Assembly (NCBI GenBank): GCA_000002445.1
Contig: CP000068.1
Span: 320,001-384,000 of the forward strand
Source of the DNA: Trypanosoma brucei
Taxonomy: Eukaryota
DNA: 64,000 nt
Reading direction: 5' to 3'
The notes beneath the pieces are model-generated. The model had not been told where the DNA came from. It saw nothing but the letters and a program-made list of their open reading frames with translations, and did no database searches. Numbering within the stretch: position 1 is the stretch's first letter; every line of letters begins with the position of its first letter. The position numbers were made by a program, and so were the translations under genes. Below, one piece after another: positions 1 through 64,000 of this stretch.

Positions 1-948
1 GCGAAGATGCTTCGTTTGGAGGGGGGGGGGGGCGAAATGGGTGTTTTTGTCGCTTTCCCGACATGATGGTACTACCGGGTGCTGATTCTCCGATGTTTAG
101 CCGGCGTGTGGCGGGCTTCACTCAACGAAGCATAGAAGGGAAGGGAGGTACCGCCAGTCTCCCTGTGCAATGGGGTGTGGGCGCTTTTTGATTGGAGGGC
201 CGTGAACAGGGTTGCATCTGAAGGGGGCAGGCGGAGGCGCTTCCTAAATGTTTTTTGTTCCCGATTGTGTTGTTCGTTGCCTTCTGCCTGGTGAGATGGA
301 TTACGGGGTGCAGTCTTAGTGCAGATGTAGTTCGTTTTAGATAAACTTTGCTGTTTTTATGGTTGACTTTTACTCTGTTTGCCACGCAATGGCACTGGAA
401 TTCCGTGTTTTTCTTCGGGTGTGTGTGTATGCATGCCCTCGTGAGCGTTTCAGGACCAGTGAGCTGATAGTCGCTGCGTGGAATGTGTTTATTTTGGTCA
501 TTGTCAATGACCACTGTTGAGGGGGCATTGGTGAGACAGTGGGCATGCCTTTGTCATGGAGAATGCAACTGGGGTGGTGGTTATATGTCTTTGCTCAAGT
601 ATGTACATATTTCCATCAATCCCCTTTCATTCAGTTTTAGGGGAATGTTGTTAACTGATTCTTTGCTCGGGTTAAAGGGCGAGTGTGTTACAGAGTTACT
701 CCACTTTGTTAAGGTCACGCTTGATACGGGGCCAACATGTGTGTGCGTACGTAACTGTTCTTCATCTTCTTAATGTTGTGCTTTGTCGCTCTCGTTTCGT
801 TGACTTTCTGAATAAAGCAGCCTTCATATTGCAACAACCTCCTGGTAAAGGAGTTCGTCTTAACACATTTTTCTCGGTTTCGGCCATATTTAGCTGGGTG
901 AAACGATAAATCACTGTACGCCCTCCTTCTCGCTGAGGGTGCGAAGAG

Positions 949-1617
949 ATGAAACGCGTTGGGACTCTTGAGGAATACACAAAAGTGAAGAGGGACGCCA
1001 ATGGACTTGGGCTTGTGGTACACTTTAGTGCCAGTTGGTGTGAACCCTGCAAGGGTGTGACAGAGGCGTTGGAACGCTTCTCAGAACTATACAAAGGTTC
1101 TGTTGAGTTCGTGGAGGTTGATAGTGAAGCTTTGGGCAGTATCTGTGAAGCGGAAGCCGTCGATTGCGTTCCGTATATTGCATTCTTCAGAACTTCTGGG
1201 GACGGTAAGGGGCAAGAGAGGGTTGCTGATGTCGTTGGAGGAAAGCTTGACCAAATCGAACAAAATATGTTGTCGCTTTATGGTGACGGAACGGATGGGA
1301 GGGGATCATTTTCAGATTTACAATCATACTTAAAGTACCTCACCAGTCGGAAAGGTGTTGTGGCATTTATAACCGGCACACCGTCGAGGCCTCGGTGCGG
1401 TTTCACTGTGAAGCTTATCCAGTTACTCGATGACCTTCATGTGAAGTACGTTTATTATGACGTCTGGGCCAGTGACGAGGTTTGTGAAGGACTCAAGAAG
1501 TATTCAGAGTGGCCTACTTTCCCGCAAGTATATGCCGATGGTGAGTTTATTGGTGGGTATGATATTTGTGCTGAGCTGAATGCGTCCGGGGAGTTGAAAT
1601 CTGCTCTGAAGCTATGA
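949..1617 (+). CDS. Thioredoxin-domain / monothiol glutaredoxin fusion protein (PICOT/Grx3-like, 1-C-Grx type)
   Basis: The N-terminal part has a thioredoxin-like 'WCEPC' motif. The C-terminal half is a textbook monothiol glutaredoxin domain ('CGFT' active site, '...WPTFPQVYADGEFIGGYDIC...'). The ATG follows a pyrimidine-rich tract. Confidence 0.8.
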   Translation: MKRVGTLEEYTKVKRDANGLGLVVHFSASWCEPCKGVTEALERFSELYKGSVEFVEVDSEALGSICEAEAVDCVPYIAFFRTSGDGKGQERVADVVGGKLDQIEQNMLSLYGDGTDGRGSFSDLQSYLKYLTSRKGVVAFITGTPSRPRCGFTVKLIQLLDDLHVKYVYYDVWASDEVCEGLKKYSEWPTFPQVYADGEFIGGYDICAELNASGELKSALKL

Positions 1618-3098
1618 TCATTTAGTAGTACAGGGTCTTTGTGTGGTTGAGAGTGTTAAAGAGAAGGAGGTTGATGAATGGGAAGAATGACGTAAAGTGG
1701 ATGAAGGGAGATATGATACTCGGCTGTCCCAGCGGTGATGCATGACCGAGAATTTTAACACAAGCGTTACCGACTAACGCAACGGAAATCTTAATTTTGG
1801 GTTGGGGTATACATTGAGTCTCATCAACATGACACGCCGTTTGATTCTTCCTTGCTTCAACCTGTTAAAGTCCTGTATTAACAGAGCCTCCTTGTGTGTC
1901 CTTCTCGGGGCCAACATTTCCCACCTACGTGAGCGACCGGCACACTTTTTGTGGCCATTGAAAAGTTCCATAGGCGTGCCTTATTATCTGTTTATTTTTT
2001 GGAGTGGTTTGATTTAAGACGCATTAGTTGGCACCCGGTGAAAGGGTTACAGAATTTAGGAGCTCGATGGTGAAGCACGATGCCTGTTGAAGTCTTAATT
2101 TCTATCCCTATCGGAACAACCTGGATATCTGGGTGTTGCTTTGCTGCCCAGCGAGAGTTTTGTCATTTGAGGCCTAAAGTAGGTACTCTCAGTCCTTTTT
2201 CTCTTCCACGGTAGCCCCTCTCAAACATCCTGCCCAGGGTTGGGTGAGTTGCTTCATCATTTTGGTTTAATTTTTTTTACAGTAGTTGGAACCAAGAAGC
2301 CGTCACTCGTGAAGTAACTTCGCTTGGACCTCACTTGCGGATCGTGGGGTTATATGTAGTTATTTTTGTGTTAGTGAAGCTGATCATTTAGCGGTGCGAG
2401 TATGGGTGCACGCATTCGCAGCGGATATGTCGTTTGCTGCCTTCGTGACATTCCCTGATCGAAGGACAGAAATTCTGCTTAGACCTTTGTCGGTATTTTA
2501 TATAGGGAATGGCGCCTGAGGTGTCTTGAATGTTGCCGTACTGTGGATAGCACAACGTGGTATAAAACTTCACAGTTCAGGTTGCTCTCCCTTTTTTTGA
2601 TGCAACCGCAGGTGGATAACGGCAGCCGAGTTGGGTACCGGTTATGCGTATCTTTCAGTCCACTACTTCCATGCGCATTTTTCCGCTTCGGTTGGATCTG
2701 TCTCACCAGATTCGGATCTGTGTTGAAGGTGCCGCTATTTGGTTGTCCAGACATGGTCGGGTGAGAGTGCGTCATCCAGTGCTTTGGTATGGCGGGTTCT
2801 TTGGCAAGCGGGAAGATTGGGAGTTTATCCGCCTTGTGTTTGACGGGGACTTCCTTTTATTTTCTTTGTATAGTATGCTAACGGTTCTACAATTCCATGG
2901 TATCGATAAGTTAATGATGAAGTGACCCACCTGTTAACACGCGCAAAATTGTAGGAAAACCTTTTATGTTTTTACTATTAGCATTCCAGTATACCTATTT
3001 CTTTCTTCCTACTTTGTTCCCTCCCCTTACCTTCGGTGTCTGTACAAACCTTCAAAGAGAAAAAAGAAACACAACAGAGAATTGTCCGTTTCAAGTCA

Positions 3099-4106
3099 AT
3101 GCGACCTCTGGACGTGTTGCTGAATGGGTTGCGCGGGCTGTGTACCGCCATTAAGGAAACACCCCTCTTCATATGGGTGTACCTTTCTATACTGGGCGTG
3201 GTGGCTCGGAAGCTGACGTACCGTTTTGGTCTTACGACTAAAAGCAAAAAGATAGGAAAACACGTCATCCGCGTTACGGATGCGGAAGAAACCCTTTCAG
3301 AGGATGTAATGGACGTGGAAGAAATTAATGCGACATTTGACGACGTGGGGGGTCTGGAAGATGTGAAAAAGGCACTAATTGAACACGTGAAGTGGCCGTT
3401 TACCCGCCCGGAACTATTTGAGGGAAACACGCTGAGGTCGCATCCCAAGGGAATCCTTCTCTACGGTCCGCCAGGGACGGGAAAGACTCTCATTGCTCGC
3501 GCTTTGGCCAGGGAACTTGGTTGTGCATTTATTAACGTGAGGACTGAATCTCTTTTCTCTAAATGGGTTGGAGACACGGAAAAAAATGCTGCGGCCGTAT
3601 TCACGCTTGCAGCCAAGCTGTCTCCTTGCGTGATTTTCGTCGACGAGATAGATGCCCTTCTTGGGTTAAGAAATTCTGTGGATGCCGCCCCGCATAACAA
3701 CGCGAAGACAATTTTCATGACACACTGGGACGGTGTAGTCCAGAAAAAGTCAAAGATTGTTGTCATAGGGGCAACGAACCGGCCTTTGGCTATTGATGAA
3801 GCCATACGTAGGCGACTGCCGCTCCAGCTGGAGGTACCACCACCGGATATTACTGGGCGGAGGAAGATCTTAAATATTCTGATGGAACATGATGTGGCGG
3901 ACGAGTCGAACCGTAGCCGACTCGTGGACTATGTCGCGTCGAAGACATTTGGGTACACCGGGTCTGATTTAACTGAACTGTGCAAAGCCGCCGCATTAAT
4001 GCCTATCCGGGAAATAGGCTGCGACAACGAACTACCCTGCTTGGAATGTCGCCACTTTGACGAGGCCCTCAAGCGGGTCCGGCCTTCGATGGCATCAAGC
4101 GTTTGA
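3099..4106 (+). CDS. AAA-family ATPase with N-terminal membrane anchor (Msp1/ATAD1-like)
   Basis: Walker A 'GPPGTGKT', Walker B 'IFVDEID' and a second region of homology are present. A hydrophobic N-terminal segment ('LFIWVYLSILGVVA') precedes a single AAA module, and the size of about 335-356 aa fits Msp1/ATAD1. The six-frame ORF begins at 3036, but 2966-3060 is a polypyrimidine tract, so the Met at 3099 is the more likely start. Confidence 0.75.
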   Translation: MRPLDVLLNGLRGLCTAIKETPLFIWVYLSILGVVARKLTYRFGLTTKSKKIGKHVIRVTDAEETLSEDVMDVEEINATFDDVGGLEDVKKALIEHVKWPFTRPELFEGNTLRSHPKGILLYGPPGTGKTLIARALARELGCAFINVRTESLFSKWVGDTEKNAAAVFTLAAKLSPCVIFVDEIDALLGLRNSVDAAPHNNAKTIFMTHWDGVVQKKSKIVVIGATNRPLAIDEAIRRRLPLQLEVPPPDITGRRKILNILMEHDVADESNRSRLVDYVASKTFGYTGSDLTELCKAAALMPIREIGCDNELPCLECRHFDEALKRVRPSMASSV

Positions 4107-4194
4107 AAAAAAATCTACACCCTACTTCTGTTAATAAAAGAGTTTGTGCTGTTGTTTCCTCTTTTGTGTTCATCTATTGAGCTTTAAAAATTTA

Positions 4195-4215
4195 CTAACC
4201 CTAACCCTAACCCTG
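4195..4215. repeat. Interstitial telomere-like hexamer tract (CCCTAA)3
   Basis: 'ctaaccctaaccctaaccctg' sits 8-28 nt upstream of the ATG of ORF 4223. Confidence 0.9.
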
Positions 4216-4222
4216 AAAAAGG

Positions 4223-4795
4223 ATGGCTGTACAACCGGGAAAGGTGTTGGCTGAGCAGTTCAGCAGACAGGGTATACAGTACGAGGAGTCAACCGACGTT
4301 CTTTGGTGTTCATTGTGCACTAAAGCAGACAGTTTGGAGATCATTAGCAGAGCAACGGTTGAGGATGTGCTAGAGCACTGTCGGTTAAGACAACACCTAC
4401 TTCTAATGGAAAAAGAAACTGTGAAAGAGCACTATTGCCCCGTGGAGATAAATGGCCGCAGTTTTCTTTTGGACCATAACTGCGTTTATCCAAGCACTAT
4501 GTTCGGAAAAGGAAGGATGCTACTGGACGATACACTGGGATGTGTAATGACCGAGGATGTATGCGGCGGTGTAAAGTTGCTTCCCCGTCATAAGTACACT
4601 GTTGTCGAGATTGTTATACCTCCAGCAGGTACCCCGATACCGAAGGATCCATCATATTACGTTGAGAGGCCGGTCCGTTCCCGGAAGTGCCATGAAAAAT
4701 TTGACAGCTGGATTCAGGTACATAACTCCTCGGTAGAAGGTGAGTCAGCCTTGATGAAGCGTCGGCGGATCGCATTCTCCCAGCTGAACATGTAG
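4223..4795 (+). CDS. hypothetical protein (190 aa)
   Basis: Clean + strand ORF in the co-directional array. No motif recognised. It sits immediately downstream of a (CCCTAA)3 tract. Confidence 0.4.
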   Translation: MAVQPGKVLAEQFSRQGIQYEESTDVLWCSLCTKADSLEIISRATVEDVLEHCRLRQHLLLMEKETVKEHYCPVEINGRSFLLDHNCVYPSTMFGKGRMLLDDTLGCVMTEDVCGGVKLLPRHKYTVVEIVIPPAGTPIPKDPSYYVERPVRSRKCHEKFDSWIQVHNSSVEGESALMKRRRIAFSQLNM

Positions 4796-4928
4796 GTGAC
4801 CTAAAGTGGATCCAGTGCATGGGTGTTGGGCTGCTAACAACGAACACTGAAGAAGAATTTTGTTTTATCCTACACTGTTATTTTATGCGCGTTACTGTCT
4901 TGAATTTGTTCACATGCTTATTCCTCAG

Positions 4929-4945
4929 TTTTTTTTTTTTTTTTT
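4929..4945 (+). promoter_or_regulatory. Poly(T)17 polypyrimidine tract, putative trans-splicing signal for the gene at 5019
   Basis: 'cagttttttttttttttttttgagg' lies about 75 nt upstream of the ATG. In trypanosomatids a poly-Y tract followed by AG directs spliced-leader addition (established knowledge). Confidence 0.5.
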
Positions 4946-5018
4946 GAGGCGCAGTGGCAGTATATGTATATACGGTTGTGCTACCTCTGCTCTATTTCTT
5001 CTGTTAAAGCGGTGAGGG

Positions 5019-5936
5019 ATGAAGCGTTTGTTGGACAGCGCGAAGCATCTTCTTAGAGGTGGGAGCCTGGGGTATCTAGCATCTGGTGAGCCTTACCACC
5101 CCTTTGGAGAAGACTTTGGACTAACTGTTTTCCCCGATTATATTCAGCTGAGGGAAAAATTGGCACTACGGAGTGGTTACGTAGATGTGTATACCCAGCG
5201 CTCAGCATCGATTAAGCTCAGTGATGGACGGTTTCAGCTGCCGCCACTACCGAAGCATTCGTTTCTTCCGCTTGTCGAGCGCCTGGAACAGGATGGGATT
5301 GTGCCGCGCGGGTGGCTGAATAACCAAACAGCAAATCTTTACGAGCCAGAGGACTTTATTAGGGCACATATCGATAATCTCTTCGTATATGATGATATAT
5401 TCGCCGTAATATCTCTTGGCGCAAACGCTCTTTTGAGGTTTGTACACGTGCAGAATGGCGAAGAATTGGATGTAGTAATACCAGACGGAAGTGTTTACAT
5501 TATGTCCGGTCCATCTCGGTATGTCTACTTCCACATGGTTCTTCCAGTTGAGGCCCAACGAGTGAGCATTGTGTTCAGGCGTTCTATTTTGAACTCTGAT
5601 GGAGGATTTCGTCCTGTGTCTACACCATTGGGGGATCTAATGCCTTACAGGTCAACTCAAATATTGAACACGTTGTACGCAAAGCAGATAGGAGGTGTTC
5701 GCGTAGCAGTTGACGACAAATACCTGGAAAAGGAGGAAATTGGGGCCTTTGACACTGGGAAGTGGGTTAAGGGCCTACACCCGTTGCGGGACTGGACATT
5801 GTTATCACAGCTGGATGAGGACGAGGCCCGAGTTCTGGAGTTGCGGGAGAAGCGCTACCTAGACGTGGACCTCAGTTGGAGGTTCACGGAGTTGAGGAAG
5901 CGATACAAGGAACTGGAGGACATGTTGCGTGTTTAG
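5019..5936 (+). CDS. AlkB-like 2-oxoglutarate/Fe(II)-dependent dioxygenase (ALKBH family)
   Basis: Motifs appear in the canonical order: 'NLYEPEDFIRAHIDN' (N-x-Y ... H-x-D), 'DGSVYIMSGPSRYVYFHMV' (second His) and 'RVSIVFRR' (R-x-S-x-x-F-R 2OG-binding motif). A T17 polypyrimidine tract lies upstream at 4929-4945. Confidence 0.65.
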   Translation: MKRLLDSAKHLLRGGSLGYLASGEPYHPFGEDFGLTVFPDYIQLREKLALRSGYVDVYTQRSASIKLSDGRFQLPPLPKHSFLPLVERLEQDGIVPRGWLNNQTANLYEPEDFIRAHIDNLFVYDDIFAVISLGANALLRFVHVQNGEELDVVIPDGSVYIMSGPSRYVYFHMVLPVEAQRVSIVFRRSILNSDGGFRPVSTPLGDLMPYRSTQILNTLYAKQIGGVRVAVDDKYLEKEEIGAFDTGKWVKGLHPLRDWTLLSQLDEDEARVLELREKRYLDVDLSWRFTELRKRYKELEDMLRV

Positions 5937-6378
5937 TTAGCGCATTTGTGCAAGGGCCCTATGTGCGGTACTAGTTTCCCAGTGCAGTTAGTACAACTCC
6001 TCTCTTTTTTGTTTACTGGGGATAGACGGTCTCCTGGAGGCTCTAGGGGCATTCAGGAGACGGCATTAAAACGAACAGACAGACAAACTTGTTCCCCTCC
6101 CGTAGGAAACGACAACGTTGACTTCGCTTATCGTAATGCGTACTGACGCTTCCGTTGCATCCGCAACTGCAATTGTATAAGGTCGGCGGTCGCGCTGCTT
6201 GAGGCGGCCGCACAAGAATTCCCCAGAGTGGCGGTTCACATATGTCGTCCACCCGGTTTACATATATATATATATATATATTCTTGTGTACATATTGTTG
6301 CTGTCCTTTCTTTTTTTTTGTTTCACTGGATGAAAGGCGCCAGGAACTATAACAGTAACTCCCTGCTTCAAGATTGGG

Positions 6379-6969
6379 ATGGATGAAAGCAACAGGGTGC
6401 CGACGGGGGAAGCTCCTTCGGACGAACCTCCTTTGAAAGTTAGGCGCCATGAGGGAGGCCACGGTGAACTGCGGGAGACCAGCAGTGGGGATACCAATCC
6501 TCAAGGAGCCACGCTTTTTATTCGCTGTACCTCAATCCACGGGCGGGGGGAGTTATTAAATGGATTCATTTCGGAGCACCGGGAGGCTCTCGGGGTGGCG
6601 AAGTGGTATAACGTTGCAGGCGATGAGTCTGACGGTCGATGCGTCCCCACTCTCCGAACCGACGCTCCTTTTGAGTGTGTTTACGTGAGGTCATCGCGGA
6701 AGCCGTACTTCCTCCTCGAGTTTAATGAAAAGGGTGATGTCGCTAAGAAGTTCGTGGAGAAACTTGTTGGGCTTCGAAATACACTGTACAAAGGGAGTCC
6801 CGTATTTGTGGAGGTGGCAAAAGGTGGTTTGACAGTGGCTACTGAGCGTCTGAAGCTGGAAAAGCGAGATGCAGCGAGGCGCTCGGCTACAGCAGTGCCA
6901 CTTTCGTTTTCATCCGATAAGCCCACTGGGCCGACAGCGTTTGTTCCGCGTGCTGTGCGAAAAAGATAA
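6379..6969 (+). CDS. hypothetical protein (196 aa)
   Basis: + strand ORF of plausible composition. No recognisable domain. Overlapping alternative-frame ORFs (6043..6504 -, 6869..7432 +) look spurious. Confidence 0.35.
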   Translation: MDESNRVPTGEAPSDEPPLKVRRHEGGHGELRETSSGDTNPQGATLFIRCTSIHGRGELLNGFISEHREALGVAKWYNVAGDESDGRCVPTLRTDAPFECVYVRSSRKPYFLLEFNEKGDVAKKFVEKLVGLRNTLYKGSPVFVEVAKGGLTVATERLKLEKRDAARRSATAVPLSFSSDKPTGPTAFVPRAVRKR

Positions 6970-8220
6970 GACGGAGTTAAGGCTCTTGTTGTTTAGCATG
7001 TTCAGCGGAGCGGCAGGCGCAGCCGCAACAAAGCGAAGGAAAAAATGGAGCTGCAGGAGGTTCGCCATAGCCGATGGGGCGAAGTTAAAAGCTTTGATTC
7101 CTGGCGGCACTGTTCATCCACCCTTTTCTTTCCTGTTGGCATCCTCTGGCTTTGGGCGCTTGACATATTTCCCTCAAGGAGGGTGGTGGGTTGGATGCCT
7201 TAATGTTGTTTCGCTCGTACTCGGTATAACACTGCTTCGACGCTACTGTAATAGGAAAGAGCTGTTGCGTGTTCCCCTGGCGTGGGACCGCCAGTATGAG
7301 GTTTTGCGTTGTTCGTACCAGTATTTTTTATACCCGAAAAGGTCGCTGATGCTCTCGCCCTCATTTGCAGGAATCACCTCTTTAGTAGGCGTTAAGAGGT
7401 TAACGACGAGGCGGTTCATCCTCCATGTGTGATGCTGCTTGAAATGAAAACAGAATAGCTGGTTTGTGTTCAGGTGTATGCGCCTTTGGAGCCAGCTGTT
7501 GATGTGATTTGAAGGAAGTGGCTGGACAGAATATGCATTGCCGGGCCACTTAGTTTCTTGAGCCTAATAACGTAACTAGCTGTGCAGACACACTCTCCGC
7601 ACTTACTCTCACTGTCCGGTGTGGCGGAGCGCGCACTCTTGCCCCCTCTTCGTGGCTTGACATTCACTCCTGGGGTGGTTATTCTGGGCAAGCGGCGGAC
7701 CAACACCTTCATTTGGCTCCTCACACGCCGCGAAAGTGCTTTACGGATACGTTTGGAACGCCGAGGCGCAGCTTCCTCCCGCAGTTACTGGCGCTGTTTG
7801 GTAGGAATTACGTGGGTGAGCGGCTGCGACGCCCCTGCACAGAACGGTGGTTACCTGACGGATCAATCGACCCACGATCAAAGGAGATGATCCGATGGCG
7901 TTCCATCTTTTCTGGAAGACAGGATCACGGCAGGTTGGAGGCGAATCAATTGTGGGGATCGTTTTTATGGTATAAATCTAGTGCGGTGCGGTGTAGCACG
8001 ACGTGGGATGTGAGATTTCTTCCGTGTTGTTTGCTTCACAAATTTTAGCTCCTCTCTACTACACCTTCGTGTTTTCTATTTAAACACCCACATTTCCGCG
8101 TGCCATTTTTTTTTAGATTTAGTGAAGGTTTAAGCAAGATAAGCGCACCCCTAAAGCGAAGGTATTAAACGGTATCCATATCTATACATAGATATATACA
8201 TATATATATATCAGGCGTAG

Positions 8221-8697
<477 letters not shown>

Positions 8698-10140
8698 GGA
8701 GGGAGCAGGGTGAACGAGGCAGATGTGATAAGAAATGATCTTCAGCCGGAAACCGAATAAACGAAAAGAACAACAATCAAAAAGAAAGAAACAACGGAGG
8801 AGACAAAGTTTCAAAGCAAAACAAGAGGTGAAGATGAAAGAGAAGACCACTTGGAGTATATGTAGGGGGAGAGGAGGGACCAAAGAGAAGAAGGAACGGT
8901 GCTTAGCAAGCAGACGAAGAAAGATGAAAGAGATGAAGTACCCACGGTAGTGGGGCCTGCAGTAAAAGACAAAAAGAAAGGGGGAGGGAAAGGAGTCGCA
9001 GTTACTTCCAGCTGAGAAGTGTGTGGTGTCGCATGTGGGAGCGCCGGCGTCGAAGGAAGAGAGGAGGCTTAGAAGAGGGAAGGGAAAGGGGAAAATAATA
9101 AAAGACTGCGCAGGCGATTGGGTCTTGACAAACTGTGCTAAAAACTCAGGGGCTCAGAAGGGACCCCACCCTCCCTTTTTGGCTGTCAGCTCTCTGTGAG
9201 GAACAAAGAATAAAATAGCAGAGCTGAAGTGTGACCGCGGGGAAGGGGGGGAGGGGTGGGAAGGGAGCGATATGAAGAAGAGGAGAGAGGTACTGAAGAA
9301 ACGGGAAAGAAAACTCCAACGGTACGGCAATAATAATAGTACAGAAGAACATTCAACAAAAAAAACAAAAGCAAAGAGACACCAATAACACCTGATAGAA
9401 AAATGATTAGGTCTAACCCTGCAAGCAATGAAAATCCATCACCTTACTACACAGGTATTGCGTAAGATCGGAGGGGAGAAATTATTTGAGGACCGTGACG
9501 ACATGCATGAAAGAGAGTGTAATAGTGTCGTACGACACCTTCTCTTCTCTTCACTGATCAATGTGGTTCGCATGAGGTGTACGAGTAGTTGGCGTGCCGC
9601 AGTGTGGCGAAGTGTGGTGGGGAGGCACGGAAAGGGGATGAATGAACCGAAAGAAATTGAAGGGCTGTTGAGCGACGGATGCAACCCAATTTCAAATTGT
9701 GGTGGTCGTAGAGGTGCGGGAAGCAATTGAAAAAAAGTAATGAATGCATCGACACGCCAAAGACGAACGAGGGCTACGTTTCGCTCAATAAAATTGCTAA
9801 CATATATGCACATGTATGCGCGCAATACCTTTGTGTACTTTTTACGTATTGAAAAGAACAGTGTGTTGAAGGAAATGAAAAGAAAATAATCCCCTTTCCG
9901 TGTTTTGTGGACAATTTATGTAATATTTTCCCTTTAAAAGAGTTGTTTTTGCAAATGGGGTTATGGTGTTTATGAGGGCTGTGCGTGGACCCCACCTTCA
10001 TCTTCATCCCTGCGCTTTCCGTCTTGCAGTCTTTGCCCAACCTGTAGCGTGGGTTTCATCTCTCACCGTTACAAGAGGAGAGGGGAAGGCAAACAGAGGC
10101 GTTTGTGGCCATCTCATATCTTGTTGCTTTGTCGCTTCTT

Positions 10141-10174
10141 ATATATATATATATATATATGCATATATATATTT
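10141..10174. repeat. (AT)10 gc (AT)6 microsatellite
   Basis: 'atatatatatatatatatatgcatatatatat'. Confidence 0.9.
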
Positions 10175-10598
10175 TCCTTTCGATAAACAGGACGCCTCCC
10201 TCCACTTCTTTTGTTTTTTTTTTTGCCCTGCCGCGCTCGGTGTGGCAGTTTGATGTCTTGTTGTGTTCTGCAGTTCGCGCGGATATGTGTCCCCACGTTA
10301 TGTGAGCGGGCCGATCTTATTTTTTTCCCTTTTCCAGCTTTCTTTCCCCCTTCCTTGTGCTCGATTCTGCGTGTCTCGTGTCTGGCGATAAAGGGTAGCA
10401 AAACGGGCTCACCAAATCGAAGCGCCGCACTGAGGTCACTGCAGGGCGGGGGCTTGTGTTGTGCGGTCCGCCCATACAAGTGTTTGTGGGTTTACGGTTC
10501 GCTGGGGCAGTACAAGTAGTACCGGCACCGCTGCCATTGTCCCTGTCAGTTGTAGCGAAGAAGGAGGAGGGTAAAATATATAATAGCAACACAAGAAA

Positions 10599-13500
10599 AT
10601 GGAAACTGCCGCAGAGCCGCGGCTTGACCCCATTGAAGTGGACAGGAGTTTTGTTTTGTCACTTTTCCATGGATTCTGTAATTCGGTCCCGAACGATATG
10701 CGGAAGAAGCTGGTGAGCGAGCAGACTGACGTGTTGCAGTTTATGTTGGCTGTTAGGCCCCGTATAACACCTTTTGCGCACCGCCAGCTCTTCTCTCTGC
10801 GACATCCGGCGGTTTCCTGGATGTCGCGCCGCTACTTCACCGCGCTTCGAACCTTTCTTGATGAAAATGATCTTCGCAATACAGAACAAGGAATTTCCTG
10901 CACCTCAACGCCCACAAGATCAGGCTGCGAACCCGCAGATCGTAGCAGCAGGAACTCCACGTTACTTCCGGCGTCATTGAACCCCAAATCCATCAAGGCG
11001 AAAGACCTGCGCGCGTACAACTGGAATTGTATCGAGTCGTGCCACAAAATTCTTATAGGGGAGTCGCCATTCAGTGCTCTAGCGCTAGAGAGCATATTAA
11101 GTAATGAAAAGTTGTTGGATATTGTTCGGCGATATTGGGACCGCTTGACGTGCCCGACAACTGGGGCTGATATTTATGGGGCGTTTGATGCCAGTGGCAC
11201 CGTACATCCTCGCAATGCATCTTCACCGGTCCCTGAGTTGATCCAGCGCGCAAACCAAATGACACCCACACAGTACACCTATCTCCACATGCGTTTTGCT
11301 CAGATCCTGCTCCCGCCTGGGGCTTTAGAAGCAGAAATCTTTGATGGTATCATTTCTGATCTACGAGTTGATGGGAAGTATCCGCGGAGGACAGCGGGCC
11401 TCTTTCCACCGGCATCCGCAGTGGGTCCATTCCTTCAGGATACTGTAGATATTTTACTGGATCCGGAACGCCACATTGCAAAGCAGATGTTACCTAATTT
11501 ATCCGATAACGTAGCAATGGAGGGTGAGATGAATTCCATTAGATCGGCGCTTGCCCTGCCTAAGACTGGTGCCTCTCTGTTGGCTCTACCAGAAATAACC
11601 TTTGCGCAGTTTTTTTACTCCATCGTTGAACTCGCAGACAACTGGACGAGCACGGCACACCCTAACGAATACGTGGCGTTCCTCACGGAATTGTACTGCG
11701 AGGCGTTCGGCCATGATTGGGACGATGAGGACCCCGTGCTTAAGAAGGCGTTTCGCCCCGCCGAGCGCACGCCTGTCCCACTACCCCCTGATTCCCGGAC
11801 CAGCAACGAACAACTCGCCGATCAGGGTGACCCGGCTGCTCATCTCTTGGCGGAGTATGCCACCGCACTCTCGGCTAGCAAGCCCCCCTTGTATGTATTC
11901 AACAAAATCACTGGAATGAGTCAGGACTACCGCAGAGGTGTGACCAGTGCTGTACGGGACCTCGGTCTGAGCAGACCAAGAACTGGCGAGGAACAGGCGG
12001 ACGTGACTTCCGTTTCCACAAATGAAGGCTTGGAGGTTGGCGGTAGGCTACCGAGGCGCCAGAGAAGGTCTGAGGGGAGCTTTATTGAAGCTGATAGTGA
12101 AATTAGCGGTTTGGAGGGATTGTACGAGGTAGGGGACGTGGATGACAGAGAGCTAAGAGGTTCCCAGAGGGCACGGCTTCCGTGGCGGCCTCACGATCGC
12201 AGATGGACAGGAATTAGCAGGGGTGGCTCATTGAGTTCATTTCCGGAGACTTACAACACTGACATGCAGACTGACAGTTGCGGCACGAGTCCCGTCCCAG
12301 AATCGTTCGGTTTTCATCACAGGCCTCGTGAGGGGCGAATCCCGAGCTTATTAGACAAGCGGAAGAGTGTAACGCGTGCGGTGTGTGGCGAGGGTGGTGA
12401 GCTCACTAATCGGTTTGAATCCGGTGAAAGCCGTGAGAGCTTTGAACTTTCTATGAGCAGATGGGAAAGTGTTGGAACAGAAGGCAGCGAATCCCGTGTA
12501 GATAAGGGAAGGGCGTTCCCCTCGTCCGGAAATGTAACTCCTGAATCGGCGGGCCGGCGGTCCCCTCGTAAGAGGAAGGCCACCGCTGTGGCTCGTGAGG
12601 GTGGTTCCAAGTCGAAGCGTTCGAATGATGCGAAGGCGTCGTCCGGCGCTGCCTCCAAAGCTCGTTCTGTACGCTCGCCAGGGGGTGGTATCCACCATAT
12701 AACTCGTGAAGGCGAAACAGAAGAATTTGACGAGGAAGCTGAAATCTCGGATTCATCGTCTGCAGATGACCTGCATAGCGGCGATGAACGTGATGAAGAG
12801 GGCGACCGAAGGGGCCGCGGCCGGAAGGCTGGCCGCGCTCGCGGGCATGTTAAAACTCTTAGATGGCCCGAAGGTTCCGGACACTCGGAGACTAGTGAGT
12901 ATGATGATGAGCAAAGTGAGGAGGGACTCCCAGCTATTTATGATGAAGAGGGTAGGAGGCTACACCCTCCTCTTCACCAACAGAAACACAAGGGTCGCTC
13001 GCCGCGGACTTCGCAAGGATTTGCTGTTGGTGACGCGGATGGCAGCGGTGGTGGTGTGTCAGCTGCCTATGGGTACAATGCAAGGATGTTGCAGGGCAAG
13101 GGTAGGTGGCTGTCAAACACCGAGATGAAGTGCGAGTTGGGGGTTTCACACTCCCCTGGGGGTGGTGGAGCTACGGGCCTGCGACCCTCCGACGAACGAA
13201 GTGAAGGCTCTGACTCGGACAATGAGGCCTTGGCTCCCCTCTTACTTGACCAGAAGCGCATTGAACAGAAGTTACGAGAACTCGAGGCCGAGCAGCAGCG
13301 CCTACAGGCATCTCGTGGCCGTGGGGGTAGAAATATTCATGAGCTACTGGAAGGTACTTCCGATGGTGTCGGGAGACTTATAAAGTTCCGTCTGTCTTCC
13401 GTTGAGCGGCAGCGTTTGACTACTGAGGAAGTTAATCAGTACCGAAATGTGATTATAAATAGACTATTAGCAAAGGGTGTTAATATACCACCCGAGTCGC

Positions 13501-14546
13501 TGACGGATGACGATGTTCTTAATCTTATGGAGGACAATTTGCAACCGGAGCTCGTTCAGAGGTTGATGCAATTAATGGAGGGGTATTCGGAGGACTTGGC
13601 GTGCTCTGACCTTTTGGATGCTCTTCTTAGTGACGATGCTAAGATTTTCACAGCGAGCGGCGCTATGGAGGCATCTGTCCTTGGTGCACTGTGCAAGAAA
13701 AGTGAACATCGTCCTGTGGAGACGGCGTATATGCGCTATCTGCGGGAGAAAAGGGAACGCGAGTTGCGAGAAGAAATAAAGGCTGCGAAGGAGCGCTACC
13801 GGGCCACGCAGAATGCCCTGAGGGAGGCGCAGGCGAAAGATGCCACTCCCACAGCTGTTGTTCCTATCACAGAGCATATACCCACGCCTCCAAGAGCACC
13901 TGCTTTTCTGCCAGCTCTACCCCTGCTCAGTTCCGCGAGAGTGGGAGGGCCCAAACGGCCGACACCCAAAGGACCGAATGCGTTTTACCATGAGATGGAT
14001 GATTTCGATACTGTCGTCCATATGCGGCCACAACCACCGTCCCGCGGGCCGATGCACTTGGTGCCGAGGCATCCCCTTTTTCCACGCCGGTTGCCTCAAG
14101 CACATCGGGCGCGGTTTACTTTGCCAAGTATCCATCTGCCCACCCAGCGATATGCTAATGAGTACTATTGCGAAGAGGATGCTAATGGCATTAGGGTGCG
14201 TATTCATTCGAAGCGCCGTCTGAGACTGTTCTACCGCGAAATACGCGTTGACCGACCCATCCTCGGCCGGGCCCCACTGGCTCCACTGACCTCTATAATT
14301 GGAGGCACGTACCACCAGTTGGCCGCCCTTCGCGTACGCTGCCGCCGCCGTCGCCGATTCCGTTTACATATGCTCAGGAACCTTGCAAATGAGAGGAATC
14401 TGTTGCCTCTTCCCAGGTATGTGCCTGTGAAGCTCTTCTCTCTCACAACCAAGACTACTTTGGCTGAGGCACTGAGGGAGAGTCTGATGTGTTACATCAA
14501 CGACAAGGCATATCTGGATACACTATACGGGGACATGCGAAGGTGA
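10599..14546 (+). CDS. large hypothetical protein (1315 aa) with extended low-complexity Arg/Ser/Gly/Glu-rich centre
   Basis: Uninterrupted 3.9-kb ORF on the coding strand of the array. The N-terminal 400 aa and C-terminal 300 aa look globular. The centre is low-complexity and charged ('SRESFELSMSRWESVGTEGSESRVDKGRAFPSSG...RRSPRKRKATAVAREGGSKSKRS'). No catalytic motif recognised. Confidence 0.6.
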   Translation: METAAEPRLDPIEVDRSFVLSLFHGFCNSVPNDMRKKLVSEQTDVLQFMLAVRPRITPFAHRQLFSLRHPAVSWMSRRYFTALRTFLDENDLRNTEQGISCTSTPTRSGCEPADRSSRNSTLLPASLNPKSIKAKDLRAYNWNCIESCHKILIGESPFSALALESILSNEKLLDIVRRYWDRLTCPTTGADIYGAFDASGTVHPRNASSPVPELIQRANQMTPTQYTYLHMRFAQILLPPGALEAEIFDGIISDLRVDGKYPRRTAGLFPPASAVGPFLQDTVDILLDPERHIAKQMLPNLSDNVAMEGEMNSIRSALALPKTGASLLALPEITFAQFFYSIVELADNWTSTAHPNEYVAFLTELYCEAFGHDWDDEDPVLKKAFRPAERTPVPLPPDSRTSNEQLADQGDPAAHLLAEYATALSASKPPLYVFNKITGMSQDYRRGVTSAVRDLGLSRPRTGEEQADVTSVSTNEGLEVGGRLPRRQRRSEGSFIEADSEISGLEGLYEVGDVDDRELRGSQRARLPWRPHDRRWTGISRGGSLSSFPETYNTDMQTDSCGTSPVPESFGFHHRPREGRIPSLLDKRKSVTRAVCGEGGELTNRFESGESRESFELSMSRWESVGTEGSESRVDKGRAFPSSGNVTPESAGRRSPRKRKATAVAREGGSKSKRSNDAKASSGAASKARSVRSPGGGIHHITREGETEEFDEEAEISDSSSADDLHSGDERDEEGDRRGRGRKAGRARGHVKTLRWPEGSGHSETSEYDDEQSEEGLPAIYDEEGRRLHPPLHQQKHKGRSPRTSQGFAVGDADGSGGGVSAAYGYNARMLQGKGRWLSNTEMKCELGVSHSPGGGGATGLRPSDERSEGSDSDNEALAPLLLDQKRIEQKLRELEAEQQRLQASRGRGGRNIHELLEGTSDGVGRLIKFRLSSVERQRLTTEEVNQYRNVIINRLLAKGVNIPPESLTDDDVLNLMEDNLQPELVQRLMQLMEGYSEDLACSDLLDALLSDDAKIFTASGAMEASVLGALCKKSEHRPVETAYMRYLREKRERELREEIKAAKERYRATQNALREAQAKDATPTAVVPITEHIPTPPRAPAFLPALPLLSSARVGGPKRPTPKGPNAFYHEMDDFDTVVHMRPQPPSRGPMHLVPRHPLFPRRLPQAHRARFTLPSIHLPTQRYANEYYCEEDANGIRVRIHSKRRLRLFYREIRVDRPILGRAPLAPLTSIIGGTYHQLAALRVRCRRRRRFRLHMLRNLANERNLLPLPRYVPVKLFSLTTKTTLAEALRESLMCYINDKAYLDTLYGDMRR

Positions 14547-14639
14547 GTTGACAGTAAGTAAGTTTTATGCTTTTTCTCAACGAAGGGGCTTTCGCAAGGC
14601 TTTTTATAATGAAAAGGAAAGAGAAGGGAGTTTAGAATT

Positions 14640-15230
14640 CTTACTCATTCGCAACTTCTTTCCCTAACCCTATCTTCCACTTTCGCTTCCTCTCTCCTGG
14701 AGGGTAGGCAACAGCCACAATGGCAGGTGTGACATGTATTAGTACTTTGCGCTTTATCTTTATCTTTCTTTCTCACTTGTCTCTTCTTTTTTTTTTTCCT
14801 TTGGGAAGTCACGGCCATCCAATCAGCTTGTGTCTTGTGGACGTTGCGGTGCTTGTTGCGATTGCTTTTTATGTATACTTGTTTGTTGGAGGTGCTCCTT
14901 CTTTTTGCACTCGTTATGAGTTCGAGGAACTGGGTGCAACTTTTTCCCCACTTGTTTTTTACTGCTATTGTCGTTCCTCTTTTTTTTTTTTTCTGGTGCC
15001 ATTGCACTCCTCTGATTTGCTGCTGCCAACTGTCTTGGTCTTTTAATGTGGACTGTCATTGCTTCCCCCTTTTGTACCTTTACCTTCTTACTTTACTTTG
15101 CATTACCACACGTATCTTTTTTTTTCTTTGCTTAGTTAACCTCCACCACAAACCTTCGTGGCGGGTATATTTGACCACACAAGGGCCACTAAGTAATCAC
15201 CACGTCCGCTGCTCGCTTTGTACTTGGTAT
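14640..15230 (+). promoter_or_regulatory. Extended C/T-rich intergenic tract (polypyrimidine) between the 1315-aa gene and the thioredoxin-membrane gene; probable polyadenylation / trans-splice control region
   Basis: Strong pyrimidine bias on the + strand over about 600 nt ('ttcccttctcttttttttttttcctttgg...', 'ccttttgtacctttaccttcttactttactttg'). Confidence 0.45.
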
Positions 15231-15280
15231 GAGTAAAGCGCACTGACGACCACACAAAGGGAAACTTTTTTTTTCTATTC

Positions 15281-15304
15281 ATATATATATATATATATAT
15301 ATAT
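15281..15304. repeat. (AT)12 microsatellite
   Basis: 'catatatatatatatatatatatatattacg'. Confidence 0.9.
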
Positions 15305-15392
15305 TACGTACGACAAGCACACATTGTAGCTTTATTAACTCTCGGCAATATCGTTATTAGAAGGGGGAAAAACGCGATAACAAACAAACGCG

Positions 15393-17162
15393 ATGCAACG
15401 AACGAAAAGTTTGCTTCATGTCCTGCTTGTGGTAGCACTAGTGCTCTTTTTATTGATTACTGAGGTTTCGGTTGCTGGAGGGGTTGTTGACTTGGGAAAT
15501 GAGGTACGGGAGGACACCATACCGCTACTTAATGACGACACATTCGACTCGTATGTTTTTTCAAAGGGATCTAATGATAAAGAGGGGCGAAAGAGAGGAC
15601 CTTGGCTCATATTCTTTTTTGCTCCATGGTGTGGTCACTGCAAGGCCGCCTTGCCCAAGTATGCGGATGCTAATTTGCAGTTGGCGAAACTTGGAGTTCA
15701 GCACGCGAGGTTTGCAACCGTCAATGCTGTAAAGAGTCCCGAATTGGCGTTGCGGTTCCGCGTAAAGGTATACCCGACGCTCATATATACCACTGGCAAG
15801 GCAGAAAACTGGCATGTGTACCGTGGTGCCCTCACTCCCGAGACTTTAATGAAGTTTGCGACCCAACTTCATTTAGCCGGCACTGTTGGGTCATTTGCCG
15901 ATTTGACATCAAGCCCCGATGAATTCGTTAGGGCGCATCGGCAGGATATGGGAAGGCGCGTGCCCATGTATGTTTATCTTCCTCCAACAGGTTCTCGAAG
16001 TGCCAATGCACCGCACCAGCGAGAAGAACTTGTTCCAGGGCAACATGGAGTGGGTGAAGGGGAAGGGCAACAGGGAGTGCAAGCGAATAATAGTAAGTCC
16101 ATCCATGAGGAGAAGCACATGCAGAAACAAGATCGGCTTTCTGACGCGCGCGAGGCGCGGTGGAATGTTGCCGTGGACGCTGCTGCTTCGATGGAAAAGA
16201 TTCGGTTTGGTGTGATATATGGTGATGACGTGCCATCTGCTTGGGCAGAGACGGGGATAACGCCATATATTGCCGTTCTCGAGGCCGCACAGCGGTGTAA
16301 AGGCAGTGGGCCCGATGGCGCACTTGTGCTTGTTGATTCTGACGCATACAAACAACCACAATGTTACGAAGGTCCGTGGTTTGAGGAGTCCGTCAATATC
16401 CCTCAAAAGAGCGGGGCGGAGAGCGTGACCCCGCTGCTTCACCCATCCTTCATAGCCTTCTTCATGTTAAACGGCCTTCATGCAGTGGAACGAGCTTCGT
16501 CATCGCTTCTATCAGCCGTTACCACCACGAACCATCACTATTTGGGCCTCCTTATCACGAATGGCCCTATTACACAAACTGACACTAATATGCTTCCAGC
16601 TCTGCGTGAGGTGGTGCAAGAACGAAACGAAGCTCGCCGTGCGGTCGCTGTGGGGCTTGAACCTCAGCGGAGGGTCTCGTTGGCGTACGTTGATGGTCGC
16701 ACTCACGAGGCGTGGCGTACGCAATACAAAGTGAAGCTGGAAGAACTCCCCGCCTTCGTGGTTGTGGACCCGCGGCGGAACAAGGTATACCGCTTGCGCA
16801 GGCACACTCCTCACTTCGAGGTAATTAAATTCTTCTTGCCGTGGCCGCGTGGGGGCGAGCAACAGTCAGTCATCGTTTCCTTCATTGCTGATGTCGAACG
16901 TGGGGTCGCGGTTGGTGAAAAGATGACATTTGTCGGGGAGGTTGCAGAGCATCTGCTGCGACTTCCGGGAGTGGAGTTTCTCTACGAGGTCCTCGAGTTC
17001 GAAGACAGTCTACTTGTGGTTGTTGTGCTCGCCCTCTTTGTGTTTGCGATCGTACTCCTCATTGTACTCGTCGTAGAGCCGGTGTTTGAGCGGCGTGCGG
17101 ATGAAAGGATGACGGGGTACGGGGAAAGGGACACTTCTGCAGTTGAAAAGAAGAGGAACTAA
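15393..17162 (+). CDS. Thioredoxin-domain (PDI-like, single 'WCGHC' site) type I membrane protein
   Basis: N-terminal signal peptide ('LLHVLLVVALVLFLLITEVSVAGG'). Thioredoxin-fold active site 'FFFAPWCGHCKAALPKY'. C-terminal transmembrane helix ('LLVVVVLALFVFAIVLLIVLVV') followed by a short charged tail. Confidence 0.75.
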   Translation: MQRTKSLLHVLLVVALVLFLLITEVSVAGGVVDLGNEVREDTIPLLNDDTFDSYVFSKGSNDKEGRKRGPWLIFFFAPWCGHCKAALPKYADANLQLAKLGVQHARFATVNAVKSPELALRFRVKVYPTLIYTTGKAENWHVYRGALTPETLMKFATQLHLAGTVGSFADLTSSPDEFVRAHRQDMGRRVPMYVYLPPTGSRSANAPHQREELVPGQHGVGEGEGQQGVQANNSKSIHEEKHMQKQDRLSDAREARWNVAVDAAASMEKIRFGVIYGDDVPSAWAETGITPYIAVLEAAQRCKGSGPDGALVLVDSDAYKQPQCYEGPWFEESVNIPQKSGAESVTPLLHPSFIAFFMLNGLHAVERASSSLLSAVTTTNHHYLGLLITNGPITQTDTNMLPALREVVQERNEARRAVAVGLEPQRRVSLAYVDGRTHEAWRTQYKVKLEELPAFVVVDPRRNKVYRLRRHTPHFEVIKFFLPWPRGGEQQSVIVSFIADVERGVAVGEKMTFVGEVAEHLLRLPGVEFLYEVLEFEDSLLVVVVLALFVFAIVLLIVLVVEPVFERRADERMTGYGERDTSAVEKKRN

Positions 17163-17750
17163 TATCCGGAATTCGCTCCTGAGGAAGTGCGGTTGGTCAC
17201 TGCAGGTGCAGAGCGTGTGAGAGCGTAAAGTAAGCCGAAGACGGTGGTTCTGTGGCACTGGAAGCACATTGTGGACTGAAAGTAAGCGGTGAAAGAGTCG
17301 GGATTTGTATCTTTGGCACACGAATATTCGCATTTGCGCGTGTTTAGGGAAGCGTCAAGTTGTGGCGTCGTGTGTTAATGCTGCTGCGTCTGCGCGCGCA
17401 GCCCATATGTGGGACATAACTTCTTACGTAACATATTTTTTTTTCCTTTTCCCTTGTTAACTTTTTCAGACCCCTGTTAGCAGCGCGGCTTGCGGCTAAG
17501 GGTATCAGAGGTAAAGAAGAAAGTGCACCACAAGCAGGACCTGTGTGCGAGAGGAAAGAGTAAAGGGAGGCATCACTAAAAGCCGGATCAGTCTATTTGA
17601 GGGGAAGGGCCAAATAGGGGTGACCACGCACTCAGTTACAAAGTTGAGGTGAAGTGAGTTCGTACGGCGGAGTTCCAGTTGCGTTTAAGAAGTTGCGTCA
17701 CCACGGGAAACAATAGTGAGTGCACTGAGTGAGTTGGGGAATCAGGAACT

Positions 17751-18272
17751 ATGCTGCGCACTTCCCTGTTCCTCAGGTGCGTACCCCCACTTTCTGCCGT
17801 CTACGGAAAAAGTTTTTCAGTTACACCGCGGGTATGGCGCCGCATTAGCGAGAAGAATGCAGAGGAGGGCTACGGCAATGACCTGCGGTATTTGCGATTG
17901 ATGATTGAGTCCGGTGGATGTCACGGCTACGCGTACAAGTTTTTATTTGAGGAGAACAGCGAGTTAGTGGCGGATGAGGACGTTGTGGTGGCAGAAAGCG
18001 ATGTCGTTCAGCTTCCCCAACCGAAGAGCCAGGAGTTGCGTACCGTAGCCGAAGGTGAGGGTGAAGGTGATGTTGGTGAAAGCAAGGCAAAAGGCCCACC
18101 GCCACGGCTAGTTGTCGATAAGCATTCGGTAGCGAAACTTCTCTCGGCAGTGGTGGATTTCCATTCTGAGTTGAAGGGCTCCGCATTTGTTGTTATTGGT
18201 AACGAATTAGTAGACAAGTCATGTGCCTGTGCCATGTCCTTCTCGATGAAGAAGCAGCAGCAAAAGGTGTGA
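17751..18272 (+). CDS. Iron-sulfur cluster assembly protein, IscA/ISA (HesB) family, mitochondrial-type presequence
   Basis: 'RLMIESGGCHGYAYKF' (first conserved Cys region) and C-terminal 'KSCACAMSFSM' (C-x-C ... SF motif). The basic, hydroxylated N-terminus ('MLRTSLFLRCVPPLSAVYG') resembles a mitochondrial targeting sequence. An acidic/Gly insert ('AEGEGEGDVGESKAKGPPP') is unusual. Confidence 0.6.
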   Translation: MLRTSLFLRCVPPLSAVYGKSFSVTPRVWRRISEKNAEEGYGNDLRYLRLMIESGGCHGYAYKFLFEENSELVADEDVVVAESDVVQLPQPKSQELRTVAEGEGEGDVGESKAKGPPPRLVVDKHSVAKLLSAVVDFHSELKGSAFVVIGNELVDKSCACAMSFSMKKQQQKV

Positions 18273-18729
18273 GTTGGTGCGTGTGTCTGCCGAAATGGAC
18301 ACCATGGGGGGGGGGTAGAAACCCAATACAGTATATGTTTTCTCAGGTGGACGAGCGAATATTGAACGGCGGGATGGAAAGGAAGGAAGAAGACCGCGGA
18401 GTGGTTACTGACTCTTACGTTTATTTGTTACTTCCTCATTGTATGTGATCGTGTTGTTGTCGTTATTTTACACTTTGCTGCGTTTGACTTCATAGTTCTT
18501 GCGGAAGTGTTGCGGAAGAGGGAGGGGATGCTTCACTTGCCGCCATTTTCTCGCTGCAGTTGAGAGCTTGTTGTTCTTCATCTGTCGTGTTGTGGCAAGA
18601 CCGTCGTTACTATATCATTTTCTCCCTTTCCTTCTTTTTTCCTTTCTTTTTCCTTTTCCAACTATTTTACCTTTTTTCTTTTTTGTGGGATCTCCCTATC
18701 ATCGGACTTGTGTATCTGCACTGAGCAAG

Positions 18730-19323
18730 ATGTCTATGGCCTACGTAATGGGAAAAGAGCAAGAGGAGGTTCTGCCATACCGTATTATGCGTCTCAACCG
18801 TGCTCCAGCCGTTGGTCCCGTTGCTCGTAAAGAGGACAATGAATCTACCCACAGTTCTTGCGGGTACGACAGCAGCCCCGCTACATTGGAGTCTGAACGA
18901 CAGTATCAAATAGAAGGCGAAGGCCAAGAATGTGCGAGTTGCACCGCTTGCAGCGGTAAAGTTTATTTGCATGATAAAATTACCGACGATATAGTTCCTG
19001 TTATGGCAACGACAACAAAACCGTCAGTGACGACCACCTCTCCGCCTGCGCATCGTTTGCGCAGAGGTCGTGGCCAAGCTATTGTTCGTGCCGCAACTGA
19101 TCATTTGAAAGGAGGAGGGGTTCTCGTTGAAGATGCTCCGGAACTTATTTATGCTGGCCGGCGGGCCCCACGGGGTTACTGTGCGGCTGCTGCTCAACAT
19201 GTGCAACTCTTCGCCACACCGACGTCCCCATCCGAAACACCGGCGGATATATTTTGGGCAAAAGTCAAGTCGTCTCGACAGTCCCGCCTCGCTATGCTGC
19301 GTGGCAGTGGTCCCCTGTGGTGA
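18730..19323 (+). CDS. hypothetical protein (about 198 aa)
   Basis: The six-frame ORF starts at 18499, but 18590-18700 is a CT-rich tract read through as 'FLLFSFLFPFP'. The in-frame ATG at 18730 ('MSMAYVMGKEQEEV') is the more plausible start. No domain recognised. Confidence 0.35.
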   Translation: MSMAYVMGKEQEEVLPYRIMRLNRAPAVGPVARKEDNESTHSSCGYDSSPATLESERQYQIEGEGQECASCTACSGKVYLHDKITDDIVPVMATTTKPSVTTTSPPAHRLRRGRGQAIVRAATDHLKGGGVLVEDAPELIYAGRRAPRGYCAAAAQHVQLFATPTSPSETPADIFWAKVKSSRQSRLAMLRGSGPLW

Positions 19324-20219
19324 AGTCCCTCCCTTTTACATAGAGTTTATTGTTGCTGGCTCATCACTTGTTTCTTTCTTTTTTTATTATTGTTTTTTTT
19401 CTGTTAGAAAAAAAGAAGCATTTCAATTAATTAATTAGTTAATTAAATTTTTTTATTGTTATGTGCTTTTTATGCGTTGCGTGGCGAGGTCGTTACTGTA
19501 GGGGTAACCGCGTCAATTCCGCGGAGGGCTTGTCCTTGCTTTTATTCAGGTATTACTTTTGGTGCCTTCCCGCTGCCGTGATTGTGGAGAGCCCCACTTG
19601 TTGTTTGCGGGTGTTGTTGTTGGGCGGTGCTTATTTATGCATAAATTATCCACTTATCTATAGAATTACTGTGCGTATGTGTTGGCATATAAGCCTATTC
19701 ATACAACAGCTTATAGAGAACTTCAAAGATTAATTGCTAACACGCCGCCTCTCTTCTAATCATCTGTTATAAACCCACTGTTGTGTCAACCTCTTGACTG
19801 TCACTTGTCGTGTTATTTTCCCTTTTCTCTCGGGGCAATTCAGTAACGAACTTTGTGCACTGCAGTGGAGTTGAGAAGAACCCAAATTAGTGGTGGCGTG
19901 TGAAAATACTTGTTGGCGTCACAACAATTGAACGGGCTGTGTCTCACACCTGGTTGTTACCACTGTTGCCGTTAGGCTTATTGATCGAAAGAAGACGTGA
20001 ATTGAAAGATTTGTAGGGAAGGGAGGTTTGTTTGGGTTATTTCAGTATAAGAGCAAAAAGCAACGAAAACTCCCCCCAAAAACAGATTGAGAGTAGAAAA
20101 GTCTCCGGAGGAAAGATTCACATTCCTAGTAACAAAGAAAGTGTGAGGGACCGAAGAAAAAAGAAAAGAAAAGGAAAACAACACCAAACAAACAAAGAAG
20201 AGGTGGGGGCGGCAATATT

Positions 20220-21032
20220 ATGGCCAGTAGCACGGATTCACCCCCTCCACGTGAGGTATTTCACGGGCCTCGCTCCATTAGCGCATCATCGAATCGTGCG
20301 CCATTATTTATTGTAAAAAATGGTACGTCGCGACACCAGTCATTGTCGCCACCGCCCACATGCGGCTCTCCGCTGTCAAACCCCGAGTGCGGTGATGTAA
20401 GCTGTAGAAAATTATATGGGCTCTCATCTACTGATTGCTCTAATTACCCAAAGAGTGAGTGTTACAGTAACTTCAGTGTTCCCTCTGGGTCTTCAAACAC
20501 ATGCCGTCACGAGCATTTCAAACCACCCGGCAGAAAGAGTTCTTTTCTTGATCGTGTGAAGGCTTTTCTGACTCCGTCGGGCCACCCAACGGTGCATTCA
20601 CAAATCATTAAACCGTCTGAACCCTTTGCTGAGGACTCTCCGGAGGATGTTGTGGTCTTCAATTCTGAAGCTGCAAAGGGTGGAAAGAGCGGTAAAAAGC
20701 AAGTCAGTGGCTCTTCCAGCGGAAGGGATGCCGGCTTTGATGTTAGGACGTCCTTCGAACCGACTCACATGTTTAAGGAGGAGTGGGAGGAGAGGCCTTA
20801 TGTGTCACACGACCATGTGCAGGCTGACGGGCAACATAAAATGCTTTATTTTTCTCTGGGAGATGGACACGTAAGAAAATTGCTCCGTGAAGAGGCAAAA
20901 TGTCGCAGACGTCTCGTGGAGGAAGGCATGACTGTGATGCGGGACATTGGCAGAACATATGTAGCGATGTCTCGTAGTGTCGCTGCTGAGGCATCGGCGG
21001 GTTTATTGGCGGACAGACATCGGGGAAAATGA
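20220..21032 (+). CDS. hypothetical protein (270 aa), Ser/Cys-rich N-terminal half
   Basis: + strand ORF preceded by a purine-rich tract. No recognisable domain. Overlapping ORFs 20626..20874 + and 20773..21219 - were rejected. Confidence 0.4.
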   Translation: MASSTDSPPPREVFHGPRSISASSNRAPLFIVKNGTSRHQSLSPPPTCGSPLSNPECGDVSCRKLYGLSSTDCSNYPKSECYSNFSVPSGSSNTCRHEHFKPPGRKSSFLDRVKAFLTPSGHPTVHSQIIKPSEPFAEDSPEDVVVFNSEAAKGGKSGKKQVSGSSSGRDAGFDVRTSFEPTHMFKEEWEERPYVSHDHVQADGQHKMLYFSLGDGHVRKLLREEAKCRRRLVEEGMTVMRDIGRTYVAMSRSVAAEASAGLLADRHRGK

Positions 21033-21063
21033 TCGGTGACACTCTCTGCCGTGGGTCTGTCCA

Positions 21064-21064
21064 A

Positions 21065-21089
<25 letters not shown>
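21064..21089. repeat. (AT)n microsatellite
   Basis: 'aatatatatatatatatatatatatatg' lies directly after the stop of the 20220..21032 gene. Confidence 0.9.
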
Positions 21090-21095
<6 letters not shown>

Positions 21096-22313
21096 GTGTT
21101 GAAAAATTACTTATTCGCACAGAAACATTCCTCACAATCCCGTCCTCGCGGCGACGTGATGCTCTTGGAAACTCCAGGAGAAAGAACAGGTGCCGTGCTT
21201 TTGGATTTCTCTGAAACAAGTGCCGACTTTAGGCAAGTACATGTGGTTCTTTTTCGTTGGCCGCTTCGTAGCGAATCGTATTGTCCTTTTCAGTAGATGT
21301 GTAACGCAATTGTATGCTACTAGCAATTACTTATTATTGTTATTGATTTTTTTAAAAATTTTGTTGGGTCATTTTTGGCAGTATTGGTCTCTTACTTTTC
21401 AAATGGTGCAGTAATGGGGAGGAGCGCGATGTGTAACATGCGTGTGTATTGTACACTCATGGAAAAGGAAAGGTGGGGGCTTCGAACGTATAATGTGGAT
21501 ATGAAGAGGAGGAGAGGAGGAGGGGGAAGGGAACATTAGTTTTGATGGAAGTTAAGATGAGAGGACCACAACAATGATGAAAGTGCTGCCGGTGTTTAAA
21601 GAAGGGGGTTTGGGACACTTCTTTCCAACCCTTTTTTGATCCGTGCTTTTGTTTCGTCTCCTGGTCCCTCCATCCTCGACTCCGAACACATCCGGCACTG
21701 TTTGTCACTTATATGCGTTTGCGTTTAACGGCTCACCTCTTTTTTTTTTTTTGAATCCCTGTGGTGCTAAAACAATGTTGAGCTGCCCTTCTCTTGCGCG
21801 TTGCGTGCGTGTCACCACAGTGCTATACATCACTTTATTTTATCTTATTTTATTGTATTTGTTTTGTTTCCAACGAGAGTTATCGGGGAAGCGGGGGGGG
21901 GAAGAGACGGCTGAGCGCAATGTTATAAATTGCCACAGTCGCTTCATTTCCCCATTTTTCTTATTTTTTCTCTCTTATTTTTTTTTTAAACAAGTTTTCT
22001 GAATGATGAAGATACCACTGTTGAATAAAATGTACGCATGAAAGTATTTTCTGTGTGGTTATGTATTTAATTTACTAGTCTACTTTCCCCATCTGTCCAG
22101 TCGTCTCAGCACCGTTCTTTGCTGTTCACGGCAGCCGCGGAAGCTACGCTTTCGTATTTTGTTTTCACTTTTGTTTGCTGTGATATTTATTTGTTTAAGC
22201 ATTTATATGAAAACCTTTTTTTTCTTTAAAAAAATTGAAAACTTGACTTATTCCCTACAACCCGGGTTTAAATGTCTCAGGAAAAAAATTTCTCGCCTTC
22301 TTTGCCCCCGTAG

Positions 22314-22316
<3 letters not shown>

Positions 22317-22351
<35 letters not shown>
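22317..22351. repeat. (TA)n microsatellite
   Basis: 'aaatatatatatatatatatatatatatatatatatgaat'. Confidence 0.9.
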
Positions 22352-22354
<3 letters not shown>

Positions 22355-22603
22355 TACAGGAGGTGTTGAAGTGCTTTCATGTTCCCCTTACTTTCGGTTG
22401 TTTTGTGTTCGCTGCAATCGTACTGTTGGTGGTGAAGTTGCCGCTGTTTATATCTTTTCCTAAATTTCCGTTTCATTTATTTTATCTTCGCTAACTTATA
22501 TGCCTCTACGTGTCGTTTTTTCTTTCCCTGATCCTCACACATATTTTAAGTATTTGTCTTGCGGGAAGTCTAAATGATCATTTATACATTTGCATATTTG
22601 CAA

Positions 22604-22606
<3 letters not shown>

Positions 22607-22646
<40 letters not shown>

Positions 22647-22652
22647 ATATAT
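22607..22652. repeat. Compound microsatellite (AT)14(GT)6(AT)3
   Basis: 'catatatatatatatatatatatatatatatatgtgtgtgtgtgtatatatc'. Confidence 0.9.
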
Positions 22653-23348
22653 CAACAGAAATGTATTGTTGCGTTTATGTTTGCTGTGTCTGTTTACCAC
22701 ACTGGAAACTCACGTATATATGCACTTCCTCATTTATTTTCGTCTACCGTACACATGCGTTTGCGCGACTAAAGGTAGGAAGTCAAGAGTTCATTACAAA
22801 CGGCACCAAAAGAAAGAAATTAAGAAATAGAGAGTAAACAAAAATCAGGAAAGTGTTGCCAAGGAAAAGAAAAAAGGGAGAAGTGTAAATAAGGCAGTAA
22901 ACAAATAGTGTGAAAGGGTAGTGCATTCCAAAAGTAACAGGAAAATAAGTAAATAAAAACATTGAAGGGTGCAATCACTACGAGTGAAAACAACATTAAT
23001 ACAAATAACGACAGTAACAATACAGCCCATACATATATATAAGAGGAAGCTGGAGAGGGGGAAAAAGCACAGCAATAGCAACTAAAAACACAAAACCGAA
23101 TCAAAAACAATAAAGCGGAAGTGAATCACAGCGTAAGGTAGAAGTAACGTGAGAAAACACAAACAGGGTGAGTACGCCGTAAAAGTAGCAGCGGCATAAC
23201 CGGCAGCAGTATCAGTGACAGCTTTAGTATCACAAAGGGAATTTATTTATCGTGAAACCGGCCAAAAAAAAAACACGGGAAAAACCCATCCCAAACAAGA
23301 AAAGGAACATATAAAAGGAAGGGGAGCTATTCACGAGCAGCCGTCATC

Positions 23349-24818
23349 ATGTCTGTCAGTTTTTCCACTCTGATTCAGCGGTCCCGCCCCTCTTCAAACC
23401 ATGCAACCACTAAACTTCTCAGCAATGTCCTTGCAAAGATTCCCCCAACGACACTCAGCACAGTTGGTAGCGGCGTGCGAGTGGCATGCGAGGAGAATCC
23501 CATCGCGTCTCTCGCTACTGTTGGTGTATGGTTGGATGCGGGAACTCGTCATGAACCTGCGCAATACGCCGGCACTGCGCGAGTCTTGCAAAAGTGTGGG
23601 TTTCTTGGTACTTCCAACCAAACCGCAGCACAAATCGCCGCAGCGGTGGACGAACTCGGTGGGCAGCTAACAGCAAACGTTGGCCGCGAGCACACACATT
23701 TGTATATGCGTGTCGCCCGCGAAGATACGGAGCGTGCTGTGTCTCTCCTGGCGGATGTGGTACGCAATGCCCGTTTGAGCGATGAGGATGTGGAGGTGGC
23801 GAAACAGGCGGTGCTACGCGATCAACATGACTTTGAACAGCGGCCAGATGACATTTGCATGGATAATCTTCACCGTTGTGCCTTCGACAGCACAACACAT
23901 GGGCCTGGTACACCGCTGTACGGCACAGAGGTCGGGACGACGCGTCTCAGCAATGCGCAGCTAAGAGAGTACCGTGACAAGATGCTTAGCGCCGGCCGCG
24001 TGGTGGTCGTGGGGAGCGGAGCTGTGAACCATACCGCTTTGGAACGGGCTGCGACCAGCGCGTTCGGGGACCTGCAGAAGGGAACTGTAACACTCGCCGG
24101 AGTTCCCGAAGCCCGGTTTGTGGGAGGAGAGTACAAACTGTGGAACTTGCGTTACAAGACTGTCCACATTGGATGGGCTTTTGAAACCTGTGGCGCAGCA
24201 TGCGAGGACTCCCTTCCGCTTGCACTCGCCTGTGAAGTTCCCGGTCCGTTCCACCGTTCCCAACATGAACTTGGACAGCATGCCATGCATCGTGTCCTAA
24301 AAACTTTCTCTTCGCTGGATCACAGCACTCCTACCAACACCCACTTCAACGAGAAGTGTATTGAAATTGCGAACCCTTTTCTGCACCAGTACAAAGACAC
24401 GGGGTTATGCGGAATGTATGTTGTGGGGCGGCCGGCTCAGGCGGGTCCTGGAGACGGCACGGCAATGATTGAAGTGTTTCAATACACCATCGCGGAATGG
24501 TGCCGCATCTGCCAGAAGATACTCCATGAACAGGAACTTGCTCAGGCCAAGGTGAACCTCAAGTCCCAACTGCTCTTCAACATGGACGGCAGCTCAAACT
24601 CTGCGGAGGATATTGGTCGGCAGGTACTTCACTATGGGCGCCGCATTCCGCTGGAGGAAATGTACGCTCGTATCGATGATGTGACACCAACAAATGTACA
24701 GGAGGTGCTTCAGCACTACTTCTACGGGCGGAAACCGGTGTACAGTTATCTTGGTTACTGTGCTAACATTCCAGGTTATGACTGGACACAACACTGGTCC
24801 TACAAGTACTGGTATTAA
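23349..24818 (+). CDS. M16 (insulinase/pitrilysin) family protein lacking the HxxEH zinc site; mitochondrial processing peptidase alpha-subunit / bc1-core-like
   Basis: M16 N-terminal domain signature region ('ASLATVGVWLDAGTRHEPAQYAGTARVLQKCGFLGTSN') with no inverted zinc motif. The M16 C-terminal domain is present. The N-terminus is Ser/Arg-rich and presequence-like ('MSVSFSTLIQRSRPSSNHATTKLL'). Confidence 0.65.
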   Translation: MSVSFSTLIQRSRPSSNHATTKLLSNVLAKIPPTTLSTVGSGVRVACEENPIASLATVGVWLDAGTRHEPAQYAGTARVLQKCGFLGTSNQTAAQIAAAVDELGGQLTANVGREHTHLYMRVAREDTERAVSLLADVVRNARLSDEDVEVAKQAVLRDQHDFEQRPDDICMDNLHRCAFDSTTHGPGTPLYGTEVGTTRLSNAQLREYRDKMLSAGRVVVVGSGAVNHTALERAATSAFGDLQKGTVTLAGVPEARFVGGEYKLWNLRYKTVHIGWAFETCGAACEDSLPLALACEVPGPFHRSQHELGQHAMHRVLKTFSSLDHSTPTNTHFNEKCIEIANPFLHQYKDTGLCGMYVVGRPAQAGPGDGTAMIEVFQYTIAEWCRICQKILHEQELAQAKVNLKSQLLFNMDGSSNSAEDIGRQVLHYGRRIPLEEMYARIDDVTPTNVQEVLQHYFYGRKPVYSYLGYCANIPGYDWTQHWSYKYWY

Positions 24819-26243
24819 ATGATGGAGAAACGTTTTCGTCCCTTTTCCGTACTTAGTCTCTGTTATTATTATTACTATATATTTTTTTGTTTTAAATCTT
24901 CCATGTTGCGCACGTACATGTACACATATGTATTTGGTTTTTATGGCGTAGGTGATGACACCGCTGTTGTCCCTTTTTTTTTATTTTTATGAATCTATCC
25001 TGACGGATAGCGATAATGCGATTTTGCAGTTGCAGTAACTTTGATGGCGGCTGCGCCTTTTCCTTCCTCTCTGTTCACATATATGAGTAGTACAGCGGTA
25101 CCAGCAGCAGGAACAGAGAGTGAGGGAGATGTTTTTGTTATTTTTGTTTATTTTATTTGTGGTTACCATTTCCATCGCGTTGTCATCGCTCTTTTTTTTT
25201 TGTCCCCCCCTTCCTAAATGCACATGCGGGTCCGCCAATAAACCTCCTATTTTTCAGAAGCATGTGTCTCTCTCTCTCTCTATATATATATATATAGCTC
25301 AGAGGGAGAAGCAAGATTCCTTGTGGCGCCATGCACTGCTTGAAGTGTTTAAAAAGTTACTTACTCATCACTTACCTTTCAGTCTTATTGTTACATATGT
25401 TGGGAGGAGGAGGGGCAATTAACAACAGCAAAAATGAAACTCTTGGGGTTCCCGCAGCGGATTCGCTACGTAGAGAATCTAACATGAAGATGTACAATTG
25501 CGCGCGTGTTGATGTATTTTTTCTTTATTTGTTTCTCCGTTTGTTTTTTTTTCCTTTTTTGTGCCGCTTGATGGTTAGTGGGGCACACTTAACTAAGTCA
25601 CCCTTACTATTATTGTTATTTTTACAATCCTGGTACGTGTGCTCTTTCGGCATGCACGTGTCTGTTTGCCTGTTTTATTTTTCTTCCTTGTTTGTTCAGA
25701 AGATAGGGAGAGAGAAACCGTTCCCACATGTGCGTGTATGTGCTAGTTGCGGGTTATTTGTTAGAGAGGAACTATATTATTTATATTATTAAAATGTTAC
25801 CCTCAGTCCTCATCAAGGCTGAGGGATGTAGTGGACGTATCCTTGTGTGTGCTTGTGTCTGTTTGTTTTTATATTTTTATATCGTCCTAGTGAATTTGGA
25901 GGGGTGCAATGAGGAAAGAGAAGGGCGTGTGCGCTGCATGCGTGTTGAAATGAGTGTCGGGTTTCTCCAACTGTCTCTTTACCCACACCCATTTACTCAC
26001 CTCTGCACACTTTCCTGCTTGGTTTCTTCCTTTTCCTTCATCTTTCTATGTTGCCGTTTTCTTCTATTTGGTCATCCCTTTTTATCCCACTTTGATACCA
26101 CTTCGACGATCCCTGCTAAGATGGGGCTATTCACGGTGAAGATATCACTTTGCTTTCCCGCCTCCCACCCCTGTTATCACTGCCTTTTCGGCCACAACAG
26201 GAATAATAGTAGAAAATATTGTTGGTCCTTGCTATAGTTACAG

Positions 26244-28991
26244 ATGTCTGCAATCAAAGAACTTGTCGAAAGGAAGGTTAAACGAGGCCCGTATGCACAC
26301 CATGAGCTTATCATATGCCCAGGCTATTCTAATACGGGCAATGCAAGCACTAACACGAAGGGAAGTGCCGCTGCTTCCGATACCCGCAGCAACAGTCTCC
26401 CAGGTGTGGGTTCAAAGGGACATCGCTGTTGGTTATGCGCCTCTTTGGTAAAACCGATCGAACCGCAGGAGGTGCTGCTCTGTTTTCGATGCCTTCGCGT
26501 AGCTTTTCTTGACATAATTATGCCTCTCGTTGACAGCCCGGAGAGGCGGAAAGCTGATGCCAAGTTTATTTCGAAGATTAGCCGAGTAAAAGACACTGAA
26601 GGGACGACCCCGTTAGTGCCCAAGCTTCCAACTGTGGTGTCAGCGACCCCCCCAGCGGCAAATGAGGTACAATCCACGAATCACGTATCCCAGTCGAGGT
26701 CCACATTGCCATCCGATCCGTCCGGTCGCACTCAGTTGGCCAATGATAGCGGTCTTGGACGAGGTGTTGATTCCCACCGGTGTAGCAGCGCCTGGGCGCA
26801 CCGCAGATGCATTGAAGTGGGGGACCAAGGAACCCCTGCGGGCAATGGCCACGATGAGCTAACTGTCAAGTGTCCTGTTTGCCACGCTACGTGCAGCGCG
26901 ACTGACAAGCGACTAACACGTTGTTTGGATGGCAAAACGGTGCACCTCATTTGGGTTTGTTCCATGTGCAACACGACCAATACACAAAATAGTGATGAAT
27001 GTCATAGCTGCAAGGCGCCATTTGTGTGGCCGTGTTTGCAATGCGGTCTCACGCAGGAATCACCGTGCTGTGGAGATGAGCTTCGCATGTGTGTTGAATG
27101 TGAGGCTCTGAACACACCAGCAGATATACTTGCGTCACTGAAGCGAGCGTGTCTGGGCGGGGAGGGGGGCTATGCGGAAACGGATGGGGATCTCGGGTTG
27201 GATGACGAGGGAAATGATGGTACGGCGGGCGACGCGGATCTGGTGGGTTCGGTGTTTGGTGTGAATGACCTCGACACCGTAGCAGAGAAGGCTCGCCAGC
27301 GGGAGATTGTGGAGGGTCGTGCTCGGCTTCAGCGGCGTATGCGCCGGCTCGGTGTGGAAGCAAATGTTCAAGAATCCGATGGGAACTGCCTGTTCCGTTC
27401 GCTTGCAACTCAACTACTCGGTGACCCCGGTGCTCACATGACAATTCGCCGACTCGTGGTGGGTTACATGAAGGTTCGACAAGAGAGTTACAAGATTCTA
27501 TTCGATGGTGAGGAGGAGTGGAGCAATTACATATCTAACATGTACTGTAGTGGTTCGTGGGGTGATGAGCTTTGCCTCAATGCCGCGTGTCGGTGCTTCC
27601 GTGTGAATATTCATGTCATTACCAGCGCTGCCTCGGGGTGGCATTTGGTGTTCCAGTGTGATGATTTGCAGGACTCTGCAACAGCGCCGTATGGGGACTC
27701 CGGTCAAGGTAGGCTATTCGAAACAGCAGGATCGATTTGCCTTTTTCTTAATTACATTGCGCCTGTGCACTACGACGACGTGCCGGTGTTCCGGTCGCAG
27801 GTTATTTCATTGAATGCAAAGCTCACGGAGCAGCTCCAATATATGCTGGCTGAGGAGGGCCGCTCGCGTAGCCGCAGGGATGACGCGAGAAGGAGTGGAG
27901 CTGTCCGAGTCGGACAATTACAAAGTTGTCCATCAATAGGGGGAGAAGGACAGCCACTTCAAAAACTTGAGGAGCAGGGACAACGTTGTGCAAAACAGCA
28001 GCTAGAAAGCGATGAAAACAGTGCATGTTGTGTGGATGGAAAGGTGCAACAGCGAATGGATGCAAAACTACCACTACAGCTAAGTGGAGAGCAGCGACAG
28101 AAGACGGATGAAAAATACCTGACAGATACGTGTAGGGATCGACCGCGGTTAATAAATGAAGGATCGCCTCGGCCAGCCACTGGACACCCTCATCGGGCAT
28201 GCAACGATCACACTGTTCGCCAGATGAATACACACAAGCAGTGGCGAACGGGTGAGGAAATGTCACGGGATGTGGATGAGGGACGGTTGTGGTTGGCGAA
28301 CTCGGAAACCCTATCTCAAGGAACTGGGGACCGACAGAGAGGAATGGGTGAGCACCCCAAGCGCCTCATGAACGAAGAAATTATGCGCCAGGTGAATGGG
28401 CAGCAGCAGCAGCAGTGGGTGAATGAGGGGCACCGGCGACCACTGGATGAAAAATACCTGACAGATACGTGTAGGGATCGACCGCGGTTAATGAATGAAG
28501 GATCGCCTCGGCCAGCCACTGGACACCCTCATCGGGCATGCAACGATCACACTGTTCGTCAGATGAACACACACAAGCAGTGGCGAACGAGTGAGGAAAT
28601 GTCACGGGATGTGGATGAGGGACGGTTGTGGCGAATGAATCCACTCTCACTGCATCGGGGTGGTGAGGTTCAACAACCGGACCATTCCAGAGATCACCAG
28701 CCGCGCGCGCACGGGCTCCCGCAGCGAGCAGGCCGTCTGCATGATCCTCACACGCCCCGGGAGCAGTCGGTTAGTGGTCAGCAGCACCGGCAGTGGGTTT
28801 TGCCACCCCCTGCACCAGGCTGTAACAATGAGTTCACATTGCCCATTCCCAGTCGCCCCAATACCATGCGTCAGTTTCGAGAGAGTAGGCCATCAACGTT
28901 ATCTTCTGACTCGGCAGTAGCTTCCACGGGGTTATTCCCTAGACCTAACGGACAGAACTGGCCACTGGGAGATTTGCGAGGCCCTCATTAG
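26244..28991 (+). CDS. OTU-domain cysteine protease (deubiquitinase-like) with N-terminal RanBP2-type zinc fingers and a duplicated C-terminal segment
   Basis: OTU catalytic motifs 'DGNCLFRSLATQLLG' (Cys) and '...IAPVHYDDV' (His). Upstream, 'WVCSMCNTTNTQNSDECHSC' and 'WPCLQCGLTQESPCCGDELRMC' fit W-x-C-x2-C-x3-N-x6-C-x2-C. The C-terminal Gln/Arg/His-rich region is low-complexity. Confidence 0.8.
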   Translation: MSAIKELVERKVKRGPYAHHELIICPGYSNTGNASTNTKGSAAASDTRSNSLPGVGSKGHRCWLCASLVKPIEPQEVLLCFRCLRVAFLDIIMPLVDSPERRKADAKFISKISRVKDTEGTTPLVPKLPTVVSATPPAANEVQSTNHVSQSRSTLPSDPSGRTQLANDSGLGRGVDSHRCSSAWAHRRCIEVGDQGTPAGNGHDELTVKCPVCHATCSATDKRLTRCLDGKTVHLIWVCSMCNTTNTQNSDECHSCKAPFVWPCLQCGLTQESPCCGDELRMCVECEALNTPADILASLKRACLGGEGGYAETDGDLGLDDEGNDGTAGDADLVGSVFGVNDLDTVAEKARQREIVEGRARLQRRMRRLGVEANVQESDGNCLFRSLATQLLGDPGAHMTIRRLVVGYMKVRQESYKILFDGEEEWSNYISNMYCSGSWGDELCLNAACRCFRVNIHVITSAASGWHLVFQCDDLQDSATAPYGDSGQGRLFETAGSICLFLNYIAPVHYDDVPVFRSQVISLNAKLTEQLQYMLAEEGRSRSRRDDARRSGAVRVGQLQSCPSIGGEGQPLQKLEEQGQRCAKQQLESDENSACCVDGKVQQRMDAKLPLQLSGEQRQKTDEKYLTDTCRDRPRLINEGSPRPATGHPHRACNDHTVRQMNTHKQWRTGEEMSRDVDEGRLWLANSETLSQGTGDRQRGMGEHPKRLMNEEIMRQVNGQQQQQWVNEGHRRPLDEKYLTDTCRDRPRLMNEGSPRPATGHPHRACNDHTVRQMNTHKQWRTSEEMSRDVDEGRLWRMNPLSLHRGGEVQQPDHSRDHQPRAHGLPQRAGRLHDPHTPREQSVSGQQHRQWVLPPPAPGCNNEFTLPIPSRPNTMRQFRESRPSTLSSDSAVASTGLFPRPNGQNWPLGDLRGPH
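28107..28631 (+). repeat. Internal in-frame duplication inside the OTU gene: two about 186-nt copies (about 95% identical) offset by 339 nt
   Basis: 'gatgaaaaatacctgacagatacgtgtagggatcgaccgcggttaa[t/g]aaatgaaggatcgcctcggccagccactgg...' occurs at 28107 and again at 28446. Both encode 'DEKYLTDTCRDRPRLxNEGSPRPATGHPHRACNDHTVRQMNTHKQWRTxEEMSRDVDEGRLW'. Confidence 0.9.
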
Positions 28992-30970
28992 TGCTTCATC
29001 AGGCACAACATGCATGGCTATCCTGAAGATGATCCCGTTTAAGTCGCAGGGTGAGGAAAATTAAACCTTCTGCGGTAAGGGTTTTGTGCCGGCATGTTGG
29101 ATTTGGAGGAAAAAAAATGATCAATATTTACTTGTGTGTATGTGTGCCTGAGGAGTGTGCTGGTGTTGGAAGGGAGGAGGAGGGGGAGGTGTTTGCTTAC
29201 CAATGAAGTTAGCAGTTTTTTTTTTACTTTTTTCATTTTTTTTGTTTGATCTATCACATAATGCAGTCAAAGGCATGCGTGGATGGTGCCTGTTAATTCA
29301 ACGCTTGTTAGGTGGACAGGATATGATCTCTCCACATGAATGCACACACGGAACAGCTGGCCCAAGAAAAATGCAGAGTAAGGTTATGTGTATATATATA
29401 TGTATGTGTGCGTGCTGGTAATCCTATATAAATAATAATTACCTAAGCGAGACTAGCCGGAACGGGATAACTGTTTGGCCCTCGGGAGCCCCTGACGCAC
29501 TGGTAGCGGCACCGTTTCCGCTTTATGTTCATGTGCGTGCAAAAGGGGGAGGGGAAAGAAATGTGGGGATATACCTGACCTCTGTGGTGTGTTGGTTAGG
29601 TTCTTCCACTTTACTTTTATCTCCTTTTTTTGTTTTTCAAAAGCCTTCTCTGTTAAAAGTTCACCCTTTAAAACCTTTCTTTTAGTCGCTTCATTTTGCT
29701 CCTTCATTTTGCGGACTTGTTTTTTGTGTCTTCTTACCTCTAATTTTTCATTTTTTGGGATCGGGATTGCGCTGTACCTCAGTTGTGGCACTCGTCATTT
29801 GTAGTGTATTTGCTTGTACATACATTACACTATGTATTGCGCCGTATGCATTAAACTGTGAGGTTTTGTGTGTGTGTGTGTATGTTATGTGTTTGTGCTT
29901 GCGTCTGCTTTGAAGGAATGCCGGAAAAATCGGGGAGTTGGAGTAGGATGAGAGTCAGCAGGGGAATTTGGGCGTTACGTTCTTAAATCCTTTTGGCAGT
30001 TGTTACTGGTGCGCTCTTCCAACAAGCACTACTTCGACCTGAAGGGAGGGGGAGGGAAAAGAAAAAAAAGGCACGCGTGGGTGAATGAAGGGATGGATGA
30101 GGGAGAAGAAAGTTGTACGCGGAGAAGATGTGTTTCTTTTTGTTACATGGAGGCTCTGGATGCTTTTCCCGCTCTGTGTGAAATGAAGGTCTCTTCCTTC
30201 CCTCCTTCGCTCCCATTCTCTTTCCTCCCCCCCCTACCCAAGTGAACTGCCCTTTCACTTCTGTTTGTGACCTTTCCAATCTGATCCGCCGATGTATGCT
30301 TCACAACTTTACAACTTCTCTCAATTTCTTTGTTTTGCTTTGTGCTGCATTCACCCAATTTCACTTGTAGGGCTTTCGTTTCTGATAGGCGTTGATTGCT
30401 CGTATGGTTTTTTTTGTGTTTGTGTGTTTTTATGTTTGATGTTCTTTCCCCTGCTGTTTTGTTATTTTTGTGCCCCTCCTTTCCCCCTCCTCTTTGTTTT
30501 GTCTTGTTTCTCACGAGGTGGAGTTGGTCGATGTTTGTATATCATGCGGCACATCGGTTTTTACCTTGTCGCCGCACGTTTCGTTCCCCTTGGCATATTT
30601 TTTAAAATTCACACATGCGTTTTGAGTATTGACGTGATCTGTACACTACGCCTACCCATTGGCCTGTTTCAGCACTATTCTCTGCGGTTGTGCTGCGCTG
30701 GATAACGCTTTGTTTTCTTTATTTTAAAGCATAGGCGGTGAAATTGACATTTCTTCACCACAAAGAGAGCACGGGAAAACCGTAAACCCTGAAGTGACGG
30801 GAGCTCAAAGGAAGACATCGAAGAAGAAGGAGGGTGCGTGTGCGTGTGGGAAAAAGTTCAGTGAGTTTTTTTCTCCTTCTTATTTTACTTCCTTCTCAGC
30901 TAATCATAAACTGGCTGTTTCAGGAATACGAAGGGGAGGCGTTTGTGCACCTCGTACACCTTTTGCCACC

Positions 30971-31684
30971 ATGCTCGACACGAGTGGCAGCCCCGATGGG
31001 TTCGGTGATTACACGGCACCTTCCAAACGTGGTGTGCTGTTTTTTTCCACCGTGCCGCGAGACATGCGGCCGCAGGAGGTGGAGCGTCATTTCGGGCGAT
31101 TCGGCACCATCACACGTCGCAAGTTCACTCCGTTTCCAAGGAAGGAACGCCGACCCAATGGTCCACTCCTTCCTCTACAGTTCATGCGCGGGTACATTGA
31201 GTTCTCCAAGGCGGAGGATGCGGAATATGCGGCTGCTGCCATGAATGGAACCCCTGTGGACTGCAAGCGGCGGCGTCGCTGCAGTGGACAGCTGTGGACT
31301 GTCAAATATGAGAAAGGTTTCACATGGGATGTGTTGCTGGAGGAACGGGAGGCCGCTGTGCGTTCGAGACGTCAGCGTGAGGTAGAGGCGAGAAGCCAAG
31401 AGAGGGAAATAAATGAGGCATTTCGTGCCGCTGTGGCGAAGCGACTCGCAAGTCGAGCAAAAAACAGGAAAGGGGACGGTGCCGCAAAGGTATCGACTGC
31501 AGGTGGTGGCGAAACGCTCGTAAACCGAGATGATAACTCGAAATGTAAGCGGGAGCCGGGCAATGATGATGTTGATGAGTCGCGGACGAAGCGCAAGAGA
31601 TCCCGGGTTGAGGCCACTTCATCGACCAGTGATGCCACAAATGCTTCCAAAGATTTAAAAAAGAAGAAAGTAAAAAAAAATTAA
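30971..31684 (+). CDS. ESF2/ABT1-family RNA-binding protein (pre-rRNA processing factor-like, RRM-like domain)
   Basis: 'GVLFFSTVPRDMRPQEVERHFGRFGTITRRKF...GYIEFSKAEDAEYAAAAMNGTPVD' resembles the ESF2/ABT1 RRM-like core. The C-terminal tail is basic. The six-frame ORF starts at 30794, but a pyrimidine tract at about 30868-30900 makes the ATG at 30971 more likely. Confidence 0.5.
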   Translation: MLDTSGSPDGFGDYTAPSKRGVLFFSTVPRDMRPQEVERHFGRFGTITRRKFTPFPRKERRPNGPLLPLQFMRGYIEFSKAEDAEYAAAAMNGTPVDCKRRRRCSGQLWTVKYEKGFTWDVLLEEREAAVRSRRQREVEARSQEREINEAFRAAVAKRLASRAKNRKGDGAAKVSTAGGGETLVNRDDNSKCKREPGNDDVDESRTKRKRSRVEATSSTSDATNASKDLKKKKVKKN

Positions 31685-32617
31685 GAACTGACGCCGGTGG
31701 AGGGCTCGTCGCCTGCAGTTACGGGAAGTACTTTGATAGGGAATGGGAAGAAGAGGTGAGGATGTTGTGTACGGGATAAGTGAATGAGTTCCGCGCGTCT
31801 GCTCGCTGTTGTTACTTCGTTGTTTCCCCCTTATTTTCATTTCTGGTACTTTTTATTTCGTTGCTGCTTGTTGAAGTGACGGTGATTGTTTATGCTGTTG
31901 GAACGTTATTCGATGTCGTATTTTTGCATCACAGAGTTGGGGTTCGCATTCCTTTCTTAGTTGGGGATGGCGTAGCGGCACCGTGATGGCGGAATGGAGT
32001 GAGAAGAGGGCGTTGTAAACGATTAAGAAGCAAAGGAGAGGGTCGCATGGGCCACCATAGCAGCCTTGCGTTGGGTATAGTGAATACGCCCACATAAGTC
32101 TACGCAGTGTGCGGTACCCTTTTCTTTTCCCTTCCAGTAAGTAAGACATATATTTATTTGTTTATGTCGTTGCACAGTTTGTATTTTTTGTCTTCTTTCT
32201 CCATCTGTCCGCTCCGGCAGTGATGATGAAACCCTCAGTGTTTTAAGCGTTAGCACCTCGACTAAGTCGCGTAAGGAGTCTCTGGCCTTTCTATCTTATC
32301 CGCCTAGATTTGTTCCTTCTTCCTAAGTCGATATTTATAGAAATATTTTTCTACATAACGTTAGGTGGGGTGCAGGAGAAAGGCGGAGAAGAGTAAAAGG
32401 TAACAGTGAAAGGAGGAGAACCTCAGTCAAAGAGAGAATATATATATATATATATATATATATTCTTTTATTTTTGTCACCTAGCAGTTTACATCAAGTC
32501 ACGTTCCGCGTACTTCGTTTCACTATTGCGTTGCCCCAATCATCACTATTTTTTTACGCGTCGTTGATATCATTTAGTTTACGTACAAAGGTCACATCAA
32601 ATTCACTGTCCTTTACT

Positions 32618-35017
32618 ATGGCCACGGCTGTTGTTGGGAAGAAAAAGGGAGGTGCAACTGTCGATCTCAAACAGCTACAGGAACCTGACTTTTGGAAGAC
32701 GCGTAATGCCATATTTGACGAATTGTATGCCGCCCAGCAGGAGAAATATAAATCCATGCAGAGCCCCATTTCCATCACCCTCAATGATGGAAAGCAGCTC
32801 CCTGCCACGAGCTGGCTCACAACGCCTATTGACATTGCGAAGAAGTTGTCCAATTCGCTCGCGGAAAGGGTTGTTGCTGCGCGTGTAAATGAAGAAATTT
32901 GGGACCTTACTCGACCTTTTGAGGGCGATGCCACACTTGAGCTGCTTGATTGGGACGATGCTGATGCTCGCCACGTTTTTTGGCACAGTTCCTCCCACGT
33001 GCTTGGTTATGCGCTGGAGCGAGTGTTCCAAACCCGCCTGTCCGTTGGCCCTGCACTTGAGGAGGGTGGTTTCTTCTATGAGGGTGAGACGAACCGCCCG
33101 GTGACGGAAGCGGATTACACCACGATAGAGACAGCGATGCAGGAGTTGGTCAAGATGAAGGTTCCATTTCAGCGCTTAACCGTAAAGAAGGAGGACGCCC
33201 TTCGACTCTTCCAGTACACAGAGTTTAAGAGCAAGATACTCGCAAGTAAGGTTCCTGAGAATGGCACTTGCACGGTGTATCGCTGCGGGAACCTTATTGA
33301 CCCCTGCCGCGGTCCTCACCTCCCCGACACCGGGCGCGTGAAGTCATTCTCCTTAACAAAGAACTCCTCTTCGTACTTTGAGGGGAAGGCGGAGAATGCT
33401 GTGTTACAGCGTGTCTATGGAATTTCATTCCCAAAGCAGACGATGTTAACGGAGTGGAAAAAACTTCAAGAAGAGGCCGCCCGTCGCGACCACCGCACTA
33501 TTGGCCGGCATCAACAGCTCTTCCATTTCCATGAGGCCTCTCCCGGTAACGCTTTCTGGCTCCCGCATGGTGCACGCATCTACAACACACTAATTGAGTT
33601 CCAGCGCAAGCAATATCGCCGACGGGGCTTCGAGGAGGTAGTGTCTCCTAACATGTTCTCATCCAGGTTGTGGATGGTCTCCGGTCACTGGGATAAGTAT
33701 GCTGACAATATGTTCCTCATCAATGTTGAAAAGGAGGACCACGGAATGAAGCCAATGAACTGTCCTGGACACTGCCTCATGTTTGCCATGCAGCCCCACT
33801 CGTACAGGGAGCTTCCTATTCGTTATGCTGATTTTGGGGTTCTGCATCGAAATGAGCTCAGCGGTGCTCTTACAGGGCTCACCCGAGTTCGTCGTTTTCA
33901 GCAGGATGATGCCCACATTTTCTGTCGGATGGATCAGGTGAAGGATGAGATCCACAGCGCTCTCATTTTTCTCAAGGATGTTTATGACGTCCTCGGCTTT
34001 AAGTTCTTTTTGAAGCACTCCACGCGGCCAGAAAACAAGCTCGGTTCAGATGAGATGTGGGATGAGGCGGAGTCCTACTTGCAGGCAGCCCTCAACAGCT
34101 TCTGCGGGATCCCCGACGAGCTTCCTGACCCATTTAACAAGGGTTCCACCTTTGTATACGATGGCCGCAAGGAGAGCGTTAAAAAACTTCGGGCAATGCT
34201 GAAGAAGCGTGGAGACAAGAAAAACGACGAGAACTCACCCGCAGATGATGTGTGGCCGGGCCCAACACATGAGGATGCATGGGAGGAAAACACCGGTGAC
34301 GGTGCTTTCTATGGGCCAAAGATTGACATCGTTGTTGAAGATGCTTTGCGCCGACGGCATCAATGTGCGACCATCCAGCTTGACTTCAACTTACCGAAGC
34401 GGTTTGGTCTCAAGTACACTCTGCCGAGCAATGCAGCGGGCGATGATGGCCCAGCGCCAAAGGCCACCGAGTGCCACAAAGATCCGAACGCGGAATTAAA
34501 AGCTGACAAACCGGAGGGGAAGGTGGAGGCTGCTGCGGGAGCACCGAAGTCGTCCTACGAGAAGGCTGCACACGAACTCAACATTGACCAGCGTTTGGAT
34601 GCCAATCAGGCTCGACCTGTGATGATTCACCGTGCCATTTTCGGTTCTTTGGAGCGCTGCATTGCGATCCTCTGCGAGCACTACGGCGGTGACTGGCCCT
34701 TCTGGCTGAGCCCGCGGCAAGTTATTGTCGTGCCTGTTTCGCTCGAGAACGCTGCGTACGCACAAACGGTGCGCGACACGTTTTTTGCTGCAGGCTTCTT
34801 TGCTGATGTGGACAACGGCACTGCGACGTTGGAGAAGAAGATTCGGAATGCGGAACTGGCACGGTACAACTTCATACTTGTTGTGGGACAAGCTGAGCAA
34901 GAGGGGCAGAGTGTCAATGTGAGGACTCGTGACAATCGCCGGCACGGCACGAAAACGTTGGATGAGGCATTACAATGGTTGCGAGAATTGGCCGATAAAT
35001 ATGATCCGTCCTTCTAA
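32618..35017 (+). CDS. ThrRS: Threonyl-tRNA synthetase (class II aaRS)
   Basis: TGS-like N-terminus. The second additional domain carries the editing-site motif 'HSSSHVLGYALE' / 'CRGPHLPDTGRV'. Class II motif 2 'GLTRVRRFQQDDAHIF' and motif 3 region 'PVMIHRAIFGSLERCIAIL' are present, followed by a C-terminal anticodon-binding domain. The start is set at ATG 32618 ('MATAVVGKKKGG') after the pyrimidine tract, giving 799 aa. Confidence 0.93.
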   Translation: MATAVVGKKKGGATVDLKQLQEPDFWKTRNAIFDELYAAQQEKYKSMQSPISITLNDGKQLPATSWLTTPIDIAKKLSNSLAERVVAARVNEEIWDLTRPFEGDATLELLDWDDADARHVFWHSSSHVLGYALERVFQTRLSVGPALEEGGFFYEGETNRPVTEADYTTIETAMQELVKMKVPFQRLTVKKEDALRLFQYTEFKSKILASKVPENGTCTVYRCGNLIDPCRGPHLPDTGRVKSFSLTKNSSSYFEGKAENAVLQRVYGISFPKQTMLTEWKKLQEEAARRDHRTIGRHQQLFHFHEASPGNAFWLPHGARIYNTLIEFQRKQYRRRGFEEVVSPNMFSSRLWMVSGHWDKYADNMFLINVEKEDHGMKPMNCPGHCLMFAMQPHSYRELPIRYADFGVLHRNELSGALTGLTRVRRFQQDDAHIFCRMDQVKDEIHSALIFLKDVYDVLGFKFFLKHSTRPENKLGSDEMWDEAESYLQAALNSFCGIPDELPDPFNKGSTFVYDGRKESVKKLRAMLKKRGDKKNDENSPADDVWPGPTHEDAWEENTGDGAFYGPKIDIVVEDALRRRHQCATIQLDFNLPKRFGLKYTLPSNAAGDDGPAPKATECHKDPNAELKADKPEGKVEAAAGAPKSSYEKAAHELNIDQRLDANQARPVMIHRAIFGSLERCIAILCEHYGGDWPFWLSPRQVIVVPVSLENAAYAQTVRDTFFAAGFFADVDNGTATLEKKIRNAELARYNFILVVGQAEQEGQSVNVRTRDNRRHGTKTLDEALQWLRELADKYDPSF

Positions 35018-38000
35018 TCAAACGTGTTGAGTGTCCGGTACGTAGGGCTTCTAATAGCATGGTAGTGAGTTATTGAGACAAAACTTCTTCTTTTTTCTCT
35101 TTTTTCCATCGTCTGCGTTCGTGATGACTTTCTTTCCACTTTTGTCCTCGCCCTTGGTACACTCACGTGCCCGATGGTTGTGTTGGGTGGTTCACAATGC
35201 GTCAGCAAGCATTTGTCCGTTTATGTTCCAAATGTGAGAAACGCTCCCCCTCCCCCCTTTCCACCTATTGGGAGTGCAATCCCTCTAGCTTTTATCCTTT
35301 TGATCACTTTTTTTTTTTTTTGTCATCTTTGATGGAGCGCACGCGTTGATATGATGCGTGGAAGAGTGAGGGGTGGGGGACAACTAAGCTTGAAGAGGAA
35401 GTAGAGTGGATTGTGAGGAGAATTGAGGTGTAGGAAATATGGTAGGCGAAGGCGTGTGTAGATGAACCGTAGTGCTGTAATGTGAGGAAACGGAAAGGGA
35501 AGGGAAGGGAAGGGAAAAACAACAACAGCAACAACAAAAGATGGAAAGGAGTGTAAAGGAGGGAAGGATGGTGCCGCACGGGTACCGCCACCGGTTTTGT
35601 TAAAATATTTAAGCTTTTAAGATTGGGCGAATTTCAACCCAATGCGGTTTTGTGCACTCATAAGAGAGAAAAGATGTGGGTGAACACAACCACACATACG
35701 CGCATGCGAAGGGTGGATGAGGTTTGCAGTGATTCAACGTGTTGTAAAAGAGCCCGAAACAATGAGATGGGGTTGTTTGCGTCTCACTTTTGGCTTTGGT
35801 GTCTTGCCATATAAATGAAAAATTAAAACCTTATTGTCATTGTTGTTATTACTGTTGTTATCTTCTGAAATCGATGAAGGGAAGGGGCACAAGCAGTTGG
35901 AGCAGTAGCAAGGCAAAGGAGCGATGCGCAACCAAAGAACTTAGGGTGAAAAAAGAAGTCAAGAATGAGTATGGGACTTACAGACAAATATGAAACTAGA
36001 AAATATGAAAAGAAAAAATAATGCATACGGGGACCTTTCCCTTCCCACTGAATTCGTACATTTATTTATACTGACCGCTCATGTACATACGCAACTGTAC
36101 CACACAAACGTATGCATGCGAATGTAGGTATATATCTGAATAAATAAATAGATATATTCGCGCATATGTTCGGTTATGGCTGAGTTGTTCTGTGGTGACT
36201 GCGTCGCGGATCATTATAGTCGGAGCTCTTCTACATGAATATAATGACATGCGTTGGAGGGAGCATATGCAGCCCTTGTGGCTACAACCATAGCGCCTCC
36301 CTCACCCTTAATTCCTTTAAGCATTAATGCGGTTACGTGCCTTTAAAGGTGATGGTTGACAGCATTTTCATGTGAAAGCAAGAAACTAAAAAAAGAAAAA
36401 AAAAAGAAGGAAAGGGGGAAGGGGGAGAGGAGGGGACACAAAATGGTAAATGTATCGGAGTGTAGCTGATAAAGCAAGGCGTGACGAGCTGATAAAGCAA
36501 GGCGTGACGAGATACGGAGAGGTGCCATTGGTGACTAAAGTTAAAATGAGGGATAAAGGAATGATAGCAGAAAAACAAAAGCAGGAAGCACACACACACA
36601 CACAAAAAAAAAAAGGGCAGGAAGCATGAAAAGAAAATTGAGGGGGTTGATCTGACTTACCTAAGATGTGAGGAAGGAAAGGGAAGATGTGATGTTGATG
36701 CAACTCGGGACACGCACGCAGACACAAAAGGAAAGTTCCTTCGCTTGGGACCATTGGAAAGAGTACATTTTTTCGAGGCGGTTGGGGCAGTGATCACGCG
36801 TCGGTTTTGGCATCAATAACGTTCTTATTATGCATTTGTATTTTTTTTTTTCACTCTTGAATCATGAAAGAATTTCTATGAAAACAAACTCATAGCTTCA
36901 TTTTGTACTTCTTTTTGAACTTGTGCGGCGGTTCCTTTCCTCTATTCTCGTTTCTCCATGGCATTATTCTTTTTTATATACAAACACTGAGCTGAATTGA
37001 ATTATGCAGCAGCGAAGAAGAAGGGAGGCATTTTTACTGTTGGACGGCGCATGTAATTATATATCGTATCAAACTGTTGTTGTTGTTGTTTTTCCCAAGA
37101 GTCCAAATGGTGGGAAAGTGACGGGAATTTGAAAAAAAAAAGGAGAGGAGACAAAAATGAAGCGAGATAAGAAGGTAAGCAGCAACGAAAAAAAAAACGG
37201 AAATAAGGAGTATGCTTAAAACGAAATGTGTATTTTCCCGCGCGAATGTTTGTTTTGTTGATGCGTTTATTTGTTTGTCCATTACTTTTGTTATTGACTT
37301 CTATTTTACTTAGTACCATGCCATAACGGCAGTTTGTTGTAAATTGTGCCCAATCGATTTGAAAATTTCTTCTTCCCCCCTTTCATTCCCTCTCTTCTTC
37401 TTTTTTTTAAAAAAAATAAAAATAATCACTTTATATTACTTGTGTGAGTGTTTGTGTGTACTTCATATGGGTTCCATTACTATTATTTTGTTTTATTACC
37501 GTTAACGTTATAATTATTTTTATTACCATTATCATCATCGCTTTTACTACCTGTTCACTTTTATGAATTTGTTCTTGTCTGTTTTTTCTTTTTTTTCTTT
37601 ACCCCTCCCCCAAAATAACTCACTTCCTCGTGATGGGGCTGCACGGCGGAGCATTTTTTTCTTTGTGTGTGTGTGTTTGTGTGTGATTTTTTTTTTTTCG
37701 TTTCAATTACTTCTTTCCCTACTCTTTGTTACCGCCCCTAACACGAGCTGCAGCTAAAGGGGAATATCGGCGCTTTTGTAGAAAAAAAAGTGGATGAATA
37801 ACTCGATTACCGAATGGGAAAATTTAGAGAAGAAGGGGTGCAGAGGAGAGGAAAGAGAAGTAATCCCACACGATGTGACTGTTCAACATGAAATTGACAT
37901 ATTTCGATTATTGGGTTAAGACATTTTTGGAAGTTGGGCGCGTTACAATCAAATCAAATGAAACGCTGCGAAGTGAAGTCGGGGATGTTTGCAGTCGTCG

Positions 38001-38388
38001 CGAGTGAGTGATAAACAAAAAAAGAAGAGAGAAGGGGAATCGCAGACAACAGAACAAGGCAGTAGCGAGTAGGGCGAGGAGGTGCCGCCATCTCGGACTT
38101 GTTTTTTTTTACATCTTTGTGTTTTGGAGGATACCTCTGTTGTTTTTTTGTTTTATTTCTTTTTCGCTCCCCGTTTCTTCGTACCCGGCCGCTGTAATTC
38201 ATTCCACGTCCCCCCGGTTAAGGTCACTTAGAGAACATATACAGCTACATATACCAGGCAACAGTAACAATTCACAGTGAACAGTTTATTTCAACAGAGA
38301 CATTCATAAAAAGTGAAACCCAGGGAGAGGCGAGGCGGAGGAAAGGGGAAAAGCAACAACAACAACAACTTAATTTGAACAAAAGTAA

Positions 38389-40356
38389 ATGGACTGCGGC
38401 GCCGGTTTTGCCTTGGGGCAACAACTTGCGAAGGATGCCCTTCACATGCAGGGCGGGGTGCGTCCTGGGACCACTGGCAACGTGGAGCAAGATGCTCTTA
38501 TGACTGGCATGATGGTACCACCCACCGGGCCCATGGAAGACTGGGCTCAGCACTTTGCTGCCCATCAACATCACCACCAGCAGCATCAACAAATGATGAT
38601 GCAGCGGCAACATAACGATGCGCTCATGATTCAGCAGCAGCATCGGGATATGGAGGAGGCATTTCGCGCATCCGCCAGAGCTGGGGCACCACAGCAAGCC
38701 AACGCTGGACCTCTTATGATGCCTCCAGGTCCAATGATGATGGCAGGGGGAATGGCTCCTATGATGCACGCTGGTGGTTTTATGATGGGCGGGATGCCGC
38801 AAATGATGCCATGTACTCCCATGGGAATGAACATGGGGATGGCGCCAGTAGCAACAATGAACCCAGCAACGACAAGTACAGTAAGTGGTGCTAGAGAGGG
38901 TGCCACTGCAGTATCTTCTGCAGCACCGGGTGTGGTGGATTTGGGTGGTGACAGCGCATGGGCGGAGAAATTGCACCAGGCGGAGTGGGGACAGGATTAC
39001 AAGGATGTTGAGGTGCATACGGTGGAGGGCTCAACGGCACAAACTGTAGAAGAACATGCCAAGACGTCCAAATTTTATGAGTTTATGGATAAGATACGCA
39101 AAAAGGAACTTCTTGTTGATGAGGATTCAGGGGAGGTTGTTCAGGGACCGGGCCCAGACCCGGATGTGGAGGCTGACACAGAGTATTTGGCTAGGTTGGC
39201 TGCTATGGAGGGCATAAACGTACCGCCCAGTGTCATGGACCACATGCAGGGACAAGACGGCGTTCAGAGGGGGACCGATGAGGATATGGAAGGAATGATG
39301 GGTGATGATGTGTACGACCCCAGCGCCGACGTTGAGCAGTGGGCACAGGAATACGCTCAAATGCAGGCCATGCAGGAGCGTCTGCAGAACAACACAGACT
39401 ATCCGTTTGAGGCCAACAACCCATATATGTACCACGAAAACCCCATGGAGGAGGGTCTTTCAATGTTAAAGCTAGCTAACCTTGCGGAGGCTGCGCTCGC
39501 TTTTGAAGCGGTGTGCCAAAAGGAGCCTGAACGTGAGGAGGCTTGGCGGTCTCTGGGCTTAACTCAAGCTGAGAATGAGAAGGACGGTCTCGCCATCATC
39601 GCACTCAACCATGCACGCATGTTGGACCCGAAGGACATTGCAGTGCACGCCGCGCTCGCGGTGTCCCACACAAATGAACACAATGCCAATGCGGCACTGG
39701 CTTCGTTACGGGCATGGCTGTTGTCGCAACCGCAGTATGAACAGCTTGGCTCAGTTAACCTGCAAGCGGACGTCGACATAGATGATTTGAATGTACAGAG
39801 CGAAGATTTCTTCTTTGCGGCTCCAAATGAGTACAGAGAGTGCCGTACGCTCCTCCATGCAGCCCTGGAGATGAACCCCAATGACGCTCAGTTACACGCA
39901 AGCCTTGGTGTATTGTACAACCTTTCCAATAATTATGACTCTGCGGCTGCTAACCTCCGCCGCGCTGTGGAACTTCGACCCGACGACGCGCAACTGTGGA
40001 ACAAACTCGGCGCGACTCTCGCAAATGGCAACCGACCGCAAGAAGCTCTGGATGCGTATAACCGCGCACTTGACATCAACCCGGGATATGTGCGTGTCAT
40101 GTATAATATGGCGGTTTCCTACTCTAACATGTCACAGTATGATCTCGCGGCGAAGCAACTGGTACGCGCGATTTATATGCAAGTGGGCGGCACAACTCCG
40201 ACAGGAGAGGCCTCTCGTGAAGCCACGCGCTCCATGTGGGACTTCTTCCGTATGCTTCTGAACGTTATGAACCGTCCGGACCTCGTGGAACTGACATATG
40301 CTCAAAATGTGGAGCCATTCGCAAAGGAGTTTGGCCTGCAGTCTATGTTACTGTGA
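38389..40356 (+). CDS. PEX5: Peroxin 5 (PEX5), PTS1 import receptor for glycosomes/peroxisomes
   Basis: N-terminal half has W-x-x-x-F/Y pentapeptides ('WAQHF', 'WAEKL', 'WAQEY') and a Met/His/Gln-rich low-complexity stretch. The C-terminal half is TPR repeats ('...AWRSLGLTQAENEKDGLAIIALNHARMLDP...', '...LWNKLGATLANGNRPQEALDAYNRALDINPGYVRVMYNMAVSY'). The 655-aa length equals the published length of T. brucei PEX5. Confidence 0.92.
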   Translation: MDCGAGFALGQQLAKDALHMQGGVRPGTTGNVEQDALMTGMMVPPTGPMEDWAQHFAAHQHHHQQHQQMMMQRQHNDALMIQQQHRDMEEAFRASARAGAPQQANAGPLMMPPGPMMMAGGMAPMMHAGGFMMGGMPQMMPCTPMGMNMGMAPVATMNPATTSTVSGAREGATAVSSAAPGVVDLGGDSAWAEKLHQAEWGQDYKDVEVHTVEGSTAQTVEEHAKTSKFYEFMDKIRKKELLVDEDSGEVVQGPGPDPDVEADTEYLARLAAMEGINVPPSVMDHMQGQDGVQRGTDEDMEGMMGDDVYDPSADVEQWAQEYAQMQAMQERLQNNTDYPFEANNPYMYHENPMEEGLSMLKLANLAEAALAFEAVCQKEPEREEAWRSLGLTQAENEKDGLAIIALNHARMLDPKDIAVHAALAVSHTNEHNANAALASLRAWLLSQPQYEQLGSVNLQADVDIDDLNVQSEDFFFAAPNEYRECRTLLHAALEMNPNDAQLHASLGVLYNLSNNYDSAAANLRRAVELRPDDAQLWNKLGATLANGNRPQEALDAYNRALDINPGYVRVMYNMAVSYSNMSQYDLAAKQLVRAIYMQVGGTTPTGEASREATRSMWDFFRMLLNVMNRPDLVELTYAQNVEPFAKEFGLQSMLL

Positions 40357-40546
40357 GAGCGTAAAGGCATTCTGCTTATGTGTATGTGCGCACGTGTCGC
40401 CAGGGGAAAGGTATGCATGCGTGTGTGTGGAAATTGAAGGAAACAAAACCCGCCCGCGTATGTATGGAAAGGTGATATTAGGGGCCAATTTTCTTTACCT
40501 CTTCCTCTGATCGGTAACATAAGTGAAGCCAAATCCAAAAAAAAAA

Positions 40547-40548
<2 letters not shown>

Positions 40549-40619
<71 letters not shown>
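40549..40619. repeat. (AT)n microsatellite, about 35 units, about 190 nt downstream of the PEX5 stop
   Basis: Uninterrupted 'atatat...' from 40549 to 40619. Confidence 0.95.
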
Positions 40620-40622
<3 letters not shown>

Positions 40623-41355
40623 GATGGAATGGATAAATAATAAATTGAGGGATGGAAGGAACGGTAACGGCCACGTTTATAATCGATAATGGTGGGCTGG
40701 ATACGAATTTGAGCGGGTGAGAACTTGAGCGGGCGAATGAAGCTGACGATTTGGGCGGACCAACGGGTGAGTGACTGAAAACGGTAGTGAGGTTTAAGAC
40801 TAAATTGTAAAGTTCTCTTGAGGAGGGAGCTAAGAGAAGGGGAATAAAAAGATAATATCGCAGGGCTTGTGCCAATCAAACAGCACCCGCGGAGGCAAAT
40901 ATTTCCAGTTTGTTTTTCGTTTGGAAACTTTCTTTCACCCCGTGTTGTTGCTCTTGTTTCCCTCGGTATTTGGTATTGTTGCTGAATGCAGTTACTTTGC
41001 GTTAGTGGTGGAGTGGTCAAAAGTTTGTGTTTACGCTGAGGAAAAAGGAAAAAAAATGTCTGGCCGTAGCTCGAACAATATATATTACAAACAGGGTCAT
41101 ATGTGCGCTGTTACACGCAATGATATGCCGTGCGTTTTGAAATGAAAGATGACGGTGATAGGAGGGGTGGTGTAAAACTAAGAGGGAAATAATGCAACTT
41201 AATAATATTAAAAAGGGGTGCAGTGATGGACATTTGGGAGCCAAGAGGGAGGAGTATCAAGAAAGAAGATGCAAGGAAGGACAAACGCAGGATATGAAGT
41301 GCAAGGCGATGGATGGAGTAAAGGATTAGAGAAAAGAAGGGTGGGAAGCAGGTTC

Positions 41356-41358
<3 letters not shown>

Positions 41359-41388
<30 letters not shown>
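41359..41388. repeat. (TA)15 microsatellite
   Basis: 'gtttatatatatatatatatatatatatatataag'. Confidence 0.9.
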
Positions 41389-41390
<2 letters not shown>

Positions 41391-42271
41391 TTTTATTTAT
41401 TTGTTCGAGACAATAAACTGCTGGCGGGGGACTTGCCCTTTTCTTTTCTTTTCTCTTCTTTGATCGTGCGTATATACATATTTATGTATTTGGTACTTCG
41501 TACCCGTTGTTTTAGCCTGTATTTTACTGGCCGTTGGCTTCCTTGTTTCATTTGACTACCGTCAATCAGTTTATTGCATTACTACTGCGTCTTGACTCTT
41601 GCCATCTCCCCCTCACTTTCCCTTTGATGGAAGCTCCAAACTGTTCGGTTTGGCACGGCGCGAAGGCATGAGAGCCTCACGGTACATGTTGAAGATTAAA
41701 TGTATCCGTGATGAGACTATGGCGAATGGAGGGAAGGATGCCCTGAGCACAAGCTGCAACATTGTTCAACAGCACAAGTGTATTCGTGATATTTATAAGC
41801 ACATGTGCGCGTGTGTGAGTGTGTGTGTGTGTGTGTGGTGATAGCAGCACTCATAATATGTGCGTTAACTGTTCTCATGCGAAGCCCTTCGTGCTTACTT
41901 TTCATCCGTCTTGGTATTACCGTTGCTTCAATGACATGCGGTCCTTGGGGTTGTGTCCCTTGTGCTGTTGTTGTTGTGTTTCCTCCCTTCGTCTTCTTTT
42001 GGCTGAATCCAGTCTCACTTATTTATTTCACCACCCTTCTTTACCATTATTACTGTCATTGTTAATCTCCTTTGTCTTCTCTCCGTGTTTTCAGAGCTGC
42101 TGTGGGAGCTTTCCTGTGCTGCTATATCCTTAACACTTCACTCTCACTAACCACACCCTTGTCTTCCTCTTTATCATTATTGTCGTCGATTCGCGGTAAT
42201 TAACGTTTCGTCGTTTTTTTTGTTTTTCTTTCACGCATAGGGACCACAAGGGAAACCACCGAAGGAACCAA

Positions 42272-43054
42272 ATGGGGAAGACAGTGCTTACCTGCCGTAA
42301 GGGCAACGGCTCTGTGTACCAGGTGCATGGCCACAAGCGGCTCGGACCCGCGAAGCTGCGCATTCTCGACTACGCCGAGCGTCACGGTTTCATGCGCGGT
42401 GTTGTGAAGGCCATCGAACACGAGCCTGGTCGCGGTGCTCCGCTGGCGCGCGTTGAGTTCCGCCACCCGTATAAATACCGCCGCGTGAAGGAATTGATGG
42501 TCGCTCCGGAAGGCATGTTCACCGGACAGTCGATGCTCTGTGGTGTTAAGGCACCGCTTGCTATTGGGAATGTCCTGCCACTCGGTCAAATCACGGAGGG
42601 TTGCATCGTTTGCAACGTGGAGGCGAAGGTTGGCGACCGCGGTACCCTCGCCCGTGCTTCTGGCGACTATTGCATTATTATTTCGCACAACACTGAAACG
42701 GGTCGCACCCGCCTCAAGCTTCCAAGCGGCCAGAAGAAAACGGTTCCCAGCAGCTGCCGTGCCATGATTGGCATCGTCGCCGGTGGTGGCCGTATTGAAA
42801 AGCCGGTCCTTAAAGCCGGTAATTCCTTCTACCGCTTCCGTGGCAAACGCAACTGCTGGCCCAAGGTACGTGGTGTGGCTCGTAACCCCGTGGAGCACCC
42901 TCACGGTGGTGGTAACCATCAACATATTGGCCACCCCTCCACCGTCTCGCGCCACGCCCCACCCGGACAGAAGGTTGGTTTAATTGCCGCCCGTCGCACG
43001 GGTCGGATTCGCGGTAGCAGAGCTGTCAGGGGCGCATGGCATCCTGAAGAGTAA
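42272..43054 (+). CDS. RPL8: 60S ribosomal protein L8 (uL2)
   Basis: Full-length uL2: '[39 protein letters not shown]...', '[42 protein letters not shown]'. 260 aa. Confidence 0.96.
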
Positions 43055-44034
43055 AGGCGGAACATTGCTGCAGGTTGTGGTGTGGTGTGATGTGATGTGT
43101 ATATCAGCATATGGCACTGTTGCAAAAGAGATTGCCGCCATGATTTTGATGTCATGAAATGTCTGCCGCCTGCTTGTTTTTTTTCTTTTCTTTTTTACAA
43201 ATTTTACTTCTTCCAATTCATTCGTTGTCACTTCATGCCGCTTTCACACACCTTCGACATGTGTGATGATTCACCGATGTTGGAGCCGGCTGGAGGTCTT
43301 GTTTGTGCGGAGTGTGTCATTTGGATGAGGCAAATAAAAAGTAAAACGGTGGCGGCAGGATTAATGCGTGATTGTCATGAGTGTTGTGGAGGCGTTTGCA
43401 TGTGTTGATAAATGCATTGGACAGGGAGGAAGGCATGAAATGAGGAATAATGAAGAAAGGCAAAGGGGAGGATAGCGCTCACTCGCCACTCCTCTCGGAT
43501 CCTTCTCTTCGTCTACTGTTTTTTTTCTTTTTTCTTTTTTGCTAATTGCTTTCCCTCCCTGTTCTGCATTTCATTCATTCATCACCATCATCTTGCTTTG
43601 TTCCCTAATGTGTGTGTGCGTGTGAGTCTCCGATTCCGGTCTTTATTTTCTTCTTTCCTTGTTATTTTCTGCTTTAAAAAAAAATACAAACAAATAAACA
43701 ACTCTTCCGATGGGTGCGTTCAGTCATCTGATGTGAACTGAACCAGAAAGGAATAACGTGTATCATTTCTTCTGTTGTGTTGTTTCTACAGTTAATCTCA
43801 CTTGTTTCCTTCTTTTTCCCTCTTCTCATTATTTTTATTTTCTCGACTCAGTTAGTTCAGTTGAAGCAGAAGCAGTCCCTTTTCACTTCTGTTTTCTGTT
43901 TTCTGTTTTTTTTTTTTAATTTTATCTGGCGTTGCCATCATCATCATCTTCATCCTCCTCCTCCTTGTCGTCGTCACTGTTACTACTGTCATTATTGTTA
44001 TTATTTTTCTCTCCTTGCACCCCCAGTCCTTTTT

Positions 44035-44175
44035 TATTTCACGGAAGCCGGTTTCCCCTTCATTGTTATTATTATTATTATTACCGGTGTGTTATTGTCT
44101 TCAGTTACCGTTATTGTATTCTTATATTTTTATTATTGTCATTATTATTATTATTATTATCATCATCATCGTTCG
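44035..44175. repeat. (ATT)n / (ATC)n trinucleotide repeat cluster
   Basis: 'cattgttattattattattattaccgg ... cattattattattattattatcatcatcatcg'. This produces spurious low-complexity ORFs (43777..44331 and others). Confidence 0.85.
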
Positions 44176-45335
44176 TATCGGACGGGTCGGTCTGCATTCA
44201 TTTCAATATTATTTGTGCAGCGGTTGTGGTGCGCTGAAAGTGACGAACACAACAGCAACAGAAGGAAGTTCACCACCAATACAAAAAAAAGAGAAAAAAA
44301 AGAAAGAAAAAAAAGAGTGAGAGTAAGTTAGTAAGTGAGACGTGAAAAAAAAGAAAGAGGGGAAAAAAGAAAGAAAGGAATAAGAACAACAACAACAACA
44401 CGAACAAACAAGAAAAGGAGGGGAAGGTGAAAGGGCTTCAAGTGCAAGGAGAAGAAAGAAAAAAAAGGAAAAGAAAAGGGAAAAGTAAGAGCAACATCAA
44501 AGGAAGCGTGGTTAATATCAAAAGGAAAATATTTTAATTAAATAACGGGGCACATATCATTTTCAACTCACCATATTGAAAAAGAAACAGGTGGTAAGGA
44601 CGAAGGAGGAAAAAAAAACAGGAGAAATTAAAGAAAAAAAAGATAATTTAAATATATACAAACAAACACAGCTACGGAAAGGGAAAATAGGAGTGAGAAA
44701 GAGGGTGTAATTTCTTCCTTTTATATTCACGCTTCTGTACCATTTATTCAGCGGTGACGATAAGGCCTGTTCTACGTGAAGAGGGTGAAACGACAATAAT
44801 CAACACCAACAAAATAAAAGGTAGACAAACAGTGAAGAACAGAACGGGATTAAGCGGACGAGTTTCCATATTATTTCCAATATTATTGAGTGCGTGGGTG
44901 TGTACATATATTGTATTAAGAGTTGTAGCTTTTTGCTGAGACGAATAAAAGTTGCGTATATTCAACGACGACAGCAGCAACACTAACAAGTGAAGTCAAG
45001 TCAATTAGAAGGAGCCCACTATTCACACGGTTCCTGGAGAAGAAACAGGAAAAGGATATATATATATATATTCTTAAGAAGTGACGGGGGTGGGAAATAA
45101 AGGAGTTAAGAATTTGTACCAGTGACAGAGTAAAGGTGACAACACCGGTGCTTTATTAAGCAGCATATATTGGGGGAGGTAGGCGTGTGTGTGTCTGTGT
45201 TGGGGCGAAAACAAGGAAGCGGAAGTCTTTCAACACGAGTGAAAGGAAAAACAAGAAGATTAGAAATAAAAGAAAAAAGAAGAAAAAATAAAAGTAAGAA
45301 TTGAAGCAGAGGAAGAAAAGGAATCATCACACATA

Positions 45336-45367
45336 AACACACACACACACACACACGCACACACACA
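45336..45367. repeat. (CA)n microsatellite about 50 nt upstream of the giant gene ATG
   Basis: 'acacacacacacacacacgcacacacacaaaag'. Confidence 0.9.
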
Positions 45368-45413
45368 AAAGTGTATATTTATTTATATATTTAGGTCGCC
45401 ACGGTACAATTAA

Positions 45414-48400
45414 ATGCCGGGGTTGTTAAAGTGGAAGAAGCGTTGTAGTCCCGTCGCGATGCGCCCAAGTAGGGGTTTGGTACCGTCTCCACGGAAGTCG
45501 CCCTCAAAACAGCGTTCCAGTGCGCACAGCGCAGCCGCGGGCGAGGAATGTTATGAACTGCAGGCGGTTCCATCTGTCATTCCGGCACTCCAAGCGATTA
45601 GTGCCGTGCGCCGCGCGGGAGCTCTGATGGCTCGTGTAATGAGTCCAACAGCGGATCGAATAGAAGGAGAGTTGTGGTATATTGCAGGGGAATACGGGCC
45701 GGGAAAGGGAAATGCCGCTGCACCCCAGTGGGTGACGTGCGATAGGCATCGGTTGGTGGTTTGGAGTAGCTGGTGTGGACAGGGCCGTATAATAGACACC
45801 GTTTCTTTCGATCGTCTTAGACTTATTCTCAACTTCTCTCATGCGCATACGCATAAGGTGTGCCAACGGCAGGCACCCGTCACAAGATATTCGGCGGCGA
45901 AGAACTTCTCCCTCCCCTCAGCTCGCGGGAGCAGAAGCCCTCCACAAACGTTTAGAAGAGGAACAACCACCTTTGCTAGGAAAAAAAAGCTCGGTGCGAT
46001 CGCAACAGGCAGGATTCGCGCATATGGTGGTACGTCGATGCCCCGTTACTATTACTTTGGCGTGGAGTTTACTTGCCTTTACCGCACAGAGGACGGTAGA
46101 AATCACCGGCGGCGGCGGGTCATGATGTTTGCAACGGATGTTCAGCATGACCTCATCACGTGGCTGCAGTTCTTATCAGATGTAGAAGTTAAAAAGGTTC
46201 GAGAAACCGTATGTGGAGGGGGTTCTCAGGGAACGAAGCGCGCGCGGAAGTCTAAGCAGTGTATGAGTCCGAACGTTAGTTACTTTCTCAATGAAAGTGA
46301 TTGCACTGCCGTAGACACTAGTAATGAGACGTCATTGGCTTCGTCATCTCCACTAGACATTGACACCACGATGGATCCCGCGGTAGCGCCGTCGAGGGCG
46401 TCCGATCGTGAGGTTGAGGCGCCCGGCCAATCAATATTTTCCCTTTTTTCTAGCACGGTAACCGATCCCACAAAGAGTCCATCACCACAGCCCATAGAAA
46501 AGGAGCAATCCGAGGAAGTCATAAGTAACGGGTCGCTTCTCGACATATCCCTTCACAACAACGAGCCACCACAACTGGCAGCTAGGCCTCACACACCAAA
46601 AAAAAAGAAAGCATCACTAAAAAAAGTAAAGAAGAAAACATACGAGGAGCTTAGGAATGAGCGAATGATGAGGGAAAATACCGAGCTCAAAAGAAAGAAT
46701 GAAGAGTTAAAAAAGGAAATTAAAGTGGCAACAGATAAAATAACAGAACTGCAACGAAATCTTCAAGCATCAGAGAGAACGAATAGATACGCGGAAGAAG
46801 AATGCGAGCACCTCAGAGACAGTTTGCTTAAAGTAGAAAAACAAAAAGCCAACCTAGCAAAAAAACTAAGTGAATCAACAGGAAACGAATTTCAACTACA
46901 AAAGCAGGCTGTCGAACTTCACGCAACGTTAGAAGAACAGGCTGCTTGCATCCGTGCGCTGAGTGAGCAAATTACTGCCGCCGACGCCTACTTGCGAGAC
47001 GCGGAGGGCGAGTGTGGTTCACTGGCTGGGTTGCTTGGTCTCTCCCCAGCAGAAGATGGTGGCGACCTCGGGACTGGTAGTGCTGGTTTGTCATTGTCGA
47101 ATGGCGCGCTACGCATAGCGGAGAGACTGCGGTTGGCGTGCAGTGCGGTACACGACCTGGAGCAAGAACTGAAGGCCAGTGGGGAGCGTGAGCGTGCCTC
47201 TATAGAGGAATGTGATCGATTACGTAATGAACTACAGAAGCTGGAGTCGCAGCGTTCTGATCTGGAGGAGAGTCTGAATGCAGCCGAGGCGTTGGAGTGT
47301 GCGTTACGGCGCCAGCTACACGAGTCCCTAGAGGAGGTACGCAGTGCTGAGAATGCATTGAGTGCTGCGGAGCAGGCGTTGCGTTGCATACCGAGTGGGA
47401 TGGATCAGTACGCACGGGATGCCGATGGCGGTTCTGTTTCTAATGATGATAGCCGTGAACTGCCGACACTTGCGCTGCCAGCGCGCATTGAGGGCGTGAC
47501 CCGTCAGGCATGCGAATTCCGCGATGAGATGTACAAACGACACCAGGAGCTGTTGGACTTGGTTGCTAGAGGCGTGTGCAACGAGGATGCTCTTGCCCGT
47601 GTGCGTGAGCTGCGTTGTGCGAAGGAGGCTGTGGAGACGGAGCTGCAGGATACGCTAAGGGAAGCTGAGAAGCGGCTGTGTGTGGTGACCGCGTGTGAGG
47701 GTGTGCTTGGCGAGACTTTGTGCAGTGACGTTGTTGAGCAGCGCCAGGCAGAGCTGCTGTGCGCCCTGCGTGCAGACGTTGCAGAGGCCTGCGGTGTTTC
47801 GGGTAGTCATGTGATTGATGCTACGATAGCTGATGATGGTTCGAATGTGACTTTTCGTGTGGCTCACCCATACTGTGTCCCCGCAGCGGCTGTGCTGGCA
47901 AGGGTAGATTCATGCGCTTTCGACCGCGTACGGCGCGTCAACAAGTGGTCTTGTGGTGACTCTGAGGCGGTGTCCTTTGCCGAAGAAGATGAGGCGGAGC
48001 GTGAGTTTGTTGCAGTTGGGACCCCCGCTGGGGAGGCATTTTTGGCTCGGATAACCGAGTTGAGTGGGCGTTTCGCCTCTGTGAACGGTGAGCTGCGTGC
48101 AGCAGAGGACGCGCTTGCGGAGCGACCCGCTGTTGTGGTGTGTGGGTTGGAGCAGCGCGTTTCGGAGACTAATGCCACTGTGGAGGAACAGGCTGCTTGC
48201 ATCCGTGCGCTGAGTGAGCAAATTGCTGCCGCCGACGCCTACTTGCGAGACGCGGAGGGCGAGTGTGGTTCACTGGCTGGGTTGCTTGGTCTCTCCCCAG
48301 CAGAAGATGGTGGCGACCTCGGGACTGGTAGTGCTGGTTTGTCATTGTCGAATGGCGCGCTACGCATAGCGGAGAGACTGCGGTTGGCGTGCAGTGCGGT

Positions 48401-51400
48401 ACACGACCTGGAGCAAGAACTGAAGGCCAGTGGGGAGCGTGAGCGTGCCTCTATAGAGGAATGTGATCGATTACGTAATGAACTACAGAAGCTGGAGTCG
48501 CAGCGTTCTGATCTGGAGGAGAGTCTGAATGCAGCCGAGGCGTTGGAGTGTGCGTTACGGCGCCAGCTACACGAGTCCCTAGAGGAGGTACGCAGTGCTG
48601 AGAATGCATTGAGTGCTGCGGAGCAGGCGTTGCGTTGCATACCGAGTGGGATGGATCAGTACGCACGGGATGCCGATGGCGGTTCTGTTTCTAATGATGA
48701 TAGCCGTGAACTGCCGACACTTGCGCTGCCAGCGCGCATTGAGGGCGTGACCCGTCAGGCATGCGAATTCCGCGATGAGATGTACAAACGACACCAGGAG
48801 CTGTTGGACTTGGTTGCTAGAGGCGTGTGCAACGAGGATGCTCTTGCCCGTGTGCGTGAGCTGCGTTGTGCGAAGGAGGCTGTGGAGACGGAGCTGCAGG
48901 ATACGCTAAGGGAAGCTGAGAAGCGGCTGTGTGTGGTGACCGCGTGTGAGGGTGTGCTTGGCGAGACTTTGTGCAGTGACGTTGTTGAGCAGCGCCAGGC
49001 AGAGCTGCTGTGCGCCCTGCGTGCAGACGTTGCAGAGGCTTGCGGTGTTTCGGGTAGTCATGTGATTGATGCTACGATAGCTGATGATGGTTCGAATGTG
49101 ACTTTTCGTGTGGCTCACCCATACTGTGTCCCCGCAGCGGCTGTGCTGGCAAGGGTAGATTCATGCGCTTTCGACCGCGTACGGCGCGTCAACAAGTGGT
49201 CTTGTGGTGACTCTGAGGCGGTGTCCTTTGCCGAAGAAGATGAGGCGGAGCGTGAGTTTGTTGCAGTTGGGACCCCCGCTGGGGAGGCATTTTTGGCTCG
49301 GATAACCGAGTTGAGTGGGCGTTTCGCCTCTGTGAACGGTGAGCTGCGTGCAGCAGAGGACGCGCTTGCGGAGCGACCCGCTGTTGTGGTGTGTGGGTTG
49401 GAGCAGCGCGTTTCGGAGACTAATGCCACTGTGGAGGAACAGGCTGCTTGCATCCGTGCGCTGAGTGAGCAAATTGCTGCCGCCGACGCCTACTTGCGAG
49501 ATGCGGAGGGCGAGTGTGGTTCACTGGCTGGGTTGCTTGGTCTCTCCCCAGCAGAAGATGGTGGCGACCTCGGGACTGGTAGTGCTGGTTTGTCATTGTC
49601 GAATGGCGCGCTACGCATAGCGGAGAGACTGCGGTTGGCGTGCAGTGCGGTACACGACCTGGAGCAAGAACTGAAGGCCAGTGGGGAGCGTGAGCGTGCC
49701 TCTATAGAGGAATGTGATCGATTACGTAATGAACTACAGAAGCTGGAGTCGCAGCGTTCTGATCTGGAGGAGAGTCTGAATGCAGCCGAGGCGTTGGAGT
49801 GTGCGTTACGGCGCCAGCTACACGAGTCCCTAGAGGAGGTACGCAGTGCTGAGAATGCATTGAGTGCTGCGGAGCAGGCGTTGCGTTGCATACCGAGTGG
49901 GATGGATCAGTACGCACGGGATGCCGATGGCGGTTCTGTTTCTAATGATGATAGCCGTGAACTGCCGACACTTGCGCTGCCAGCGCGCATTGAGGGCGTG
50001 ACCCGTCAGGCATGCGAATTCCGCGATGAGATGTACAAACGACACCAGGAGCTGTTGGACTTGGTTGCTAGAGGCGTGTGCAACGAGGATGCTCTTGCCC
50101 GTGTGCGTGAGCTGCGTTGTGCGAAGGAGGCTGTGGAGACGGAGCTGCAGGATACGCTAAGGGAAGCTGAGAAGCGGCTGTGTGTGGTGACCGCGTGTGA
50201 GGGTGTGCTTGGCGAGACTTTGTGCAGTGACGTTGTTGAGCAGCGCCAGGCAGAGCTGCTGTGCGCCCTGCGTGCAGACGTTGCAGAGGCCTGCGGTGTT
50301 TCGGGTAGTCATGTGATTGATGCTACGATAGCTGATGATGGTTCGAATGTGACTTTTCGTGTGGCTCACCCATACTGTGTCCCCGCAGCGGCTGTGCTGG
50401 CAAGGGTAGATTCATGCGCTTTCGACCGCGTACGGCGCGTCAACAAGTGGTCTTGTGGTGACTCTGAGGCGGTGTCCTTTGCCGAAGAAGATGAGGCGGA
50501 GCGTGAGTTTGTTGCAGTTGGGACCCCCGCTGGGGAGGCATTTTTGGCTCGGATAACCGAGTTGAGTGGGCGTTTCGCCTCTGTGAACGGTGAGCTGCGT
50601 GCAGCAGAGGACGCGCTTGCGGAGCGACCCGCTGTTGTGGTGTGTGGGTTGGAGCAGCGCGTTTCGGAGACTAATGCCACTGTGGAGGAACAGGCTGCTT
50701 GCATCCGTGCGCTGAGTGAGCAAATTGCTGCCGCCGACGCCTACTTGCGAGATGCGGAGGGCGAGTGTGGTTCACTGGCTGGGTTGCTTGGTCTCTCCCC
50801 AGCAGAAGATGGTGGCGACCTCGGGACTGGTAGTGCTGGTTTGTCATTGTCGAATGGCGCGCTACGCATAGCGGAGAGACTGCGGTTGGCGTGCAGTGCG
50901 GTACACGACCTGGAGCAAGAACTGAAGGCCAGTGGGGAGCGTGAGCGTGCCTCTATAGAGGAATGTGATCGATTACGTAATGAACTACAGAAGCTGGAGT
51001 CGCAGCGTTCTGATCTGGAGGAGAGTCTGAATGCAGCCGAGGCGTTGGAGTGTGCGTTACGGCGCCAGCTACACGAGTCCCTAGAGGAGGTACGCAGTGC
51101 TGAGAATGCATTGAGTGCTGCGGAGCAGGCGTTGCGTTGCATACCGAGTGGGATGGATCAGTATGCACGGGATGCCGATGGCGGTTCTGTTTCTAATGAT
51201 GATAGCCGTGAACTGCCGACACTTGCGCTGCCAGCGCGCATTGAGGGCGTGACCCGTCAGGCATGCGAATTCCGCGATGAGATGTACAAACGACACCAGG
51301 AGCTGTTGGACTTGGTTGCTAGAGGCGTGTGCAACGAGGATGCTCTTGCCCGTGTGCGTGAGCTGCGTTGTGCGAAGGAGGCTGTGGAGACGGAGCTGCA

Positions 51401-54400
51401 GGATACGCTAAGGGAAGCTGAGAAGCGGCTGTGTGTGGTGACCGCGTGTGAGGGTGTGCTTGGCGAGACTTTGTGCAGTGACGTTGTTGAGCAGCGCCAG
51501 GCAGAGCTGCTGTGCGCCCTGCGTGCAGACGTTGCAGAGGCCTGCGGTGTTTCGGGTAGTCATGTGATTGATGCTACGATAGCTGATGATGGTTCGAATG
51601 TGACTTTTCGTGTGGCTCACCCATACTGTGTCCCCGCAGCGGCTGTGCTGGCAAGGGTAGATTCATGCGCTTTCGACCGCGTACGGCGCGTCAACAAGTG
51701 GTCTTGTGGTGACTCTGAGGCGGTGTCCTTTGCCGAAGAAGATGAGGCGGAGCGTGAGTTTGTTGCAGTTGGGACCCCCGCTGGGGAGGCATTTTTGGCT
51801 CGGATAACCGAGTTGAGTGGGCGTTTCGCCTCTGTGAACGGTGAGCTGCGTGCAGCAGAGGACGCGCTTGCGGAGCGACCCGCTGTTGTGGTGTGTGGGT
51901 TGGAGCAGCGCGTTTCGGAGACTAATGCCACTGTGGAGGAACAGGCTGCTTGCATCCGTGCGCTGAGTGAGCAAATTGCTGCCGCCGACGCCTACTTGCG
52001 AGATGCGGAGGGCGAGTGTGGTTCACTGGCTGGGTTGCTTGGTCTCTCCCCAGCAGAAGATGGTGGCGACCTCGGGACTGGTAGTGCTGGTTTGTCATTG
52101 TCGAATGGCGCGCTACGCATAGCGGAGAGACTGCGGTTGGCGTGCAGTGCGGTACACGACCTGGAGCAAGAACTGAAGGCCAGTGGGGAGCGTGAGCGTG
52201 CCTCTATAGAGGAATGTGATCGATTACGTAATGAACTACAGAAGCTGGAGTCGCAGCGTTCTGATCTGGAGGAGAGTCTGAATGCAGCCGAGGCGTTGGA
52301 GTGTGCGTTACGGCGCCAGCTACACGAGTCCCTAGAGGAGGTACGCAGTGCTGAGAATGCATTGAGTGCTGCGGAGCAGGCGTTGCGTTGCATACCGAGT
52401 GGGATGGATCAGTATGCACGGGATGCCGATGGCGGTTCTGTTTCTAATGATGATAGCCGTGAACTGCCGACACTTGCGCTGCCAGCGCGCATTGAGGGCG
52501 TGACCCGTCAGGCATGCGAATTCCGCGATGAGATGTACAAACGACACCAGGAGCTGTTGGACTTGGTTGCTAGAGGCGTGTGCAACGAGGATGCTCTTGC
52601 CCGTGTGCGTGAGCTGCGTTGTGCGAAGGAGGCTGTGGAGACGGAGCTGCAGGATACGCTAAGGGAAGCTGAGAAGCGGCTGTGTGTGGTGACCGCGTGT
52701 GAGGGTGTGCTTGGCGAGACTTTGTGCAGTGACGTTGTTGAGCAGCGCCAGGCAGAGCTGCTGTGCGCCCTGCGTGCAGACGTTGCAGAGGCCTGCGGTG
52801 TTTCGGGTAGTCATGTGATTGATGCTACGATAGCTGATGATGGTTCGAATGTGACTTTTCGTGTGGCTCACCCATACTGTGTCCCCGCAGCGGCTGTGCT
52901 GGCAAGGGTAGATTCATGCGCTTTCGACCGCGTACGGCGCGTCAACAAGTGGTCTTGTGGTGACTCTGAGGCGGTGTCCTTTGCCGAAGAAGATGAGGCG
53001 GAGCGTGAGTTTGTTGCAGTTGGGACCCCCGCTGGGGAGGCATTTTTGGCTCGGATAACCGAGTTGAGTGGGCGTTTCGCCTCTGTGAACGGTGAGCTGC
53101 GTGCAGCAGAGGACGCGCTTGCGGAGCGACCCGCTGTTGTGGTGTGTGGGTTGGAGCAGCGCGTTTCGGAGACTAATGCCACTGTGGAGGAACAGGCTGC
53201 TTGCATCCGTGCGCTGAGTGAGCAAATTGCTGCCGCCGACGCCTACTTGCGAGATGCGGAGGGCGAGTGTGGTTCACTGGCTGGGTTGCTTGGTCTCTCC
53301 CCAGCAGAAGATGGTGGCGACCTCGGGACTGGTAGTGCTGGTTTGTCATTGTCGAATGGCGCGCTACGCATAGCGGAGAGACTGCGGTTGGCGTGCAGTG
53401 CGGTACACGACCTGGAGCAAGAACTGAAGGCCAGTGGGGAGCGTGAGCGTGCCTCTATAGAGGAATGTGATCGATTACGTAATGAACTACAGAAGCTGGA
53501 GTCGCAGCGTTCTGATCTGGAGGAGAGTCTGAATGCAGCCGAGGCGTTGGAGTGTGCGTTACGGCGCCAGCTACACGAGTCCCTAGAGGAGGTACGCAGT
53601 GCTGAGAATGCATTGAGTGCTGCGGAGCAGGCGTTGCGTTGCATACCGAGTGGGATGGATCAGTACGCACGGGATGCCGATGGCGGTTCTGTTTCTAATG
53701 ATGATAGCCGTGAACTGCCGACACTTGCGCTGCCAGCGCGCATTGAGGGCGTGACCCGTCAGGCATGCGAATTCCGCGATGAGATGTACAAACGACACCA
53801 GGAGCTGTTGGACTTGGTTGCTAGAGGCGTGTGCAACGAGGATGCTCTTGCCCGTGTGCGTGAGCTGCGTTGTGCGAAGGAGGCTGTGGAGACGGAGCTG
53901 CAGGATACGCTAAGGGAAGCTGAGAAGCGGCTGTGTGTGGTGACCGCGTGTGAGGGTGTGCTTGGCGAGACTTTGTGCAGTGACGTTGTTGAGCAGCGCC
54001 AGGCAGAGCTGCTGTGCGCCCTGCGTGCAGACGTTGCAGAGGCCTGCGGTGTTTCGGGTAGTCATGTGATTGATGCTACGATAGCTGATGATGGTTCGAA
54101 TGTGACTTTTCGTGTGGCTCACCCATACTGTGTCCCCGCAGCGGCTGTGCTGGCAAGGGTAGATTCATGCGCTTTCGACCGCGTACGGCGCGTCAACAAG
54201 TGGTCTTGTGGTGACTCTGAGGCGGTGTCCTTTGCCGAAGAAGATGAGGCGGAGCGTGAGTTTGTTGCAGTTGGGACCCCCGCTGGGGAGGCATTTTTGG
54301 CTCGGATAACCGAGTTGAGTGGGCGTTTCGCCTCTGTGAACGGTGAGCTGCGTGCAGCAGAGGACGCGCTTGCGGAGCGACCCGCTGTTGTGGTGTGTGG

Positions 54401-57400
54401 GTTGGAGCAGCGCGTTTCGGAGACTAATGCCACTGTGGAGGAACAGGCTGCTTGCATCCGTGCGCTGAGTGAGCAAATTGCTGCCGCCGACGCCTACTTG
54501 CGAGACGCGGAGGGCGAGTGTGGTTCACTGGCTGGGTTGCTTGGTCTCTCCCCAGCAGAAGATGGTGGCGACCTCGGGACTGGTAGTGCTGGTTTGTCAT
54601 TGTCGAATGGCGCGCTACGCATAGCGGAGAGACTGCGGTTGGCGTGCAGTGCGGTACACGACCTGGAGCAAGAACTGAAGGCCAGTGGGGAGCGTGAGCG
54701 TGCCTCTATAGAGGAATGTGATCGATTACGTAATGAACTACAGAAGCTGGAGTCGCAGCGTTCTGATCTGGAGGAGAGTCTGAATGCAGCCGAGGCGTTG
54801 GAGTGTGCGTTACGGCGCCAGCTACACGAGTCCCTAGAGGAGGTACGCAGTGCTGAGAATGCATTGAGTGCTGCGGAGCAGGCGTTGCGTTGCATACCGA
54901 GTGGGATGGATCAGTATGCACGGGATGCCGATGGCGGTTCTGTTTCTAATGATGATAGCCGTGAACTGCCGACACTTGCGCTGCCAGCGCGCATTGAGGG
55001 CGTGACCCGTCAGGCATGCGAATTCCGCGATGAGATGTACAAACGACACCAGGAGCTGTTGGACTTGGTTGCTAGAGGCGTGTGCAACGAGGATGCTCTT
55101 GCCCGTGTGCGTGAGCTGCGTTGTGCGAAGGAGGCTGTGGAGACGGAGCTGCAGGATACGCTAAGGGAAGCTGAGAAGCGGCTGTGTGTGGTGACCGCGT
55201 GTGAGGGTGTGCTTGGCGAGACTTTGTGCAGTGACGTTGTTGAGCAGCGCCAGGCAGAGCTGCTGTGCGCCCTGCGTGCAGACGTTGCAGAGGCTTGCGG
55301 TGTTTCGGGTAGTCATGTGATTGATGCTACGATAGCTGATGATGGTTCGAATGTGACTTTTCGTGTGGCTCACCCATACTGTGTCCCCGCAGCGGCTGTG
55401 CTGGCAAGGGTAGATTCATGCGCTTTCGACCGCGTACGGCGCGTCAACAAGTGGTCTTGTGGTGACTCTGAGGCGGTGTCCTTTGCCGAAGAAGATGAGG
55501 CGGAGCGTGAGTTTGTTGCAGTTGGGACCCCCGCTGGGGAGGCATTTTTGGCTCGGATAACCGAGTTGAGTGGGCGTTTCGCCTCTGTGAACGGTGAGCT
55601 GCGTGCAGCAGAGGACGCGCTTGCGGAGCGACCCGCTGTTGTGGTGTGTGGGTTGGAGCAGCGCGTTTCGGAGACTAATGCCACTGTGGAGGAACAGGCT
55701 GCTTGCATCCGTGCGCTGAGTGAGCAAATTGCTGCCGCCGACGCCTACTTGCGAGATGCGGAGGGCGAGTGTGGTTCACTGGCTGGGTTGCTTGGTCTCT
55801 CCCCAGCAGAAGATGGTGGCGACCTCGGGACTGGTAGTGGTGGTTTGTCATTGTCGAATGGCGCGCTACGCATAGCGGAGAGACTGCGGTTGGCGTGCAG
55901 TGCGGTACACGACCTGGAGCAAGAACTGAAGGCCAGTGGGGAGCGTGAGCGTGCCTCTATAGAGGAATGTGATCGATTACGTAATGAACTACAGAAGCTG
56001 GAGTCGCAGCGTTCTGATCTGGAGGAGAGTCTGAATGCAGCCGAGGCGTTGGAGTGTGCGTTACGGCGCCAGCTACACGAGTCCCTAGAGGAGGTACGCA
56101 GTGCTGAGAATGCATTGAGTGCTGCGGAGCAGGCGTTGCGTTGCATACCGAGTGGGATGGATCAGTACGCACGGGATGCCGATGGCGGTTCTGTTTCTAA
56201 TGATGATAGCCGTGAACTGCCGACACTTGCGCTGCCAGCGCGCATTGAGGGCGTGACCCGTCAGGCATGCGAATTCCGCGATGAGATGTACAAACGACAC
56301 CAGGAGCTGTTGGACTTGGTTGCTAGAGGCGTGTGCAACGAGGATGCTCTTGCCCGTGTGCGTGAGCTGCGTTGTGCGAAGGAGGCTGTGGAGACGGAGC
56401 TGCAGGATACGCTAAGGGAAGCTGAGAAGCGGCTGTGTGTGGTGACCGCGTGTGAGGGTGTGCTTGGCGAGACTTTGTGCAGTGACGTTGTTGAGCAGCG
56501 CCAGGCAGAGCTGCTGTGCGCCCTGCGTGCAGACGTTGCAGAGGCCTGCGGTGTTTCGGGTAGTCATGTGATTGATGCTACGATAGCTGATGATGGTTCG
56601 AATGTGACTTTTCGTGTGGCTCACCCATACTGTGTCCCCGCAGCGGCTGTGCTGGCAAGGGTAGATTCATGCGCTTTCGACCGCGTACGGCGCGTCAACA
56701 AGTGGTCTTGTGGTGACTCTGAGGCGGTGTCCTTTGCCGAAGAAGATGAGGCGGAGCGTGAGTTTGTTGCAGTTGGGACCCCCGCTGGGGAGGCATTTTT
56801 GGCTCGGATAACCGAGTTGAGTGGGCGTTTCGCCTCTGTGAACGGTGAGCTGCGTGCAGCAGAGGACGCGCTTGCGGAGCGACCCGCTGTTGTGGTGTGT
56901 GGGTTGGAGCAGCGCGTTTCGGAGACTAATGCCACTGTGGAGGAACAGGCTGCTTGCATCCGTGCGCTGAGTGAGCAAATTGCTGCCGCCGACGCCTACT
57001 TGCGAGATGCGGAGGGCGAGTGTGGTTCACTGGCTGGGTTGCTTGGTCTCTCCCCAGCAGAAGATGGTGGCGACCTCGGGACTGGTAGTGCTGGTTTGTC
57101 ATTGTCGAATGGCGCGCTACGCATAGCGGAGAGACTGCGGTTGGCGTGCAGTGCGGTACACGACCTGGAGCAAGAACTGAAGGCCAGTGGGGAGCGTGAG
57201 CGTGCCTCTATAGAGGAATGTGATCGATTACGTAATGAACTACAGAAGCTGGAGTCGCAGCGTTCTGATCTGGAGGAGAGTCTGAATGCAGCCGAGGCGT
57301 TGGAGTGTGCGTTACGGCGCCAGCTACACGAGTCCCTAGAGGAGGTACGCAGTGCTGAGAATGCATTGAGTGCTGCGGAGCAGGCGTTGCGTTGCATACC

Positions 57401-60400
57401 GAGTGGGATGGATCAGTACGCACGGGATGCCGATGGCGGTTCTGTTTCTAATGATGATAGCCGTGAACTGCCGACACTTGCGCTGCCAGCGCGCATTGAG
57501 GGCGTGACCCGTCAGGCATGCGAATTCCGCGATGAGATGTACAAACGACACCAGGAGCTGTTGGACTTGGTTGCTAGAGGCGTGTGCAACGAGGATGCTC
57601 TTGCCCGTGTGCGTGAGCTGCGTTGTGCGAAGGAGGCTGTGGAGACGGAGCTGCAGGATACGCTAAGGGAAGCTGAGAAGCGGCTGTGTGTGGTGACCGC
57701 GTGTGAGGGTGTGCTTGGCGAGACTTTGTGCAGTGACGTTGTTGAGCAGCGCCAGGCAGAGCTGCTGTGCGCCCTGCGTGCAGACGTTGCAGAGGCCTGC
57801 GGTGTTTCGGGTAGTCATGTGATTGATGCTACGATAGCTGATGATGGTTCGAATGTGACTTTTCGTGTGGCTCACCCATACTGTGTCCCCGCAGCGGCTG
57901 TGCTGGCAAGGGTAGATTCATGCGCTTTCGACCGCGTACGGCGCGTCAACAAGTGGTCTTGTGGTGACTCTGAGGCGGTGTCCTTTGCCGAAGAAGATGA
58001 GGCGGAGCGTGAGTTTGTTGCAGTTGGGACCCCCGCTGGGGAGGCATTTTTGGCTCGGATAACCGAGTTGAGTGGGCGTTTCGCCTCTGTGAACGGTGAG
58101 CTGCGTGCAGCAGAGGACGCGCTTGCGGAGCGACCCGCTGTTGTGGTGTGTGGGTTGGAGCAGCGCGTTTCGGAGACTAATGCCACTGTGGAGGAACAGG
58201 CTGCTTGCATCCGTGCGCTGAGTGAGCAAATTGCTGCCGCCGACGCCTACTTGCGAGATGCGGAGGGCGAGTGTGGTTCACTGGCTGGGTTGCTTGGTCT
58301 CTCCCCAGCAGAAGATGGTGGCGACCTCGGGACTGGTAGTGCTGGTTTGTCATTGTCGAATGGCGCGCTACGCATAGCGGAGAGACTGCGGTTGGCGTGC
58401 AGTGCGGTACACGACCTGGAGCAAGAACTGAAGGCCAGTGGGGAGCGTGAGCGTGCCTCTATAGAGGAATGTGATCGATTACGTAATGAACTACAGAAGC
58501 TGGAGTCGCAGCGTTCTGATCTGGAGGAGAGTCTGAATGCAGCCGAGGCGTTGGAGTGTGCGTTACGGCGCCAGCTACACGAGTCCCTAGAGGAGGTACG
58601 CAGTGCTGAGAATGCATTGAGTGCTGCGGAGCAGGCGTTGCGTTGCATACCGAGTGGGATGGATCAGTACGCACGGGATGCCGATGGCGGTTCTGTTTCT
58701 AATGATGATAGCCGTGAACTGCCGACACTTGCGCTGCCAGCGCGCATTGAGGGCGTGACCCGTCAGGCATGCGAATTCCGCGGTGAGATGTACAAACGAC
58801 ACCAGGAGCTGTTGGACTTGGTTGCTAGAGGCGTGTGCAACGAGGATGCTCTTGCCCGTGTGCGTGAGCTGCGTTGTGCGAAGGAGGCTGTGGAGACGGA
58901 GCTGCAGGATACGCTAAGGGAAGCTGAGAAGCGGCTGTGTGTGGTGACCGCGTGTGAGGGTGTGCTTGGCGAGACTTTGTGCAGTGACGTTGTTGAGCAG
59001 CGCCAGGCAGAGCTGCTGTGCGCCCTGCGTGCAGACGTTGCAGAGGCCTGCGGTGTTTCGGGTAGTCATGTGATTGATGCTACGATAGCTGATGATGGTT
59101 CGAATGTGACTTTTCGTGTGGCTCACCCATACTGTGTCCCCGCAGCGGCTGTGCTGGCAAGGGTAGATTCATGCGCTTTCGACCGCGTACGGCGCGTCAA
59201 CAAGTGGTCTTGTGGTGACTCTGAGGCGGTGTCCTTTGCCGAAGAAGATGAGGCGGAGCGTGAGTTTGTTGCAGTTGGGACCCCCGCTGGGGAGGCATTT
59301 TTGGCTCGGATAACCGAGTTGAGTGGGCGTTTCGCCTCTGTGAACGGTGAGCTGCGTGCAGCAGAGGACGCGCTTGCGGAGCGACCCGCTGTTGTGGTGT
59401 GTGGGTTGGAGCAGCGCGTTTCGGAGACTAATGCCACTGTGGAGGAACAGGCTGCTTGCATCCGTGCGCTGAGTGAGCAAATTGCTGCCGCCGACGCCTA
59501 CTTGCGAGACGCGGAGGGCGAGTGTGGTTCACTGGCTGGGTTGCTTGGTCTCTCCCCAGCAGAAGATGGTGGCGACCTCGGGACTGGTAGTGCTGGTTTG
59601 TCATTGTCGAATGGCGCGCTACGCATAGCGGAGAGACTGCGGTTGGCGTGCAGTGCGGTACACGACCTGGAGCAAGAACTGAAGGCCAGTGGGGAGCGTG
59701 AGCGTGCCTCTATAGAGGAATGTGATCGATTACGTAATGAACTACAGAAGCTGGAGTCGCAGCGTTCTGATCTGGAGGAGAGTCTGAATGCAGCCGAGAT
59801 ACCGGAACAGATTTTGAGGGGTCATGTTGATTCTTTTTTGTGTCGTGTTTTTACGTCGTTGAAGTGTTTGCGTGATGTTGTTGCTGGTTTTGCTGTGTTT
59901 ATGTGTTCTGATGTTGATGTTGATGGGAGCCCGTTTCTTTCTTTTGGTCAGGAGGGAACATTGGAGAAGAATATTGATTTGTCGCTGTATCGTTTAGAAT
60001 TACTTGTTCCAACTATTGATGTTTTATGTCGTGGGCTTGTTGGGTTGTGTCGTTTTTATGAGGCTGATCGTTTGTCACTGATGAATGGATTGACTGGTCT
60101 TGGGGTAGAGCCGGGTGGTCTGGTATTGAATTCGGTTATTCCTTGCGCTGATGCTCGACGTTCTTTGAGTGGCACTCTTGTTGATATTGTTTCTGCTGCT
60201 GGCGATATATCCGTTGTAGGTGATTTCGGAGGTAATGATAACTCTGTTGCAGAAGGTGGAACTAAATCGTTGTTGCAGGCGGTCGGGGTTTGGCAGACTT
60301 CCGTTGAGGAGTTTTCTGCTGAGGAGCAGTGTTCTTATTCAAAAGTTGTTGCGGGTATTGTTGGAGGTTTTCGAGATGAGGGGATAGCTGCCCGTCGCGC

Positions 60401-63400
60401 CCTGGTTAATGTGCGTAAGGCGCTTGAAGGTAAGGTGCCCTGTAGGGATGATGTTATCGATGGTAATGTTGTTGCCTCTCAAGGAAGTGATTTGGAGACC
60501 AGTGAAGGAAGGGAGGTTGTACGCCTGATTGCAGAGCAGAGGAAGTCGGTTTTATTTGCTTTGACCTCTTTGTTGTCATCCGTGTCGGCCGACGGAGTTG
60601 AAAGGGCTATGAGATTAAGTAAGAATGTTCCCTTCAGTGATTTAGTGTTGTTGTTGCGCCACGAGTGCGTAAACGTTTCCAAAGCGTTTATGTCACTTAA
60701 TGCAATTGTCCAGGAGGGTAGCAACATTGCAATTGTTACCTCTGGGGAAAGTGGTGAGAGTAGCCAGCCGGGGTCGTCAGTGACCGGGTTTACTGAGGTG
60801 AAAGGTGATAACGTGGTGCCATCGAAGACGTCTGCCGCCATTGAAAACGTCTCGTCACCAGACCTCGCCCCTTCACAGTCAGCCGGGGGAGAGGGCGGAA
60901 AACTTCACACGGGAAAGGGACCCGCTTCCGCATCTGATTCTGCTATGGATTCTACCGTTGCTTCCGCCGGGATATGTGCGGTTGATGGGATGCCGTCGCA
61001 CTCAACCTCACTGTCTCGGTGCCCTAGTGTCGCTGCTGAAGACACGGATGAGAGGGCCGACTTGCTGTTTTCCCTTAGAGACTTCGTTGAGGCCGAAGAA
61101 GCTTCTGGGAAGCCGCTCGCAATCGTTCAACAGGTGCGTGAGCACATTCATGCCCGTACCGAGGAGCTTCAGCAGCTTCGTACTGCTGCAGTAAAGAGTG
61201 TGGAGACGCTCAGTGGTGATCCACTTCCAGCCGGTGCTAAGCCTTATGATGTAGCCGGCGCACTACTAGCAGCTGTGAAGACAACGAGCGACTCTATTGG
61301 TGGCGTCCACGCATTGCTGTCCGGTGTCACTTTGGAGGAAGCTCCAGCCCAAGCGACACGTTCACTTAAACCGAAGGCGAAACCTCAACCGGTAGGTCGT
61401 TGCAACTCCTCGATAGTGCTTTCGCTAAAGCGTGCCGTCTTGCTGAATCCTCGCCTTGCGCAGGCCGGTGGGAGGAGGTCCCGTGAAAGCGTGCAAATGG
61501 GGTTAAGCACGGCTTCTCGCTCTGCTGGAAACCGCAGTTCGGTGTCGGGAAATTCAAGTTCAGGAGGGGGAGGCGCATCCGTCGGCCCGCAGAAGCTACA
61601 TGAACTCATCAAAGCTATCGAGAGCAAGCTAAAGATTGTCCAACATACAAGGGACACATGCAGTGTTTGTCTGTATCTTTTGGGCGACAAAGAGGGAGGG
61701 AACGTCCCTGCTGAGGAACTGCCGACTCGCCTCTTGCTGCAAGCACAGGACTTATTCTCCGGACTGACGCAAATACAGAACTTGGATTTAGGTGACGAAG
61801 ACGATGAGCCCAACGCCGATGACAAGTCAAGCGAGGGGAATTCTTTGGTTGGCAAGCCGTCTTGGATAACCTCAAGGCTGCTGAAAGTTGCTAAGGTCTT
61901 TAGGTCGCTTCAGTATATCAACGAGTCTATGAAACAAAGGGAGGCTGTCGCTGAAAAGCAGAGAAGCTTCTTGCTACTGGATGTAAATGAATTACGGAAC
62001 ACCCATGCGGAAGAAAAGCGGCGGCTTCAAGATATGCTGGAGGGTGCGAAGGTGCAGCTGCGGGAGCGCGACCTTAATATCAAAGACATGCAGCAGCAGA
62101 ATGCTATTTTGCGGGCGGATTACGACAAAGCCTGCGCGGAAAGTAAGCATATGACTCTAGAGTTGAATGATATGCGCGGAACGCTGGATGATCTTCAGCA
62201 TTGGTTGGAGGGCGTAGAAATGGCCGCTGGGGTTGTGCGCAGGTCATCAGCTGCTGTCTGGGGACAGATTTGTAGCGTTGAGCAGAAGTTGACAGAAAGA
62301 TTATCCGCATTTATTCCTACAGATCACGGGCGCTATAGGCGAACGAGTAAAACTAACGTAGAAGAGAAAATGGAGGTGTCGCTAACCGCAAGAGAAACCG
62401 GGGGGGAAGTGGAGTTGGTACCTGTTTCGGGTGGAAAGCTAGTGGTACAGCTGGTTGAGGATAGCGCTAGCTGCTTGAGACAATGTGAGGAGTCTCTTCA
62501 ACTGTTGGAGCGTCCTCTTATTCTCGTGCCTGCCTTGAGTGAATGGATAAAGCAACAATACTTGTCTCTAAAAGACAATGTATCACACGCTGAGGAGGAG
62601 GTTCGCTCAATCCTGCGCAGTTGCTACCGGAGTGCGGCCGATCTGCTATATGATAAACTCCGTGCCGTGCAGCGTCACAGGGAGGCGGAGCTTGAACTTG
62701 ATGCGTCCCATGCACGCTGGCAAGGGCGGTTGCGGGATATTGAGGCAGCTCACAAGGAACACACTGCTGTACTGAACCGCCGGCTGGCAACAATGTGGGA
62801 CTTGACTACTCAACAAGATGTGCTGCGCGCCGAGACGGCCAGATGGCAGGCCTGTGCGGAGGCGGCGGCAGAGGAAACGGAGCGCTTGCGAGTGTTGCTT
62901 CGTGCCGCTGAGTCCAGAGAGGTGCCCCAGCCTACTGAGGTTGTTAAAATAATAGAAGTTGAGCCACCTAGAGCACCAAAGCCATCTACAAGGGAGGTTT
63001 CTATTATGACAGATTTACTCATTGTTGAGGAGCCTGCTGTACCCGATTACGATGAGGCAACTGATGTGTTGAAGATACGGGCAGAGCTTTCAGATGCTTT
63101 GGAATATGCCAAGCATCAGGCGGATGACGCTGCGCGCTGTCGCTCTTTGATGCAGGAGCAACTCCACTTGTTGGATGGTGGTCAGGGGGCGGTTGTGGAT
63201 CCGTCACTTTCGCTGGGAAAGTTGATTGAAACACATAAGAAGCGCCTCCTGATGCACGTGGATGAGCGTAGGAAACTTCTTGAAGCTTGGCAGACTGCGC
63301 AGCACAACATTTCCCGGCTAAAACAGGAAATCGATGAAAGGGAGCGACAACGCAAGAAGGAAACACGAGAACTGGAGACACAAATTAAGGAACTACGGGT

Positions 63401-63602
63401 GAGAGTGCAGCGAAAGCTCGAAATGGATATGATCACGGAGCGGCAAATTGCGGAAGCAGAGCGATCGATTGACCGGGAGTTCGAGGAGTTGTGCCGCCGA
63501 GCCTTAAGCGGCCTGTCTGTAGCTGCGCATTTGCAACAGTTGCGCAGTTCTCTGATGGCGCGGATACGCATGCAAATGGAGGCACAGCGCCCCAGACACT
63601 GA
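45414..63602 (+). CDS. Giant repetitive coiled-coil protein (about 6062 aa) containing about 10.3 tandem 417-aa repeats
   Basis: A single uninterrupted 18.2-kb ORF. A unique basic, coiled-coil N-terminal region runs to 46914 ('KKKKASLKKVKKKTYEELRNERMMRENTELKRKNEELKKEIK'). The near-identical repeat array occupies 46915-59797. A unique about 1270-aa C-terminal region runs from 59798 to 63602, ending in heptad-rich coiled coil ('...QEIDERERQRKKETRELETQIKELRVRVQRKLEMDM...'). The start codon is uncertain because several in-frame Met lie downstream. Confidence 0.8.
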   Translation: MPGLLKWKKRCSPVAMRPSRGLVPSPRKSPSKQRSSAHSAAAGEECYELQAVPSVIPALQAISAVRRAGALMARVMSPTADRIEGELWYIAGEYGPGKGNAAAPQWVTCDRHRLVVWSSWCGQGRIIDTVSFDRLRLILNFSHAHTHKVCQRQAPVTRYSAAKNFSLPSARGSRSPPQTFRRGTTTFARKKKLGAIATGRIRAYGGTSMPRYYYFGVEFTCLYRTEDGRNHRRRRVMMFATDVQHDLITWLQFLSDVEVKKVRETVCGGGSQGTKRARKSKQCMSPNVSYFLNESDCTAVDTSNETSLASSSPLDIDTTMDPAVAPSRASDREVEAPGQSIFSLFSSTVTDPTKSPSPQPIEKEQSEEVISNGSLLDISLHNNEPPQLAARPHTPKKKKASLKKVKKKTYEELRNERMMRENTELKRKNEELKKEIKVATDKITELQRNLQASERTNRYAEEECEHLRDSLLKVEKQKANLAKKLSESTGNEFQLQKQAVELHATLEEQAACIRALSEQITAADAYLRDAEGECGSLAGLLGLSPAEDGGDLGTGSAGLSLSNGALRIAERLRLACSAVHDLEQELKASGERERASIEECDRLRNELQKLESQRSDLEESLNAAEALECALRRQLHESLEEVRSAENALSAAEQALRCIPSGMDQYARDADGGSVSNDDSRELPTLALPARIEGVTRQACEFRDEMYKRHQELLDLVARGVCNEDALARVRELRCAKEAVETELQDTLREAEKRLCVVTACEGVLGETLCSDVVEQRQAELLCALRADVAEACGVSGSHVIDATIADDGSNVTFRVAHPYCVPAAAVLARVDSCAFDRVRRVNKWSCGDSEAVSFAEEDEAEREFVAVGTPAGEAFLARITELSGRFASVNGELRAAEDALAERPAVVVCGLEQRVSETNATVEEQAACIRALSEQIAAADAYLRDAEGECGSLAGLLGLSPAEDGGDLGTGSAGLSLSNGALRIAERLRLACSAVHDLEQELKASGERERASIEECDRLRNELQKLESQRSDLEESLNAAEALECALRRQLHESLEEVRSAENALSAAEQALRCIPSGMDQYARDADGGSVSNDDSRELPTLALPARIEGVTRQACEFRDEMYKRHQELLDLVARGVCNEDALARVRELRCAKEAVETELQDTLREAEKRLCVVTACEGVLGETLCSDVVEQRQAELLCALRADVAEACGVSGSHVIDATIADDGSNVTFRVAHPYCVPAAAVLARVDSCAFDRVRRVNKWSCGDSEAVSFAEEDEAEREFVAVGTPAGEAFLARITELSGRFASVNGELRAAEDALAERPAVVVCGLEQRVSETNATVEEQAACIRALSEQIAAADAYLRDAEGECGSLAGLLGLSPAEDGGDLGTGSAGLSLSNGALRIAERLRLACSAVHDLEQELKASGERERASIEECDRLRNELQKLESQRSDLEESLNAAEALECALRRQLHESLEEVRSAENALSAAEQALRCIPSGMDQYARDADGGSVSNDDSRELPTLALPARIEGVTRQACEFRDEMYKRHQELLDLVARGVCNEDALARVRELRCAKEAVETELQDTLREAEKRLCVVTACEGVLGETLCSDVVEQRQAELLCALRADVAEACGVSGSHVIDATIADDGSNVTFRVAHPYCVPAAAVLARVDSCAFDRVRRVNKWSCGDSEAVSFAEEDEAEREFVAVGTPAGEAFLARITELSGRFASVNGELRAAEDALAERPAVVVCGLEQRVSETNATVEEQAACIRALSEQIAAADAYLRDAEGECGSLAGLLGLSPAEDGGDLGTGSAGLSLSNGALRIAERLRLACSAVHDLEQELKASGERERASIEECDRLRNELQKLESQRSDLEESLNAAEALECALRRQLHESLEEVRSAENALSAAEQALRCIPSGMDQYARDADGGSVSNDDSRELPTLALPARIEGVTRQACEFRDEMYKRHQELLDLVARGVCNEDALARVRELRCAKEAVETELQDTLREAEKRLCVVTACEGVLGETLCSDVVEQRQAELLCALRADVAEACGVSGSHVIDATIADDGSNVTFRVAHPYCVPAAAVLARVDSCAFDRVRRVNKWSCGDSEAVSFAEEDEAEREFVAVGTPAGEAFLARITELSGRFASVNGELRAAEDALAERPAVVVCGLEQRVSETNATVEEQAACIRALSEQIAAADAYLRDAEGECGSLAGLLGLSPAEDGGDLGTGSAGLSLSNGALRIAERLRLACSAVHDLEQELKASGERERASIEECDRLRNELQKLESQRSDLEESLNAAEALECALRRQLHESLEEVRSAENALSAAEQALRCIPSGMDQYARDADGGSVSNDDSRELPTLALPARIEGVTRQACEFRDEMYKRHQELLDLVARGVCNEDALARVRELRCAKEAVETELQDTLREAEKRLCVVTACEGVLGETLCSDVVEQRQAELLCALRADVAEACGVSGSHVIDATIADDGSNVTFRVAHPYCVPAAAVLARVDSCAFDRVRRVNKWSCGDSEAVSFAEEDEAEREFVAVGTPAGEAFLARITELSGRFASVNGELRAAEDALAERPAVVVCGLEQRVSETNATVEEQAACIRALSEQIAAADAYLRDAEGECGSLAGLLGLSPAEDGGDLGTGSAGLSLSNGALRIAERLRLACSAVHDLEQELKASGERERASIEECDRLRNELQKLESQRSDLEESLNAAEALECALRRQLHESLEEVRSAENALSAAEQALRCIPSGMDQYARDADGGSVSNDDSRELPTLALPARIEGVTRQACEFRDEMYKRHQELLDLVARGVCNEDALARVRELRCAKEAVETELQDTLREAEKRLCVVTACEGVLGETLCSDVVEQRQAELLCALRADVAEACGVSGSHVIDATIADDGSNVTFRVAHPYCVPAAAVLARVDSCAFDRVRRVNKWSCGDSEAVSFAEEDEAEREFVAVGTPAGEAFLARITELSGRFASVNGELRAAEDALAERPAVVVCGLEQRVSETNATVEEQAACIRALSEQIAAADAYLRDAEGECGSLAGLLGLSPAEDGGDLGTGSAGLSLSNGALRIAERLRLACSAVHDLEQELKASGERERASIEECDRLRNELQKLESQRSDLEESLNAAEALECALRRQLHESLEEVRSAENALSAAEQALRCIPSGMDQYARDADGGSVSNDDSRELPTLALPARIEGVTRQACEFRDEMYKRHQELLDLVARGVCNEDALARVRELRCAKEAVETELQDTLREAEKRLCVVTACEGVLGETLCSDVVEQRQAELLCALRADVAEACGVSGSHVIDATIADDGSNVTFRVAHPYCVPAAAVLARVDSCAFDRVRRVNKWSCGDSEAVSFAEEDEAEREFVAVGTPAGEAFLARITELSGRFASVNGELRAAEDALAERPAVVVCGLEQRVSETNATVEEQAACIRALSEQIAAADAYLRDAEGECGSLAGLLGLSPAEDGGDLGTGSGGLSLSNGALRIAERLRLACSAVHDLEQELKASGERERASIEECDRLRNELQKLESQRSDLEESLNAAEALECALRRQLHESLEEVRSAENALSAAEQALRCIPSGMDQYARDADGGSVSNDDSRELPTLALPARIEGVTRQACEFRDEMYKRHQELLDLVARGVCNEDALARVRELRCAKEAVETELQDTLREAEKRLCVVTACEGVLGETLCSDVVEQRQAELLCALRADVAEACGVSGSHVIDATIADDGSNVTFRVAHPYCVPAAAVLARVDSCAFDRVRRVNKWSCGDSEAVSFAEEDEAEREFVAVGTPAGEAFLARITELSGRFASVNGELRAAEDALAERPAVVVCGLEQRVSETNATVEEQAACIRALSEQIAAADAYLRDAEGECGSLAGLLGLSPAEDGGDLGTGSAGLSLSNGALRIAERLRLACSAVHDLEQELKASGERERASIEECDRLRNELQKLESQRSDLEESLNAAEALECALRRQLHESLEEVRSAENALSAAEQALRCIPSGMDQYARDADGGSVSNDDSRELPTLALPARIEGVTRQACEFRDEMYKRHQELLDLVARGVCNEDALARVRELRCAKEAVETELQDTLREAEKRLCVVTACEGVLGETLCSDVVEQRQAELLCALRADVAEACGVSGSHVIDATIADDGSNVTFRVAHPYCVPAAAVLARVDSCAFDRVRRVNKWSCGDSEAVSFAEEDEAEREFVAVGTPAGEAFLARITELSGRFASVNGELRAAEDALAERPAVVVCGLEQRVSETNATVEEQAACIRALSEQIAAADAYLRDAEGECGSLAGLLGLSPAEDGGDLGTGSAGLSLSNGALRIAERLRLACSAVHDLEQELKASGERERASIEECDRLRNELQKLESQRSDLEESLNAAEALECALRRQLHESLEEVRSAENALSAAEQALRCIPSGMDQYARDADGGSVSNDDSRELPTLALPARIEGVTRQACEFRGEMYKRHQELLDLVARGVCNEDALARVRELRCAKEAVETELQDTLREAEKRLCVVTACEGVLGETLCSDVVEQRQAELLCALRADVAEACGVSGSHVIDATIADDGSNVTFRVAHPYCVPAAAVLARVDSCAFDRVRRVNKWSCGDSEAVSFAEEDEAEREFVAVGTPAGEAFLARITELSGRFASVNGELRAAEDALAERPAVVVCGLEQRVSETNATVEEQAACIRALSEQIAAADAYLRDAEGECGSLAGLLGLSPAEDGGDLGTGSAGLSLSNGALRIAERLRLACSAVHDLEQELKASGERERASIEECDRLRNELQKLESQRSDLEESLNAAEIPEQILRGHVDSFLCRVFTSLKCLRDVVAGFAVFMCSDVDVDGSPFLSFGQEGTLEKNIDLSLYRLELLVPTIDVLCRGLVGLCRFYEADRLSLMNGLTGLGVEPGGLVLNSVIPCADARRSLSGTLVDIVSAAGDISVVGDFGGNDNSVAEGGTKSLLQAVGVWQTSVEEFSAEEQCSYSKVVAGIVGGFRDEGIAARRALVNVRKALEGKVPCRDDVIDGNVVASQGSDLETSEGREVVRLIAEQRKSVLFALTSLLSSVSADGVERAMRLSKNVPFSDLVLLLRHECVNVSKAFMSLNAIVQEGSNIAIVTSGESGESSQPGSSVTGFTEVKGDNVVPSKTSAAIENVSSPDLAPSQSAGGEGGKLHTGKGPASASDSAMDSTVASAGICAVDGMPSHSTSLSRCPSVAAEDTDERADLLFSLRDFVEAEEASGKPLAIVQQVREHIHARTEELQQLRTAAVKSVETLSGDPLPAGAKPYDVAGALLAAVKTTSDSIGGVHALLSGVTLEEAPAQATRSLKPKAKPQPVGRCNSSIVLSLKRAVLLNPRLAQAGGRRSRESVQMGLSTASRSAGNRSSVSGNSSSGGGGASVGPQKLHELIKAIESKLKIVQHTRDTCSVCLYLLGDKEGGNVPAEELPTRLLLQAQDLFSGLTQIQNLDLGDEDDEPNADDKSSEGNSLVGKPSWITSRLLKVAKVFRSLQYINESMKQREAVAEKQRSFLLLDVNELRNTHAEEKRRLQDMLEGAKVQLRERDLNIKDMQQQNAILRADYDKACAESKHMTLELNDMRGTLDDLQHWLEGVEMAAGVVRRSSAAVWGQICSVEQKLTERLSAFIPTDHGRYRRTSKTNVEEKMEVSLTARETGGEVELVPVSGGKLVVQLVEDSASCLRQCEESLQLLERPLILVPALSEWIKQQYLSLKDNVSHAEEEVRSILRSCYRSAADLLYDKLRAVQRHREAELELDASHARWQGRLRDIEAAHKEHTAVLNRRLATMWDLTTQQDVLRAETARWQACAEAAAEETERLRVLLRAAESREVPQPTEVVKIIEVEPPRAPKPSTREVSIMTDLLIVEEPAVPDYDEATDVLKIRAELSDALEYAKHQADDAARCRSLMQEQLHLLDGGQGAVVDPSLSLGKLIETHKKRLLMHVDERRKLLEAWQTAQHNISRLKQEIDERERQRKKETRELETQIKELRVRVQRKLEMDMITERQIAEAERSIDREFEELCRRALSGLSVAAHLQQLRSSLMARIRMQMEAQRPRH
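46915..59797 (+). repeat. Tandem array of a 1251-bp (417-codon) unit, 10 full copies plus a 0.3 partial copy, >99% identical, in-frame within the giant CDS
   Basis: 'gaggaacaggctgcttgcatccgtgcgctgagtgagcaaatt' recurs at 46932, 48183, 49434 and every 1251 nt thereafter. Antisense ORFs (133, 112, 103, 71, 70 aa) recur with the same period (e.g. 46988, 48239, 49490 ... 58247). Identity decays upstream of about 46915. The array ends abruptly at 59797, where '...ctgaatgcagccgag' is followed by unique 'ataccggaacag'. Confidence 0.97.
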
Positions 63603-64000
63603 GGCGATAGTAGTAGTGACGGCACTGTGCGGTATTATCCGCAGAGTCATGGACGAATCTGCTGGTTTTGTTCTATGGACTTTTTGTGTCCGTCCATTAA
63701 CTGCCACGATTTCGATTGAACTTCACGTCGCTATGTAAAAAAAAAAAGCCTTTATGTAGCCTGTGAAACAGGGGCGGGGGAGGGGACAGAGCCGTTCCGT
63801 ACTGTAAACAGAGGAAAATATGCAACACACTGTTTCTTTTAGATATTCGTTCAATTTACTTCTATATGTTCTTTCCGAGCTGTCGCGACCCTCCGTCCCT
63901 GAGTCGAAAGCGAATCAACAACAGGGCTATTCTACTCTCTTTTTCTCCATGCCATGCCAACGACTATGTAATATTCGTCTTATTTACTGCATAGCATTGT

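What the first reader, a model, noticed from the sequence alone, without database searches (positions are those of the whole stretch)
26244..28991. OTU deubiquitinase-like protein fused to RanBP2-type zinc fingers, with a recently duplicated 62-aa C-terminal module
The catalytic OTU core (Cys in 'DGNCLFRS', His in 'VHYDDV') is preceded by two Cys4 modules that fit the RanBP2/NZF zinc-finger pattern ('WVCSMCNTTNTQNSDECHSC'). NZF fingers bind ubiquitin, so this may be an OTU enzyme with built-in ubiquitin-binding fingers. The C-terminal Q/R/H-rich tail carries a 95%-identical duplication at 28107 and 28446, implying a very recent in-frame duplication. The same region produces two antisense ORFs with identical starts ('MAGRGDPSFINRGRSLHVSVRYFSS') that I consider artefacts.
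Basis: partly seen in the sequence, partly recalled or inferred. Interest (0 to 1): 0.5.

Follow-up and report, generated by a model that had tools for sequence, protein, structure and literature searches.

The report
Annotated trypanosome OTU deubiquitinase with zinc fingers
This is an already annotated Trypanosoma brucei gene for an OTU-type ubiquitin-removing protease with one RanBP2-like zinc finger that lacks the ubiquitin-binding signature, followed by a fast-evolving tail holding a real internal duplication; it is ordinary apart from small evolutionary details.

Summary
The ORF at 26244-28991 (+) is real. Its product is 100% identical to T. brucei brucei TREU927 XP_844781.1/Q57W52, annotated elsewhere as "OTU-like cysteine protease". 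The OTU call is solid: Pfam PF02338 scores 60.7 bits, D379/C382/H509 are invariant, and an AlphaFold model is closest to OTUD1/3/5.

Only one Cys4 module (W237-C256) is a RanBP2-fold finger. It fits the PROSITE spacing in 25 of 25 relatives, and its profile hits TAB3, TAB2, HOIP and NPL4 fingers. It scores below Pfam's cutoff and lacks the Thr-Phe/Tyr motif that defines ubiquitin-binding NZF fingers. The second module (W262-C286) has the wrong spacing and looks like a generic zinc ribbon.

Relatives in T. cruzi, Leishmania and others carry an extra canonical TF-bearing finger. In T. brucei it has decayed to a relic.

The 62-aa duplication is real: 187 nt, 183/187 identical, 339 nt apart, in frame. 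It occurs in three T. brucei-group genomes and not in T. congolense. Variant sites are swapped between copies among strains, and the flanks keep weak similarity. That pattern fits an older duplication homogenised by gene conversion.

The antisense ORFs are by-products of the duplication.

Interest is low.

The parts
26244..28991 (+). Complete CDS (915 aa + stop) of the T. brucei OTU-like cysteine protease, probably Tb927.5.1070
   Evidence: ORF. It is 100% identical over 915 aa to XP_844781.1/Q57W52 of T. b. brucei TREU927. The N-terminus aligns from Met1 with orthologues. The gene ID is inferred from its neighbours: the M16 protein at 23349-24818 fits Tb927.5.1060 (cp1, PMC3673636), and the ThrRS at 32474-35017 fits Tb927.5.1090 (PMC6025875).
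25985..26120 (+). Polypyrimidine-rich tract followed by AG dinucleotides upstream of the ATG; likely trans-splicing signal (inferred)
   Evidence: Read directly from the sequence. The function is inferred from general knowledge of trypanosomatid mRNA processing and was not tested.
26427..26492 (+). N-terminal Cys4 finger CWLC-x14-CFRC (C62, C65, C80, C83), followed by a conserved helical segment
   Evidence: The four Cys are invariant in 10 of 10 orthologues and conserved in more distant kinetoplastid-like sequences. AF2 pLDDT is 68-85 for res about 65-115. There is no Pfam match.
26784..26852 (+). Relic of the ancestral canonical RanBP2/NZF-like finger (ZnF1): SSAWAHRRCIEVGDQGTPAGNGH keeps only the Trp and one Cys
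   Evidence: It aligns to FWTCPQCTFVNSDSERFCGACQF of T. cruzi and WNCPLCTFLNAAVARECEAC of Leishmania. The ZnF1 profile from orthologues hits RanBP2 at 5.9e-11, plus YAF2, RYBP, TAB3, HOIP and NPL4. The PROSITE-like pattern is absent here in T. brucei, T. congolense and T. vivax.
26871..26945 (+). Conserved C-x2-C-x3-C-x9-C-x6-H segment (C210, C213, C217, C227, H234); probable extra zinc site
   Evidence: These residues are invariant in 25 of 25 aligned homologues. The segment is part of the compact 96-residue AF2 model with mean pLDDT 91. Zinc binding is inferred.
26952..27011 (+). ZnF2: RanBP2-fold zinc finger WVCSMCNTTNTQNSDECHSC (W237, C239, C242, N246, C253, C256), lacking the NZF Thr-Phe motif
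27027..27119 (+). ZnF3: W-x-C-x2-C-x15-C-x2-C-x3-NTP zinc ribbon (C264, C267, C283, C286); not RanBP2 spacing
   Evidence: The Cys are invariant. There is no RanBP Pfam hit. The profile finds KAT6 PHD and ribosomal L37Ae/L43 ribbons, with NPL4 only at E = 1.5.
27255..27788 (+). OTU catalytic domain (res about 338-515). D379-G-N-C382 lies at 27378-27389 and V-H509-Y-D-D at 27765-27779. A variable loop sits at res about 473-497
   Evidence: Pfam PF02338 E = 2.6e-16, 60.7 bits. PDB sequence hits are OTUD3, OTUD1 and OTUD5. AF2 pLDDT is 75-88, and Foldseek returns OTUD1 at 2.8e-7 (TMt 0.78) and OTUD3 at 7.1e-7 (TMt 0.79). D379, C382 and H509 are invariant.
27837..28988 (+). C-terminal R/Q/G/P-rich tail (res 532-915), not conserved outside the T. 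brucei group; predicted disordered (inferred)
   Evidence: It has no alignable counterpart in orthologues. Composition is R 12.5%, Q 9.4%, G 8.3%, P 8.1%. The open frame is non-random. Five of the 7 aa differences between TREU927 and T. b. gambiense fall here.
28106..28292 (+). Duplicated block, copy 1 (62-aa module, res 622-683)
28293..28444 (+). Spacer between the copies. It keeps weak similarity to the stretch after copy 2 (28391-28420 vs 28769-28798, 83%; VNGQQQQQWV vs VSGQQHRQWV)
   Evidence: Shuffle tests reached the observed score 0 of 2000 times at both the protein and DNA level.
28445..28631 (+). Duplicated block, copy 2 (62-aa module, res 735-796)
27959..28189 (-). Antisense open frame 1 (GTG start at 28180), by-product of copy 1; not a gene
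   Evidence: It is identical to the other antisense frame only within the duplicated block.
28316..28528 (-). Antisense open frame 2 (GTG start at 28519), by-product of copy 2; not a gene

Best explanation
The locus is the T. brucei orthologue of a kinetoplastid-wide deubiquitinase. Its catalytic domain belongs to the OTUD1/3/5-like branch of the OTU cysteine proteases (nucleophile C382, general base H509, acidic D379 and/or D511). It most likely cleaves ubiquitin isopeptide bonds (inferred). Upstream lies a cysteine-rich targeting region. This holds an N-terminal CWLC/CFRC finger and a compact module of about 96 residues built from a C3CH segment, one RanBP2-fold finger (ZnF2) and one longer zinc ribbon (ZnF3). 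ZnF2 lacks the Thr-Phe/Tyr and hydrophobic residues that NZF fingers use to bind ubiquitin's Ile44 patch. It also lacks the N-aromatic-x-x-R motif that, from memory, ZRANB2-type RNA-binding fingers carry (this feature was not checked against a source here). Its conserved surface is acidic (N-T-x-D-G-D). It is therefore more likely a structural or partner-binding element than a canonical ubiquitin receptor (inferred). The ancestral protein also had a canonical TF/TY-bearing RanBP2/NZF finger (ZnF1). That finger survives in T. cruzi, Leishmania and others but has decayed in African trypanosomes. Downstream, the T. brucei lineage acquired a long, poorly constrained, probably disordered tail. An intragenic tandem duplication arose there after the split from T. 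congolense. Its first 187 nt are kept 98-100% identical by gene conversion or unequal recombination between the copies, while the rest has diverged.
For: Identity: the product is 100% identical to the TREU927 protein, and orthologues occur across Trypanosoma, Leishmania, Porcisia, Leptomonas, Novymonas, Angomonas and Phytomonas. OTU: Pfam 60.7 bits; PDB sequence and profile hits only to OTUD3/1/5; Foldseek ranks OTUD1/3/5 top, with A20 and OTUB far weaker; D379, C382 and H509 are invariant. Zinc module: all Cys/His are invariant in 25 of 25; AF2 mean pLDDT is 91 and pTM 0.78; ZnF2 is RanBP2-like by profile and superposition; ZnF3 is not. NZF criteria are taken from PMC11372445, and the sequence shows NT and C-H-S-C. 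ZnF1 is present in orthologues and is a relic here. Duplication: it sits at the same position in TREU927, DAL972 and T. equiperdum. The four variable sites read ACTG/GTCA (927), GTCA/GCTA (T. equiperdum) and GTCA/GTCA (gambiense). The C-T pair thus sits in copy 1 in one strain and in copy 2 in another. Residual flank similarity is significant against shuffles. T. congolense instead has an unrelated array of seven 25-aa tandem repeats. [quoted passage not shown] The orthology rests only on the description and chromosome.
Against: No enzymatic, binding or localisation data for this protein were found in the searchable literature. The catalytic His is assigned from invariance and fold, because sequence alignments to solved OTUs stop before the variable loop. 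Non-canonical ubiquitin binding by ZnF2 or ZnF3 cannot be excluded. The gene-conversion inference rests on only four variable sites in three assemblies; assembly or haplotype mosaics could imitate it. The flank-similarity test used simple residue shuffles on a Q/CAG-rich stretch.
Confidence: 0.8

Rival explanations
1. One reading: a TRABID-like enzyme in which RanBP2/NZF fingers bind ubiquitin chains and feed them to the OTU domain.
For: The architecture resembles TRABID (fingers N-terminal to an OTU). ZnF2's profile hits true NZFs best (TAB3 at 5.4e-6, then TAB2, HOIP, NPL4). Orthologues outside African trypanosomes keep a TF/TY finger. In the most divergent homologue, P0028, ZnF2 itself reads C-TF-V-N.
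Against: In T. brucei no finger carries the TF/TY motif or the hydrophobic residue in the second CxxC. The TF finger is a relic here. The OTU domain is OTUD-type, not the A20/TRABID type. No AnkUBD or other TRABID feature was found by Pfam.
Confidence: 0.15
2. The duplication is one very recent event, and the few differences between copies are ordinary point mutations with no exchange between copies.
For: The copies are 97.9-100% identical with sharp boundaries. T. congolense has no counterpart.
Against: All three T. brucei-group genomes share it at the same position. The same C/T variants occur in copy 1 of TREU927 and copy 2 of T. equiperdum, and the gambiense copies are identical. A 187-nt unit is not a multiple of 3, yet the spacing is 339 nt, and the sequence after each copy keeps significant residual similarity. 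Both points suggest a larger, older unit.
Confidence: 0.2
3. The protein is a pseudo-enzyme or acts on a ubiquitin-like modifier rather than ubiquitin, with the zinc module and tail serving as a scaffold.
For: There is no biochemical evidence either way. Some OTU proteins cleave ISG15 or NEDD8, and viral OTUs appear among the fold hits.
Against: The catalytic D-G-N-C and H-Y-D motifs are invariant across the family. The closest sequence and fold relatives are OTUD1/3/5, which are known as active ubiquitin DUBs; 3tmp among the hits is DUBA/OTUD5 bound to ubiquitin aldehyde.
Confidence: 0.1
4. The repeat is an assembly artefact, or conversely the true gene has one copy.
For: A short-read Logan contig (L003, run ERR7929157) carries a single copy with an exact 339-nt deletion. 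It joins the upstream flank of copy 1 to the downstream flank of copy 2.
Against: Three independent genome assemblies have two copies with different variant patterns. A 187-nt near-identical repeat is just what a short-read de Bruijn assembly collapses.
Confidence: 0.03

Closest known systems
Human OTUD1 / OTUD3 / OTUD5 (DUBA), OTUD subfamily of OTU deubiquitinases (PDB 4bop, 4bou, 3tmp, 3pfy)
   Same: They are the best sequence and fold matches for the catalytic domain. They share the D-G-x-C-L-F-R catalytic Cys motif and the overall fold (TM 0.78-0.79 normalised to the target).
   Different: Identity is only about 17-21% in the structural alignment. The trypanosome domain has a lineage-variable loop before the His strand. 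The flanking domains differ: none of the zinc fingers or tail matched these solved OTUD chains, whose hits cover only the catalytic domain.
TRABID / ZRANB1 (three NZF fingers + AnkUBD + A20-like OTU)
   Same: The domain logic is the same: RanBP2-fold fingers N-terminal to an OTU protease. ZnF2 superposes on TRABID NZF1 at about 1.3 A over 26 residues.
   Different: The OTU domain belongs to a different branch. No AnkUBD was found. The T. brucei finger lacks the TF ubiquitin-binding motif that TRABID NZFs use. The resemblance is most likely convergent.
Leishmania orthologues: L. donovani 'Zn-finger in Ran binding protein and others/OTU-like cysteine protease' and, probably, L. mexicana DUB22 (LmxM.34.1390)
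   Same: They are orthologous over the N-finger, zinc module and OTU domain (32-35% identity, about 51-56% of the query covered). All conserved Cys/His and catalytic residues are shared.
   Different: Leishmania keeps the canonical TF-bearing RanBP2 finger (Pfam PF00641, 24.9 bits at res 185-211). It has a short tail without the 62-aa module. T. brucei has lost that finger and gained a 384-aa tail.
Non-ubiquitin-binding RanBP2-like fingers, e.g. the HOIP ZnF next to NZF1
   Same: These are RanBP2-fold fingers lacking the TF motif, thought to bind a protein partner rather than ubiquitin (PMC11372445). ZnF2 is the same sort of finger.
   Different: No partner or binding surface is known for the trypanosome finger. 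Its conserved N-T-x-D-G-D loop has no described counterpart.

Membership tests
OTU cysteine proteases (Pfam PF02338) | Match to the family HMM above the curated cutoff | tested here: met
   60.7 bits against a cutoff of 23.3, E = 2.6e-16, res 378-463.
OTU cysteine proteases (Pfam PF02338) | Catalytic Cys in the D-G-x-C motif and catalytic His, both conserved | tested here: met
   D379-G-N-C382 and H509 are invariant in 10 of 10 orthologues and near-invariant in 25. The Cys motif aligns with that of OTUD3/1/5.
OTU cysteine proteases (Pfam PF02338) | OTU fold | tested here: met
   AF2 pLDDT is 75-88 over the domain. Foldseek returns OTUD1 at 2.8e-7 and OTUD3 at 7.1e-7 with TMt 0.78-0.79.
OTU cysteine proteases (Pfam PF02338) | Isopeptidase activity on ubiquitin | not testable with these tools
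   Requires biochemistry. No published assay was found.
RanBP2-type zinc finger (Pfam PF00641 / PROSITE-style W-x-C-x(2,4)-C-x3-N-x6-C-x2-C) | Cys4 spacing with Trp before Cys1 and Asn between Cys2 and Cys3 | tested here: met
   Met for ZnF2 (res 237-256), invariant in 25 of 25. Not met for ZnF3, which has x15 spacing. The pattern itself is quoted from memory of PROSITE PS01358.
RanBP2-type zinc finger (Pfam PF00641 / PROSITE-style W-x-C-x(2,4)-C-x3-N-x6-C-x2-C) | Match to Pfam PF00641 above the curated cutoff | tested here: not met
   No hit on the whole protein at E <= 1. The isolated ZnF2 scores 12.8-17.2 bits against a cutoff of 27.
RanBP2-type zinc finger (Pfam PF00641 / PROSITE-style W-x-C-x(2,4)-C-x3-N-x6-C-x2-C) | Homology and fold similarity to solved RanBP2-type fingers | tested here: met
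NZF (Npl4-type, ubiquitin-binding subclass of RanBP2 fingers) | Thr-(Phe/Tyr) directly after Cys2 | tested here: not met
   ZnF2 has Asn-Thr. Orthologues have EN, RG, SA, GG and so on at that position. Definition from PMC11372445.
NZF (Npl4-type, ubiquitin-binding subclass of RanBP2 fingers) | Hydrophobic residue inside the second C-x-x-C | tested here: not met
   C-H-S-C in T. brucei.
NZF (Npl4-type, ubiquitin-binding subclass of RanBP2 fingers) | Binding to the Ile44 patch of ubiquitin | not testable with these tools
   Needs binding assays.
TRABID/ZRANB1-like DUBs | A20-like OTU domain plus AnkUBD | tested here: not met
   The closest folds are OTUD1/3/5; A20 appears only at E about 1e-3 with TMt 0.29. 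There is no ankyrin or AnkUBD Pfam hit.

The most novel reading that the evidence does not exclude
The kinetoplastid-specific zinc array (CWLC/CFxC finger, NZF-like ZnF1, and the compact C3CH + RanBP2-like + long-ribbon module) may be a previously undescribed substrate- or chain-recognition platform on an OTUD-type DUB, convergent with TRABID. African trypanosomes would then have re-targeted the enzyme by losing the ubiquitin-binding ZnF1 and gaining a long, repeat-prone disordered tail.
Probability: 0.2. Interest if true: 0.45.

Novelty: already known. Interest (0 to 1): 0.2.

Why it matters
It matters little beyond annotation. The gene is already in public databases as an OTU-like cysteine protease, and its Leishmania counterpart is already described as an OTU protease with a RanBP-type zinc finger. 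Three refinements come out of this work:

- In T. brucei the candidate ubiquitin-binding finger has been lost, so function should not be transferred uncritically from TRABID or from the Leishmania and T. cruzi orthologues.
- A confidently modelled three-site zinc module of unknown ligand is conserved across kinetoplastids and could be a tractable target for DUB biology in these parasites.
- The near-identity of the two tail modules reflects concerted evolution and possible copy-number polymorphism. That matters for read mapping, PCR design and dating, not for enzyme mechanism.

Tried and rejected
- **Whole-protein Pfam scan for zf-RanBP.** It gave no hit at E <= 1; only isolated fragments gave sub-threshold hits.
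- **Search with the 117-aa module plus spacer.** The 5.8-billion-protein index returned nothing. It did not even recover the source protein, so this negative is uninformative.
- **Tandem Repeats Finder.** It did not report the duplication, which has only 2 copies and diverged spacers. The repeat finder and blastn did.
- **Literature searches for a characterised T. brucei OTU enzyme, a 'hook complex' link or Tb927.5.1070.** They found nothing specific. The NCBI name 'Hook complex subunit' on the L. donovani orthologue could not be traced to any evidence and was not used.
- **Sequence alignment of the catalytic His to solved OTUs.** The alignments end before the variable loop, so the His assignment rests on invariance and fold.
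- **Self-BLASTP for tail repeats.** My row filter printed nothing. The T. congolense repeats were confirmed by regex instead.
- **RNA-binding (ZRANB2-like) or Ran-binding (Nup153/RanBP2-like) roles for ZnF2.** I rejected these as unlikely. The N-aromatic-x-x-R and L-V-x-N signatures, which I recall from the literature and did not test, are absent, and the loop is acidic.
- **Assembly artefact for the repeat.** I rejected this because three assemblies agree.
Full report
**Source and context.** The window is Trypanosoma brucei brucei TREU927 chromosome 5. The 915-aa product of ORF 26244-28991 (+) is identical at every residue to XP_844781.1/Q57W52. It differs at 2 residues from the T. equiperdum protein and at 7 from the T. 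b. gambiense protein. Every ORF of at least 200 aa that has a Pfam match lies on the + strand, and GC skew is positive in 61 of the 64 kb. This is the usual picture of a trypanosomatid polycistronic unit. The neighbours are an M16-family protein at 23349-24818, an RRM protein at 30794-31684 and threonyl-tRNA synthetase at 32474-35017. Published IDs are Tb927.5.1060 for the M16 core protein (PMC3673636) and Tb927.5.1090 for ThrRS (PMC6025875). The gene is therefore probably Tb927.5.1070 (inferred). A polypyrimidine tract with downstream AG precedes the ATG, and the N-terminus aligns with orthologues from Met1.

**Check of the observation.**
- The motifs are present.
- The direct repeat is 187 nt at 28106-28292 and 28445-28631, with 4 mismatches and 339-nt spacing.
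- The 62-aa modules begin at 28107 and 28446 and differ at two residues, I637/M750 and G670/S783.
- The window holds no further copy.
- The two antisense ORFs with identical GTG-initiated starts exist and coincide with the duplicated block. They are by-products.
- The long tail is truly coding. The chance of 384 stop-free codons is about 7e-8, and the other two sense frames hold 16 and 26 stops.

**OTU domain.** Pfam OTU matches at 60.7 bits against a cutoff of 23.3. The only significant PDB sequence relatives are OTUD3, OTUD1 and OTUD5. An AlphaFold2 model of residues 55-531 is confident over the catalytic domain (pLDDT 75-88). Foldseek ranks OTUD1 (2.8e-7, TM 0.78), OTUD3 and OTUD5 first, then viral OTUs, with A20, OTUB and Cezanne far behind. 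D379, C382 and H509 are invariant in all orthologues. The enzyme is thus an OTUD-type OTU with an intact active site. Activity itself is inferred.

**Zinc fingers.** Five elements can be distinguished.
1. **N-terminal finger.** A CWLC-x14-CFRC finger (C62, C65, C80, C83) is followed by conserved helices.
2. **ZnF1 relic.** This is the remnant of an ancestral finger.
3. **C3CH segment.** It reads C-x2-C-x3-C-x9-C-x6-H (C210-H234).
4. **ZnF2.** It reads WVCSMCNTTNTQNSDECHSC.
5. **ZnF3.** It reads W-x-C-x2-C-x15-C-x2-C-x3-NTP.

All these Cys/His residues are invariant in 25 aligned homologues. Residues 205-300 fold in AlphaFold2 as one compact unit (mean pLDDT 91, pTM 0.78).

**Are the fingers ubiquitin receptors?** NZF fingers are the RanBP2 subclass defined by four Cys, a Trp before Cys1, an Asn between Cys2 and Cys3, a Thr-(Phe/Tyr) motif, and a hydrophobic residue in the second CxxC. 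The last two features contact ubiquitin's Ile44 patch (PMC11372445). ZnF2 has Asn-Thr and C-H-S-C. Orthologues show EN, RG, SA or GG at the TF position. ZnF2 therefore fails the NZF test.

Most other kinetoplastid homologues carry an additional canonical finger, ZnF1. It reads W-x-C-P-x-C-T-[FY]-x-N-x6-C-x-A-C in T. cruzi, one of the two T. rangeli sequences, all Leishmania, Porcisia and several unnamed Logan sequences. Angomonas has S-F. The ZnF1 profile hits RanBP2 at 5.9e-11, plus the NZFs, and the sub-threshold Pfam zf-RanBP hits in orthologues fall on it.

In T. brucei this finger is reduced to SSAWAHRRCIEV..., keeping only the Trp and one Cys. T. congolense has nothing recognisable there, and T. 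vivax keeps a half-finger (C-TY-T-N...C). ZnF1 is also missing or decayed in T. conorhini and Phytomonas. The 'built-in ubiquitin-binding finger' idea is therefore plausible for T. cruzi and Leishmania. It is not supported for the T. brucei protein in this window.

**Tail and duplication.** After residue 531 the T. brucei protein has a 384-aa R/Q/G/P-rich tail with no counterpart in other genera. Five of the 7 residue differences between TREU927 and T. b. gambiense lie in it. T. congolense has an equally long tail, but it holds an unrelated array of seven 25-aa tandem repeats.

The T. brucei duplication sits at the same position in TREU927, T. b. gambiense DAL972 and T. equiperdum. It is therefore species-group-wide rather than strain-specific, and it post-dates the split from T. 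congolense.

At the four variable sites the copies read as follows.

| Genome | Copy 1 | Copy 2 |
|---|---|---|
| TREU927 | ACTG | GTCA |
| T. equiperdum | GTCA | GCTA |
| T. b. gambiense | GTCA | GTCA |

The C-T state at offsets 114/123 thus occurs in copy 1 in one genome and in copy 2 in another, and in gambiense the copies are identical. That is the signature of gene conversion or unequal exchange.

The block length (187 nt) is not a multiple of three, yet the spacing is 339 nt. The spacer keeps significant residual similarity to the stretch after copy 2. At the DNA level this is 83% over 30 nt. At the protein level VNGQQQQQWV matches VSGQQHRQWV. The observed score was reached in 0 of 2000 shuffles at both levels. 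The simplest reading is an older tandem duplication of a larger unit whose first 187 nt are being homogenised. High identity therefore does not date the event.

A short-read Logan contig (L003, run ERR7929157) has a single copy with a precise 339-nt deletion. This is either a collapsed repeat or a real single-copy allele, and I could not tell which.

**Comparison with what is known.** The gene is annotated in public databases as an OTU-like cysteine protease or OTU domain-containing protein. The L. donovani orthologue is named 'Zn-finger in Ran binding protein and others/OTU-like cysteine protease', and a T. cruzi fragment is called a 'RanBP2-type domain-containing protein'. [quoted passage not shown] It links the gene to antimony and pentamidine resistance and to miltefosine sensitivity (bioRxiv 10.1101/2025.06.16.659792). 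Orthology to our gene is likely but was not verified. The Damianou et al. DUB survey did not cover C85-family enzymes (PMC7319358). I found no biochemical study of the T. brucei protein. Functionally it resembles TRABID in layout only: the OTU branch differs, and the ubiquitin-binding motif is absent.

**Verdict.** This is a correctly spotted but ordinary, already annotated gene. The OTU assignment is firm. One finger is RanBP2-type but not an NZF, and the ubiquitin-binding inference does not hold for this species. The duplication is real but is better described as a concertedly evolving intragenic repeat than as a very recent event. Interest is low (0.2). The modest novelty lies in the lineage-specific loss of the NZF-like finger and in the conserved, uncharacterised three-site zinc module.

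Noticed in passing
window 45414-63602 (+): A 6062-aa ORF holds 11 tandem copies of a 1251-nt (417-aa) unit, 97-98% identical over the 300-nt reference block that the repeat finder compared, in a GC-rich stretch (0.57-0.59) with strong GC skew. Each unit matches Pfam FAZ1_cons (PF23398, 45 bits). It looks like a giant repetitive cytoskeletal (flagellum attachment zone-like) protein.
   Followed up: partly
L003 (Logan contig ERR7929157_10990) 907-1093, vs window 28106-28631: A short-read contig from another T. brucei-group sample has only one copy of the 187-nt block (variant state GCTA) with an exact 339-nt deletion. It is either a collapsed repeat or a genuine single-copy allele.
   Followed up: partly
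P0002 (T. congolense orthologue) residues 569-743: The tail holds seven tandem copies of a 25-aa unit (GDQLQRTY[SN]ERPPSRHSELG[HR]ASLH), unrelated to the T. brucei 62-aa module. The tail of this gene is repeat-prone in African trypanosomes.
   Followed up: partly
window 26784-26852 and orthologues P0003, P0002, P0007, P0022: The canonical TF/TY RanBP2 finger (ZnF1) is lost or decayed in T. brucei, T. congolense, T. vivax (half-finger), T. conorhini (deleted) and Phytomonas. It is intact in T. cruzi, Leishmania and other relatives.
   Followed up: yes
window 1-64000: All Pfam-supported ORFs lie on the + strand and GC skew is positive in 61 of the 64 kb, consistent with one polycistronic transcription unit. 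The unit includes a thioredoxin-glutaredoxin fusion (949-1617), an AAA ATPase (3036-4106), a 2OG-Fe(II) oxygenase (5019-5936), a thioredoxin-domain protein (15393-17162), a TPR protein (38389-40356) and ribosomal protein L2/L8 (42272-43054).
   Followed up: partly
window 10599-14546 (+): A 1315-aa ORF has no Pfam match at E <= 0.001. The ORFs at 18499-19323 and 20220-21032 also have none.
   Followed up: no
P0010 (L. donovani orthologue): One NCBI record names the orthologue 'Hook complex subunit'. No literature support for this name was found in the searchable library.
   Followed up: partly

What the first reader, a model, noticed from the sequence alone, without database searches (positions are those of the whole stretch)
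45414..63602. 18-kb single-exon gene encoding a giant protein with about 10 near-perfect 417-aa tandem repeats
One ORF occupies 28% of the window. Its core is a 1251-bp unit repeated at least 10.3 times. Only a handful of differences occur across about 12.9 kb, far more homogeneous than paralogous domains that drift independently. The repeat is coiled-coil-prone and acidic ('LEQELKASGERERASIEECDRLRNELQKLESQRSDLEESLNAAEALECALRRQLHESLEEVRSAENALSAAEQAL'), with Cys-rich stretches interspersed ('CEFRDEMYK', 'CVVTACEGVLGETLCSD'). It is flanked by unique N- and C-terminal domains that are also coiled-coil rich. This architecture resembles the giant cytoskeletal repeat proteins of trypanosomatids, such as flagellum-attachment-zone or microtubule-associated repetitive proteins, but I do not recognise this particular repeat. 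Such arrays are commonly collapsed in assemblies, so the true copy number may be larger.
Basis: seen in the sequence. Interest (0 to 1): 0.75.

Follow-up and report, generated by a model that had tools for sequence, protein, structure and literature searches.

The report
Known giant trypanosome flagellum-base repeat protein
The 18-kb gene is real, but it is already annotated as Trypanosoma brucei Tb927.5.1120: a 656-kDa protein that genome-wide tagging places near the flagellar basal body, made of an N-terminal PH-like domain, ten near-identical 417-residue modules and a conserved tail.

Summary
There is one ORF at 45414-63602 (+), 6,062 aa. It holds 10.28 in-frame copies of a 1,251-bp unit (46935-59798). 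The ten full copies differ from their consensus at only 11 nucleotides.

The gene is not new. The ORF is residue-for-residue identical to XP_844786.1 / UniProt Q57W57 of T. brucei brucei TREU927. The published TrypTag tagging primers for Tb927.5.1120 match exactly at both ORF ends.

Published screens give four results:
- An N-terminal tag localises to the "basal body region".
- The protein is detected by mass spectrometry.
- RNAi causes a fitness loss in procyclic forms.
- TriTrypDB carries a GO term "ciliary transition zone".

This analysis adds four points:
- Each unit contains a Pfam FAZ1_cons domain.
- Orthologues occur throughout trypanosomatids. They share the PH domain and tail but have lineage-specific repeats (about 47 to 426 aa).
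- The array evolves in concert, and copy number differs between assemblies (10.3, 6.3, 2.3).

The best reading is an elongated scaffold or spacer at the flagellum base. That mechanism is inferred, not shown. Interest is low to moderate.

The parts
45414..63602 (+). Complete ORF of Tb927.5.1120 (old ID Tb05.28F8.60; XP_844786.1 / Q57W57). 6,062 aa, 655.9 kDa, pI 4.79.
   Evidence: ORF list. Identical over 6,062/6,062 aa to P0020 = XP_844786.1. Mass and pI.
45334..45413 (+). 80-nt homology arm of the TrypTag N-terminal tagging primer for Tb927.5.1120. It ends immediately 5' of the ATG.
   Evidence: Primer sequence from TrypTag Table S3 (PMC9981465). Exact single match in the window.
45657..46214 (+). 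Split PH-like domain (aa ~82-267): seven beta-strands capped by a C-terminal helix. This is the most widely conserved part of the protein.
45903..46019 (+). Basic, low-confidence insert (aa ~164-202) between strands of the PH-like domain. Its length varies between species.
   Evidence: pLDDT below 50 at model residues 94-132. The same columns are gapped and variable in A1.
46707..46934 (+). Degenerate relic of part of a repeat unit (aa 432-507 resemble unit aa 61-133), directly upstream of the array.
   Evidence: BLASTP of the unit against the N-terminal flank: 32% identity over 76 aa, E = 5e-9.
46935..59444 (+). Ten full, in-frame 1,251-bp (417-aa) tandem copies. They differ from their consensus at 11 nt in total.
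47676..47939 (+). FAZ1_cons-type domain of copy 1 (unit aa ~248-335; the Pfam match itself covers aa 264-334). It recurs every 1,251 bp through copy 10, where it lies at 58935-59198.
   Evidence: Pfam PF23398: 45 bits per unit against a cutoff of 27.5. Ten stretches totalling 374 bits. Alignment with canonical T. congolense FAZ1_cons domains.
48141..48254 (+). Unit-junction segment that matches Pfam Phage_fiber_2. It recurs at each junction and is the source of the database name 'Phage tail fibre repeat, putative'.
   Evidence: 44.4 bits, E = 1.3e-11, profile positions 3-42 of 42. Ten stretches in the protein. No match at the orthologous T. congolense junction.
59445..59798 (+). Partial eleventh copy (first 354 bp, 118 aa, of the unit). 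T. b. gambiense and T. b. equiperdum have the same end point.
59799..63599 (+). Unique C-terminal region (aa 4796-6062, 138.6 kDa). It is conserved across Trypanosoma and ends in a coiled-coil-like segment.
   Evidence: About 25% identity over roughly 800-1,000 aligned positions to T. cruzi and T. melophagium, and 39% to T. congolense. No Pfam or PDB sequence match.
63518..63599 (+). Homology arm of the TrypTag C-terminal tagging primer for Tb927.5.1120. It covers the last codons before the stop.
   Evidence: Primer from TrypTag Table S3. Exact single match.

Best explanation
This is the annotated T. brucei gene Tb927.5.1120. It encodes an expressed, trypanosomatid-restricted 656-kDa structural protein of the flagellum base (basal-body / transition-zone region).

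Architecture:
- a split PH-like domain near the N-terminus;
- a disordered linker and a short coiled coil;
- ten essentially identical 417-aa modules, each about 250 aa of long helices, then a ~90-aa FAZ1_cons alpha/beta domain, then another helix;
- a conserved ~1,270-aa, mostly helical tail.

Proposed mechanism (inferred): the PH-like domain and the conserved tail are the two attachment ends. The repeat array is an elongated spacer and multivalent scaffold. Its length and its number of identical FAZ1_cons docking sites both scale with copy number.

The near-identity of the copies comes from concerted evolution (unequal exchange or gene conversion within the array), not from recent origin or assembly error. 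This same process makes copy number variable between strains.

Shown here or in the cited data: gene identity, architecture, PH fold, FAZ1_cons membership, expression, N-terminal localisation, concerted evolution. Inferred: the scaffold/spacer role and which partners bind.
For: Identity: the ORF equals XP_844786.1 over all 6,062 aa. TrypTag primers for Tb927.5.1120 match exactly at both ORF ends. The upstream neighbour is RPL2 = Tb927.5.1110.

Expression and location: the N-terminal mNeonGreen tag gives 'basal body[region]' and is not classed as faint. Mass spectrometry found 7 unique peptides, detected in 3 of 3 replicates. The RIT-seq-derived 'Essential' column reads PCF, and the gene is listed under GO:0035869 ciliary transition zone.

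Architecture: FAZ1_cons occurs 10 times. The PH fold is supported. The unit model is mostly helical, including a 95-residue helix at pLDDT 70-90.

Evidence that the ends carry the specific function and the middle acts as a spacer: the PH-like domain is conserved in all trypanosomatid orthologues found, and the tail is conserved across Trypanosoma. The repeat differs by lineage: 417-426 aa with FAZ1_cons in T. brucei and T. congolense, with matching fragments in T. vivax; 106 aa x 23 in T. melophagium; 86 aa x ~2 in T. cruzi; about 47-aa units seen by eye in Porcisia and Leishmania.

Concerted evolution: unit residue 83 is G in all ten TREU927 copies and R in every gambiense and equiperdum copy. 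TREU927's minor variants at unit nt 66, 149 and 855 are the states fixed in equiperdum. The two T. congolense copies differ at 1 aa but are only 53% identical to the T. brucei unit.

Other FAZ1_cons / PFAMB506 proteins are cytoskeletal: FAZ1, 4, 6, 8, 10, GB4, PFC20 and FLAM8 (PMC4406125 and PMC4827413).
Against: No dedicated functional study of this gene was found. Localisation rests on one high-throughput tag. The C-terminal tag was at background level ('cytoplasm[reticulated,weak]', classed as faint), so the position of the other end is unknown. The transition-zone GO term could not be traced to its source because Dean et al. 2016 is not held. The FAZ1_cons region of the unit model has low confidence (pLDDT 30-47), and no binding partner is known. 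The PH-like domain shows no obvious canonical phosphoinositide-binding motif and no Pfam PH hit, so its ligand is unknown. The very free evolution of the repeat could also mean that it is only loosely constrained filler.
Confidence: 0.6

Rival explanations
1. It is a component of the flagellum attachment zone filament, like FAZ1 or FAZ10.
For: Each unit carries the FAZ1_cons domain. Five of the published PFAMB506-domain proteins are FAZ components. The FAZ begins close to the basal body.
Against: TrypTag annotates 'basal body[region]', not 'flagellum attachment zone', which is a separate term in its ontology. The gene is absent from the FAZ protein tables of PMC4406125 and PMC4827413. The same domain also occurs in non-FAZ proteins such as GB4, FLAM8 and PFC20.
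Confidence: 0.1
2. It is a p197-like molecular ruler of the tripartite attachment complex, or another basal-body linker. One end would sit at the basal body and the other on a neighbouring organelle, with the repeat number setting the distance.
For: The design matches: unique ends flanking near-identical helical repeats. The N-terminus is in the basal-body region. The weak 'reticulated' C-terminal signal could in principle be mitochondrial.
Against: The C-terminal signal was classed as faint and fainter than the parental line, so it is not evidence. TrypTag has a specific 'tripartite attachment complex' term that was not used. The available GO term points to the transition zone instead. The comparison with p197 rests on my own recollection of that literature and was not tested here.
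Confidence: 0.12
3. The array as printed is partly an assembly product: the gene is real, but the count of 10.28 copies and the extreme homogeneity are unreliable.
For: 12.9 kb of 99.9%-identical 1.25-kb units exceeds what Sanger BAC reads can order. The assemblies disagree: 10.28 copies in TREU927, 6.28 in T. b. equiperdum and 2.28 in T. b. gambiense. The T. equiperdum OVI contig ends before the gene.
Against: An independent chromosome-scale assembly shows the same unit, the same array boundaries and six full copies. TREU927's rare variants sit at the very sites that differ between subspecies, so they are real polymorphisms rather than noise. The open frame is kept over 18 kb. The two frame breaks in the equiperdum assembly are single-base homopolymer deletions. 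None of this fixes the true TREU927 number.
Confidence: 0.3
4. The repeat is related to phage tail-fibre repeats, as the database product name 'Phage tail fibre repeat, putative' implies.
For: Pfam Phage_fiber_2 matches each unit junction at 44.4 bits, E = 1.3e-11, over nearly the whole 42-residue profile. This is above the cutoff of 22.
Against: The orthologous junction in T. congolense gives no match, although the units are 53% identical. The matched segment is an Ala/Ser/Glu-rich helical stretch. No other phage-like feature is present. All 18 homologues found in an exhaustive search are trypanosomatid. Chance convergence of a short, compositionally biased helical motif is the most likely explanation.
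Confidence: 0.03

Closest known systems
Tb927.5.1120 itself (XP_844786.1 / UniProt Q57W57; TriTrypDB product 'Phage tail fibre repeat, putative'; UniRef name 'Flagellar attachment zone protein 1 conserved domain-containing protein')
   Same: Identical sequence over 6,062/6,062 aa. The TrypTag primers match both ORF ends.
   Different: Nothing differs: this is the same gene. The public annotation does not describe the PH-like domain or the repeat anatomy, and I found no dedicated study of the gene.
GB4 (T. brucei posterior-end microtubule-capping protein; 37 x 600-nt repeats)
   Same: A giant ORF dominated by near-identical tandem repeats. It is listed among the PFAMB506 / FAZ1-type domain proteins and is cytoskeleton-associated.
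   Different: It has a different unit (200 aa against 417 aa), lies on chromosome 11, has no unique C-terminal region, and localises to the posterior cell tip.
FAZ1 / FAZ10 and the other FAZ1_cons (PF23398, formerly Pfam-B 506) proteins
   Same: They share the FAZ1_cons domain, and are large, coiled-coil-rich, repetitive and kinetoplastid-specific.
   Different: Those proteins localise along the FAZ, whereas this one is at the basal-body region. Here the domain is embedded once in every repeat unit, and the protein has an N-terminal PH-like domain. It is not among the nine proteins listed in 2015.
p197 of the tripartite attachment complex (comparison from my own knowledge of the literature; not tested here)
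   Same: Near-identical helical repeats between unique termini. It is located next to the basal body and has been proposed to act as a spacer.
   Different: The repeat unit is different, no sequence similarity was detected, and no evidence links Tb927.5.1120 to the TAC.
Orthologues in other trypanosomatids (T. congolense CCD14548.1, T. melophagium XP_067190935.1, T. cruzi PBJ69828.1, L. tarentolae GET92651.1 'PH domain-containing protein', Porcisia hertigi XP_067753341.1)
   Same: The N-terminal PH-like domain is 28-55% identical. The C-terminal region is shared within Trypanosoma. All have a central tandem-repeat region containing a DAEGEC..L..LLG-like core motif.
   Different: Unit length and copy number are lineage-specific. 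A Pfam-detectable FAZ1_cons domain inside the unit occurs only in T. brucei and T. congolense, with matching T. vivax fragments detected by my own profile. T. cruzi and L. tarentolae have none by Pfam. Leishmaniinae give only a weak single match upstream of their repeats.

Membership tests
FAZ1_cons domain proteins (Pfam PF23398) | Match to the PF23398 profile above the curated gathering score | tested here: met
   45.0 bits per unit against a cutoff of 27.5. Ten stretches totalling 374 bits in aa 1-4999. The T. congolense orthologue also matches.
FAZ1_cons domain proteins (Pfam PF23398) | Full-length domain, alignable from the first strand (VVT motif) to the C-terminal helix | tested here: met
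   The Pfam match covers profile positions 16-88 of 93. Alignment with four canonical T. congolense domains extends it to the N-terminal CVVT motif, with 8 invariant columns. The AlphaFold confidence for this region is low.
FAZ1_cons domain proteins (Pfam PF23398) | Listed among the nine PFAMB506 proteins of T. brucei (Sunter et al. 2015) | tested here: not met
   The named members are FAZ1, FAZ4, FAZ6, FAZ8, FAZ10, GB4, PFC20, FLAM8 and Tb927.10.870. No chromosome 5 gene is among them. PB000506 and PF23398 may not have identical boundaries.
Flagellum attachment zone (FAZ) components | Localisation along the FAZ | tested here: not met
   TrypTag N-terminal tag: 'basal body[region]'. The C-terminal tag was at background level. 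This is literature data, not my own experiment.
PH-domain-like superfamily | Seven-stranded beta-sandwich capped by a C-terminal helix | tested here: met
PH-domain-like superfamily | Sequence-profile match to a Pfam PH family | tested here: not met
   No PH family is reported at E <= 0.1 for aa 1-507. UniProt does name the L. tarentolae orthologue 'PH domain-containing protein'.
PH-domain-like superfamily | Phosphoinositide binding (basic beta1-beta2 motif) | not tested
   No canonical K-Xn-K/R-X-R motif is obvious in 'IEGELWYIAGEYGPGK...QWVTCDRHRL', but no binding prediction or assay was run.
Phage tail fibre repeat (Pfam PF03406) | Match above the gathering score | tested here: met
   44.4 bits against a cutoff of 22 at one unit junction. 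Ten stretches in the protein.
Phage tail fibre repeat (Pfam PF03406) | Conservation of the match in orthologues, as true homology would require | tested here: not met
   No match in the T. congolense junction or in its whole orthologue. All homologues are trypanosomatid.
Ciliary transition-zone proteome of T. brucei | Experimental localisation to, or purification with, the transition zone | not testable with these tools
   The gene is listed under GO:0035869 in a TriTrypDB-derived table. The presumed source, Dean et al. 2016 (PMC5024643), is not held. It is not in the supplements of the transition-fibre or basalin papers.
p197-type repeat-number rulers | Termini at two separate structures, with the distance scaling with repeat number | not testable with these tools
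   Only the N-terminal position is known. Copy number differs between assemblies, but no structural measurement exists.

The most novel reading that the evidence does not exclude
The repeat array may act as a length-setting spacer at the flagellum base, with its copy number truly polymorphic between T. brucei strains (10, 6, possibly fewer). In that case strains would differ in a physical dimension, or in the number of FAZ1_cons docking sites. The African (salivarian) trypanosomes would have created this multivalent scaffold by capturing a FAZ1_cons domain into the repeating unit. Stercorarian trypanosomes and Leishmania repeat only a short helical motif.
Probability: 0.2. Interest if true: 0.5.

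Novelty: already known. Interest (0 to 1): 0.22.

Why it matters
The gene does not reveal a new kind of system. It is a reference-genome gene that has already been tagged, detected and screened.

It still has some value as an under-studied component of the trypanosome flagellum base, with an RNAi fitness phenotype in procyclic forms. Three points from this analysis could help a specialist:
- The product name 'Phage tail fibre repeat' is misleading.
- The conserved N-terminal module is a split PH-like domain.
- The central repeats have been rebuilt independently in different lineages, while the ends are conserved.

The locus is also a clean small example of concerted evolution caught incomplete. 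The rare variants in TREU927 are the alleles fixed in a sister subspecies.

Tried and rejected
1. Word-indexed homologue searches with the unit and with the C-terminal region found nothing, although the identical protein is in that collection. The likely cause is that the 8,000-candidate list filled with coiled-coil decoys. The exhaustive HMMER scan solved this.

2. GB4 was considered as the identity of the gene and rejected. It has 600-nt repeats, lies on chromosome 11 and has no unique 3' end.

3. PDB sequence searches with the unit, the C-terminal region and a FAZ1_cons profile gave nothing usable. The arginine kinase, DsbD and WD40 rows are weak or have no independently significant stretch.

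4. The single-sequence AlphaFold model of the unit was too poor in the FAZ1_cons region (pLDDT 30-47) for a fold search.

5. Literature searches for Tb927.5.1120, protein accessions, guessed 427 and gambiense IDs, and 'TZP6xx' names found no main-text mention.

6. Dean et al. 2016 could not be read. The supplements of the transition-fibre, basalin and RNAi cell-cycle papers do not list the gene.

7. I searched for a FAZ1_cons domain in non-salivarian orthologues with my own profile. There were only weak single matches in L. tarentolae (E = 1.7e-5 in a tiny database) and Porcisia (E = 0.09), and none in T. cruzi or T. melophagium. This is suggestive only.

8. Frame breaks in the equiperdum assembly were considered as evidence for a pseudogene and rejected. 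They are single-base homopolymer deletions.
Full report
**1. The observation**

The window holds one long ORF at 45414-63602 on the + strand, encoding 6,062 aa with a single terminal stop. Self-comparison of the ORF peaks sharply at a shift of 1,251 bp, with 0.768 identity against about 0.30 for unrelated shifts.

The repeat runs from 46935 to 59798. That is 12,864 bp or 10.28 copies, in frame with the ORF: ten full copies and a 354-bp partial copy. The ten full copies differ from their consensus at 11 nucleotides in total, spread over 6 sites. These give three amino-acid changes.

The array stands out in composition, at about 58.5% GC with GC skew +0.25, against about 47% GC elsewhere. The unit is acidic (pI 4.56), has 18 cysteines in 417 residues, and is mostly helical in an AlphaFold model.

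**2. What the gene is**

Every Pfam-supported ORF in the window lies on the + strand: AAA ATPase, 2OG-Fe(II) oxygenase, thioredoxin, M16 peptidase, OTU, RRM, threonyl-tRNA synthetase, TPR and ribosomal protein L2. This is the layout of a trypanosomatid polycistronic unit.

The M16 peptidase is identical to a protein in an NCBI Trypanozoon assembly, and 21.5 kb of that contig is 99.5% identical to the window.

An exhaustive HMMER scan of 1.84 billion representatives with residues 1-1200 returned only 18 proteins. All 15 that carry a source name are trypanosomatid. The cluster of the best hit contains a 6,062-aa protein, XP_844786.1 / AAZ11227.1 / UniProt Q57W57, from T. brucei brucei TREU927. 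It is identical to the window ORF at every residue.

The gene identifier was confirmed from sequence. TrypTag Table S3 prints the tagging primers for Tb927.5.1120 (old ID Tb05.28F8.60). Their 80-82-nt homology arms match the window exactly at 45334-45413, ending at the ATG, and at 63518-63599, the last codons. Consistent with this, the upstream neighbour is ribosomal protein L2, published as Tb927.5.1110.

**3. What is already known about it**

- **Localisation.** The N-terminally tagged protein gives 'basal body[region]' and is not classed as faint. The C-terminal tag gives 'cytoplasm[reticulated,weak]', which is fainter than the parental line and classed as faint, so it is uninformative.
- **Proteomics.** In the procyclic cell-cycle proteome the protein, there named 'Phage tail fibre repeat, putative', was detected with 7 unique peptides in all three replicates. 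Its abundance did not change through the cell cycle.
- **Transcript.** It had earlier been classed as peaking in S phase.
- **RNAi.** The column derived from the Alsford et al. RNAi screen reads 'PCF', meaning a fitness loss in procyclic forms.
- **GO term.** The gene appears under GO:0035869, ciliary transition zone, in a TriTrypDB-derived table. I could not read the probable source of that term, Dean et al. 2016.

No paper in the searchable library mentions the gene ID or its accessions in the main text.

**4. Anatomy**

- **Linker and relic.** A Ser/Pro/Lys-rich stretch follows. Residues 432-507 are a decayed copy of unit residues 61-133.
- **Repeat unit.** In the model each 417-aa unit has helices at 2-33, 56-150, 152-165, 181-214 and 217-261. 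A region at ~248-335 matches Pfam FAZ1_cons (PF23398) at 45 bits against a cutoff of 27.5. A further helix lies at 364-395. The protein has ten such domains.
- **C-terminal region.** The last 1,267 residues match no Pfam family or PDB sequence. They are about 25% identical over roughly 800-1,000 aligned positions to the T. cruzi and T. melophagium orthologues, and 39% identical to T. congolense.

**5. Evolution of the repeat**

- **Salivarian trypanosomes.** T. congolense has a 426-aa unit. Its two assembled copies differ at a single residue, yet the unit is only 53% identical to that of T. brucei. It also carries FAZ1_cons. T. vivax has matching fragments.
- **Other lineages.** T. melophagium repeats a 106-aa unit 23 times, and this unit aligns with the start of the T. 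brucei unit. T. cruzi has about two 86-aa units. Porcisia and Leishmania have tandem units of about 47 aa, seen by eye in the sequences. The ends are therefore conserved while the middle has been rebuilt lineage by lineage.
- **Within T. brucei.** Unit residue 83 is Gly in all ten TREU927 copies and Arg in every T. b. gambiense and T. b. equiperdum copy. At the DNA level all six equiperdum copies carry T66C, C149G, G247A and C855T. TREU927's own minor variants at positions 66, 149 and 855 are those same states. This is the signature of concerted evolution still in progress, and it shows that the few differences are real polymorphisms.

**6. Copy number**

A chromosome-scale T. b. equiperdum assembly has the same array boundaries but 6.28 copies. 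The gene is split there into three models by two single-base deletions in homopolymer runs, which are most simply sequencing errors. T. b. gambiense DAL972 has 2.28 copies. The T. equiperdum OVI contig stops short of the gene. The array is real, but the TREU927 figure of ten full copies cannot be verified from these data.

**7. Mechanism**

The supported facts are:
- a very large, expressed protein;
- its N-terminus near the basal body;
- a conserved PH-like module at one end and a conserved helical region at the other;
- between them, ten identical modules of long helices plus a small domain otherwise found in trypanosome cytoskeletal proteins (FAZ1, FAZ4, FAZ6, FAZ8, FAZ10, GB4, PFC20, FLAM8).

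I infer that it is an elongated scaffold or spacer at the flagellum base. The two ends would anchor it, and the array would supply both length and ten identical docking sites. This inference is untested, and I give it about 0.6.

The rivals are a FAZ filament component, a p197-like basal-body linker, an assembly-inflated array, and true relationship to phage tail fibres. They are weighed in the rival-explanations section of this report.

**8. The 'phage tail fibre' name**

Read across the unit junction, the sequence matches Pfam Phage_fiber_2 at 44.4 bits (E = 1.3e-11) over almost the whole 42-residue profile, ten times in the protein. The orthologous T. congolense junction does not match, and nothing else about the protein is phage-like. 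I regard this as convergence of a short Ala/Ser/Glu-rich helical motif, and the product name as misleading.

**9. Verdict**

Interest is low to moderate.

The residual value lies in three points: the corrected domain description, the lineage-specific rebuilding of the repeats, and the open question of whether repeat number sets a dimension at the flagellum base.

Noticed in passing
window 48141-48254, recurring at each unit junction: The unit junction matches Pfam Phage_fiber_2 strongly (44.4 bits, E = 1.3e-11). This explains the public product name 'Phage tail fibre repeat, putative'. The orthologous T. congolense junction gives no match.
   Followed up: partly
window 46707-46934: The last 76 residues before the array are a degenerate copy of unit residues 61-133 (32% identity, E = 5e-9). 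The array is therefore flanked by an old, decayed partial unit.
   Followed up: partly
window 28106-28292 and 28445-28631: Two ~99-100% identical 187-bp direct repeats, 339 bp apart, lie inside the OTU-domain ORF (26244-28991). They appeared as secondary BLAST hits of locus L001 against the window.
   Followed up: no
window 45328-45367 and 45381-45398: A (CA)20 microsatellite and then a T-rich tract ending in AG lie within about 90 nt upstream of the ATG. The AG about 18 nt before the ATG could be the trans-splice acceptor. The T. b. gambiense annotation starts the protein at Met16 instead.
   Followed up: no
L002 9537-10786 and 12038-13287 (T. b. equiperdum CM010676.1): Two repeat copies are 1,250 bp long because of single-base deletions in CCCC and GGG runs. 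These deletions split the orthologue into three annotated 'genes' of 1,401, 739 and 2,064 aa.
   Followed up: yes
window 10599-14546: A 1,315-aa ORF on the + strand has no Pfam match at E <= 0.001. It is also called as a gene in the T. equiperdum contig.
   Followed up: no
window 40549-40619 and other intergenic sites (10140, 21064, 22314, 22607, 32438, 41359): Long (AT)n/(TA)n microsatellites, up to 35.5 units, lie between genes throughout the window.
   Followed up: no
P0018 (T. congolense CCD11564.1, 772 aa): This is a different protein with four canonical FAZ1_cons domains (334 bits). It was recovered only through the domain, and it gives a clean reference for the domain's full extent (VVT.H...W...D.D....LGLP.G.V......DG..V.F.V.HP).
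   Followed up: partly
L. tarentolae P0011 residues 1445-1517; Porcisia P0008 residues 1366-1437: A single weak FAZ1_cons-like segment lies upstream of the short repeats in Leishmaniinae orthologues (E = 1.7e-5 and 0.09 in a very small database). It hints that the domain may be ancestral to the protein rather than a salivarian acquisition.
   Followed up: partly
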